Assembly (NCBI RefSeq): GCF_031769215.1
Contig: NW_026782437.1
Coordinates: 310,001 to 374,000, forward strand
DNA: 64,000 nt
Direction: 5' to 3'
From: Ylistrum balloti
Lineage: Eukaryota
The notes beneath the pieces are model-generated. The model had not been told where the DNA came from and searched no databases. It saw only the letters and a program-made list of their open reading frames with translations. Of this stretch, positions 1 to 64,000 are shown piece after piece (the stretch's first letter is position 1; each line of letters begins with the position of its first letter). Made by a program: the position numbers and the translations under genes.

Positions 1-916
1 ATTCATCTGTCCGCCAGCTGATCCTTAAAGAATTTCACGGATTTAAGTTTTTAAAATGTAATTTGAATGTGTTCGCGAAGTACTGTATCAGTTTAAATTG
101 TTATACGGAGTCAGATATAACGATACTTTCAAACAACTGCTCCTTCATCTTAGTAAGTATTCAAAATAGCAAGTAACCGAGTTTGTTAAATTTAATGAGA
201 TGTTGTTCGTGTCACCCTCATTCAATGTCGCACGTACATCTGTGTCGAAATTTTCATTTTATCAGAAAAAAACTTCTTCCGATACTCAGTAAAGACACAT
301 TTTCCCTGCCTTTTTTTCTTTCGTCGTTAAAAATACCAAACTCGAAAAAAAAATCAGTTTCTTACTGTATGTTGAATCTTTTCCTTTATTTCTGTTGATA
401 AATAATTTAATCAAACAAAATCTTTGTCTTCTTGGAATAGTTTTTATTATATGGTTTGGTAAGAAAACGGACAATTTAGTGAACGGGCCGGATACTGAAA
501 ATGTATTTCTCGTAATGAAAGTGTGCCTAATCGGTAATAAGGAAGCTTGTAACCTATGATGCCAGACTCTATCTTGAGACAGTCAAAGATAAATCTAACT
601 TATGCCCGATAAAGCAACTTTACATAATAATCCTAATGTATACATCATAAAAATGTACAGGAAATTGTTCTGGATCAATGGAAAAATAGATTATTGAGTT
701 AACGAGAGTATAAGATGAAATATTCACGACAATTATGAATGATATATTAGCAAACAATTATGATAATTTGCTTTATTTCGTCAGGTCAAGCTGGGTTTAT
801 AACGATATTTTGTACATCAGAGAACATTTCTGTATTACATACCCTATTATATCTCTTCATTGATTTAAAGAAAACCTTTGACAAACTGTTGTTAACAATA
901 TTGTGGTAAGAAAATT

Positions 917-1410
917 CTGAACAGTAACACTAGGGGTTCAAAATAGTAACACATGGGATTCAAAACAGTCATAGAAGGGGTTCAACACAGTAACACAAGG
1001 GGTTCAAAACAGTAACACATGGGATTCAAAACAGTAACACAAAGGGTTCAAAACAGTAACACACGGGGTTCAAAACATTAACACAGGGGTTCAAAACAGC
1101 AATACAAGGTATTCAAAACAGTAACACAAGGGGTTCAATACAGTAACACAAAGGGTTCAAAACAGCAATAAAAAGGGATCCAAAACAGTAACACACGGGG
1201 TTCAAAACAGTAACACAAAGGGTTCAAAACAGTAACACAAGGGGTTCCAAACAGTAATAAAAGGGATTCAAAACAGTAACACAAGGGGTTCCAAACAGTA
1301 ACACACGGGGTTCAAAACAGTAACACAAGGGGTTCAAAACAGTAACACACGGGGTTCAGAATAGTAACACAAGGGGTTCCAAACAGTAATAAAAGGGATT
1401 CAAAACAGTA
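917..1410. repeat. Minisatellite, 21-22 bp unit (ttcaaaacagtaacacaagggg), about 22 copies
   Basis: Unit recurs with period 22 (e.g. 961, 983, 1005) with point variants. Confidence 0.95.
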
Positions 1411-4400
1411 AACAGAATTAATTGTGTTAGTTTCGAACGCTGAATCAGAAATTTCCCATAAAAGAATTAATGGAGATCGATCGGAGTCCCTCGCGAGGAA
1501 GGATTTTGTCCCTTATGTACTAATTACATTGTGGCGAGGAGTTCCATTATAGTTAGTATTAATCTGTAGTCTTAGTATTACTATGTTAATTAAAATAATC
1601 TTAAAATGGAAAAGATATGTTTCTAATATATAATAATTTGTTATGAACAAAAGGAAGTAATTTTTAACAAATGAATAATAATAATAAAATTACAAAATGT
1701 CTAAAAATAGCATACAAATACAAAATACATACAGTATAGGTTGGACTGAATTTTGTTTGTTTTGTTTTATTTGTTTTTGTTTGTTTGTTTTTTTTTCATT
1801 ATTCTGTTCACATCATGTTTATGTATAAGTCGCCTCCTGTTAAAAGTGTAGACGTGCGGCTATAGAGAAAACGGAATGAAGCATGAGATTTCGATTCTTG
1901 TTAACCGGTGAAGTATGAAGAAATTGAAACCGTTTCTGGCGCACAACAAAATATGATACTAGCATGAACTAAACGCATAATAACGAGTACGTTACGTGTG
2001 TCTATGAGTTGAGATATTGTTAGGGGTTGTTGTTGTTTAAGGAAAACACATATCACTGTTCAGGTATCGGGAGGACGTTGGCGTGTGATTCCCCGTCACT
2101 CTTCGGCTCCAGTAGGCGTGAACATTACTGTCAGTACAATACAAGTATAAGAAATTCCCTGCTTTTGCCAAAACTTCAGCATGACTTTTTCATAAATAAC
2201 ATCGAACCGTAATTTTGTAAAGGATTTGGTAAAAGTAAACAAAAACAAATTAATAAAGAAAATGAAAAATAAAAGATATGTTAAAAAGTAAAGAAAATTA
2301 AAAAGTAAATGTATTACTTCTGAGCGTCGAACTCTTATTGTAAGGTAAAAGCGGTGTTAAAGCACAGTAGAATTTAACACTCGCCGGAAAATGCACAATG
2401 TATCGTATTTTTTTTTTCATTTGGACGGAAATAGACATTGATAAATGTGTTGTTTGTTTAAACATGGGTATGTTGTTTCGAAAGAATTTTTTGTACAAAC
2501 ATTTGAAAATTACCGTATATTGAAAATATATATTAAATTTTATGTCGATTCCCGAAAAATTACATTTGAAATCTTCATAAGTGATATGTATTTGTTTACA
2601 GAGAGAAACAAGTGACGAACCATCCGGAGACAGAGCGGAATCTAGTCCGAACTAGAACGATGTTCGGGTTAACATCATGTACATAGTTTGTCTCGTCAGG
2701 GATTCAAAAAGTTTGTCAATCGCCTGATGGTTTTCCAAAGTGACCGATACACACGGTGCAGCCAACATTAAGACTGTGTTGAAAGATACAAGACATGTTG
2801 AAATGTACCACTGTCTAAAGAATCCCATTCCGATAAAATCTGGAAATAATGCGACCTTGCATGGCTCCAAATCAAAAACTGTATATAGGAGAACTATCGG
2901 AGGATTTCAGTGGTTGATTGGCTTTGTAGATGTTGCGTCGGCGCATACTGTAATGCGTCGACAGCGTCGGCGCAAGGTAATCCGTCGACAGAGAGAGTGT
3001 TTCTATATGGTTGCGTGATGATGTGATCTCGGGGACTTGACACAAACTCCTAACCGAAGGTCTGTAAAATGCCCTACATGCTGTAGGGTTAGGAATTTGT
3101 GACAAGTTCCCGTGTACAACACACTGAAACATTGTGAGAGAGAAATGCCACGTTGATACAACATGTGGATATTATGTGGTTGACTCCGGCAGACTGCAGT
3201 TGTACGGCTTTTTCATACCGAGATATTTAGCTTACATTGTTCGGCCGTTGTCCGACCGTCAGCTTTCCTTATTGAAAGGATTCTCTTCCCCAATGTTTTT
3301 TTTAAAGATCGAATAATTTGGTCTGAAACTTTTTAGGGGTGGACGATCATGTTTTTTTTTTTTGTAGAAATGGAGATTTTAACAAATGGCCTTGAAGAAG
3401 TATAGAAGTGTTTTCTTCTTAAGAAAAACCCCCCATCAAACTTAATGCTACTACTCCTAAACGCACGTGCAGATCTTAACGAAATCTAGACTAAAACATC
3501 CTTAGGGAAGGTCCATCCAAATTTCAGCTACTTAGATATAATAACTATGATTGCATTTGAAACATCGCCGCTGATGTACTTCAGTTTAAACCTCACCGCC
3601 AACGTACTTCATTTTAAACCTACCCGCTTACGTACCTCAGTTTAATTTCCGGACATCTGGAAAACCGAAACGTAATCTAAACAGGTACATAACTGACACA
3701 TCTCTACACAAATATGGATTACACGTCTTTGTGTATGAGATATCACTCTGTTTATCTGGTTTATCTTGATTAAACGAGATGTCGTTTTAGATTTCCGGAT
3801 TATCGAGATTTTACCTATCCTGATACGATACGTTGCTGTAAGCAAGGAGCGGATACAAGTATGTAGCTGTTCATTTCAAGATACTTGCTGTGTTCCTGAA
3901 GAAAGACATTGATTTGCATACAATATTCGAGTTAATTCGAACAACAAGCAGCTGAATTAAGGAAATGTTATTACGTATCCGGATTAACGAAATATCACGA
4001 TGTGTGTTTAAAACAATGAGGTTAAGAATTTCATTGTCGTTTTCGGTTTACTGTGTCAACGTGCAAAACGCGTAAATCTGGTAGATAAACAGATACTTAT
4101 AAACTTTTGCCTGCCATGCGTCCCTCAACTATATGCATTTTATATGATCGTACTATACATATGTTTTGTTTTAATTTCCGTGCTGGCTTCCAACTTTTGG
4201 CGTCTTATGTATTTGTTATAGATGAACTCATTTTAAAAGAAGATATGGTATTCTAAAACATCGTCCGTTCATATGTCTGTTCGTCCATTACATGTCTGCT
4301 ATTTCGTCGTCGCCGAACCTGTACTTCAAACAAAAAAATAAAGACTCCGATTTAATTTGAGATATTACCTATAAGTTGCATTGAGTTTAATGTATATATG

Positions 4401-4484
4401 TATTTTTTTTTCTAACATCATGTAAATCCGACAAAGTGACGCCCCAAACAAATAGTATGTATACGCATATGTACATTGGTAAGC

Positions 4485-4800
4485 CAACTTGCCATTTATT
4501 CAGGGGACAACGTCGGTCCAGGTCTTATTTCAGTAATACAAAATATCTTGTTAAGTATATCAGATGTCTTATATGGACGTATAAGATATTTCGTATTATT
4601 CATAAGATATATTAATTGATATGTAAGATATCTTATTCAGAAATAGAATTTTATCCCCGTTAGATTTAAGATATTTCGTATGTTATATATCTCATATAGG
4701 ATATGATATATACATATGATGTACTTATATAGATAAATAAATTACACAAATTGGTGAAACATAGAACCGACATTGCACTTGGAGTAAATGGTAAATTAGC
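4485..4800. mobile_element. Degraded MITE-like element
   Basis: Imperfect terminal inverted repeats: ttgccatttattcaggggacaacgtcggtcc on the left versus the reverse complement ttaccatttactccaagtgcaatgtcggttc on the right. The interior has repeated (a)taagatat(c/t)t motifs. Confidence 0.4.
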
Positions 4801-6499
4801 TTGCCATAACATACTTTTACATTAGCATATATGTGTGTGTGATTTAAACATATTTCATTATTAGTAGCAGATAAATGGATTTATGTGGGTATTCATCTGT
4901 TCGCTCCGACGTCTAAAAGCGATTATCCTCCATATTCTCTTGTTAGATTCTAGCGTAGACATCATCAGAGAAAAAAGTTTGCATTAAAACATAGAACATC
5001 GCAACTTATTGTGTAGTCTTAAGGATTCATAATTTTCGAATGTAAGAGTATGAAATTTTATCTTTTCTCAACAGGAAGGTACTGTACTTTGTGATAAGTT
5101 TGATATTTTAAGTGTTGTTTTTTTTACACGTAACATACCGGTACATGTACTTCACTAGTCGAAGTTAGTTTTTTTTTTTTTAATATTTCGTATGTACAAA
5201 GATACGTTCTTGATAAGAAACCCATAAAACGATTGCAGCGATATTTCTACTTAGCTTTATACTCAGTAATGAAAGCTCAGCAGAGAAACAATATCAAGTT
5301 TAGTGAAAGGTGTCACGTGCGTTTCGAGCAACCGAGTTGTCGGGTGGCGGAGTGATCACGCGCAAACAAACGAAACGCAATAATTGCAGTTTTGAACCAT
5401 TATTTCGCTATCTTACTGGATAAATAATGTGCAAAATACACATTAATATGTATCATATTGGATCAAGAAAACACTTACAGAAAATTTCTTGCATCCTGGA
5501 CTACCGGATAAGGATTCCGGTTTTGCCCGACTGAAGACAGTATCACGGTATTCCGATTCGTTAAATGGGAGAATGAATTTTCAAAGTTATTTCTTGTTCA
5601 GGAAATACTTGCTATGTGCTTGTTGTTTTTTCCCGAGCACAGGTACAGGCTCTGAACTTTAGAGAAGGGCATATTATGAGTCACGGGGATAATATTAATT
5701 GGTAAAATTGAAGTCTATTTCCGTGAAAATATTTTTTTCCAGCTTTCTGAAAACCCACAAAAAGTTTAAGCTTACGATAAAACCAGCTGTACAAGATTTT
5801 GTCAATATTTCCATGTTAAAATACGATATGTTGTTTCCTCTATATCCCTGTTTGTACTGATAATATGTCAACATTAGTTAACAGTCTACATACCACTATA
5901 AGTTATGATGTTAACACACCAACACCCCATATAACTGGAACATCGGCTTCATTTTCTGGTACTTAGGTCTCCCGAAAGGTGATAGCTTTCGTTTTAAAGA
6001 ATCAATCATTAGAGTTACATTTCGTTGTCTGTAAGAACTTTACTCTTTCGCCTTTCATAAGATTGGTTTGATTTTCGAGAATATTAATTAATATCTGCAG
6101 TGTTTTATATAAGAATTTCCAAACAGAGTTGTAGATATTGTTTAACAGGTACCTCTAGTTTTTGTCTCAGCTTCAGTATACACAATAAACCTATTTTTTG
6201 TAACATCTGTGTTGTCTCATTATTTGAAGAAAAAAAACCTTAAATGTCTGGCGCAAACGTTTCACAAAAGTTCCGTAACTGTAAGAACTCCTTGGAGTCG
6301 GGTTTGACAGAAAGTTGGACATAACTCGACATAAAATACTGACCTGTCTTAAGACTTCTCTTTGTATATGTATACTTTGTTGTTTATGATGGTACTTTTA
6401 AGATAAAGTGGAACACGATGTAGATGACGTTGGCTTCGGTGAATAGTTAAATAATTTCAAACTCTATTCCGTTGCTAAGGTACTTCTTTCGAATATAAC

Positions 6500-6865
6500 T
6501 CTTTATCTCTTGAGTATGAATTTACAGCTCTCTATCTCTGAAGTACAGCTCTCTGTCTCTGGAGTACAGCTCTTTATCTCTGAAGTACAGCTCTATCTCT
6601 GAAGTACAGTTTTCTATCTTTGGAGTTCAGCTCCCTATCTCTGAAGTACAGCTCTATCTCTTAAGTACAGTTTTCTATCTTTGGAGTTCAGCTCTCTATC
6701 TCTGAAGTACAGCTCCCTATCTCTGAAGTACAGCTCTCTATCTCTGGAGTACATGTACAACTATTCACTTCTAGAGAATAACTTTTGATCTCTGTAGCAT
6801 AACTTGTTATATCTGGAGAAAAACTCTTTATATCTGGAGTGCAACCCTATATCTCTGGAGTATAG
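6500..6865. repeat. Minisatellite, about 20-21 bp unit (gaagtacagctctctatctct)
   Basis: Direct tandem copies with degenerate flanks. Confidence 0.9.
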
Positions 6866-8599
6866 ATTTTGGAAGGTCTTGGGTGGATTTCAACAAAACA
6901 TTGTATTGAACGACAAATCACTGATTTACAGTACATGAATCCTGACTTATTATTGTGAAAAAATATTCTTTTGCTTTTCAAAACAGAACATCTTTTTACA
7001 TTCATGTACCTTACAATCTTATTTTCTTATTCTAATCACAAATGGATATTGAATGTAACAGTTACTGACATATTGGTTTGTAACTCCAGTCTCTTCTAGT
7101 CCTTATACAAGGTCCAGATATTTTTAAACATGTGTCAGTTGATCGACAGGAAACATATTTTGAGTTGGCTCAGAATTTTAAGTTGTCCACCTGCTGGCTA
7201 TTTTGATGCTGAACTGTTGAGTTTGCTACCCCTATTTCTCTGGGTGTGTGGTCAAGGTGAGATTTCACAGCAAAACCATACTGAGTCTACAGAAATATTA
7301 AGTGACAAGTTGACAATGACACCAACAGTAACAGGAAAGAAAAAGGTAAACAATCCATCAACTGGAATCTCATATTCTTTATTTACAACATTGCAAATAA
7401 ATCTATGTAAAAAGCAGACAAAAACACCTGGTCTCAAATAAAACACTATCAAAATAATACATAGGAAAAAAGGGCCACATTTGCTTTTGTTCTATACAAA
7501 TGTAATTTGTTTTCAAAAAAATGTTTTCTTCAAAATGTTCAATATCCAGTTAAAATCTTAGATGAATATGATGTCTTACTTCACACAAACTGTGACGTAT
7601 AATTAAAACAGTGATTGAGATTCTTCATGAATTTTTTATTCAGAGATTCTTAAAACTCCGCTGATCAAGAATATCAAATCATAAAATAAGTTAAAGCATT
7701 TTTTTCACTTTTAAAAAGAAAAATATAAAAAGCTGAAAATGTTGTATATAATGTAAATGCAAAACAAAACCTTTTTTGTAATTGTGTATCTAGATAAAAA
7801 TCACTATAAACAAAATGGTAATATATAAAATAGATCATTAGATCTCAATTTAAATCCAAAACAAAACTTCACCATCTAACTGCAAGTATAGGCACTCAAT
7901 ACTACATCAGTATATCTCCTAATTACATATGTAATGGTAGTCATAGTTATGAGTAAAATACTTTTCATTTCCAAACTGATAAAAAATGATTTGAAAGACA
8001 ACTTAACACTCCGTACCCTCACTTCTGGCATCATGGGTTATGTACTGGTTTGTAAATAAATAAGAAAATAAGAATAAATAAAAAAATCAATAAAATAAAT
8101 AAAAACTGTTAATTACTTAATTTTGTCTTAATACTTGAATGATTGTCACAGGAAAGCAACAATAATGGGAGTTTGATTAAAATAAGGGCATAATTTCATC
8201 ATTCATCTCAACTGATAGTTTAAACATACTGGTCAGCTATTTCCACTGTCACTAATTGATAGGGTGTCTGTCTTTGTCATTCATCATCAGAATTTCGCTC
8301 AATGGGTAGGTGGCAATATCTAAGTCTGGACATCTATCCATTCCAACAAGACTGGTCAACTTAAGTTGATAAAGCTTTTTTGGGAATTGTTACTAATACT
8401 TGGAATTTACAGTCTAATTCTCTAGAATGATAAAACAGATCTCTAGCCTATTCCTCTCATATTCTACACAGAACATCAATTACCTTTTTTTCATCAGTTT
8501 GATGATGTCACAAGTGTTTTGGAAAAGAAGAAAAAGTAGGCTACCTATCCTTAACATTCCCACCAATTTTTAGCTCAATGGCAACAGTGGAACTGGAGA

Positions 8600-8860
8600 G
8601 GAAGTTTAAAATATTATTTTCAAGATGGCGACTATGATGGCCATCTTAGATTTCAAACAAACGTGAAAACAACAAAACTTGGTCAGGATCATCTCGTGAT
8701 CATTTCATTCAAGTTTCAGCTCAATGCCGCTGGTGGAACTTGAGAAGATGTTTGAAGTGTTGAAAGTTTACGCACGACGGATGGCACACGGGGGATGACG
8801 ACAGACGAAGCATGATAGCTATAGGTCATCATGACCCTTTTCTCGTCAGATGACCTACAA
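8600..8860 (+). mobile_element. Non-autonomous interspersed repeat (Helitron/Helentron-like family common in bivalves), partial
   Basis: Shares ttttcaagatggc...aacttggtcaggatcat...aagtttcagctcaatg with 35820-35920. Ends in cggatgg/gacgacagacg...atagct...ggtcatcatgaccc...gtcagatgacc (subterminal hairpin). Family assignment is from memory of bivalve repeats. Confidence 0.45.
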
Positions 8861-9249
8861 CAAAATGTTTGTACATCACTTTAAAATATTATTTTACCTC
8901 ACACAGATGGTAAAATAAAACCAATACGCAATCTAGCATCTAAGATTCATTGATATTCATAATTATTCATAATTAGAACAGTAAGTGAATGGTCCAGAAA
9001 AAGAACACAACAGTAAGTGACAATGGTAATATCAGCGACAACACAATATTGATAAACAATCAAAAATATACATAATGGTTAATTTTTGATAAATAATACA
9101 TTATATATAAACAAATAACAAACACAGAAGATTCACAGCACTATCACTCCTGTAAAATGTTTGAAAGACAATGTAAAATTCACATTTCCTGTATATCCAA
9201 CTCCATCTCATGTAACTAGATATTTCTGTAAGTTATCCTGCCATAAGTC

Positions 9250-9655
9250 CTGTAAGCCATCACATGACTTTTTACTCAAAGTAAAGGATGGGCTTATTAG
9301 ATGTCAATAAGCCAAGTGAGCCATCACATGACTTTTACTCAAATTTAAGGATGGGCTTATTAGATGTCAATAAGCCAAGTGAGTCATCACATGACTTTGA
9401 CTCGAATTTAGGGATGGTCTTATTAGATGTCAACGAGTCAAGTGAGCCATTACATGACTTTTACTCAAAGTTAGGGATGGGCTTATTACACGTCACTAAG
9501 CCAAGTGAGCCATCATATGACTTCTGTCACAAAGTCAAGGGTTACAGGACAATATGTCGAGAAGGCCAGCACATAAAACCTCTGACACAAAGTTAGAAGT
9601 GGGCTTATTACAGGACAATAAGTCAAGTGAGCCATCACATGACTTCCTATGTAAA
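9250..9655. repeat. Minisatellite, 63 bp unit, about 6 copies
   Basis: ccatcacatgac-like anchors at about 9257, 9321, 9384, 9447, 9510, then a degenerate copy near 9630. The period of 21 codons explains ORF 9288..9596. Confidence 0.9.
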
Positions 9656-11334
9656 ATTGGTTTGGGCTTATTACCGGGTAATGAATTATTTTTGGTTTTG
9701 TTAGTTTTCCTAACAGCAATACCTGGTATTTTTATAATTAGTTATATAGGAAATAATGACAGGGAGTAAACTCCCCTATATATACAAGACTCCATTATAT
9801 ACATGTCAACACATCGATTCAGGTACATTTAGTCAAACAAGTGTAAACACTATGTCTTATTTAATAATCACCAGAACTCTACCATCTTCATCGATTATTA
9901 ATCATCTCAAAATCAATCTTATCATTTCCTATGTATTTTGAAACGAGTGACTTAGAAAGGCAATGTTAGGATATTTCTTTTTAAAATGATTTAAAAAAAA
10001 AAAAAAAAAAAAAAACAATTCTAAATCTGGCAGGATACTTTACTCATGACATGAAAATTGTTTACAAGTGCTGTGAAGATATTTGTATTATGACATTTTG
10101 GTCCATGATACACACATATATAGTAAAATATGGCTCAACTCAAAAAAAAGTTAAAGCATGAAGGACATTATATCACAATCCAGATATAAATAACATTAAT
10201 ATAACATTATCATGAAATACATTCATAAATCCTAATAAAATGTTATTAACAGCTGAAAATCTAATGTAATGTTAAACATTGTTTATAAAATCTGTAGCAT
10301 CTTTATTACATTAAAGATCAGTGGTGACATTGATTATATGATAAGATCTATTGTGTCAGGAACTCTTACAATGTGAGATCATTATCTACATAACTCACTT
10401 AATGTGATTTCATTAATTGACTTAAACACTTACATACATGACCTCACTGACCTACAAAACTTGATATAATTTAAGTCCTTTTGTGACATCATTTTAGGGT
10501 CTCAGTGAAACTTTTGCGGCATCCTGCAATACACCCATCACATAATCACGAAGTAAAGTCAGCAGTGAACTTAGTACATGACAATATGTCCAGCAGCCCA
10601 ACTGATTACCTCAGATTCAAAATCAGTAGCAAGCTCTGTTTGTACCTTGGTCACTGAACAGCAACAGTTATGTGTAGTGTTATTAACAGACTTAGGTATA
10701 TTACTATGTGAATACAATAGTTAATGTCTAAAGAAATTTAAATACTGAAACAGTACAGTTCTAAACCTCCAGATCTCCAGATGTGAGTACCTCAGAACAA
10801 TTAATAGTAGATGCAAGTGCCTATCATAAAGTTAAAGTGCTACTTCTAAAGTAGCACTTTTAAAAAAATCCTTTTTCCTCTGTTGGTACAGAAACTCTAA
10901 ACAAATTATATAAATAACACTCACTACCAGCTAGCAGGACTGGTCAGGTCTGAGGAGGCATATGAAGGATTTTGAGAATCAGGAAAGAAAAAAATTCTTT
11001 TATTGGCTTGATGAAAAAAAATTGTAATGAAAAAGATTGGTTTCCATAAAAAGGGACCTAAACCTTGAATTGTCACTGGTCACTATTTCAGGGGGCAGGT
11101 TTTCTTTCTGTGTGAAATGATTGGGATAGTTAAGTCACTGGCTGAATATGTATCAGAATAAAATTATATTAAGTTTATATTTTATATGTAATGATACCTT
11201 GGTGACACCAGTAATGATTAATCCTATCAGATGTAGAAAAATGTACAAAAAATGCTCAACAATGACAATCGTGTTACAGTGCCTGTGGAATGTATGTGAT
11301 TTAGAAATTACATATATGTATCATGATCAGTGAC

Positions 11335-11770
11335 TGTGAAGTTTTACCTCTCAGAGAGAAAAAAGTGTCTGCAATGATTTGTTGTGAAGTTTTACCTCAG
11401 AGAGATATCAAGTGTCTGCAATGATTTGACGGGAAGTTTTACCTCTGAGAGATATCCAGTGTCTGCAATGATTTGACGGGAAGTTTTACCTCTGAGAGAT
11501 ATCCAATGTCAGCCATGTATAATGAGAAGTTTCACCTCTGAGAGATATTCAATATTAGTAATGATTTAATGAGAAGTTTCACCTCTCTGAGATATCCAGT
11601 GTCTGAAATGGTTTAATGGAAAGTTTTACCTCTCTCTGAGATATCCAATCGTTTAATTGGAAATTCTACTTATCCGATAGATATCCAGTGTCCAGTGGTT
11701 TGAATCCAAGTTTTAACCACTCCGAGTGGAATTCTGTGTCAGCGTCTGTTTAAACTGAAGTTATATCTTT
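11335..11770. repeat. Minisatellite, 47 bp unit (gaagttttacctctgagagatatccagtgtctgcaatgatttgacgg), about 9 degenerate copies
   Basis: gaagtttt anchors at 11433 and 11480; copies decay to the right. Confidence 0.9.
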
Positions 11771-12240
11771 GAGAAGACCCAGTTGGACTTGGACTCTGAA
11801 ACAAAATTATATATTTTTCAATAAAAATCTCTTTCTATGTTGAGTAGTCCATATCACATATAATAATTTCTAGTTCATATTTGATTGGTCAATGTGAATA
11901 ATTTCAGTGAGTATAACCAAATATTTCATCCACATGATGTCACAAGTATCTACTGCCTGTGCTATCTCTTCCCAATGAAGTTTTGTAATTCTATAACTGC
12001 AACAAACAACCACAAGTTTCAAAATACTGGTGGGTGAACCCCATCAAAGTTCCAATTCTACAGTATCTCTGTCTTGGAAGACATTTTTTAATATAAATAT
12101 TTTTTCCATTTTTTGCCAGGCTCTTCCTGGAGTTGTAATCATAAAATTTAAAATTTTCGTCTGTCATTACCCATGAAACCTCTCTGTAAAATCTTATGTA
12201 ATAATTCCAGCATTTATTCAGAAATCAGAAATGTGAAAAT

Positions 12241-15200
12241 TTAACAGATGGATGAAGAGCTAGGTGCAGTGACCTAAAAAGACAAAGCATCACAATTCCA
12301 TCATTTTGCAGAGCAAAACAAGTATTCATTACATTATATTGTTGCAAAAGAATGATAATATTTCATTCTGTTGCACAGTTCAACCACTGCAAAATAACTT
12401 GTCATCCTGAGGAGCCATGACAGAACTGTTTGTTCTTGATTGTAGAACAAAAGAACAAAGATTAAATAAGCTCCCCTTGGGTTACTGAACAAAGACATGA
12501 ATGGAAACATAATGGTAATAACATAATAATAACATAAAGTCCACAAATGTATTCTCAGTCAGCTGACAGAGACTACACACGTTTATCCTGAAGACCACCT
12601 GTTGCCCTTAACAACAGTCCACGAATATATACTCTGAGAGAGACTACACACATCTATCCTGAGGACCATCTGCTGCCCTTAACAACAGTCCACGACTATA
12701 TACTCTGACAGAGACTACACACATCTATCCTGAGGACCATCTGTTGCCCTTAACAACAGTCAACGACTATATATACTCTGACAGAGACTACACACATCTA
12801 TCCTGAGGACCATCTGTTGCCCTTAACAACAGTCCATGACTATATATACTCTGACAGAGACTACACATATCTATCCTGAGGACCATCTGTTGCCCTTAAC
12901 AACAGTCCACGACTATATATACTCTGACAGAGACTACACATATCTATCCTGAGGGCCACCTGTTGCCCTTAACAACAGTCCACGAATATATACTCTGACA
13001 GAGACTACACACATCTATCCTGAGGACCATCTGTTGCCCTTAACAACAGTCCACGAATATATACTCTGACAGAGACTACACACATCTATCCTGAGGACCA
13101 TCTGTTGCCCTTAACAACAGTCCACGACTATATACTCTGACAGAGACTACACACATCTATCCTGAAGACCATCTGTTGCCCTTAACAACAGTCCACGACT
13201 ATATACTCTGACAGAGACTACACACATCTATCCTGAGGACCATCTGTTGCCCTTAACAACAGTCCACGTCTATATACTCTGACAGAGACTACACACATCT
13301 ATCCTGAGGACCATCTGTTGCCCTTAACAACAGTCCACGACTATATACTCTGACAGAGACTACACACATCTATCCTGAGAGCCACCTGTTGCCCTTAACA
13401 ACAGTCCATGACTATAAACTCTGACAGATACTACACACATCTCTCCTGAGGGCCACCTGTTGCCCTTAACAACAGTCCACGACTATATATACTCTGACAG
13501 AGACTACACACATCTATCTTGAGGGCCACCTGTTGCCCTTAACAACAGTCCACGACTATATACTCTGACAGAGACTACACACATCTATCCTGAGGGCCAC
13601 CTGTTGCCCTTAACAACAGTCCATGACTGAATATACTCTGACAGAGACCACACACATCTATCCCGAGGGCCACCTGTTGCTCTTAACAACAGTCCACGAC
13701 TGAATATACTCTGACAGAGACTACACACATCTATCCTGAGGGCCACCTGTTGTTCCTTGTCCTGATCCTCCAACAGCTCCGACTCCCAATCCTCATCCTC
13801 GTCTGCTGGATCAAAACTGTACATTGGCATCAGGTGATGTCTTAGCTTCTCCATCCTGCAAAAAGACAAACACTTGTGATCTATTCTATATCAGATTTTA
13901 AGAGTGTATTACCACTAATTATATTCTGTCCCCTTGCTATGACTATTATGTGACATAAATTAACCAGTGTGTTCCAACTTTCACAGACGCATTACTTACA
14001 GAGGTGCAAAATGTTAGATGTTTTGACTTAACTGCCTTGTGACTAACCTGACTTAAATATTGTCAGGTGACTAACATGATATTAATACTGTCAGGTGACA
14101 AACCTGATGTGACTAAAATCGAGAAAAAATTTTAAAAAATGTGACAATAACCTTTAGCTGCTAAGTCCAAGATAGTCACCTGGAAGCCATTTGATTTTTT
14201 CTGATCACTCATAAAATCAATTAAGCACAACTAGGAACTAAGGGAGGTTACAAATAAAATGTGAGAAAGATCCATCCAGTTCTCAAGAAATTGCAATAAA
14301 CAAACTTTTCTTGGCAAAGGATGTCTGTCTTTTGGCTATTCCATTTTTCTGACGAGTCCCAAAATTGAACTGGTACAACTAGAGACCAAGTGGAACCTAC
14401 AAATGATATTTGAGAAAGATCCTTACTGTACTTCTCTAGAAATAGCGATAGCAAAATTTGTCTACGGATGGACTACAGATGTAGGGTGATTTGAATAGCC
14501 TACCATCTCATGATGGTGGGTTAAATTTGTAAATAATGAGTTTGTTGTAAACACAATTTTCCTTTCTCCTTCTCATTATTACTTACTTGCTTCTCCTCAG
14601 CAGTATCACAGCCTAAAACAGAAATAAAAGAGTTCTTAGAATTTACATCTAAAAGAAGGTTTTCGTGCTGGTTGACAATATTTAAAATCAGAAACCATTA
14701 AGGTGAGAACCCAAGCAAAATCATAAGACAAATAACATCCTCTGTTACATTGATACCCATGGGTATTCATACTTAAGAAACTCTTACCACAAATACTGTA
14801 CTTCAAGTTTGGAAAAAACATCTAAGACACAGGAGGTTATGAAACTCTGTCCAAACAAATTGTGCTATCCACTACCTATGTACAATCCCAAGTTATATAA
14901 CTAGATCACCTTTGTGGTAACCACTTCCTACTTTTAGTCATGTATCCTAGGTTATACATATCTAGCTATGCACCTTTGTGCTAACCATTTAATACCTACT
15001 GTCAGGGGTCCCAGGTTATATACTTAAGTAACCTTTGTGTAAGGGATTGAAATTGTTGGACTGAACGAGACAATAGGCACACAGGACCAGGCTGGAATGC
15101 AGAATATTGAGCAGGATGAGGAGGCCAGTTCTGACTGCCCTCACCACACTTTTCTCACACAATCTGCCTGAAGGACTGAGACTTACTACTTGCAGCTATA

Positions 15201-17487
15201 TTTATAACATGACTGAGTCAAATTTAATTGGCCTAGCAATTGTAGACATCATACATAAAAGTCTTGTTTGGTGATAATAGCACTTGTAATTATTGAATAA
15301 CTTTAGATTACCAGGTAAAATGTTGATGTCAGCAGAAAAGTAGTGTCTAACTCTGCCACTTTATTCCAGTTCTGTACTGTAAACCTTGTTTTTAAATAAA
15401 CCCACATTTTCTCTACTAAGGCCTTGTGTCATGAAAATCAAAATTATAAACAAATTCTGTATCTGATATCTGACAAAATAAGACTTTCACACATACTGCA
15501 GATAAACAAATTCTGTATCCGATATTTGACAAACTAAGACTTTCACACATACTGCAGATAAACAAATTCTGTATCTGATATCTGACAAACTAAGACTTTC
15601 ACACATACTGCAGATAAACAAATTTTGTATCTGATATCTGACAAACTAAGACTTTCACACATACTGCAGATAAACAAATTCTGTATCTGATATCTGACAA
15701 ACTAAGACTTTCACACATACTGCAGATAAACAAATTTTGTATCTGATATCTGACAAACTAAGACTTTCACACATACTGCAGATAAACAAATTTTGTATCT
15801 GATATCTGACAAACTAAGACTTTCACACATACTGCAGATAAACAAATTCTGTATCCGATATTTGACAAACTAAGACTTTCACACATACTGCAGATAAACA
15901 AATTCTGTATCTGATATCTGACAAACTAAGACTTTCACACATACTGCAGATAAACAAATTTTGTATCTGATATCTGACAAACTAAGACTTTCACAGATAA
16001 ACAAATTTTGTATCTGATATCTGACATACTAAGACTTTCACACATACTGCAGATAAACACATTTTGTATCCGATATCTGACATACTAAGACTTTCACACA
16101 TACTGCAGATAAACAAATTCTGTATCCGATATCTGACAAACTAAGACTTTCACACATACTGCAGATAAACAAATTCTGTATCTGATATCTGACAAACTAA
16201 GACTTTCACACATACTGCAGATAAACAAATTTTGTATCCGATATTTGACAAACTAAGACTTTCACACATACAGCAGATAAACAAATTGTGTATCTGATAT
16301 CTGACAAACTATGCAGATAAACAAATTGTGTATCTGATATCTGACAAACTAAGACTTTCACACATACTGCAGATAAACAAATTGTGTATCTGATATCTGA
16401 CATACTAAGACTTTCACACATACTGCAGATAAACAAATTGTGTATCTGATATCTGACAAACTAAGACTTTCACACATACTGCAGATAAACAAATTTTGTA
16501 TCCGATATTTGACAAACTAAGACTTTCACACATACTGCAGATAAACAAATTCTGTATCTGATATCTGACAAACTAAGACTTTCACACATACTGCAGATAA
16601 ACAAATTGTGTATCTGATATCTGACAAACTATGCAGATAAACAAATTGTGTATCTGATATCTGACAAACTAAGACTTTCACACATACTGCAGATAAACAA
16701 ATTCTGTATCTGATATCTGACATACTAAGACTTTCACACATACTGCAGATAAACAAATTCTGTATCTGATATCTGACATACTAAGACTTTCACACATACT
16801 GCAGATAAACAAATTGTGTATCTGATATCTGACAAACTAAGACTTTCACACATACTGCAGATAAACAAATTTTGTATCTGATATCTGACAAACTAAGACT
16901 TTCACACATACTGCAGATAAACAAATTCTGTATCTGATATCTGACAAAATAAGACTTTCACACATACTGCAGATAAACAAATTTTGTATCCGATATCTGA
17001 CAAAATAAGACTTTCACACATACTGCAGATAAACAAATTGTGTATCTGATATCTGACAAACTAAGACTTTCACACATACTGCAGATAAACAGATTTTGTA
17101 CCTGATATCTGACATACTAAGACTTTCACACATACTGCAGATAAACAAATTCTGTACATACTAAGACTTTCACACATACTGCAGATAAACAAATTGTGTA
17201 CATCTGACAAACTAAGACTTTCACACATACTGCAGATAAACAAATTCTGTATCTGATATCTGACAAAATATGACTTTCACACATACTGCAGATACAAAAA
17301 TTTCAAAATACTCCTAAAGGTGTGATAAAATACTCACCACTATTGCTAGTAGGATGACAAAGAAAAGTGAGCCCAGAGGAATGAGAATGTACACCACAAC
17401 ATGACTCTGGGGGTCCTGGGGTGGTGCAATGGTTGAAATGGCTGAGGTCACATTGATATTGTCCTGCCAGGCACTAATGTTACTCAT
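12241..17487 (-). CDS. SMIM29: Small integral membrane protein 29-like (C6orf1-like), spliced, about 105 aa
   Basis: Coding exons: 17487-17338 (MSNISAWQDNINVTSAISTIAPPQDPQSHVVVYILIPLGSLFFVILLAIV, donor GTGAGT); 14612-14587 (AVILLRRS+AA, TTTTAG/GTAAGT); 13855-13747 (G+MEKLRHHLMPMYSFDPADEDEDWESELLEDQDKEQQ). Phases join in frame. The single TM followed by LRHHLMPMYSFDP matches my recollection of SMIM29 LRHHLLPMYSYDP. The last exon 12273-12241 (VTAPSSSSIC*, acceptor gtctttttag) is tentative. Confidence 0.82.
12560..13755. repeat. Minisatellite, 71-73 bp unit, about 17 copies, overlapping the SMIM29 exon/intron junction
   Basis: ctgaggacca-type anchors at 13091, 13162, 13233, 13304. On the minus strand each unit contains CAACAG|GTGG. 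Confidence 0.95.
14160..14525 (+). mobile_element. Non-autonomous interspersed repeat fragment (intronic)
   Basis: gccatttgatttttctgatca...cacaactagga matches 20945-21000 (gccattttgtttttctgatcag...gcacaactatgga). Ends with cggatggac...gtgatttgaatagcctaccatc...ggtgggttaa. Confidence 0.45.
15450..17295. repeat. Minisatellite, 56 bp unit (cacacatactgcagataaacaaattctgtatctgatatctgacaaactaagacttt), about 33 copies, in SMIM29 intron
   Basis: agacttt anchors at 15481 and 15537; highly homogeneous. Confidence 0.97.
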
Positions 17488-18204
17488 GGTGAGTAGAAAA
17501 ATCCTGATGGCTCAACAACAAACTCTATTGGTTACCTTCAAACCTTCAAAGGTCAGCAAGAGGTCATTGCAAAATCTGAGGTCAGTAAGAGGTTAATTAA
17601 GATATGCCCATGGGCCATTTTTCCTGGCTAAATGGCCTATCCTTTAGTCAGCATCTGCAACAAACTAATGTAATGAGTATCAACTATATGTAGTGATCTA
17701 AATAAATTCGTGATGACATCCAGTTTGTTAAACATCTCATCATTTACTATTTTCGGATTGTATCAAGTTTCTGGTTATCATGCCATGTCTCACCAAGGAG
17801 CATATAATATAATACCAAGACAGGACCCACTGGACATCATCAAAGACTCTCAATAAGTCCTAAAAAGAGAATTAGAAAATAATCCCATCTCCATCTTCCT
17901 CCACCCCCACTTCCACCCCATCCCCTAAAAAACAAGGTTGGTCATCATTTCAGAAGTCATATCAATGTTTTAATTTTTCTACAAACAAAGGTTTTCATAT
18001 CGAAACATGAAGTCTGCTTGGTCAGCAGTAATACAAGGTACATTAAGGCCCAATCATCTTATAACACAAGTCCAAATTGTTCCTTCATATCTTTTTCAGA
18101 AAGTTACAGCACTTATACAGATGACTCATATAACTCATATAATCAAGTATAATCAATGAAATCTTTGATAAATACAAAGATAAAAATAAAAAGATAATTG
18201 GCAC

Positions 18205-18396
18205 TTTACACCACATACCATACGTCTCTGCAAGTCTGAAACCTGGTGTAAGGGCAGATAACTCAAATTCAAAACAGCAAGTAGCAGCTCTCTCTCTCTA
18301 TATATATATATACGCACACGCCACATACCATAGATCTCTGCTAGTCTGAAACCTGGTGTAAGGGCAGATAACTCAAATCAAAACAGCAAGTAGCAG

Positions 18397-18439
<43 letters not shown>

Positions 18440-18524
18440 CGCACACACCACATACCATAGATCTTTGCTAGTCTGAAACCTGGTGTAAGGGCAGATAACT
18501 CAAATTCAAAACAGCAAGTATCAG

Positions 18525-18598
<74 letters not shown>

Positions 18599-18600
18599 GC
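18205..18600. repeat. Three copies of a 110-140 bp unit each ending in a (CT)n(AT)n microsatellite
   Basis: caccacataccata...gtctgaaacctggtgtaagggcagataactcaaa...cagcaagtagcagctctct occurs three times with increasing microsatellite length. Confidence 0.9.
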
Positions 18601-19796
18601 ACAAGTCATTAGAAAGAAGACCAGCAGGATATAATTGGTTTCAATTATCAGGACTCAAAAGTCTCATTTCTTCTATATAGCTTGTAAATAGTTTTCAAGC
18701 TAACTTGGAATCAGATACTCTCTTAATAATACTCAAGATGAGCCAATCATTCATAAAAAACTAGGATTCCATCTAATAAAACATATATGTCATCATAAAT
18801 TGCAGTGATACACAAGCAAATCAGCACTGACTTACATTTCATATTTGCTGTTAATTACAAAAGTAAATACTGTTAGATGAAAAGAGTATATATTTGAGAC
18901 TAGTTTCGTTTTAAACATATTGTGAAAAGGAAACAATTGTGATTGTACGTTTGACCTTGCCGTCCTGTGGCTTGAAAGGGGGATCCAATAGGGGAAGAAG
19001 AGTAGGAATGCCAAAAGGATCATGTCCCATTTTGGTCTGATGCATGTTATGGTAAAGTAGACTCAATTATGTAAAAACGGTGGGAACAAACCGTGAAACT
19101 GGACGTGAAACGTCATGGTGCACGTTACAGATCATCTTACCCAAGTTTCTTCAGGCTTCCAAACCAGATCGATGTAACAAATATGTAATTTTGTCATCAA
19201 ACAAATGTTAAATGTCTACAGGAAATTGCGAAATCTATACAGTTCCGTGGGTCTCCCGTATGGTAGCCGAAGCTTTGACAGAACGTTACCGTCACACTCA
19301 TGTGATGCTATATTCGCTGTGCTCTCAAACTGTTGTCTTTCATATGAAAATATGTTAAAGGCGAAACCACTCAAGCAAGTACAAAAAGTTATCTCACTGA
19401 TATCAATGTCGTGAAGACATAAATAAGTTTACCTCAGGTATAGGCTAATTCAGTTGTAAATGACTTGGGCCTGGCTTTATACCCGTCACTGTAAACAATA
19501 AAGAGCTCTTGAGAAGGGAGTTAACTGCAGCGGGAATTATGAACACACTAGTACAGAAGACGTTCTTTATTTCTAGTGAGATTTTTTTTTCAAAACTAAA
19601 GTAATACGTTCCAGCATGAGAGTTTTAAATTACCCATAGTTGTAATTTTCAACCGAATCAGAAATGAAGAAGAAGAAGAAGAAGAAGAAAAGAACCATGT
19701 CCTTACTAATTTTTTTCTCTTGTTTTGTTCTTTATCATATACGAATTTAGAATTTAAGAAAATCCCTGAGGGCATTTAACTGCTTAATCCAAGATG

Positions 19797-20925
19797 ATAT
19801 ACAATACAATAAGCTTTATTTTGTGTCGTATATGATAAACAAAGTCAACATTAGCTCAGAGGAGCTATTATTACAACAAATTATATCAATATAAAATTTA
19901 AAAAAAAACAAAATGTGAAACATACGTGTATGGACATAAAACATGCACAGAGTAGTAACTCGAGATGTTAATTACGGGATTTCCATTGATTAAAATGTAC
20001 ATAAAGACACAGCATATTAAGTTATTAAAGCACTTATGGTTATAAATTAAAATGGCCCGGAGGTCTGGTAAGTTGGGCCAGTATAGTCCCCACAAACCAG
20101 GTCCCTAGTCCATAAAAAATATATAGAAACAAACAGTAAGAAATAAACATTGGCAACATAGACCAAATGACAAACACACACAGAAAGCAGATCAAGGTTT
20201 TATTTTGGCACAGATAGAACAGGAACATATCGGGCCATCCCAGGTGTGGATCAGCTTCCTGAATTCTGGGTAATTCATTCGGAAGGCTGTTCCACACCCG
20301 TGCTGCCTCAAAACTAAACGATTTCTGTCCATTCTTGGTAGACTTTACATTTGGCACAGTGACTGTGTAGTCCTTCCTAAAATTATAAATAGACTCTTTA
20401 AATTTCACCAGATCTTGAATTTATTCAAGGGACAATTTGTATAAAATTTTGTTAACTTCACAGCCCATGTCTTTAAGTCTCTTGATGTGTAAAAGAGTAG
20501 TTTTACTGTTTGTTAAAAGCTGAATAAAAGACGACTCATAATCACTTTCAACAAATCTTAGAGCACGCTCATGGATCTTTTCCATCTTTCGCACGCTTTT
20601 CATACTTTTAAAATGCCAGACTAATGGGCAGAATTGGAAATTTGAAAGTATAAAAGAATCATATATAACTTTTCTTTCCTGTTTATTTAAGTAAGTTCCA
20701 ATTCTTTTCAGAACATTCAATTGTCTGGAGGCCTTTATACATAGCTCCGAGACATGAAAGTCAAAATTTAAAAGTGAATCAAAATAAACTCCAAGCAATT
20801 TTACAGTTTTCTCAGGTAAAATGGTTACATTATCTATTTTGAAATTTGCAAATGCCTCCATTGATTTTTTACCTACACATAGAGCCTGAAAATTTTTTAG
20901 GAGTTGCCCTCATTTGGTTCTTGTA
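19797..20925 (-). mobile_element. CR1-clade non-LTR retrotransposon, 5'-truncated 3' fragment (RT C-terminal/thumb region and 3' UTR)
   Basis: ORFs 20421..20861 (VKLLGVYFDSLLNFDFHV...LNVLKRI...FCPLVWHF) and 20040..20408 (KSFSFEAARVWNSLP) are joined by a frameshift. Upstream sequence gives NQMRATPKKFQALCVG-like residues. The tail on the minus strand is aataaagctt(attgt)n at about 19797-19820. Confidence 0.88.
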
Positions 20926-21369
20926 AAAGCATTTATTATCCCGTCAGCCATTTTGTTTTTCTGATCAGTCCCAAAATTAAAAGGGCACAACTATGGACCA
21001 AGGGGTAACTATTCACGAAGTCTAACAAAAATTAATCCCCTACTTGGGAAGACATGGCAATAACAATCTCTTATAATCTACATTGATGTCATGCGCAAGG
21101 CACATGTTTGAAATACCACACATACCAACCATTCCACCTTCTTCACGTCTTTTCGTAACTCCCCACCTCAAATCCCTTTCCAGTTTTGTAATCCACTTTT
21201 TTCGTATACTCTCTCTTTCAAGTCTTTTGTGTTCTTCTTTGTCGGTCCGTCTTCACGTTGTATAATTGAATGTGTGCGAATTATTTACATTAAGAAACCT
21301 ACTAATATTAATTACTATTGATGTAAGAGCGCAAGGGGTACCTTAAAAGGAAAGCGGAGAAAACCCATA

Positions 21370-21432
21370 CCCGTTCAGAGAATCGAACCTCGGACGGCTA
21401 GCTGGAAGACATATGTTACCATTGTGGCACCA
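21370..21432 (-). mobile_element. tRNA-derived SINE head or tRNA pseudogene
   Basis: Minus strand reads tggtgccacaatggta (A-box-like)...ggttcgattc (B box); no clean cloverleaf. Confidence 0.45.
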
Positions 21433-21892
21433 ACAATCGCCTGGTTATACAGAAGTGTGTAAAAGATGAAGAAGAAGGAGGAAACATTGATGGTAAGGAT
21501 AAAATTACAACACGGGGACGTGTAGGCGTGTCTCTCGTTAAAATCTTTGCAAAATTTAACTTTCAGGAAAAAAATGATTCAGTAAAGTTATGAATCAGGC
21601 TTTTTAAAATGTGAATCTTTGTAACCAACTTGTGTTCTCTTAGAAGTTCTGCCTGTTTAATAGTCGTAAGTCGCCTTATATTGACTCGTGGAGATTTCAA
21701 ATCGAAGGGTCGCTATGTAGCTCGACCCGGCCGAACTAAGGCATTTTTTATCATGATCTTCACGGATGGTGAGTCGATCAGTTCAACTAAACTTTTGTAA
21801 AAATTAGTGACACCACCAAATAAGTTATTCAAAACACGAGGAAAACAAAAAAGAGAGAAAAAAAAGAATTTGGGTAAATGATTATATATATA

Positions 21893-22258
21893 ATGGACCC
21901 CATTGGAAATAAACCTATTTTATAGGCTTTATGGGTAATCCAAGGCCAAAGGCATTTTCATCTGGTTTTATCAAATTTCTCTCTTTTTTATTGATATTTC
22001 TAAATTTCCAACTATTTTACTTAGAAGATTTGCAAGCACAGTGTAATTTAATTTCTGCGATACTAGTTTAAACTGTGATATTTTAAGGTATGTGAAATTC
22101 TTCTGTGATATCCTATATTTTATAATTAATAATTTTAAGAAATCCACAATAATTTATTACTGATTTTAATTGTTATGGAATTGCTTATGTAATATTTGTA
22201 ATGTGTAATTTTATTATGCCTTTGACTGAATAAACAATAAATAAATAAATAAATAAAT
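21893..22258 (+). mobile_element. Retroposon 3' end fragment
   Basis: Ends aataaacaat(aaat)n and is flanked by tatataa on both sides (possible target-site duplication). It starts ggaccccattggaaataa, which resembles LINE 3' UTRs. Confidence 0.4.
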
Positions 22259-22499
22259 ATATAAGCTGGATATGCAGGAGAGGGTGCGTGCTTACTGCCG
22301 TTAGCTTAAGAAAAAATAGAATATAAATTTAGATCTGTTTCTAGGTTCACCTTAGCGTTTGGGCCCTTTACTTGGGGGTCCTAATAAGATATATAGAACA
22401 TTCATATTTGCTTAGAAAAAAGAAAATCAATCTAGAGAGCTATACACCTTCCCATACATGTGTTTCGCGCTCAGTGAACCATGGAGCCCTAAGCCTTGA

Positions 22500-22771
22500 A
22501 CGCGTCCGGTGAGGTCAAGCAGGAACTTGTTATTGAAATTAGCCAATCAAATTTCTCGTTTCTCCACCGCTTTCGGCAACGCACGCTACACATAAGTTTG
22601 GGACCCATGTTGTTTTGCCCGGTTGCAGAAAGGTCGACAAAATATCACATATACAACTCCTTAGGAAGATAAGCAAACAGGTATATGATTTAGAAAAATA
22701 CTTTACTCGCCATTACTTCATTTACTGTTAGATTTAATTGCAAGTTTCCGGTATTGTGGCGTATTTTTAAG
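22500..22771 (+). promoter_or_regulatory. Candidate promoter and non-coding first exon of vWA gene 1
   Basis: agccaatca CCAAT box at about 22542, CpG-richer block, and donor-like taag|gtaatg at 22771/22772. The coding exon acceptor ttttgcag ends at 23943, 4 nt before the ATG. Confidence 0.35.
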
Positions 22772-23947
22772 GTAATGCTTGCTGCACGAGCCGTGTACAA
22801 CGACTGGTCGAAAACCTAGTTTGATAAATGACCGACTTTCGCCAGCTGTCCAAGGCACTGATTACAGATTTTCTCGGTATATAACACATACCACCTTGTT
22901 CGGGAAGAAGCTGATATTTCATCAAATTAGCTTATTTGGCCATGTAGATGTCACGTGTTAATATCGTGGTTTGTTTGAATTACAAGTCCAGTAGTGTGAA
23001 AACGCCAAGAAATTTTTAAACCGACAGACATTCAGGATTCAATTGGAGGGAAAAAATGTTTCTTATGAAATTAGGCTGAAGTACAGTATTTCAGTGTTAT
23101 TATTCCACATGTAAATTGTTACAGTTCTGTCTAACGAGAAAAAAATAATGAACGAAAATTGAAAAACACCATTCTATAATACCTGTTTGGTACACATTTT
23201 GATACAAAACGTGAAGGGTTTATCAACATGAAAGTTGTATTAGGTACAATATTGCAGTCATCTTACATGATACAATATTTCAGTATGGACCTTAATGACA
23301 ATAATGTTGGTAAAAACTTTAGACTTGATTAGTGGCATTGGTTGCTTCATAATGGGAAATTCATACAACTGGAATTTTTTTAAATAATATCTCTACTTAT
23401 TGGTACCTAACTATTGTATCTAAACTCAGTCTGAAGGGGTTCTGACTTTCTCTCAGCAATTGATTTTTTACATAGCATCTAGTCAAAATTCTATATAAAA
23501 AGTAAAGCATAGCAACTCTTGCATTCAGGCAATCTTGAATAATTTACAACAATGCAACGCATGTTAATGATATATAATGGAAAAGTAAAATGTTTTTCTA
23601 CCAGTCTGTATAAGTGACTGTTGTGGTTACAAAATCTCATTATAACTTACAGTACTGAAAAGTAAATTCTCACAATGTTTGTGTCCTTTCCCAAAATGTG
23701 CTTGGACATGATTGTCAGAAAAAATGTTGTTACTTTAAGTAAATAATAATCATTAGCTTTGAAAAGAACTTTCAGGATATGCATGAAAAATAAAGGATTG
23801 GTTGGATAGGTAAATGCCAGTATTTTTAGGTCTCATTTTTCACTTTTAAGTGTATAATGATCATGAGCTTTACATAAAACTTTTTCAATTTCGATTCTCC
23901 CATCTATCTTATATTTTAATCTACTTTTCTTATACTTTTGCAGAACA

Positions 23948-26900
23948 ATGCCTGGGGTGAAGCGGAAAGCTTCTACCACTCCTGGGGATAAGCTCCCAGC
24001 TAAACTAAAGAAGCAGTCCACCAGCGTAACCTTGGATCGGGCTATCCCGACCTCGACACAGAAAACATCGAAGATAAAGAAAGCTGCTCTGCCAAATATA
24101 AATGAAAGTCCAGATATCCCCAAAAAGATAGCTGGAGGAAAAAAAGAAAATAAGTCCATGCCTCCGTTACCAAGATTTCCTACTCTAGTGCCAACAAAAC
24201 CAGGTGGTACAACAGAGTCTGATTTTGTGTTCAATATTTCTCCAAGTTCTAGTCCCCAAAAAGATAATTTGTCAGAAAGTGGTATACCATCTAAGTCATC
24301 AAAGAGTGATGTACCTGAACTAAGAAAAGAAACCACAACATTAATTACAACAAAATCTTCAGATGATTGTCCTGGTAATAAAGCTTCGAACATAGAGAAG
24401 AGTGTGCTTAAGTTATCATCTGGTTCCTATGTTGGTCGAATCATGAACAAAGACATTGATGATCAGATGTTGCCTTCACTTGAATCCCTTGCTGTTTATG
24501 AACAGAAACAGAAAAGTAAGACGTCAGATGCCCCATTCACCTGGGACATGACAGACACTGATACTTCTCCAGTGCGCAAATCAGTTTATGATGTTAGTGC
24601 TGTTCTGAACATATTAGAGCAAGAAAATTCACCAACAAAATATAGTTTAGGTGGTAATACTAGTGACAATGAGAGCGATGCTCCCCCTGTGCTTCAGGCT
24701 GAGGTATATGATGAGACATCTTGTGAAAACTTTGATGAAGATGATGCTGTTCCAACTCTAACTTGTATGGGTACTCCATCCAAGTCCCCATCCAAGTCTC
24801 CCCGTAAAATGACCGGAGGACCAAGAGAAATTGTGTTTTCATTTGATACGACAGGGTCCATGTATAACTACATGGAGGAGGCTAGCTACAGGATGCGAGA
24901 ACTCATGAATCGTGTCCAAGAGGACATGCCTGGAATTCGTCTGGCCTTTGTTGCACATGGTGATTATTATGACTTGGCAAATGACCGATATCTCATAAAG
25001 TGGATAGACTTCGGTGCCAGTGTAGATGAGGTTGATACATTCTTTGAAAACCTTCCCATAACACATGGCGGTGATGCTGATGAATGTTATGAACTAGTGC
25101 TACGTAAGGTCCGAGAGTCCTTGTCCTGGACTGTGGGCAGTCAGCGCAGCCTTGTCATGATTGGAGATTCTGATCCACATGAACCAGGATACAAATTCAA
25201 CGACTTTGTCAATGATATTGACTGGAGGCAGGAGACAAAACTGCTCAATGAAATGGTATGGCAATGTTTTTTCTTCTGTATGAATCTCAGAAATATTGAA
25301 GGGACTGCAAAAGCTCATTCTTTAGATATGAAACCTGGAACATCACAATTTGATGATCCTACTCTTGAGTGGTTTGTGTTTATTCGGAAGCAGGGATCAC
25401 ATATTGTTCTATTTGTTTTTTAAACAAGACACTTTAAAGTTTCCCGAAATGCTTTGGATAATATAAAGATGCACTGGACCTCCAGTGTGTTGAGTAGCCA
25501 ACTGCTATTACAAGGAAATCCTTATCAAAATAAGCCAGTTAGCTGTTCATGGGGTGATAAACCCAGCAAACTAACTCAGAAGTGTAATCTATTTTAGTAA
25601 AATAATCACTTAAGAAGTAATATAACTATTTATTCGGTTGAACTAGATCAAATTAAAAATGTTTTTGTGGGTTTTTGATTTATGTAATTGACTATAAATT
25701 ATCTTGAACTATATCAGAATCTTTGAAACAAACAGATGTTGTTCATTTCATTGTAATAAACTTTAAATTTGATTTATACATATTGAAGAAGTAATTTTGA
25801 AGTAAATTCCGTGTTAAACAAACATCTTTTCTCTGAATACTTATATATTCCTGATAAACATTAATCATGGTCAAAAGATAGATTAAAACATTAGCATTTG
25901 ATGAGTAAAGTTACCATTACCCTAGATATTATCATTTACAGGAGAACTTCACCAGCATGACACCCTATTTAAAATTATAAGCTTGAAAAATTTTAAGTCA
26001 GTTCAGTTTTGTGGGATGGTTAATAATTGTTTTGATTTTACGAGACCTTTGCAGATTAACATCTGTTGTTGTTTACACAGGGAGTGAGGATCTATGCTCT
26101 ACAAGTTGGCTACACATCAAACTTCTACAAACAGATAGCACAGATGACAAGCGGAGCTCACTTGCGCATTGAGAACACTGACTTCACATATGACACCCTA
26201 ATGTCTATATGTCTAAGGGAAGGAGGACTTCGCCATCTCAAGGTATACCCAAGTTTAATTGTTAACTTTCTAATGGACATAATGTCTGAATGTGAAAATG
26301 GCATTTTCATTCCTTATTGGGATCTAAGTACTTTGTTTGTTTGAAACATTAGTTAAATATTTGTAAAAAAAATGGTAAATATAACTTAAATATATTTAAT
26401 TATTAATGGAATTGTCTTGTTATACTTTCCTCACATGGTGTTTATAATAATCCTAGAAGAGCTCCTGGTGACCTTGTTGCTAATATGTTTCATCTGTTGT
26501 CACCAGGCTGTCAACTGAAGTGCATAATGGATTTCAACCAAATTTTGTCTGAAACATCAACAGGAGTGGGCAATTAATTATTCTCTTAAGTGTTCAGAAA
26601 GTTGATTTTACCTCAAGGGATTTTGACAGTATTTTACTTTAAAACACTTCTCCTTCGTAATTTCTTGATATATTTCACCCAGATTTGGACTGAAACATTA
26701 CTATTTACTGTCAATGATATCAAAATATGCATGAAGTGATCCTGAGATTGTCCTTACCAAATCTCATTTTTCAGTAAAAATTCCAACATAACTCATCTCA
26801 AATAGATAGTCTAAACTACTACTCCTGTAATGTTTTGAGTTTCATTTGTGAAGGAAAGGAAGCAGGTGCTATGTTGTTATTTTTCAGCCTTGTCAAAACT

Positions 26901-29758
26901 TCGACATGGTAGCCACTTTGTAATATGATTTTGCAGTTGTTTTTCATGAACAAAGCCTACCATTCATGAGTTTCAGATACTTTCAAAACATTCAAGATTT
27001 GAATTCATCAGATATGTTATAATTAGACCACCATCAGCAAGTTTTGTGGTCTGTCTGTCCATCTGTCAATTGTCAGATGACTGTTGAGGGCCATAAGGGC
27101 TATGACTCTCTTGTTTCATATCCTATATGTTTAGATATATTTGAATAAGTATTGTGATTGGATTTCTCTTTCAAACTGGGAGATATATTTACCAACATCG
27201 CTTTTATTTCCTATATCAGAAATATTGTTCAAATCAGGTCTAGATTTGCCAGTAATGAATATAAAACTCATTTCAATTTTGATCTGTTACATGTGTTAGT
27301 TAAGAGAATGCTTCAAATTGATTCTAAATTCTAATCACAAAGTATTAAGGTTAACAAATTTACATGTAAATAATTTACATGGTTCTTTATTACAGGGCTA
27401 TGAACATGAGGTACGAACTGCTGCAAAGAAGTCTGGCAGCAATGGAGGGACACTTGACTTAGAATTGGAACGTCTGTTCAGTTCTCTGAAAAACATTGCT
27501 GACAACAAATCCCTCAAACAACGAGAGAGAGAGAACAAACTGAAAGCTCGGATTCTAGAAATGACAACAGATCCCAAAACATTGTCTGCTCCTAAGAGGT
27601 CCTCCGAAAATGAAGGCAACACTTCTGACCAGAAGAAACCAAAGGTATCATTTAAGTCCCAAACAAAAGTAACTTCAGATAAACCCAAGTTATCTGACAG
27701 TGTCAGTCCCAAGAAATTGACAAAGATCAAAGAGAAAGGCCCCGACACATCAAAAAAGAATGCATCGGTTGAAAATATGAAAAAGGTATCCAAAACTAAA
27801 ATGTCGGCTACCAAATCTGTGACACCCAAACCCAAGACAAAAATACTCAAGGAAAAGGCTGCGGAAAAGAAAGGAGCATTGAAGATCAAAGGTATCGAGA
27901 AGAAAAAAGGAGATGGAAAATTGAAGAAAACTACAAGTAATGACAAGACAAAGAGACCAGTTGGTAGACCTCGTAAAGTTGTTGAAGCTGTAAAAGCCAG
28001 AGGAAGACCCCCAAAGAAAGACGAAGCTAAGAAAAAGGTTGGAAAATCGCTTAAGAAGGTTGCCTTGAAATCTCCTGGACGACCCCCTAAAACATCACAA
28101 ACTCCCAAAAAGTCTGTTAAGAAAGCAGAAAAGACAAAGAAATCATCAGAAACTCCTAAAAAAGTTGGAAGGCCAAAAACGAAAATTGAAAAAGCTAGTT
28201 CTTCGGAAACTCCAAGAAAACGGGGAAGGCCAGTGAAAAACTTGGAAAAGAATAAATCTTCTGGGAAACCATCTAAGGTAAAAACATCCAAAACAGCTGG
28301 AAAAGCAAAGAAGAAAGTAGAAACTTCTTCAGCAATGAAGAAAAAGGAAGAAACATCTTTAAAATCCCCAAGCTCAGTTGTTCAAAGGATAGTGGCAGCT
28401 AAATTAAAGCGTTTAGGGAAAGGAGGCACTATCGCCAAAGTGAAGATAAGTAAAAAGTTAAAAACTGTGGTAAAGAAAAAAGACAACAAGTCTAAAATCA
28501 AGCCTAAAGTTGTTACAAAGGCAAAGTTGTCTGCAAAGTCTAAGAGCAAAGCTGGTGCAAAGAAAAAGCTGAATTCAACTAAGGACAGTACTAAACGTAA
28601 GCCAACGCCAGCAAAACTGAGCTTGAAAAAGAAAGAAGGTAGAGCGAAGATTGCAAAACTGAAATCTGTCAAAAAAGTTCAAGAAAAAAAGAAAGCTGTA
28701 AAAGGGTCATTGAAGGACAAGAAAAAAACTGTTAAAAAGGTAATGAAATCTACTAAACCTTTAAAGACAACTAAAAAGAATGTAACTAAAGGGAAACCAG
28801 GCAGACCACCAAGTGTTCAACAGAAGGAGAAAACAAAAACTTCTAAAAAATCTGCTAAAACAGAGACAAAGAAGGGGAAAACAATTCCAGTAAAGAAAAC
28901 CCCGAAGACTGACACCAAAAAAGTGAAGAGTGGCCCAGTGCAAAAGAAGCCTGTTAAGCCTAAATCTCCACAGGTGAGATTTTTTGAAATAGTATTGATA
29001 TATCAGCATCTTGGAATCGAGTATTTTAATATGTTACTTCTATTATCACAATCAGACATTTATTTAAAATTGTTGAAAGGGAGTTTTGAATTATGATTAT
29101 ATATTGGAATTAAAGTTAAGATATAGCCTATCATTAAAATTTATGTCAAACAAAAATGTCATTTCAAATTTATTCAGTATCTGTACATGTTTTAATTTGT
29201 TCTTGAAGTAATTAATTGTGTATAACAAAATTACTTAATTTGCAGAAGACTAAAAGCAGTAACACTGAGCACAGAGAAAACATCAGTGGATCAAAATTCA
29301 GTACTGGACCGCTTAGCAACGTGAAGTGGAGCCAATGGGCTCCAATAATCTCCTCCAAAGCAGATGGAGCTAACTGGTCAAAATCACGTAGCTGGTGCGG
29401 TGGTCATTCAAATGAGTCATTGTACAAAGGAGAGGGCAATACTCAAGCCCTGTATGAGGCAGCAGTGGTCCCGCCTAGCAGCAACAATAAATATGTTGTG
29501 ACTTATGTTGTCGGACAAGGTGTCCCAGCTGTCCAAGTATGGGACTGTTTTACTAATTCATATGTGCGACAACAGGTGCAGCGCATCATCAAAGCCAAGG
29601 GTGCGATCTTTGTTCGAAGGGGTGTAATTGCTGGTCGTGCGAAAGACAGTCTTATCAAAGCTGAGGAATACATCAAAGAGAATTTTGATTATGCTTGGCG
29701 TGGAAGTCGTCGTACCACAGAAGTCAGAAAGGAAGGATTTTTGGTATCCAAACCCTAA
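23948..29758 (+). CDS. vWA gene 1: nuclear-type vWA + Lys-rich AT-hook-like linker + C-terminal GIY-YIG-like (ET-type) domain protein, about 1186 aa
   Basis: Exons 23948-25255 (436 codons, donor ATG|GTATGG), 26081-26242 (54), 27396-28973 (526), 29246-29758 (170 + TAA); all phase 0, AG/GT. vWA motifs: EIVFSFDTTGSM, AHGDYYD, GGDADECYELVL, LVMIGD.PH. Six GRP motifs. C-terminal WSQW...ALYEAAV...YVVTY...FVRRG...FDYAW. Confidence 0.9.
26455..27116 (-). mobile_element. Non-autonomous interspersed repeat in intron of gene 1
   Basis: Minus strand starts aacaagagagtcatagcccttatggccctcaacagtcatctgac and contains tttggtaaggacaatctcaggatcacttcat, similar to the 8.6-kb and 35.8-kb repeat copies. Confidence 0.4.
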
Positions 29759-32700
29759 ATCCTTGTGTTTCACTATATATTTAAATATTCAAGCAGTCAT
29801 TTTGTGTGAAAAAAATGTTGGGGGATGCATGGGAGGTTTTTAGTTTGTATGAAAGTTTGATTAGCTGTTGTTTTAGATACAATTGTACAAGTTATCCTAT
29901 TTTTATGTTTTTTATTCTGAATATATAACTTTTTCTTTTTTTAACTGTGAACCACATTTTTCCACTGATAATCATGTTATGCACCATCATTTTAAGGCTG
30001 TAGGTAGATATTGATTTTTAAGGACTCAACCCTACTCCTTATTAAGTTTTAAATTCTAATGTTATTCTGTAGACACTTGTAAAACCAGTCTTGTGTGAGA
30101 TGAAACTTGAAAAAAATTTAATATTCCATTTGGTCAAGTTTTAAATGTTTATAAAAGAAACGAATCATCAAAGAATTAAAACAATAATTACCTTGATTTT
30201 CTTAACAAGAATTACGGAAAAATATAACTACAAAGATAATAGAAGATGATAAATGTTCAGTTTGTGAGTTTCTAGGTTTTGTTACAATGCTTTAAGAACT
30301 TTATGTTAATCTGATTTACAGTAGTTAGTTGCTGGGATAGTAATGTGAATTTTCTACTACATACTGGGAGTGCTGAAATCTGGTAAAATTTATGGATTTA
30401 CTATCCTTTTCAATAGAGTTCAGAAATATAGGATAATGTATGAAATTTGTCATTAAGAAAACCACATGAACATCAGCTTATTAAGGTGTTTTTTCAACTA
30501 TCAATAATGGAACATGAAAATACACAGTAAGTTGCACATATATGTTGTGTAGATCCTTCCTGTTATCTCCAGAGATTCAACAATGGTAGTGAATTATAGT
30601 TAAAAGATTGCTGAAAGATAACACTTTCATAATGTCACAAGTTAAAGATGTCAGTCTTTCGTAATGTCATTCACAAGTGAAAGATGTCTGGCTTAAACAA
30701 CAGAATGATTTGTATAGATACATTGAAATGTACAATGTAGTTAATTCCAATGCTTAAGGATGATTAAATCTTTAGAAAGTGGTACAGGTATTTAGGTAAA
30801 ATCCTGCATTTTCATACAACTAACAGGGATAACTGAGTTTCATTTGATGCTGATGGGTATGATTTCTTTGATTAAATGGATGGCTTAGCATTAGAGGAAA
30901 TAGCAAAGTGCAACATAACTACACAAAACAATTTAAACAAAACATTGATTGGAAAGGATACTGACACATATTTTCAGCAAAATATATTCTAGTGTCTTTT
31001 CTAAGCATTTTACAGTGGACGTGTTTCACCCTAAGATTCAAGGTTTTTTTTAACCAATTCAGGACATTAATTCCTTGTTGTGGTTAATAAATAACAAGTG
31101 AAGATTAGAAAGACAACTTAATTTCTGGAATTATCCATGAACAATAACACATCAATTAAATTTATCAAAATACATTTTTTATGGATTTAGTGATTAGCAT
31201 ATTAAATTGTTTTTTCAAATTAGAAGATATGAAAAGTAAAATTACGGTAACATTCTTTCTACAGATTGTTAAAATTTGAGAAAACAATGTACAATGGTGT
31301 TATATGTTACAGTTTATTTAACAACATTATTTTCAAAACTTAAACAATGTCCTTGTTTATGAGTTTCCTATTCAAAAGTATGATATTCTTAAAATGGTCT
31401 GGGATACCAGACTTTCTTTTTCTTTGTGTAATTTGTACATGTTACAAAAAGTATCTAGATGATGTAAATTTATTGGATGTGATGCATGTAGTTCAACAGT
31501 TTGTTCTGTTATTGTAATCCTCCATTATTTTCTAGGTTTCTACTAAATACATTGTATTAAAAATGTTATATCAGCATATCTTTGTCCTTGTCGTAAACAA
31601 TTCTTTTTTGAAGTAATGAAAGGATAGACAATTCTTATATCAAATTATGTGATGATTTCATTTGGTAACAATGACGAGCAATAATTATTGCACTTGAAAT
31701 ACAGTTAGCCTTATAATTAGATGCTCCTATGTTGATACATAACAAATTGACGATTCAAATTTGGAAAGTATCTCTATAAACAATATAGTGTATCGTTATC
31801 CAAAATTTTATTGTATGATAGTTGGTGTATGTACCTATTTACAGAGCCTGTTTATATGTCTCGTTTGTATTATAATGAATGAACTATTTGATTAATAATG
31901 AATGCATTATTTGTTTGAGAAGGAATGGATTACTGATTCGATAATAGTAGAACTGGACCATAAAATAGTTGCAAGTCTTTCTAAAGAAATTGTAGAAAAT
32001 AGTTTTCTTCCAACCAACTTTATATCAGATACCTTATCATTGATCGATTTAGTCATAAATTTTTCTTTTTTTATTTATTTTTTTGCGAAAGCAAAAACAC
32101 CAGGAAGAACATCTTGGTAATTTGTCACGTCCAAGTGATGCCAATATCAATACTACAGATTTTCTTACGTGAATTTCAGAAAATTTAAAGGGACTTAATG
32201 GTTTTTTTCCATGCAAGCATTGTAATACTTGAAGACTCTTCATAAAATCATAACACACTCTGAGAGAAATTGTTAAAGATTATTAACTTCAAGCTAATGC
32301 TATTCATCACTCGCTTTTTCAATCGGAGATGGCCAAGTTCATTGTGTGAGCTTGTGAGCCTTCTAACTCACCATTTTGATATGATTACTTACTATGTGTA
32401 ATTATGAAATTAACCAAAACTTAAATTACCAGCCATGTTTCAATTCTTACTTTGTAAAATGACCTCTTGTTTCACGCTATATGCATGATAGGGCAAAATT
32501 CATTAATTTCAATTATTCTGAATCTAAAATTGCATGCTCAAAGACATTCTTTACACTCTCCAACCAATAATGTTATGAATTAGTATTGGGTTGCTCCTAT
32601 TTTATTTAGATATTTTATGTTGTTAAGAAAATGGTTATACAAACTTTAAAATATCATTATAAACAGAAAGAACACAATTTCAAACAGATATTTAAATGTT

Positions 32701-33929
32701 ATATGCTTTTATCAGTTATAATTTGAATATCTAACCATTTAGTCCCTCTAACACAAAATGAAGCAGCTGTGATTATATCAAAACACATGACTATCTGCAA
32801 AATACACAAAATATACAAAAACAATGTACTTTTTCAGCCCTGTAGCATATTTTTGTTTAAAGAAACTATTTTAAAGGAAATGTTTTTAATTATTTAATGG
32901 AATTTTTTTCCGGTCCAAAAACAAAGTGGTCATATATGATAAATTAGATTCTGGATATAATTGTCCTTTGTGGAGTATTATATTTTAAAGACAAGCCCAT
33001 TTTCATGTCCTGGTGATTCAAATTATTACTGTGTTATTGTTTTCCCCATTTCTGACAAGGGGCAATAACATAATTGCCCCATAGATATACATGTTGTGGC
33101 ATTGATCACAACCTCCAGTAATATCATGTGATTCTGTGCATTAAAAATTGTCATGTAATGCTGTTCATAGATCATGATTAAAAGTTGATTTTTGCAAAAT
33201 GAAATGGACATAATCTACATTATGGCTGTACATCAAGTACATAGTGTTGTGTTTTTATGAAAGTTTTATCATTATCATGAGTTTAATCTTTAGCTCGATA
33301 AAATTCAAAGTTAACTGTTTTTAAGTAATTCTTATTATGGTTATGAATTATTTGACATAAATCAGAATGACATAATCATGGAGACTTGTGCTGTTGACAT
33401 CAGATTTCAGCAAGCTTTTACAGGAAGGAAGCAGTTTGCAAATACCAAATGCTGAATTCTTAATGATGCATTTTACTGATTATGTTATACCGAGTCAGAG
33501 GTGTAAATATATCTGATATGTAGCAGGTCTAGATGGTGTTTACCTGGCTGTCATCTATTCAAGCAGACTATAAATGCATTTTGGTATGGGTGCCCTTTTC
33601 ATGAATAACATTAATTTTGGAGGATGAGACCAATATTACTGGGGGACATTCTGGAATAATCTTTCATACCCTTAAGAGGTTAAGTCCATTATTCTGTAGG
33701 ATATTTTTGATTGATTTATATTAGACTGCAGAACCATGCATATAGCTGAAAAGAGAGACGTTTAAAAAAAATTACCTTCTAAGAGTTTTCTAGTTGCCAT
33801 ATTTTCTCCATGTAGTGAATTGTGTTTTGATAGTTGGTCAGTCTTGTGGGTGTATTTTGTACTTTTGATACTGGAGTAATGTTATTAAGATATTGGCCAA
33901 TCTTGAAACAATTAGTATTATTGTATTAA

Positions 33930-34270
33930 GGTGACCAGATTCAGCAAGGCATTCAGATCATGGTAACTTGATAGATTGAACTGGACTCGTATTCAAATGA
34001 TATTAACCAGATCAGAATCAACAGGGCTGTATATAGATTGTATAAACAAGATCAGAATCAACAAGGCTTTCAGATCAGAATCATCAGGACTTTTAGATTG
34101 TATTAACCAGATAAGAATCACCATGGCTGTATTCAGATCATATAAACCAGATTAGATTCATCAGGGATTTCAGATTGTATTAACCAGCTCAGAATCAACA
34201 GGTTTCTACTATGATAGTATAAACAAGGTCAGAATCATCATTGAGTTAATCAGATTATATTAACAGGATC
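33930..34270. repeat. Degenerate minisatellite, about 35-40 bp (accagatcagaatcaacagggct...tagattgtataa)
   Basis: Recurrent cagatcagaatca(a/t)cag and agattgtat motifs. Confidence 0.75.
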
Positions 34271-35734
34271 TTCAAAATATCCTGTCCCTCAGCATGTCAG
34301 CGGTTAATAGATCTTGGATGTCTTGAGCAAATTATGTACTTCATATTGCACATATGGATTGGGCATATTCTGTGGGTGCAAAGAGGAATTCTTTGATTTT
34401 GAATAACATGATTAATACAATGGGATATTTTAAGCCGAGAGGAAAGTTGGACATCAGTTGCTAACTAAACTGACAATACATAATTCCTTAAGCACTAGAA
34501 TATTGTACCTTTTTATGTAAATAAAATTACATTATTATTATGTCAGATGAAATTGTGTTTGGTTTGCCAAGTCCTGTTTCGAAGGTGATTTTTTAAAGAT
34601 GTGTTCTATTCTGTTACCGAGGTATGAAGTTTGTTGAAACGTGACTGTTGCTATGTGTTCATGTATGGTGGTGCATCAAATGTCAAAGTTCATTTATATA
34701 TGATTATATATGGGCAGATGCTAATGAACATTATTTGCTACTATCGTAAAAACAGGATATATCAGTGCCTATGTGTATGAACACTTGCGGTCTGTGAAAA
34801 TGGAGGATAAAAATATTATCCTAAAAGGGCAAAATGAACATGAGGGGAATTGGTGTATGATTCAGGGGTGAAAATATTTTGGTATATAGTAGTTTCTGAG
34901 TTCATAATCAGAAAAAGACAAGAAAAAAATGGATATTTATGTAACTGTCTATCATGTAGAAAAACTTGATGAGATATTATGTTCAGACACATAAAATCAC
35001 TTTCGGAAAAAAACTACATGTATTGTAATACATACGTTCATAAAGTAGAAAAAAAACAGCTGCTATCTATTTTACACAGATTTTTTTCTTAAAGATAATG
35101 TGCACTGCTTGTCTATGGAAAATATTTTATTTATTCTTCAAGGTCAATTATATAAGCAACTTCTTATGTATTACAACAGTACAAAGTTTACATTTTATTT
35201 CCAACTAATACTGTGCAGCCTTTGTATATTTATGGTCCTGTATTTAATGTCATATTTTGTCCTAAACAAAGAATTTTATTGTTGTTCAATTATTTGTCAA
35301 CAAATTTATGTAGTATATACATATGTTAAAGATAAACCTTTTAAATCCCTGTCAAGTATGATTTTGAGAATTTACGAGTTATACGTTTCTTTTGGTTATT
35401 GCGAGGAGTGATTTGTGATGTTACAGGTAGTCTTGTATTATATGAGAGAAATTTTCTGTGACAATAAATACCTATCATCAAATATTAACAGTTGATTAAC
35501 TGTCTTTGCTTTTCTCATTTCAAACATTTTGTATTGCTAATTTTGAACAAACATTTGGTAAAAATGTGGTCAAGGGTAAAATGGTAAATAGCATTGATTT
35601 ACACATTAATACAAGTCATATAAGTTCTACGTTTTGGAATAAAATTTTTATGGTTTATAGTACTCCTGAAAAATTAAAGGTTTACAACAACAATTTTAGA
35701 AGAAAGAAACACAATTTTGAAAGATCACAATATT

Positions 35735-35935
35735 AAATAACAATAGGTCCATGGGCCTTAACGGTCATCTAACAAAAAAATACAAGATTTCAAATTTTGA
35801 ACTTGAGAAGTCGAAAATGTGTTTTCAAGATGGCGGCCATGTTGGATTTCAGACCAACCCGAAATTAAGAAACTTTGGTCAGGATCATGTCACGACCATT
35901 TCTTGTAAGTTTCAGCTCAATGACAAAGCAAGGTT
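35735..35935 (+). mobile_element. Non-autonomous interspersed repeat, 5' part
   Basis: aacaataggtccatgggccttaacggtcatct start plus ttttcaagatggcggccat...ggtcaggatcat...aagtttcagctcaatg shared with 8620-8730. Confidence 0.5.
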
Positions 35936-36744
35936 TCACTATAGGTTACAATGTTAGAAAGAAAACTACATGGACTGGCATCGTACAGCGTTAGCAAGAC
36001 TCTACTGATGCTGATCCTCGATGTCATCAGAAGGCATTTATAGGTCCAATCTTGCTCATGTTTTGGATAGGTGTAGTTTGTTGCTCTTTCTTCAATCAGT
36101 TTGAAATGTGAGTAAACAGTTGCAACCAGCAGTATGGCCCAACATAAAACCAGTAGGACAAGGATGTATATTAGGTGCGGTACATTTAACAAAAATTATG
36201 CAAGACTCAAAAAACTTTTTGTAATCTCCTCGTAGTTGTCACAGTCATAGAATAACAACACTGTTAAAGGTCATTAATCATGTGTTATCATTAACTGATT
36301 GCAAATTGTAGAAATCAGCATAAATATTTTTTGAAATAAGATTTACAATTTTGAGACAGAATATTTTCTGTACCGAGAAATTTTTCTGATTTAAAAAACA
36401 AAAAAACATTATGGCAACATACTCCTAATCCAACTCCAATTCCATAAACATAGGACAAAGTACTGTATTATCAAAAGAAAGATTTACGTGGAGAGCAAAA
36501 CCAGGTTCTAAAAGTAAGCATCTTCTGCTTCACTGATGACACGTAAACCCTGGGTCAAAGTAAGTAATGTCAGGTTCTCAAATGAGAACGAGGTATACAA
36601 GAATGGAGCCAACAGGCAAGCTAATGAGCATCAAACCGTTCAAAGTAATGAACACAATTTAAAAAAACTATGGCTAAGGAGTTTTACATATGGAATATGG
36701 ATCTTTTGCTAAAAGTGACGTTTGGTGTACGGTATAGGTTCTAG

Positions 36745-38185
36745 AGAAAAAGGAAGGATATAGAAGGCACATAGGGAGGGTAAATAAGAATGATGAATAG
36801 GGTAGATAAATAGGTATGGTGATTAGGGAAGGAGAGGTATGGTGAAAAGGTAGGGAAAAGAGTTATAAATAGGGTAAATAAATAGGTATGGTGATAAGGG
36901 AAGGAAAAAATGTAGGGTAAAGAGGTATAAATAGGGTAGATAAACAGGTATGGTGATTAGGGAAGGAGGAGAGGTATGGTGAATAGGTAGGGTAAAGGGG
37001 TATAAATAGGGTAGATAAACAGGTATGGTGATTAGGGAAGGAGAAGAGGTATGGTGAATAGGTAGGGTAAAGGGGTATAAATAGGGTAGATAAACAGATA
37101 TGGTGATTAGGGAAGGAGAAGAGGTATGGTGAATAGGCAGGGTAAAGAGGTATGATGAATAGGGTAGATAAATAGGTATGGTGAATAGGGAAGGAGAAGA
37201 GGTATGGTGAATAGTTAGGGTAAGTATTTATGATGAATTGGGAAGGCAAAGAGGTATAATGAATGGGGAGGGAAAATAAGTATGTTGAATAGGGAAGAGG
37301 TATGATGAATAGAGAGGGTACAGCGATGAGGAATACATAGGGAAAATAATTGATGCATACAGAGGTTACACAGGTATGATAGATAGGAAGGGTAACGAGG
37401 TAAGATGAATAGGGAAGATCAATTGGTATACTGAATAAGGAAGGAGAAGAGGTATGGCAAAGAGGTATGATGAATGGGAAGGAAAATAGGTAAGGTAAAT
37501 AGGAGGGAAATAGAGGTATGATAAACGGGAGGGTAAATAGATATGATGGATACTTTTGGTAAAGAGGTATGATGAATGGGAAGGAAAATAGGTATGATGA
37601 ATAGGGAAGGAGATGAGGTATGGTGAATAGGAAGTTTAAAGAGGTATGATGAATAGGGAGGGTAAAGAGGTATGATGAATAGGCAGTTTAAAGAGGTATA
37701 ATGAATAGGGAGGGTAAAGAGGTGTGATGAAAAGGGAGGGTTAAGAGGTATGATGAATAGGGAGGGTAAATAGGTATGAGGAATAGGGAGGGTAAAGAGG
37801 TATGATGAATAGGGAGGGTAAATATGTATGATGAATAGGGAGGGTAAAGAGGTATGATGAATAGGGAGGGTAAATAGGTATGATGAATAGGGAGGGTAAA
37901 TAGGTATGATGGATAGGGAAGATAGATTGGTATGGTGAATAGGGCAGTTGAAGAGGTATGCTAAATAGAGAGGGTACAGAGGTACGATAAATAGGGATGG
38001 TAAAGTGGTATGCTAAAAAGGTAGGGTAAGGAGGTATGATAAAAAGGTAGGGTAAGGAGGTATGATAGAAAGGTAGGGTAAGGAGGTATGATAGAAAGGT
38101 AGGATAAGGAGGCATGATAAAAAGGTAGGGTAAATAGGTATGATAAAAAGATAGGGTAAATAGGGATGGTAAAGAGGTATGATGA
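36745..38185 (+). repeat. Purine-rich satellite, about 26-28 bp unit (gaggtatgatgaatagggagggtaaa)
   Basis: Tandem G/A-rich units. These explain the P/Y/L/F/I-rich antisense ORFs. Confidence 0.92.
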
Positions 38186-39469
38186 ACTTGGCGTAAGTAG
38201 AGCAGAAGTACTGACATTTTCAATTGCAATCTTTAAACACTCATGCATTGTATAGAATCGTGAAAAGTAATATCGACGGCATGGTCCAATATTGGTACTG
38301 GATACAACATCAAGTACATCACAGAAACCGAAAAAAAAAAACAAATACAAGGTAATTAACTAAAACCGAGAACGGTAGTGTGTACTGAGGTACTTTGTTA
38401 ATTCCCTCAGCCGATATAAGGGGAAATTTTGTTTTATGAAAAATGGCGGTTAAAACATATCCAAATTGTTTTATAGAAATCTCGGTACGGTGTGTACGGT
38501 TGCCACTGAGCATACCGAGATTTCTACAAAACATTTTTGATAGCTGAATATACATAGCTGAATATACATGCTGTACATCATAGACGAAGTGGAGCTAAAG
38601 GAACTGGCATGGGGCATGTCTATGATGTACAGCACCTCAAAATTATCTGTAAAACCTTCACCATCTGTGATAATGGATTTGTCTTATTTTTTAAGATTTA
38701 TCTGATATTTTCACCAACTTTGCACCTTGAGTATGCAATATATCATTACCAAAAGAAAATTTATGACCACAGAATGGACTTCCCAAAAATGATTGTTAAA
38801 TGGTTAATTAGATGAGAAGCTAGCGACCATAGATTTAATGGAACTTGCACAATTGGATGATGTGCTATCACTTTCGAATTCAAACGGGACATCGGAAAGG
38901 CCATGTCAAAATGTTCCGAACGTGTTGAATGTTGAAGTACTGTTGGTTTCTTATAATGAAAGCAAACGTTTCATGAAACAAGATCTTTTAAGGATGCAGA
39001 ATGCGTGACAATCAGAATCCACATAAAATGATGCATGATTTTTTAAAAGTATTTTGAAAACGATTAGAAGCTCTGACAGGATTATTTTAGTTATATGCAG
39101 GTATATTAATCATAGCTGAATTAAAGAAATGTGTTTGAGATTCATGTTTTTTTCTCTCTCATTTTTCCAAAAAATTTCCAGCAATGTTTTTTTTTTATTC
39201 AATTCATTCGAATAGTGGCACTGTTTAGAATAAACTATCTAATTATCTGATTGATTAAATTATTGGGCTAGTGCAACTTAATATTTGATTAAGATTTTGA
39301 CATTTCTTTCTATTAATTTTGAAGTTTTAAAAACTATGCCGAAGAGTCATAGAGGAAAGAAACAACTATATGATGTAGTTTTATTCATCATTTAGCGCAC
39401 CTGCATCTAATCGTAACTTTCTATTGAAATGTGCTGTTCACTACTGTGTATATTGTACAATTGTGATTT

Positions 39470-40060
39470 GATAAATCGGGAGGATAAGTGGGTATGTTGA
39501 ACAGGGAATGTAGATACGTATGTTGAATAAGGAGGGAGAGTAAGTATGTTGAATAGGGAGTGAAAAATGTATATATTAGATAGGGAGGATAAAGAGGTAT
39601 GATAAAAAGGTAAAGAGGCATGATAAATGGGGAGGTAAGTAGGTGTGAAGTATAGGGGCTGTAAATATGTATGGTGAATAGGGAGGGTAAAGAGGTATGA
39701 TGAATAGGGAAAGAGAAAAGGTATGGTGGATAGGCAGTTTAAAGAGGTATGATGAATAGGGAGGGTAAAGAGGTATGATGAATAGGGAGGGTAAAGAGGT
39801 ATGATGAATAGGCAGTTTAAAGAGGTATGATGAATAGGGAGGGTAAAGACATATGTTGAATGGGGAGGGTAAAGGGATATGATGAATAGGGAGGGTAAAG
39901 ACATATGTTGAATGGGGAGGGTAAAGAGGAATGTTGAATAGGGAGGGTAAAGAGGTATGATGAATAGGGAGGGGAAGGACATATGTTGAATGGGGAAGGT
40001 AAAGAAATATGTTGAATGGGGAGGGTAAAGAAATATGTTCAAGTGCATGGGTGGGTAAAT
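39470..40060 (+). repeat. Purine-rich satellite block upstream of copy A promoter
   Basis: Same unit as 36745-38185. Confidence 0.9.
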
Positions 40061-40329
40061 GGGGATGTCGAATGTGATTTTTCTATTTGTAGATGTTACT
40101 GTCTGTAGATATGTAATGAGAGAGTAATATGTGTGTTTTTATGTTTGTACATTTTGTATTAGCGAATATATGTGTTCTATTGATTACGTTGCCTGTCAGG
40201 AGTTTCTTCCCACTGAAAACTGTTACGTATACTTGCCCTTAACATACACATAACAATGTTGATATGATTTAAATATCGTCATTTACTGCCTGGTGTCTGA
40301 CTGCGCAAGGTAAACACACATGGTATTGC

Positions 40330-40561
40330 ACAACCGGAAGTTATATTTATATAAACGAAAATGCTGACACAGGTATCAAGTCCAATTGGGGTGGAGAACA
40401 CGAATTAACTTGTCCGGGATTCCTGGTCCAATGCGCATGCGGTAGGGTTATTATTAAAGTATTTCCCCAGATTGAACCAATAAGAACGTCTCGCGCCGGT
40501 ATATATATAAATTACCAGTGCAGCTCAGACTTCAGTCAATACAGATCTTTTAAACATCAAG
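40330..40561 (+). promoter_or_regulatory. Core promoter and non-coding exon 1 of copy A
   Basis: CCGGAAGT (ETS-type) 40334-40341; TGCGCATGCG (NRF1-type) 40432-40441; CCAAT 40477-40481; TATATAAA 40504-40511; initiator-like TCAGTC 40532-40537, with its A 30 nt after the TATA; strong donor AAG|GTGAGT at 40561/40562. Confidence 0.7.
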
Positions 40562-41703
40562 GTGAGTAATAACACTGAATTTGCTATCAGATTGACACTG
40601 TTACACCGTTTTATCTTAATGTAGTACGCATACTCACTTTTCTAACAATGTAAACAATAACATGTTTACACGATCTAAATTATAAATGTTAGACTACAGC
40701 CGGGTGATTGACAACAGCAATATACTTGTTGTTAGTTCATGTTATCTATATGAATATTTTCGCTACAGCGCTACGTCATTAAAGGTGATCCTTGGACCCA
40801 GAACACTCGCCAATTGGATATGCTAATTTTTGCTTAATGAATGAATCAGTAACCACAAACTTCGGGTCAATTTTAACCCTACAGATTTTTCAATTAATCT
40901 ATAAGCTTTACAATTTTTGGGAAATCTGAAATACATAATTATTTTACATCAGCGTGCCTGTCAAAATTCACAGTAGAAAATTATTTTCGAAAATTGATAA
41001 GTACACCGGTGTTAGAACTCTTTCTGTTTATTTGAATGTAATTTTCATCGACATGATTTAAAATGAATTATTGATTCTGTTTTTATATCCCATCACCATT
41101 CAATTATATGAACTAACTGTACAAGCTAACCAGTAATCACCATTATTTTTATCTCCATTTCTTCATAAGCTTCCAGAAGGTTTAGATTTACGCTAAGAGC
41201 AATTAGTAAAACAATAGACAAAGCTAAGTTAGATTTCGGTGTTTAAGTTTATTATTTCTTACAATGTAGATTTGAATTATATTAACCTGTTTTGTAGTTT
41301 GTAATGATGTCGATAATGATATGGTATTCTAGTATAATGTGTAATATCTGCGTAAACACTCATTGTGATACCTGCTGCAAGTATAACTGGGATGATGTTT
41401 ATAAATGGTTTTGTTGTCTATTGAGATAAAATTGTTTCCGGTTATAGGATTGCACTACAGTACTGTTTTATAGTTTCGAAATGTACCGCATTTATTTTTG
41501 AATTCAAATCTTAAAATCAATTACTTTTCACATTACACGTAAAATTAGGTCGGTGAGAAAAAGGTCACAGAAAAAAAAACCTGTTCATTGACATGAGATA
41601 TAATTTGATTGTTTGAAAACAATTAATCTGTTGCTCAAAACTGACAGTTAATAAAATGTTGATATTTAACATCTGTTAATGTCCTGATAATTATCTCTTT
41701 AAG

Positions 41704-44307
41704 ATGCCAGCTATCAAGAGAAAAAGTACAGAGGTCAGTATGGCAAAGAAACCAAGTCTTCGACGGGACAACACTCTGACTCTAGAATCATCAGACGACT
41801 CGTCCCCTCTTAGTTCCTCGAGGTCCGTGAGACGCAGTACCTCAAAATTATCCTCATCTGTCTCCACACTTAAACGGAAAGCGACGCTGGTATCCGAAGG
41901 ATCCGGAATCTATTCATCCGTAGTCGCTCTTAATTCTGGCTCCAGTGTCGGTAAAACAGCGAGTTTGAAATCAGCTTCCGTTGGAAAGGGTTGCGATGTC
42001 ATACCTGTTTCCCCTTCGCTTTCTAAAAAAGCAAGTGGAAGTAAAACATCAGCAGCAGTTGATACATTACGTAAGTCTGTTTCTGAGTTAAAAGATCTAA
42101 TGGAGACCACTTCATCAGTGAAGAGTTCCTTGTCGAAGAGAAAATCATCTCTTGTGAAAGAACCATCTCTGACGAAAACATCACTTTCCAAACGGAAGTC
42201 CAGTATCCCTGATGTGAATACCAGTAGCAATTCCACCACAACTCCACCACTACCACCCGGTGGTCTCCTAGAGATCGCCATTTCATTTGATACCACTGGA
42301 TCTATGTACGGCTGTCTAGAGGAAGTTCGTGGAAGAATCAAAGACATGGTTCAACGACTTCAGGCCGATATTCCAGGAATCAGAATAGCAATTATTGCAC
42401 ACGGAGACTATTGTGATGTGGATAATTACATTGTGAAATGGATTGATTTCGGGGCAACTGTTCCAGAGCTATGCGAGTTCGTGGAAACAGTTTCGCGCAC
42501 CTGCGGTGGAGATGCGGACGAATGTTACGAACTCGTGCTTCGAAGGGCAAGGGAGGTATTATCATGGACACCAGGAAGCCAACGCTCTCTAGTTGTAATA
42601 GGGGATTGTGCACCTCATGAAGTTGGGTATTCATATAACGGTTTTGTGAACGACATAGATTGGCGTGTGGAGGCTCAAGAACTAAACAAAATGGTAATTG
42701 TCCTTTAATAAATGATCAATGATATATAGCCTTTTGTTGTATACTTATATATGTAAATAAAGCATCATGCGTTAGTATTTTGTTAGTACAGTACTTCAGT
42801 TTGAACATTCTTTATCAAAAAAAATAATGGGTTTAGTTTTGAAGTTTGAATGTTTGTCCAGTAATAATAAGATAAAACTTTAATTTATTTCAGGGTGTCA
42901 AGATATACAGTGTTTGTGTCAACGCCATACCGCTACTTTTTTATAATGTGATAGCAAATAAGACAGGTGGAAAAACAATCCCTCTTGCTAGTTTCGGAAT
43001 TCTGTTTGACATTCTGATGTCTATTTGTTACAAGGAAGGAGGACCAGACTTGTTTGAGGTAGGCACATCATTGATCATCATTCACCATTGTTGACCAATT
43101 AATAGATTTTAGATAACCATTTTTAATTAAGCTGTTGATACCGTTTGAAAACCTACTGCATTGGCAATTCAGGTTAAGATATTTATGCTGCTAAAATAAA
43201 TAGTATTTGAGCTATATATTAATATGAAAAGAAGGTAATACTATCATAACTATTTTACAGGCTTATGAAGCAGAAGTGAGGGAAAGAAACAAACACAAGA
43301 CAATGGACACAGCGCTTGAGGGAATGTTTACCTCTCTCGGGGGTAAGAAAAGTAGCTTCGGATTAGCCCCAGCATCACACATAGGGACCGGACTGCCAGC
43401 ATTCAAACCATTGACTCTTCCAACGGGAACGGCTGGAATGTTTTCACTGGGAAAACCAACGACCCATAAGATAAAAACTGCCAAGAAAAATAAAACTACA
43501 AAGAAACAAACTAAAATTACAAAAAAGACAAAGGTAAGAATCTAAAAAATTGTCTTTACCCTAAATATAGATAAACCATAATGATTATATTTAGGGGTAC
43601 TTGATAAAAAAAAAACAGATAAAAAGAAAAAAAAATACGTAGCTTAAGAAAACTTCGGTTTGAAAAATCAGTGATTTCTATTATCTAAATAAGGCCCAGG
43701 GAAAAACTGGAATGGTGATTTTGAAATTGTTTTACAGGAAAGAAAAAGTAGAGGAAAGTCTGGAGGACGATTCAACAGGGAAAGTCTTACACACGCGAAA
43801 TTTACAAAAGGACCTCTGAAGCGACTGGTATGGTCAAAATGGATGTTGGGGATTTCCAAAACCCAGTTTGCGAAAGCTGACGGACATGACATCAGCTTCA
43901 CTCACCGCGATTGGTGTGACGCCTTTTGTAACAAAGGTATACTTACAGCGGACGATGTGAATGGCATTCCTGCAGTGTATGAGTTTGCTGTTCGTTTGTC
44001 TGGAAAGAAGAAACTGTACCCAGTGTTCTACAAGGTAACCACAGGAGTACCCAAGGGCAGTAATTGGTTAAACTATCTCCTCTCACAGAAAAGGGTTCGC
44101 AACGTCATCAAAGATGTGGTGAATACTCACGCTGACGTCATGGTGAGGAAAGGCCAGTTTAAAACGAACAGATCTACATTCATTCAGAAAGTGTCACAGT
44201 TGATGTTTAAAAAGTATGACTACGCATGGGTAGGACATAGAGACAGAAAGATGAAATTCCGGAATCTCAAGCGATGTGGAGTTCGGATTTCCAGCGATTC
44301 ATACTGA
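41704..44307 (+). CDS. vWA + GIY-YIG-like family copy A, intact, about 665 aa
   Basis: Exons 41704-42693 (330 codons; ATG directly after ttaag), 42894-43058 (55), 43261-43533 (91), 43738-44307 (189 + TGA); all phase 0 and at the same positions as gene 1. Motifs EIAISFDTTGSM, AHGDYCD, GGDADECYELVL, IGD.APH, WSKW, PAVYEFAV, YDYAW. AATAAA at 44341. Confidence 0.9.
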
Positions 44308-45411
44308 TCGTCATCCGTCAGCAAGGAGACAAATGGCAGCAATAAAACACCAGTTTGACGTTATTGTCATAGGTTTATATGCCTCCATATCCATTATGCT
44401 CTTGTTTTTAAAACTGAAGAGAAATTAACATCATGTATTGTGGTTTTCTGATATAAGAAGTTAATAGTTATTTTCTTTGACATTTATGCTTAATATATTT
44501 GTATCCTCCTTTTGAAACAAACACGCCACGTGCTAACTTTTCCGTACAATAATGGACATCACGTTTACACCTTTTACTTTACCAATTGAAATTTGAAGTG
44601 AATCCGTCAACGTTTATAAGTTTTGGACCCGGGACTACAAGATCGCTCCATCTATTATAATTTTTTATCAGAACGTTTAGTTTCTTTAATTTAGTTATTC
44701 AGCAGCCACTTGGCGATTAACTTTGATTTGGCTACAAGTTCAAATTTTGAACATTTGTCTGAATACATAAAGCCATTGTTACATGTCAGGTAAATATTAC
44801 AAAACATCGATTCCTGTTTTATGACATAAATGGTCTTTATTTATTTTCTTTTATTATTGTTATATATATATATATATATATATATTATGTATGTGTAAAG
44901 GATGGTAATGCAGACATATTGTGTTTTATAGTGTATTGTTTTATCTTAGTATAGAAATAAATGTTTTTTATTGTTCATGTAAAGTTAAGGTTTTATTCTA
45001 TTTTCTTTCAGATAATGATTTCCCAATGAAATAAGAAAGAAACTATTCGTTTTCAATTAAGTTTTTACTAACTTCTTGCTATCAAAAAGCTAATGTGAAC
45101 ATTTCTTGCGATACGAATATGTTTTCTACCACATCAATGATACATCAATCCTTTTCTGTTTAAACAATCTGGTCGTATACAAAAAAATTGGTAAATCAGC
45201 CACCGGGACATTTCCAATTATTTGGTGCCAGCTAATAGGTTTTCGCTCTTGTATCCTTACATCACTAAAATACATATTTGAACAACTTTAATTAAACGTT
45301 TCATTCTTCAATAAAAATGATAAAACAAGCTCTGTCCACTTGATAGAGGAGTCGAAGGCAGCACGCCTCCTTGTAATGGGTCTGTTTGGACTATTTAATC
45401 TACTGCGACTG

Positions 45412-45412
<1 letters not shown>

Positions 45413-45448
<36 letters not shown>

Positions 45449-45650
45449 CTACTACTGTTTACACACACAACTACTACTATTTACATACACAACTACTGCT
45501 GTTTACACACACAACTACTACTACTATTTACACACACAACTACTACTATTTACATACACAACTACTGTTTACACACACAACTACTACTATTTACACACAC
45601 AACTACTATTTACATACACAACTACTACTGTTTACACACACAACTTCTAC
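45413..45650. repeat. (CA)n plus (ACACAACTACTACTRTTT)n compound microsatellite
   Basis: Direct reading; duplicated at 52061-52300. Confidence 0.95.
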
Positions 45651-46299
45651 TGTCTAACGTGTTGAAAAACTGTGGTTTTGGTTTCTTACAATGAAGGCAA
45701 AACGTTTCCTGAAAAAATATCTGTCAAGGATGCAGAATTCGTGACAATCAGAATCCACACAAAATGATACATAATTTTTGAAAACAATAACAAGCACTGA
45801 CAGGAACATTTTAAGTTATATGCGAGTATGAAAAAATGCTATTTAAACATTGATAATTGGGTAAAAATACAACATAAAATCTAAAAAATATCTATCAAAG
45901 CTAAATTATTGAAACGTGTTTGAGATTCATGTTTTTCTCTCCATAAAAGTATTTTTTCAAATCATTTTCCAGGAAATATTTTTTGATTGATTTCATTCGA
46001 ATAGTGGCACTGTTCAGAATAAATTTCGGATGTATGAAAATTATCTAATTGATTAAATTATTGGGCTAGTGCAACTTATAATTTGATTTAGAATTCGACA
46101 TTTTTTCCCTATCAATTTTAATTTTCTTCTGTAGCCTATAAGTTTTTAAAGAATATGCCGAAGAGTCATAGAAGAATGAAACAGTCGTATAATGTAATTT
46201 CGTTCATCATTTAGCACATCTGCATCTAATTGTAAATTTGTATTGAAATGTGCTGGCTACTACTGTGTATATTGTACAATTGTGAGTACGTTTGTTAAA

Positions 46300-46830
46300 T
46301 CGGGAGGGTAAATGGGTATGTTGAACAGGGAATGTAAATACGTATGTTGAATAAGGAGGGAAAAGAAGTATGTTGAATAGGGAGTGAAAATGCATATATA
46401 AGATAGGGAGGATAACGAAGCATGATAAAAAGGTAAAGAGGCATGATAAATGGGGAGGTAAGTAGGTGTGATATATAGGGGCTGTAAATATGTATGACGG
46501 ATAGGGAGGATAAAGACATATGTTGAATAGGGAGGGTAAAGAAGTATGATAAATAGGGAAGGAGAAAAAGTATGGTGGATAGGCAGTTTAAAGAGGTATG
46601 ATGAATAGGGAGGGTAATGAGGTATGATGAATAGGGAGGGTATAGAGGTATGATGAATAGGGAGGGTAAAGAGGTATGTTGAATAGGGAGGGTAAAGAGA
46701 TATGTTGAATGGGGAGGGTAAAGAGGTATGTTGAATAGGGAGGGTAAAGACATATGTTTAATAGGGAGGGTAAAGACACATATTGAATGGGGAGGGTAAA
46801 GACATATGTTGAAGTGGGTGGGTAAATGGG
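46300..46830 (+). repeat. Purine-rich satellite upstream of copy B promoter
   Basis: Same unit as upstream of copy A. Confidence 0.9.
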
Positions 46831-47099
46831 GATGTCGAATGTGATTTTTCTATTTGTAGCTGTTACTGTCTGTCGATATGTAATGAGAGAGTAATAGGTG
46901 TGGTTTTATGTTTGTACATTTTGTATTAGCGAGTATATGTGCTCTATTGATTACGTTGCCTGTCAGGAAGTTCTTCCCACTGAAAACTGTTTAGTATACC
47001 TGCCTTTAACAGCGTACATACACACAACAATATTGATATGATTTAAATATCGTCATTTACTGCCCGGTGTCTGAATGCGCAAGGCTACACACATGGTAT

Positions 47100-47289
47100 T
47101 GCACAATCGGAAGTTATATTTATATAAACGAAAATGCTGACACAGGTATCTAGTTAAATCGGGGTGCAAAACACGAATTAACTTGTCCTGGATTCCTGTT
47201 CAATGCGCATGCGGTAGGTTTATTATTAAGGTATTTCCCCGTCCTGCGTCGGTATATATATAAATTATACAGATCTTTTAAACATCAAG
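47100..47289 (+). promoter_or_regulatory. Eroded promoter and exon 1 of copy B
   Basis: Aligns to 40330-40561. Keeps TGCGCATGCG, TATA and AAG|GTGAGT (47289/47290) but lacks the CCAAT- and initiator-containing segments; the ETS site reads TCGGAAGT. Confidence 0.6.
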
Positions 47290-48343
47290 GTGAGTAATAA
47301 CACTGAATTTGCTATCAGATTGACACTGTTACACGGTTTTATCTTAATGTAGTACGCATACTCACTTTCCTAACAGTGTAAACAATAACATGTTTAAACG
47401 ATCTAAATTATAAATGTTAGACTACAGCCGGGTGATTGACAACAGCAATATACTTGTTAGTTCATGTTATCTATATGAATATTTTCGCTACGTCATTAAA
47501 GGTGATCCTTGGCCCAAGAGCACTCGCCAATTGGATTTGCTAATTTTTGTTAGTGAATGAATCAGTAACCACAAACTTCGGGTCAATTTTAACCCTACAG
47601 ATTTTTCAATTAATCTATAAGCTTTACAATTTTTGGGAAATCTGAAATACATAATTATTTTACATCAGCGTGCCTGTCAAAATTCACAGTAGAAAATTAT
47701 TTTCGAAAATTGATAAGTACACTGGTGTTGGGACTAACTGTCCACGCAAAGCAGTAATCACCATTATTTTTATCTCCCCTTCTTCATATGCTTCCAGAAG
47801 GTTTAGATTTACGCTAAGATCAATTAGTAAAACAATAGTCAAAGCTAAGTTAGATTTCGGTGTTTAAGTTTATTATTTCTTACAATGTAGATATGAATTC
47901 TATTAAGCTGTTTTGTAGTTTTTAATGATGTCGAAAATGATATGATATTCTGGTATAATGTGTAATATCTGCGTAAACACTCATTGTGATACCTGCTGCA
48001 AGTATAACTGGGATGATGTTTATAAATGGTTTTGTTGTCTATTGAGATAAAATTGTTTCCGGTTATAGGATTGCACTACAGTACCGTTTTATAGTTTCGA
48101 AATGTACCGCATTTATTTTTGAATTCAAATCTTAAAATCAATTACTTTTCACCTTACAATCAACCACGTGAGCTTCAGTTCAAAATTAGGTCGGTGAGAA
48201 AAAGGTCACAGAAAAAAAACCTGTTCATTTACATGAGATATGAATTTATTATTTGAAAACAATTAATCTATTGCTCAAAACTGACAGTTAATAAAATTTT
48301 GATATTTAACATCTCTCAATATCCTAATAATTATCTCTTTAAG

Positions 48344-50957
48344 ATGCCACCTATAAAGAGAAAAAGTACAGAGGTCAGTATGGCAAAGAAACCAAGTCTT
48401 CGACGGGACAACACTCTGACTCTAGAATCATCAGACGAGTCGTCCCCTCTCAGTTCATCAAGGTCCGCGAGGCGCAGTACCTCAAAATTATCCTCATCTG
48501 TCTCCTCACTTAAACGGAAAGCGACGCTGGTATCCGAAGGATCCGGAATCTATTCATCCGTAGTCGCTCTTAATTCTGGCTCCAGTGTCGGTAAAACAGC
48601 GAGTTTGAAATCAGCTTCCCTTGGAAAGGATTGCGATGTCATACAGGTTTCCCCTTCGCTTTCTAAAAAAGCAAGTGGAAGTAAAACATCAGCAGCAGTT
48701 GATACATTACGTAAGTCTGTTTCTGAGTTAAAAGATCTAATGGAGACCACTTCATCAGTGAAGAGTTCCTTGTCGAAGAGGAAATCATCTCTCGTGAAAG
48801 AACCATCTCTGACGAAAACATCACTTTCCAAACGGAAGTCCAGTATCCCTGATGTGAATACCAGCAGCAATTCCACCACAACTCCACAACTCCACCACTA
48901 CCACCCGGTGGTCTCCTAGAGATCGCCATTTCATTTGATACCACCGGATCTATGTACGGCTGTCTAGAGGAAGTTCGTGGAAGAATCAAAGACATGGTTC
49001 AACGACTTCAGGCCGATATTCCAGGAATCAGAATAGCAATTATTGCACACGGAGACTATTGTGATGTGCATAATTACATTGTGAAATGGATTGATTTCGG
49101 GGCAACTGTTCCAGAGCTATGCGAGTTCGTGGAAACAGTTTCGCGCACCTGCGGTGGAGATGCGGACGAATGTTACGAACTCGTGCTTCGAAGGGCAAGA
49201 GAGGTGTTATCATGGACACCAGGAAGCCAACGCTCTCTAGTTGTAATAGGGGATTGTGCACCTCATGAAGTTGGGTATTCATATAACGGTTTTGTGAACG
49301 ACATAGATTGGCGTGTGGAGGCTCAAGAACTAAACAAAATGGTAATTGTCCTTTAATAAATGATCAATGATATATAGCCTTTTGTTGTATACTTATATAT
49401 GTAAATAAAGCATCATGCTTTAGTATGTTGTTAATACAGTACTTCAGTTTGAACATTCTTTATCAAAAAAATTAATGGGTTTAGTTTTGAAGTTTGAATG
49501 TTTGTCCAGTAATAATAAGATAAAACTTTAATTTATTTCAGGGTGTCAAGATATACAGTGTTTGTGTCAACGCCATACCGCTACTTTTTTATAATGTGAT
49601 AGCAAATAAGACAGGTGGAAAAACAATCCCTCTTGCTAGTTTCGGAATTCTGTTTGACATTCTGATGTCTATTTGTTACAAGGAAGGAGGACCAGACTTG
49701 TTTGAGGTAGGCACATCATTGATCATCATTCACCATTGTTGACCAATTAATAGATTTTAGATAACCATTTTTAATTAAGCTGTTGATACCGTTTGAAAAC
49801 CTACTGCATTGGCAATTCAGGTTAAGATATTTATGCTGCTAAAATAAATAGTATTTGAGCTATATATTAATATGAAAAGAAGGTAATACTATCATAACTA
49901 TTTTACAGGCTTATGAAGCAGAAGTGAGGGAAAGAAACAAACACAAGACAATGGACACAGCGCTTGAGGGAATGTTTACCTCTCTCGGGGGTAAGAAAAG
50001 TAGCTTCGGATTAGCCCCAGCATCACACATAGGGACCGGACTGCCAGCATTCAAACCATTGACTCTTCCAACGGGAACGGCTGGAATGTTTTCACTGGGA
50101 AAAACAACGACCCATAAGATAAAAACTGCTAAGAAAAATAAAACTACAAAGAAACAAACTAAAACTACAAAAAAGACAAAGGTAAGAATCTAAAAATTGT
50201 CTTTACCCTAAATATAGATAAATCATAATGATTATATTTAGGGGTACTTGATAAAAAAAAAAAAAAGATAAAAAGAACAAAAAAATACGTAGCTTAAGAA
50301 AACTTCGGTTTGAAATATCAGTGATTTCTATTATCTAAATAAGGCCCAGGGAAAAACTGGAATGGTGATTTTGAAATTGTTTTACAGGAAAGAAAAAGTA
50401 GAGGAAAGTCTGGAGGACGATTCAACAGGGAAAGTCTTACACACGCGAAATTTACAAAAGGACCTCTGAAGCGACTGGTATGGTCAAAATGGATGTTGGG
50501 GATTTCCAAAACCCAGTTTGCGAAAGCTGACGGACATGACATCAGCTTCACTCACCGCGATTGGTGTGACGCCTTTTGTAACAAAGGTATACTTACAGCG
50601 GACGATGTGAATGGCATTCCTGCAGTGTATGAGTTTGCTGTTCGTTTGTCTGGAAAGAAGAAACTGTACCCAGTGTTCTACAAGGTAACCACAGGAGTAC
50701 CCAAGGGCAGTAATTGGTTAAACTATCTCCTCTCACAGAAAAGGGTTCGCAACGTCATCAAAGATGTGGTGAATACTCACGCTGACGTCATGGTGAGGAA
50801 AGGCCAGTTTAAAACGAACAGATCTACATTCATTCAGAAAGTGTCACAGTTGATGTTTAAAAAGTATGACTACGCATGGGTAGGACATAGAGACAGAAAG
50901 ATGAAATTCCGGAATCTCAAGCGATGTGGAGTTCGGATTTCCAGCGATTCATACTGA
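48344..50957 (+). pseudogene. vWA + GIY-YIG-like family copy B, frameshifted chimera
   Basis: Exons 48344-49341 (998 nt = 990 + 8), 49542-49706, 49909-50181, 50388-50957. The duplication acaactcc (48878-48893) shifts the frame to TAG at 48917-48919. All splice sites are intact. Confidence 0.85.
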
Positions 50958-52059
50958 TCGTCATCCGTCAGCAAGGAGACAAATGGCAGCAATAAAACAC
51001 CAGTTTGACGTTATTGTCATAGGTTTATATGCCTCCATATCCATTATGCTCTTGTTTTTAAAACTGAAGAGAAATTAACATCATGTATTGTGGTTTTCTG
51101 ATATAAGAAGTTAATAGTTATTTTCTTTGACATTTATGCTTAATATATTTGTATCCTCCTTTTGAAACAAACACGCCACGTGCTAACTTTTCCGTACAAT
51201 AATGGACATCACGTTTACACCTTTTACTTTACCAATTGAAATTTGAAGTGAATCCGTCAACGTTTATAAGTTTTGGACCCGGGACTACAAGATCGCTCCA
51301 TCTATTATAATTTTTTATCAGAACGTTTAGTTTCTTTAATTTAGTTATTCAGCAGCCACTTGGCGATTAACTTTGATTTGGCTACAAGTTCAAATTTTGA
51401 ACATTTGTCTGAATACATAAAGCCATTGTTACATGTCAGGTAAATATTACAAAACATCGATTCCTGTTTTATGACATAAATGGTCTTTATTTATTTTCTT
51501 TTATTATTGTTATATATATATATATATATATATTATGTATGTGTAAAGGATGGTAATGCAGACATATTGTGTTTTATAGTGTATTGTTTTATCTTAGTAT
51601 AGAAATAAATGTTTTTTATTGTTCATGTAAAGTTCAGGTTTTATTCTATTTTCTTTCAGATAATGATTTCCCAATGAAATAAGAAAGAAACTATTCGTTT
51701 TCAATTAAGTTTTTACTAACTTCTTGCTATCAAAAAGCTAATGTGAACATTTCTTGCGATACGAATATGTTTTCTACCACATCAATGATACATCAATCCT
51801 TTTCTGTTTAAACAATCTGGTCGTATACAAAAAAATTGGTAAATCAGCCACCGGGACATTTCCAATTATTTGGTGCCAGCTAATAGGTTTTCGCTCTTGT
51901 ATCCTTACATCACTAAAATACATATTTGAACAACTTTAATTAAACGTTTCATTCTTCAATAAAAATGATAAAACAAGCTCTGTCCACTTGATAGAGGAGT
52001 CGAAGGCAGCACGCCTCCTTGTAATGGGTCTGTTTGGACTATTTAATCTACTGCGACTG

Positions 52060-52060
<1 letters not shown>

Positions 52061-52096
<36 letters not shown>

Positions 52097-52300
52097 CTAC
52101 TACTGTTTACACACACAACTACTACTATTTACATACACAACTACTGCTGTTTACACACACAACTACTACTACTATTTACACACACAACTACTACTATTTA
52201 CATACACAACTACTGTTTACACACACAACTACTACTATTTACACACACAACTACTATTTACATACACAACTACTACTGTTTACACACACAACTTCTACTG
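52061..52300. repeat. Compound (CA)n microsatellite, second copy
   Basis: Duplicate of 45413-45650. Confidence 0.95.
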
Positions 52301-52944
52301 TCTAACGTGTTGAAAAACTGTGGTTTTGGTTTCTTACAATGAAGGCAAAACGTTTCCTGAAAAATATCTGTCAAGGATGCAGAATTCGTGACAATCAGAA
52401 TCCACACAAAATGATACATAATTTTTGAAAACAATAACAAGCACTGACAGGAACATTTTAAGTTATATGCGAGTATGAAAAAATGCTATTTAAACATTGA
52501 TAATTGGGTAAAAATACAACATAAAATCTAAAAAATATCTATCAAAGCTAAATTATTGAAACGTGTTTGAGATTCATGTTTTTCTCTCCATAAAAGTATT
52601 TTTTCAAATCATTTTCCAGGAAATATTTTTTGATTGATTTCATTCGAATAGTGGCACTGTTCAGAATAAATTTCGGATGTATGAAAATTATCTAATTGAT
52701 TAAATTATTGGGCTAGTGCAACTTATAATTTGATTTAGAATTCGACATTTTTTCCCTATCAATTTTAATTTTCTTCTGTAGCCTATAAGTTTTTAAAGAA
52801 TATGCCGAAGAGTCATAGAAGAATGAAACAGTCGTATAATGTAATTTCGTTCATCATTTAGCACATCTGCATCTAATTGTAAATTTGTATTGAAATGTGC
52901 TGGCTACTACTGTGTATATTGTACAATTGTGAGTACGTTTGTTA

Positions 52945-53480
52945 AATCGGGAGGGTAAATGGGTATGTTGAACAGGGAATGTAAATACGTATGTTGAATA
53001 AGGAGGGAAAAGAAGTATGTTGAATAGGGAGTGAAAATGCATATATAAGATAGGGAGGATAACGAAGCATGATAAAAAGGTAAAGAGGCATGATAAATGG
53101 GGAGGTAAGTAGGTGTGATATATAGGGGCTGTAAATATGTATGACGGATAGGGAGGATAAAGACATATGTTGAATAGGGAGGGTAAAGAAGTATGATAAA
53201 TAGGGAAGGAGAAAAAGTATGGTGGATAGGCAGTTTAAAGAGGTATGATGAATAGGGAGGGTAATGAGGTATGATGAATAGGGAGGGTATAGAGGTATGA
53301 TGAATAGGGAGGGTAAAGAGGTATGTTGAATAGGGAGGGTAAAGAGATATGTTGAATGGGGAGGGTAAAGAGGTATGTTGAATAGGGAGGGTAAAGACAT
53401 ATGTTTAATAGGGAGGGTAAAGACACATATTGAATGGGGAGGGTAAAGACATATGTTGAAGTGGGTGGGTAAATGGGGAT
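52945..53480 (+). repeat. Purine-rich satellite upstream of copy C promoter
   Basis: Duplicate of 46300-46830. Confidence 0.9.
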
Positions 53481-53747
53481 GTCGAATGTGATTTTTCTAT
53501 TTGTAGCTGTTACTGTCTGTCGATATGTAATGAGAGAGTAATAGGTGTGGTTTTATGTTTGTACATTTTGTATTAGCGAGTATATGTGTTCTATTGATTA
53601 TGTTGCCTGTCAGGAAGTTCTTCCCACTGAAAACTGTTTAGTATACCTGCCTTTAACAGCGTACATACACACAACAATATTGATATGATTTAAATATCGT
53701 CATTTACTGCCCGGTGTCTGAATGCGCAAGGCTACACACATGGTATT

Positions 53748-53936
53748 GCACAATCGGAAGTTATATTTATATAAACGAAAATGCTGACACAGGTATCTAG
53801 TTAAATCGGGGTGCAAAACACGAATTAACTTGTCCTGGATTCCTGTTCAATGCGCATGCGGTAGGTTTATTATTAAGGTATTTCCCCGTCCTGCGTCGGT
53901 ATATATATAAATTATACAGATCTTTTAAACATCAAG
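53748..53936 (+). promoter_or_regulatory. Eroded promoter and exon 1 of copy C
   Basis: Essentially identical to the copy B promoter; donor at 53936/53937. Confidence 0.6.
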
Positions 53937-54990
53937 GTGAGTAATAACACTGAATTTGCTATCAGATTGACACTGTTACACGGTTTTATCTTAATGTAGT
54001 ACGCATACTCACTTTCCTAACAGTGTAAACAATAACATGTTTAAACGATCTAAATTATAAATGTTAGACTACAGCCGGGTGATTGACAACAGCAATATAC
54101 TTGTTAGTTCATGTTATCTATATGAATATTTTCGCTACGTCATTAAAGGTGATCCTTGGCCCAAGAGCACTCGCCAATTGGATTTGCTAATTTTTGTTAG
54201 TGAATGAATCAGTAACCACAAACTTCGGGTCAATTTTAACCCTACAGATTTTTCAATTAATCTATAAGCTTTACAATTTTTGGGAAATCTGAAATACATA
54301 ATTATTTTACATCAGCGTGCCTGTCAAAATTCACAGTAGAAAATTATTTTCGAAAATTGATAAGTACACTGGTGTTGGGACTAACTGTCCACGCAAAGCA
54401 GTAATCACCATTATTTTTATCTCCCCTTCTTCATATGCTTCCAGAAGGTTTAGATTTACGCTAAGATCAATTAGTAAAACAATAGTCAAAGCTAAGTTAG
54501 ATTTCGGTGTTTAAGTTTATTATTTCTTACAATGTAGATATGAATTCTATTAAGCTGTTTTGTAGTTTTTAATGATGTCGAAAATGATATGATATTCTGG
54601 TATAATGTGTAATATCTGCGTAAACACTCATTGTGATACCTGCTGCAAGTATAACTGGGATGATGTTTATAAATGGTTTTGTTGTCTATTGAGATAAAAT
54701 TGTTTCCGGTTATAGGATTGCACTACAGTACCGTTTTATAGTTTCGAAATGTACCGCATTTATTTTTGAATTCAAATCTTAAAATCAATTACTTTTCACC
54801 TTACAATCAACCACGTGAGCTTCAGTTCAAAATTAGGTCGGTGAGAAAAAGGTCACAGAAAAAAAACCTGTTCATTTACATGAGATATGAATTTATTATT
54901 TGAAAACAATTAATCTATTGCTCAAAACTGACAGTTAATAAAATTTTGATATTTAACATCTGTTAATGTCCTGATAATTATCTCTTTAAG

Positions 54991-57604
54991 ATGCCAGCTA
55001 TCAAGAGAAAAAGTACAGAGGTCAGTATGGCAAAGAAACCAAGTCTTCGACGGGACAACACTCTGACACTAGAATCATCAGACGACTCGTCCCCTCTCAG
55101 TTCATCAAGGTCCGCGAGGCGCAGTACCTCAAAATTATCCTCATCTGTCTCCACACTTAAACGGAAAGCGACGCTGGTATCCGAAGGATCCGGAATCTAT
55201 TCATCCGTAGTCGCTCTTAATTCTGGCTCCAGTGTCGGTAAAACAGCGAGTTTGAAATCAGCTTCCCTTGGAAAGGATTGCGATGTCATACAGGTTTCCC
55301 CTTCGCTTTCTAAAAAAGCAAGTGGAAGTAAAACATCAGCAGCAGTTGATACATTACGTAAGTCTGTTTCTGAGTTAAAAGATCTAATGGAGACCACTTC
55401 ATCAGTGAAGAGTTCCTTGTCGAAGAGGAAATCATCTCTCGTGAAAGAACCATCTCTGACGAAAACATCACTTTCCAAACGGAAGTCCAGTATCCCTGAT
55501 GTGAATACCAGCAGCAATTCCACCACAACTCCACAACTCCACCACTACCACCCGGTGGTCTCCTAGAGATCGCCATTTCATTTGATACCACCGGATCTAT
55601 GTACGGCTGTCTAGAGGAAGTTCGTGGAAGAATCAAAGACATGGTTCAACGACTTCAGGCCGATATTCCAGGAATCAGAATAGCAATTATTGCACACGGA
55701 GACTATTATGATGTGCATAATTACATTGTGAAATGGATTGATTTCGGGGCAACTGTTCCAGAGCTATGCGAGTTCGTAGGAACAGTTTCGCGCACCAACG
55801 GTGGAGATTTGGATGAATGTTACGAACTCGTGCTTCGAAGGGCAAGGGAAGTGTTATCATGGACACCAGGAAGCCAACGCTCTCTAGTTGTAATAGGGGA
55901 TGGTGCACCTCATGAAGTTGGGTATTCATATCAGGGCTTTGTAAACGACATAGATTGGCGTGTGGAGGCTCAAGAACTAAACAAAATGGTAATTGTCCTT
56001 TAATAAATGATCAATGATATATAGCCTTTTGTTGTATACTTATATATGTAAATAAAGCATCATGCTTTAGTATGTTGTTAGTACAGTACTTCAGTTTGAA
56101 CATTCTTTATCAAAAAAATTAATGGGTTTAGTTTTGAAGAGCAATCAATGGCTAGTGATATTCTAAATTAAGATATTTAACATATCACTTTTTATTTCAG
56201 GGTGTCAAGATATACAGTGTTTTTGTTGGCGGCTTGCCCATGCATTTTTATAAAGAGATAGCAAATGTGACAGGTGGAAGGCTAATTTCTCTTGCTGGCT
56301 TTGGAGTTCTGTTTGACATTCTGATGTCTATCTGTTACAAGGAAGGTGGATCTGATCTGTTTGAGGTAGGCACATCACTAACACTTTTGTTATAAACATA
56401 TTTACCATTACTGACTAATATACAGAAAATTGTCAAAGTTTTTTCTTTTTTACATTCGCCATTTTCCATAAGGCTCCGGGTCATATCTCGTTAGAAGTTT
56501 ATGATATCTAAATATTGCTATGTATTGTTATTACAAGAAGGTAATACTATCATAACTATTTTACAGGCTTATGAAGCAGAAGTGAGGGAGAGAAACAAAC
56601 ACAAGACAATGGCCACAGCGCTCGAGGGAATGTTTACCTCTCTCGGGAGTAAGAAAAGTAGCTTCGGATTAGCCACAGCATCACACATAGGGACCGGACC
56701 TCCATTGTTCACACCATTTACTTATCCAACGGGAATGGCCGGAATGCTTCCATTGGGAAAACTAATGATCCCCAAGATAAAAACGGCAAAAAAGCAAACT
56801 AAAGCTACAAAAAAGACAAAGGTAAGAATCTAAAAATTGTCGCTACACTAAATGTAAATAAACCATAATGACTATATTTAGGGATACTTGATAAAACAAA
56901 AACAATATGTAGCTTGAGAAAACTTCGGTTTGAAAAACAGTTAGAAAATGTGTTATTTAACAGTTTATGAACGATTTCTATTATCCAAAAAAGGCTCAGA
57001 GAAAGAGTGGAATAATGATTTTAAAACTGTTTTACAGAAAACAAAAAGCAGAAGGTCAGGAGGACGATTTAACAGGGAAAGTCTTACTGACATGGAATTT
57101 ATAAAAGGACCTCTGAAGCGACTGGTGTGGTCAAATTGGATGTTGGGGATTTCCAAAACCCAGTTTGCGAAGGCTGACGGACATGGTATCAACTTGACTC
57201 ACCGCGATTGGTGTGACGCCTTTTGTAACCATGGTATACTTACAGCGGACGATGTGAACGGCGTTCCTGCAGTGTATGAGTTTGCTGTTCGTTTGTCTGG
57301 AAAGAAGAAACTGTACCCAGTGTTCTACAAGGTAACCACAAGAGTACCCAAGGGCAGTCATTGGTTCAACTATCTCCTCTCACAGAAAAAGGTTCGCAAC
57401 GTCATCAAAGATGTGGTGAATACTCACGCTGACGTCATGGTAAGGAAAGGCCAGTTTAAAACGAACAGATCTACATTCATTCAGAAAGTGTCACAGCTGA
57501 TGTTTAACAAGTATGACTACGCATGGGTATGACAAAGAGACAGAAAGATGAAATTCCGGAATCTCAAGCGATGTGGAGTTCGGATTTCCGGCGATTCATA
57601 TTGA
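54991..57604 (+). pseudogene. vWA + GIY-YIG-like family copy C, divergent 3' half, frameshift plus nonsense codon
   Basis: Exons 54991-55988 (998 nt, same 8-bp duplication), 56201-56365, 56567-56821 (85 codons), 57038-57604. GGA>TGA at 57530-57532 follows DYAWV; the ancestral stop is at 57602-57604. Confidence 0.85.
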
Positions 57605-58629
57605 GTATCTTTCGCCAGAAAAGAGACCAATTAGATGGCAGCAATTAAAAAGCGTCTACCTGACGTTTTACTTAAAATCATCCGGATCATTTCATATATA
57701 CATCATATTTAAAAAGTCAAGATTTAAGTTTTCTTAAAATATTGATACTATTTTATATTTAATATTTTTCATCATTCATGATAAATGACACACCGCGTAC
57801 TAACTGCTCAGTAAAATTATGGACATCACATAAGGATTTAGCTTACAGAAATTTATCACTTCTGGGCGACAATCATCGTTGTGTTTTAGAATTTTATTAA
57901 TCTTGTTAGAAGTGGAAGTTTGTTTTGTTATGAATACAAAAATCCATTGTTTTCTCGTCATTTAGATCATCATAGATTTTATTTCCTTTGTTAACACGAA
58001 TATACCTTTGCAAGATGATGCAGTGATATCTGTGTACACGTATAGACCAGTCAATCTACGACAAAAATGGACCCAACCTCCAACTAATTGCAACAGAATT
58101 TATTTTGTGTTTTCCTTGCACGTACATATACACATGTCAACATATCAAAAGTCTAGAAAAATCTAAATAGGGCAAAGACTTTAAAATTGATTTTTATTTC
58201 GACACCATACCACAATTTTTTGGGGCTTTTGATTATTTGTTTCAGCCATAATCATCATGTTATGACAGAGTCAATAATATTTATAACATGATTTAATTTC
58301 ATGTCAACCGTATGCCTAGTCACTGAAAGATAATTCAAATATCAGGTTAACATTTTACTAAAAATGAGTATAATTAAATAGACATAATATAACCCCCCCC
58401 ACACACACACAAAATATAACCTAACACCCCCCCCCGGTCCACACAAATACTTTTCAAGATTTTTTTTTTTCAAGATTTCATTTAGCCACCCAGACACATG
58501 AAAATGTGTTCCATGAGGTACAAAAGTAATACCTATTAAACAGCACATGGCAAGATGGACAAAATATTTTTGGTTACAAACTTCGATTACAATTACATTT
58601 ATAATCAATAATAACTTGGTTTTGTATAA

Positions 58630-58990
58630 AATGCCTACTTATAGTACTTACACGTATAACACATTAACCTATAGCACTTACTCATTTAACACTTATAACA
58701 GTTATTCTTATAGCACTTATACCTAAGGCACTTATACATATAACAATTATACTTATAGCATTTATACCACTTTCACATAAAGCACTTATACTAATAGTAC
58801 TTAATACACCTAAAGCACTTATACCTATAGCATTTATATTTATACCACCTTCATATATAGCACTTTTAATTATAACACTCAAACCTTTATCACTTTTACC
58901 TCTGACACTTACACTTCTAACACTTGCACTTATAGCACTTACACTTTCAGCACTCATAGCACATATACTTATAGCACCTATACTTATTAT
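58630..58990. repeat. Low-complexity tandem repeat (tagcacttatacc-like)
   Basis: Recurrent agcacttata motif. It produces the I/S/A-rich ORF 58682..58993. Confidence 0.8.
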
Positions 58991-59800
58991 CAAATTATAG
59001 CAATTTTAGTCAATTTCCTAAGGGAAAGTTTAACATTACAGATACTACAGTGTAATAAGTCCAATCCAATACTAGGATTTTGGCGGTAGTACACGAATAT
59101 TTTACACGAATACGAACAGGTAGTGAAACTCGTCTCCTGTGTTATCATTACACAAATGACATATTCTGTTTTGTTTTGCCACACTATGCCATCTTCCATT
59201 TCCAATAGGAATATTTAAATTTGACATACGAAATTTAGTTAAAAACTTCCTATTCATCTCAGATAATTTTACCAAGTATTCTTCAAATCTAAATTCTTTC
59301 TTAAACAATAAGTAGGTCTGTCCTGTTGAAGAGAGTTCGGCATCTGAGAACCACTTCTGAACTACTGATCTTGAATACGTTATTTTATAGAGTATCTATA
59401 AAAAAACTCTCCATCATTGTTTTTCGTTAATAAAGATGTTTGAGCGACCCGATCCGTCAAAAATCTTTTTTACAAAAGTGATCCATTTAAAACTATGGAC
59501 TCCTTCAGTACGTAAATTTTGGATCAATTTGTAGAGTACACTACTATGTTTGTTTTCATTGAGTATAAGTCTATTCCAGAATGACAGCATTCTCAATTTA
59601 ATTTTAATTTCAAGGTGGAATCTTCCAAGCTCCCCATACACCATATAATTTGGGGTAATATTTCTTAATTTTAAAATTCTTTTACAAAATTTGAGATGAG
59701 TTTGTTCAATACGTTTGATGTCTTGAAATCCCCATACTTCTGATTCGTACATCATTTGACAATGTGTTTTCAAAAGTTATCAAATGTATCATTTATTACT
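58990..59800 (-). mobile_element. RTE-X-like non-LTR retrotransposon 3' fragment
   Basis: YESEVWG...IEQTHLKFCKRIL...MVYGELGR...FWNRL (59414..59773) and the C-terminal RICHLC...GDEFHYLF zinc-knuckle-like motif (59102..59308); frameshifted. Confidence 0.82.
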
Positions 59801-60479
59801 TATATTTCAACCAAACTTTTTCTGTTTCAGAGTTATAAGAAAGGTAATAGGTCAAATACGGCCCGATAAATTGAAAAAAATATCTTGAGGATACTCTTCC
59901 CTTATCAAAGGTTCCTTCAGAACCTTGCTAGGAATTTTTCATTTGGAAAAGCTTTCAATATAAAATTAAAGCATTTTGATAGACTTAGATTTTTAAATCA
60001 TATTACATCATTATATAGCATTGCTGAAATTAGAGACGCTTGTCCACATTTTCTTTGTGTTTTGCTTTTTCAATACTTTGGCGGTTAAATTTAAAAAACA
60101 TTAATCATACATACCGCCTTATAACATAAAAAAAACAATGCGTAACCTTTGCCAAATACTAGGCATAGCGTACAAGCGTTGATACATGCATTCCTTCAAA
60201 TTTATCATTCCTTATTTCCAGTCCCATGGATTCTGTATATTTGGTTTTGAATTTCAGAAACTTAGTAAACAAAATATTTCGCCATTAACCTGAAATCTCC
60301 CGTGTAAGAGCATTAGAAAACCATTGTGTGTGCCAATGTATTATTGGATTTCATATGAATCTGCATGAAAATCGAATCGAAACATTAAGGTACATTTATT
60401 TTTGTCATTTAGGTTAATAATGGAAGATTGAAAAAAGACATGCTTTATTTAGGTCTATGTGCATTGCTCTTCATCAACT

Positions 60480-61096
60480 ATGTGATGGGCTCTTCCGGAA
60501 TGCACAGATGTAGCTATAGCCCTTCCGGCAGTTCCGTTTGTACAATAAGACTTTGACCGTTGGAACAACTGACACCTCTACATTCACCACAACATGGAGA
60601 ACATTCCAATCCATGTTTTCTGCAGCTACATCTTTTCGAATCGCAGCTGGTTTTGCAGTTGCATCGAATCACTTTAAGGAGAAAATCCGGTGCTGGCGGG
60701 AGGTGGGTTCTCACTGGAAACAGCCTATCATTACCGGTATACGATCCCCATTCATCAGGTGACAGGGTTTCCTCTGGTCTCATCCATTGCTGTACCTGTA
60801 GGTAAACGCGTTTGCTATGATAAGCAGCAGCAGCAGCAGATGTTGGCGACATATTTACGGCGACTATAGGTTTCCATAGTTTTTTACCGCGTACAAACTG
60901 GTATAGTATATTTGACAGTGATTTAGAAAAAAGTGTATTTGAAATACAATTTAAATTAGACCCAATGTTGATGTATTTACTTATTAGACAATGCCATCAC
61001 TTTGATTCGAAAAATTGAATAAGATACTCAAAATTAACGTACGGTACTTGGCCCAGGTTCGGCTATCGGAGCAGACAACACATCCGTTCCAGGCTA
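60480..61096 (-). mobile_element. Academ-like DNA transposon remnant (C-terminal Cys-rich CXC/Cys8 finger)
   Basis: ORF 60514..60852: PTSAAAAAYHSKRVYLQVQQW...PPAPDFLLKVIRCNCKTSCDSKRCSCRKHGLECSPCCGECRGVSC. A possible terminus reads TAGCCTGG on the minus strand from 61096 (Academ termini are 5'-TAG as I recall). The partner TIR was not found. Confidence 0.65.
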
Positions 61097-62609
61097 AAAT
61101 ATGTACACAACATTAAAAATCTTTTTTAATTTGATTTTACAAGTAAATACCATTTGAAGTAAGTAAGGTGGTCTCAGATTTATCACAACTTACCATACTG
61201 ATAACAGCTTTTCGTATGTTTCTTCAATAAATCGATAGCCGACAAAATGTAAACAAACCGTGTTTGCCAACAGAAATTATCTCCCTTTGCATGTACGGCG
61301 ACTCATATGGATCGTACGTAATCAGTGCATTTTAAGAGGTTTTTGATCACGTTTTTTCTACTTTCCCTTAATTAGATTTTTCTAGACTTTTACTATGTTT
61401 TATTTAGACATATTTTGATTAATATTCAACAAGAATAGTTTCTGTTGCAATTAGTTGGAGGTGAAACCGTATATTGACTGGACTAGTATGAAGTGTAACG
61501 ATCAGTGGTTAGCAGGAAAGCACGGATGTTTGCCCCGCAGGTTCAACAACGTTTTTTTAATGAGTAACAAAAACCAGTGACGTAATATACAGAAATATCA
61601 GAGAAGGATCCGGATTGCGGACCGGATTATCATTATTGATCCAATACATTACAACGTATATATACCTGTACAAGATGATGTAGTGATATATGTTTTACAG
61701 TGTTTTGTCTTTATCACGTTTTCGAATTAGAAATAAATATTTTTATCTTACATATCTATATATGGTTTTATTGTTTTTTCCAATTGAATCATAAAACAGA
61801 TGTTTATTCTTGCTTATCTCCTGAATCAAACATCTTTTAAGAACAAACGTATTGAATAATGGGGTTAGTTAACCTCCCCGTCTAGATTTTGACATTTCTT
61901 TTAATCGCTTTGGATTTTTCTCAGTCGCATCCTGGGTTTTGAAATTTAAGCCCTTAGCATCAAGATAGATCGGTATACAAGTTAAGATTCAGTTAGATTA
62001 ATTAACCTGATTACGATAGATCTATACACTTACTTTAAGACACAGGTTAGTCTTTAACTATGTAGAAACAACTATATACAGATACACATCAACAGCCATA
62101 TATAGATAGGTTTATTTAGTTATAGTTAAGCATAGATAATCACAGCAGATCCAACAACACTATAAAAAGTGTAAATAAAATATTAGGTTATCAATTCTCC
62201 AAAAATTTTGTTTTCCAATCTGATTTAATCAAATAACCCTTGATAAAAAGCGTCCCTTCTAGAGTAACCATAAAGAACCTAAACATTAAAAAAGTGCAGG
62301 GGCAGTAGGAGAATTTCATTAAAAAGTGAACAAAAAACAAGCAAAACGCAAAAAGTATTTCCAAAGCTCACAAAGAAATTAAAACATTCGGAGATGTTAT
62401 GGCTGAACAAGTGTCAAGTGCGACAATTATCCATATATAAACAATTCTGGCGTTATCATAAGTAGCAGCATTGGGAATGGACAAACAGATCTGGTTTATC
62501 GTTCGGAATACAAGAACAGAATCCCTCAACCACAAAAGTATGGTCCCGAAAACACCAGCTCTTTGGTAAGTGGAAACCATCGAAGATAGGAAACCGCGGA
62601 TAGTGACTG

Positions 62610-63835
62610 TATTGATGTTATCTCCGTAGCTACATGGAATGTCGGCAATGGAATGTGTGGTAAACTCAGTTAGTTAGAATATGTCAAAATTATACAAAAC
62701 CATGATGTAATATGTTTTAGTGAATGGTAGCCTACAGAGGAGGATACATTGGAGTGTCTAGGGTATACTCATTTTTTTTTATATCCGAAGAAGTCGGGTA
62801 GGGGGAGAAATTGTTATTGCTTGTACAAGAACATGATGATTGTGTGCAATATCAGTGATACAGTTATTGCCGAACAAAATTGTATAATTCATTTGTTTTT
62901 GGTGTTAGTTCCCTCCGGAGAACAGTGTATTTTATACGGAAAATAATATTGATTTAGAGTTTAGAGGAAAGTCTGTTTAGATATAAAGAGCAAGTCATGT
63001 GTATTTAATGGGTGGATCTCAATTCGAGAACAGGTACCAGACATGGCTTTACAGAAAATGACCACCTTAAAAGTGATAAACTTAATTTAATGGAAACTTT
63101 TAACTACTATAAAAACAAGGATAGAATCGAGCGAGAGAATATGGATGAATTTGTACATTCTTTTGGTAGGAGACTATTAGCACTGTATAAAACGTCTGGT
63201 ATACAAATTGTTAAAGGTCGCCACACTGGAGAGAAGGAAGGGAGTTTTAGTTTTTACAGTAAAAATGGCAAAAGTAATAGAGATTGTTTGCTGACATTTA
63301 TAGATAACTTTGCTGACATTTATGTATTCACTTCTGGAAACTATTTCAGATCATGCTCCACTGTCTTACAAAATACGATCGAATTACAAACAAGATTTTT
63401 ATCACTTTAAAACGAGTACAACAACTAGAGTACCAGCAAGAACGTTTAATGGAACAGTGAAAATGCTGGTGTTATTAGGAAATCTTATGCTTATAAGTAA
63501 TAGAATGTACACAAAATTATACCAATGATATTATAGACGGCTTTTTGTGATGTACGTAATGTGTACTATAAAGTTGATCCATTGAATTACAGAGTAATTA
63601 TAGAAAGTCCCAAGCTAAACCATGGTTTACTTGTGATTAGGACAAATTATGAGGACTACAAACATACATTGGTGAAATTTAACCGATGTAAGTCCGAAGA
63701 TTATTGAAATGTACTACAAACTGTGTCTTAAAAGCATGATTGAACCACAAGATTGAATCGAATGATGAATGGGTAATTAAGATAAGAATAGAACTCGAAA
63801 AATTGGGTTAGCTTATCTATGGGACAAAACAGACG
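62610..63835 (+). mobile_element. Decayed LINE (RTE-X-like) with AP-endonuclease remnant and post-RT fragment
   Basis: Translated remnants VATWNV...HDVICFSE (62610-62730), DLNSRTG...FGRRLLALYK..GIQIVKGR..G...G.FSF.S.NG.S..D (63012..63410), and W.IKIRIELEKLG.AYLW (about 63760-63830). Many stops and frameshifts. Confidence 0.75.
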
Positions 63836-64000
63836 TAGATCATCGATCACGTAGCGGTCAAGCGAAGGTGAGCGGTTTCTCGTGTGGTGAATATTTTTTA
63901 AATTACCTATTTTTAGGACTTTTTTAAAAAGTATTTATACCAATATGTATAAGTGACTATATCGACTGGACTACCACTGTGTTTTTGTGGCTTAAATTGT

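What the first reader, a model, noticed from the sequence alone, without database searches (positions are those of the whole stretch)
23948..57604. Tandem family of nuclear-type vWA + basic DNA-binding linker + ET-type GIY-YIG-like proteins
Seen: four genes share intron positions and phases and the same architecture. It consists of a KRK-containing basic N-terminus with no signal peptide or TM segment, a vWA domain (FDTTGSM/GDY.D/GGDADECYELVL/IGD..PH), a Lys-rich linker and a terminal domain of about 150 aa (W-S-x-W...[PQ]A[VL]YE.AV...Y.V...[IV].VR.G...[FY]DYAW). Established: plant EFFECTOR OF TRANSCRIPTION (ET/HRT) proteins carry a GIY-YIG-like domain with G-V-Y-E, V-V-V-Y-L-G and F-D-Y-A-W-N motifs and are linked to DNA repair and methylation patterning. 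Intracellular vWA domains act as interaction hubs in Ku70/80, TFIIH p44, PARP4 and Ro60. Inference: this is a chromatin-associated vWA adaptor fused to a nuclease-derived DNA-binding fold, an architecture I do not recognise from any characterised animal protein. It is undergoing birth-and-death evolution as defence or germline genes often do.
Basis: partly seen in the sequence, partly recalled or inferred. Interest (0 to 1): 0.9.

Follow-up and report, generated by a model that had tools for sequence, protein, structure and literature searches.

The report
Scallop vWA plus ET-type GIY-YIG genes
Four tandem scallop genes, two intact and two broken, encode intracellular proteins that join a metal-binding vWA interaction domain through a basic linker to a nuclease-fold domain of the type known from plant EFFECTOR OF TRANSCRIPTION proteins; they belong to a large mollusc gene family that is present in databases but that nobody seems to have studied.

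Summary
Four paralogues on the + strand share three phase-0 GT-AG introns and the layout: basic N-terminus, MIDAS vWA, basic linker, 165-residue C-terminal domain. G1 (1186 aa, six AT-hook cores) and G2 (665 aa) are intact. G3 and G4 share an 8-bp duplication that shifts the frame before the vWA, and G4 also has a premature stop. G2-G4 lie in a 6.65-kb tandem array whose middle unit is a hybrid of its neighbours.

An 80-sequence alignment gave a confident model (pLDDT 91.7). Its seven best solved-structure matches are all GIY-YIG nucleases (T4 EndoII, Z 7.4). Its best Swiss-Prot matches are Arabidopsis ET3 and ET2. PF19239 is the only Pfam family hit, by 24 of 80 relatives.

The architecture is not unique to this locus. 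77 of the 120 best vWA homologues, all molluscan where named, carry the same C-terminal domain, all annotated as uncharacterised. I found no paper describing it.

The canonical GIY-YIG Arg and Glu positions are not conserved; other polar residues are invariant, so nuclease activity is open. Nuclear, DNA-associated function is inferred, not shown. No RNA data could be obtained. The scan noted the same family elsewhere in this genome (s1-240655).

The parts
23948..25255 (+). G1 exon 1: bipartite NLS-like start (MPGVKRK...KLKK), an S/T/P-rich region of about 290 aa, then the first two thirds of the vWA from about 24815 (FDTTGSM, HGDYYD, GGDADECYELVL, IGDSDPHE)
26081..26242 (+). G1 exon 2: central part of the vWA domain
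27396..28973 (+). G1 exon 3: last vWA helix (GYEHEVR), then a basic linker of about 500 aa (35% K+R) with six GRP AT-hook cores
   Evidence: polymorphic in run X1 with 7 nonsynonymous and 6 synonymous changes
29246..29758 (+). G1 exon 4: ET-type GIY-YIG-fold domain with all family-invariant residues
41704..42693 (+). G2 exon 1: NLS-like start, Ser-rich region, vWA from about 42259
42894..43058 (+). G2 exon 2: central vWA
43261..43533 (+). G2 exon 3: last vWA helix plus a short basic linker
43738..44307 (+). G2 exon 4: ET-type GIY-YIG-fold domain; the sequence that was modelled is 43801-44304
48344..50957 (+). G3: hybrid copy whose 5' part is close to G4 and whose 3' part is identical to G2. 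Exons 48344-49341, 49542-49706, 49909-50181, 50388-50957. Frame broken in exon 1
48876..48883 (+). 8-bp tandem duplication (CCACAACT) in G3 exon 1; the frame shifts about ten codons before the vWA and a stop follows
54991..57604 (+). G4: most diverged copy of the array (dS 0.11 and dN/dS 0.45 against G2). Exons 54991-55988, 56201-56365, 56567-56821, 57038-57604
55523..55530 (+). The same 8-bp duplication in G4 exon 1
57530..57532 (+). Premature TGA in G4 exon 4 directly after YDYAWV; it removes the last 24 residues, including the conserved Arg and the terminal hairpin
41000..57650 (.). Tandem array of about 6.65-kb units. Units 2 and 3 are 98-100% identical over the 3' part; units 3 and 4 are 98-100% identical over the 5' 1.5 kb. 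The array ends near 57.6 kb

Best explanation
G1 and G2 are functional members, and G3 and G4 decayed members, of a mollusc-wide family of intracellular proteins built from three modules. The first module is a very strongly conserved vWA domain with a complete MIDAS metal site, which most likely docks onto a conserved partner protein. The second is an acid-poor, K/R-rich linker that binds polyanions; in G1 it has expanded into an AT-hook array specific for the minor groove of AT-rich DNA. The third is a C-terminal GIY-YIG-fold domain of the PF19239 type, the type found in plant EFFECTOR OF TRANSCRIPTION proteins, which engages DNA and may nick it. G1 and G2 belong to a 'long form' branch of the family with a conserved bipartite NLS-like N-terminus, so they most likely act in the nucleus on DNA or chromatin. 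Shown here: gene structures, domain identities, the fold, conservation patterns, family size, and the disruptions in G3 and G4. Inferred: nuclear localisation, DNA binding, partner docking, and any nicking activity.
For: Fold. The AF2 model from the 80-sequence alignment has pLDDT 91.7. An unbiased scan of 48,161 PDB chains put seven GIY-YIG nucleases in ranks 1-7: T4 EndoII Z 7.4, UvrC N-terminal domain 5.2, I-TevI 5.2, PD-T4-3 5.1, AtGRXS16 N-terminal domain 4.5, Eco29kI 4.0, Hpy188I 4.0; the next match scored 3.1. The top Swiss-Prot AFDB hits are Arabidopsis ET3 and ET2 (probabilities 1.00 and 0.99). AFDB clusters and the ESM Atlas return mollusc vWA proteins first, then plant ET2-like and PF19239 clusters. 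PF19239 is the only Pfam family hit by domain members (24 of 80; best E 6e-8), and two relatives pass its gathering score.

vWA. MIDAS residues D-x-T-x-S, T and D are invariant in 29 sequences, including amphioxus, and are present in G1, G2 and G4. The vWA is 94% identical between G1 and its Pecten orthologue, against 75% for the C-terminal domain and 56% for the linker.

Linker. It is 20-39% K+R and under 10% D+E in nearly all of about 95 relatives; G1 has six GRP cores and its Pecten orthologue three.

N-terminus. The motif MPG[VI]KRKAS...K[LI]xK[QR] is conserved in long forms from bivalves and gastropods.

Constraint. In an independent DNA data set G1 has no frame-breaking variant, and only synonymous changes fall in the exons that encode its folded domains. 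In the C-terminal domain E61, R116 and Y141 are invariant, and Y60, W11, W14, W143 and R154 are over 90% conserved, across 80 sequences at about 25% identity. The ET2 GIY-YIG domain is reported to substitute for that of UvrC (Ivanov et al. 2008, as cited in PMC6585611).
Against: There is no expression, localisation or biochemical evidence. The only run holding the locus is DNA. G2's own PF19239 score is below threshold (13.2 against 21.4 bits) and G1 has no hit. The alignment columns where the canonical GIY-YIG catalytic Arg (helix after strand 2) and Glu (helix after strand 3) are expected are not conserved, and G2 has no acidic residue there. The invariant Glu and Arg could be a structural salt bridge between neighbouring strands. 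Foldseek against the PDB gave no significant hit, and TM-scores to ET models are just under 0.5. Short-form relatives lack the NLS-like N-terminus, so a nuclear role may not hold for the whole family. The vWA fold itself was not modelled here.
Confidence: 0.6

Rival explanations
1. The C-terminal domain is a dead nuclease fold kept only as a DNA- or protein-binding module, and the proteins act as non-enzymatic chromatin adaptors or transcriptional regulators. It differs from the best explanation only on catalysis.
For: The canonical Arg and Glu columns are not conserved. The Asn after the conserved Trp is present in only 13 of 80 sequences. G2-type sequences have no acidic residue in the helix after strand 3. 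hhalign finds no sequence-level match to T4 EndoII or I-TevI.
Against: Invariant Glu, Arg and Tyr, plus nearly invariant Tyr, Arg, Asp and Arg, across very divergent sequences are more than a purely structural domain usually keeps. The related plant ET2 domain is reported to be nicking-competent (PMC6585611).
Confidence: 0.35
2. The family is an innate-immunity or genome-defence effector set. The vWA senses or is recruited by a conserved host or parasite factor, and the nuclease attacks foreign or transposon DNA. The locus reflects an arms-race turnover.
For: More than 1,389 vWA homologues were found in one length band, with many paralogues per species and runs of adjacent gene identifiers in Haliotis, Mercenaria and Tegillarca. 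This window has two pseudogenes and an unequal-crossover hybrid. The C-terminal domain diverges much faster than the vWA. The vWA subtype (VWA_4) recurs with varied partner domains in bacteria, giant viruses and protists. The scan noted another triplicated locus in the same genome.
Against: No PADLOC model matches. There are no expression data under challenge. dN/dS between G2 and G4 is 0.45, with no sign of positive selection, and one of the pair is a pseudogene. G1 and G2 have one-to-one Pecten counterparts with conserved domains, which looks like housekeeping conservation.
Confidence: 0.3
3. The genes are parts of, or recently domesticated from, a mobile element whose endonuclease is the GIY-YIG domain, for example a Penelope-like element.
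For: GIY-YIG endonucleases of Penelope-like elements are abundant in invertebrate genomes (PMC8557442). Retroelement ORF fragments flank the array.
Against: None of 80 domain members hits PF01541, the GIY-YIG type of those elements; only PF19239 is hit. No reverse transcriptase is linked to the genes. Three conserved phase-0 introns are shared by paralogues that are 29-53% identical. There are colinear orthologues in another scallop genus. The copies are tandem, not dispersed.
Confidence: 0.04
4. They are secreted matrix or shell vWA proteins, like most molluscan vWA proteins in the literature.
For: Mollusc vWA proteins are well known as shell-matrix components (papers listed).
Against: There is no signal peptide or TM segment, and the N-terminus is hydrophilic and basic. 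The vWA is of the intracellular VWA_4 type. The partner domains act on DNA.
Confidence: 0.02

Closest known systems
Plant EFFECTOR OF TRANSCRIPTION proteins (Arabidopsis ET1/ET2/ET3; Pfam PF19239 GIY_YIG_domain)
   Same: The same subtype of GIY-YIG-fold domain, including the N-terminal beta extension. ET3 and ET2 are the best Swiss-Prot structural matches over model residues 10-157. PF19239 is the only Pfam family matched, through the strand 3 / helix / DYAW region. ET proteins are nuclear and DNA-associated (PMC6585611).
   Different: ET proteins carry the domain in their N-terminal half, followed by Cys-rich zinc-binding ET repeats. Here it is C-terminal, preceded by a MIDAS vWA and a basic linker, with no Cys-rich repeats (G1 has 7 Cys in 1186 aa). 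ET genes are described as plant-specific (PMC6585611). TM-scores are 0.47-0.48 and identity is 14-16%.
Canonical GIY-YIG nucleases (T4 endonuclease II, UvrC N-terminal domain, I-TevI, Eco29kI, Hpy188I)
   Same: Same core fold; these take ranks 1-7 of an unbiased PDB scan. There are GIY-like and YIG-like strands with conserved Tyr, and a Trp before the position of the conserved Asn, as in EndoII (PPWN).
   Different: The canonical Arg and Glu columns are not conserved, and other residues are invariant instead (Glu next to the GIY Tyr, Arg-Arg on strand 3, Asp-Tyr-x-Trp). No sequence-level similarity was found.
Intracellular VWA_4-type vWA domains (PF25106), as in protist alpha-kinase/vWA proteins and giant-virus RING-vWA proteins
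   Same: Pfam VWA and VWA_4 matches in relatives. The nearest Atlas clusters are VWA_4 proteins of bacteria, viruses, fungi and alpha-kinase proteins. One scallop paralogue inherited the name 'Ariadne-like RING finger protein R811'.
   Different: The partner domain here is a GIY-YIG fold, not a kinase or RING domain. No solved structure matches by sequence even with a profile.
HMGA-type AT-hook proteins (G1 linker only)
   Same: Six G-R-P cores flanked by basic residues, two of them canonical R-G-R-P. Pfam AT_hook E 0.015.
   Different: The Pfam score is below the gathering cut-off (15.6 against 17.4 bits). The hooks sit inside a 500-aa Lys-rich linker of a multidomain protein and are absent from G2-G4 and most relatives.

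Membership tests
vWA superfamily (PF00092 / PF25106) | Profile match at or above the Pfam gathering score | tested here: met
   The window's exon-1 pieces alone are sub-threshold because the domain is split over three exons (E 0.011-0.09). Colinear relatives pass: P0128 34.1 bits, P0130 35.2, P0146 32.7, P0042 30.8, against a cut-off of 23.8. G1 and G2 are 53-94% identical to these over the domain.
vWA superfamily (PF00092 / PF25106) | MIDAS residues (D-x-S/T-x-S, Thr, Asp) | tested here: met
   D17-x-T19-x-S21, T87 and D122 (P0042 numbering) are invariant in 29 sequences and present in G1, G2 and G4. The assignment of the Thr and Asp to MIDAS loops is by position in the alignment, not by structure.
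vWA superfamily (PF00092 / PF25106) | Rossmann-like alpha/beta fold | not tested
GIY-YIG nuclease superfamily | Three-stranded sheet with flanking helices (beta-beta-alpha-alpha-beta-alpha core) | tested here: met
   Model elements E58-65, E72-80, H89-93, H97-108, E112-120, H125-138. The seven top PDB matches are all GIY-YIG enzymes.
GIY-YIG nuclease superfamily | Conserved Tyr in the GIY and YIG strands | tested here: met
   Y60 is present in 74 of 80 sequences. Strand 2 carries Y/F at positions 76-77, followed by G82 in 57 of 80.
GIY-YIG nuclease superfamily | Catalytic Arg on the first helix, metal-binding Glu after strand 3, structural Asn | tested here: not met
   No column at positions 84-101 has Arg in more than 27 of 80 sequences. 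The best Glu column after strand 3 has 24 of 80. Asn after W143 occurs in 13 of 80. Caveat: the mapping is by motif spacing against the EndoII and I-TevI sequences, not by residue-level superposition.
GIY-YIG nuclease superfamily | Endonuclease or nicking activity | not testable with these tools
   Needs biochemistry.
PF19239 (ET-type GIY-YIG domain) | Profile match at or above the gathering score (21.4 bits) | tested here: inconclusive
   G2 scores 13.2 bits (E 0.077) and G1 has no hit. Relatives P0042 (26.7) and P0104 (26.2) pass. 24 of 80 aligned members match at E<=0.01, and no other family matches. A profile-against-profile test versus PF19239 was not available.
PF19239 (ET-type GIY-YIG domain) | Closest structural neighbours are PF19239 proteins | tested here: met
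   ET3 and ET2 top the Swiss-Prot search. Plant ET2-like and 'GIY-YIG domain-containing' clusters follow the mollusc hits. An Atlas PF19239 plant cluster has TM 0.61.
Plant ET/HRT protein family | Cys-rich zinc- and DNA-binding ET repeats | tested here: not met
   No such repeats were found. No Pfam hit lies outside the vWA, AT-hook and PF19239 regions. G1 has 7 Cys and G2 has 12 in total. These are therefore not ET family members; they only share the domain type.

The most novel reading that the evidence does not exclude
Molluscs, and perhaps other lophotrochozoans, possess a large, so far undescribed class of nuclear DNA-nicking proteins. A MIDAS vWA domain couples an ET-type GIY-YIG nickase to a conserved cellular partner, and AT-hook or basic linkers set the DNA target. 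This would be an animal counterpart of the plant ET system. It could serve genome defence or DNA-methylation and repair patterning, using a rewired GIY-YIG active site (Tyr-Glu on strand 1, Arg-Arg on strand 3, Asp-Tyr-x-Trp).
Probability: 0.2. Interest if true: 0.8.

Novelty: new variant of a known kind. Interest (0 to 1): 0.55.

Why it matters
ET-type GIY-YIG domains have been treated as a plant speciality tied to DNA methylation and repair (PMC6585611). This work shows the same domain type as the constant C-terminal module of a very large molluscan family, always behind a highly conserved MIDAS vWA. That gives an experimentally tractable animal setting for three questions. What does this GIY-YIG subtype do? 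Is its non-canonical set of invariant residues an alternative active site? What conserved partner does the vWA bind? It also marks several hundred 'uncharacterized protein' entries in bivalve and gastropod genomes as one coherent, probably DNA-directed family. That matters for interpreting immune and stress transcriptomes in aquaculture species.

Tried and rejected
- **Pfam on the window's own pieces:** only sub-threshold hits. Relatives were needed.
- **First structure prediction:** the 3-sequence alignment failed (pLDDT 40). The 80-sequence alignment worked.
- **Foldseek against the PDB:** nothing significant, although GIY-YIG enzymes had the best TM-scores.
- **Profile and sequence searches of the PDB:** only chance ribosomal hits for the C-terminal domain and nothing for the vWA.
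- **hhalign of the domain alignment against T4 EndoII and I-TevI** (sequences fetched from the T4 record): no signal. Catalytic residues were therefore mapped only by motif spacing.
- **PADLOC:** no hits.
- **The search for homologous proteins:** alignment A2 returned nothing, apparently a limit of the word index. The P0104 C-terminal region returned only Haliotis paralogues. The taxonomic range of the domain therefore rests.
- **RNA evidence:** both run searches returned one run, X1. Its contigs run through the introns at even depth, so it is DNA. Splicing could only be supported indirectly.
- **Penelope-type GIY-YIG origin:** rejected, since there are no PF01541 hits.
- **Secreted matrix vWA protein:** rejected.
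- **Amphioxus vWA homologues:** they lack the C-terminal domain. Weak SAP/HeH-like features in their N-terminus are only a lead.
- **Literature:** searches for the architecture found nothing relevant.

Full report
**Observation.** The region 23948-57604 holds four paralogous genes on the + strand. I rebuilt the models from ORFs and splice sites.

- G1 has exons 23948-25255, 26081-26242, 27396-28973 and 29246-29758, and encodes 1186 aa.
- G2 has exons 41704-42693, 42894-43058, 43261-43533 and 43738-44307, and encodes 665 aa.
- All six introns are GT-AG and phase 0. They interrupt homologous positions: after ...LN[EK]M, after the vWA strand ending ...L[KE], and just before the last exon.
- G3 (48344-50957) and G4 (54991-57604) have the same four exons.
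- There is no hydrophobic N-terminus or membrane-like segment.

**Support for the gene models.** Spliced G1 aligns end to end with Pecten maximus XP_033745470 (70.5% over 1185 aa). G2 aligns end to end with a 726-aa relative at 67%. Two transcript-like Logan contigs from other species carry the whole vWA-linker-C-terminal domain layout as one uninterrupted ORF with short flanks. Direct RNA evidence for this genome could not be obtained. The only run returned was DNA, with contigs running through the introns at even depth.

That run is still informative. In it G1 has no frame-breaking variant. The single coding change in exon 1, which holds most of the vWA, is synonymous. Both coding changes in exon 4, the C-terminal domain, are also synonymous. 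The linker exon carries 7 nonsynonymous and 6 synonymous changes.

**State of the copies.** G2, G3 and G4 lie in a 6.65-kb tandem array.

- Unit 3 matches unit 4 over its first 1.5 kb (98-100%) and unit 2 over the rest (98-100%). This is the pattern expected from an unequal crossover between units 4 and 2, or from an assembly artefact, which I could not exclude.
- G3 and G4 share an 8-bp tandem duplication (CCACAACT; 48876-48883 and 55523-55530). It shifts the frame about ten codons before the vWA and runs into a stop.
- G4 also has a TGA right after YDYAWV (57530-57532).
- Two of the four genes are therefore pseudogenes as assembled.
- G2 against G4 gives dS 0.11 and dN/dS 0.45.

**The C-terminal domain.** A profile of the three distinct copies, searched against 1.84 billion cluster representatives, found 151 proteins at E<=0.001. 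From these I built an 80-sequence alignment, A2, with about 25% identity to G2.

- PF19239 (GIY_YIG_domain) is the only Pfam family any member hits: 24 of 80 members, best E 6e-8.
- Two full-length relatives pass its gathering score. G2 itself is sub-threshold at E 0.077.
- With A2, AlphaFold2 gave a confident model: pLDDT 91.7, pTM 0.87.
- An aligner run over 48,161 PDB chains without pre-filtering placed seven GIY-YIG nucleases in ranks 1-7, then dropped to Z 3.1. They are T4 EndoII Z 7.4, UvrC N-terminal domain 5.2, I-TevI 5.2, PD-T4-3 5.1, AtGRXS16 N-terminal domain 4.5, Eco29kI 4.0 and Hpy188I 4.0.
- Against Swiss-Prot AlphaFold models the two best hits are Arabidopsis EFFECTOR OF TRANSCRIPTION 3 and 2 (probabilities 1.00 and 0.99), covering residues 10-157 and so including the W-S-x-W beta extension.
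- AFDB clusters return mollusc proteins first. Next come a 'LOC106159000' entry and a 'GIY-YIG domain-containing protein' that I take, from memory of the accession numbers, to be from a brachiopod and a coral; the tool gave no organism. Plant ET2-like proteins and prokaryotic GIY-YIG domain proteins follow.
- The ESM Atlas gives a mollusc vWA cluster and a plant PF19239 cluster as its top two.
- Three unnamed viral proteins also match.

**Catalytic residues.** Across A2, E61, R116 and Y141 are invariant. Y60, W11, W14, W143 and R154 exceed 90%, and S12, R117, D140 and A142 exceed 80% (numbering of the protein from 43801-44304). I mapped these by motif spacing onto the T4 EndoII and I-TevI sequences fetched from the T4 record. 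The columns where the canonical Arg (first helix) and Glu (after strand 3) should fall are not conserved: Arg in at most 27 of 80, Glu in at most 24 of 80. The Asn after the conserved Trp occurs in 13 of 80. G1 has Glu residues in that helix; G2 has none.

Either the site has been rewired, since two Tyr, a Glu and Arg residues are still strictly kept, or the invariant Glu-Arg pair is structural and the domain only binds. The ET2 domain is reported to replace the UvrC GIY-YIG domain functionally (Ivanov et al. 2008, as cited in PMC6585611), which argues for activity in this subtype. I could not inspect model coordinates, so this stays open.

**The vWA and the linker.**

- The vWA is split over exons 1-3, which explains the weak Pfam scores on window pieces. 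Colinear relatives pass VWA or VWA_4 thresholds.
- MIDAS residues (D-x-T-x-S, Thr, Asp) and many further acidic and His positions are invariant in 29 sequences, including amphioxus, and are intact in G1, G2 and G4.
- The vWA is strikingly conserved: 94% between G1 and its Pecten orthologue, and 55-68% between G2 and gastropod, bivalve or amphioxus proteins. The C-terminal domain is 75% identical between orthologues and about 25% across the family.
- The nearest named relatives of the vWA are VWA_4-type domains of bacteria, giant-virus RING proteins, fungi and protist alpha-kinases. No solved structure matches by sequence.
- The segment between the two domains is basic and acid-poor in essentially every relative. 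In G1 it has grown to about 500 aa with six GRP AT-hook cores, against three in the Pecten orthologue.
- Long-form relatives from bivalves and gastropods share the N-terminal motif MPG[VI]KRKAS...K[LI]xK[QR], which fits a bipartite nuclear localisation signal.

**Family context.** The G2 vWA found 1,389 proteins in the 184-585-aa band alone. Where named, they are from molluscs plus a few from Branchiostoma, and are annotated 'uncharacterized protein' or 'VWFA domain-containing protein'. Of the 120 best, 77 carry the same C-terminal domain (E 1e-17 to 1e-55). These are essentially all the 433-523-aa 'short forms' in which the vWA starts at about residue 15. Named holders of the C-terminal domain are all molluscs, and a few have it N-terminal without a vWA. 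Runs of adjacent gene identifiers on one contig in Haliotis rubra, and several paralogues per contig in Mercenaria and Tegillarca, point to tandem clusters elsewhere. The scan also noted a triplicated locus of the same family elsewhere in this genome. The amphioxus vWA homologues lack the domain.

**Interpretation.** The best reading is a modular, intracellular, DNA-directed protein. For G1 and G2 it is probably nuclear. The MIDAS vWA docks a conserved partner, the basic or AT-hook linker holds DNA, and the ET-type GIY-YIG fold engages DNA and possibly nicks it.

- Whether the family serves defence or genome surveillance (large, tandem, with turnover) or a housekeeping chromatin task (one-to-one scallop orthologues under purifying selection) cannot be decided here.
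- A mobile-element origin is disfavoured: there are no PF01541 hits, the introns are conserved, and the orthologues are colinear.
- A secreted matrix role is disfavoured because there is no signal peptide.
- I found no paper describing this architecture. The library searched is limited to open-access papers and preprints.

**Verdict.** The domain interpretation is supported; the functional interpretation is plausible but untested. The architecture is a new, uncharacterised variant built from known domain kinds, and it is widespread in molluscs, not peculiar to this locus.

Noticed in passing
window 36796-40042, 46288-46840, 52935-53487: A G-rich 26-bp minisatellite (unit close to GGTATGATGAATAGGGAGGGTAAAGA; strong GC skew) fills the G1-G2 spacer and recurs downstream of G2 and G3 inside the 6.65-kb units. 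It may have promoted the unequal crossover.
   Followed up: partly
window 12563-13752 and 15446-17302: Two long, well-kept minisatellites upstream of G1: 71-bp unit in 16.6 copies at 95% identity, and 56/168-bp unit in about 11-33 copies. The first explains the local GC and skew anomaly.
   Followed up: no
window 20040-20861 (-), 59414-59773 (-), 63012-63410 (+): ORF fragments that look like pieces of retrotransposon reverse transcriptase or endonuclease flank the gene array. They were not scanned against family libraries.
   Followed up: no
window 45439-45653 and 52087-52301: A 22-bp ACACACACAACTACTACTGTTT-type microsatellite-like array is duplicated with the tandem unit. It produces spurious His/Thr-rich ORFs.
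   Followed up: no
P0069, P0076, P0090 (Branchiostoma proteins): Amphioxus proteins share about 60% identity with the mollusc vWA but lack the GIY-YIG-fold domain. Instead they carry an unrelated N-terminal region of about 160 aa with weak SAP/HeH-like language-model features (scores 0.52-0.57, a lead only). This suggests the vWA is a conserved adaptor with exchangeable partner domains.
   Followed up: partly
P0155 and P0182 (Gigantopelta LOC121369129/30), P0220, P0203: Some mollusc proteins have the ET-type domain at the N-terminus, followed by 200-400 residues with no Pfam match and no vWA. Two of them are adjacent genes.
   Followed up: partly
window 27640-28361: In the independent DNA run, 13 single-base differences cluster in the G1 AT-hook linker exon (7 nonsynonymous), against one in exon 1 and two in exon 4, all synonymous. 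The linker is evolving fast even within the species.
   Followed up: yes
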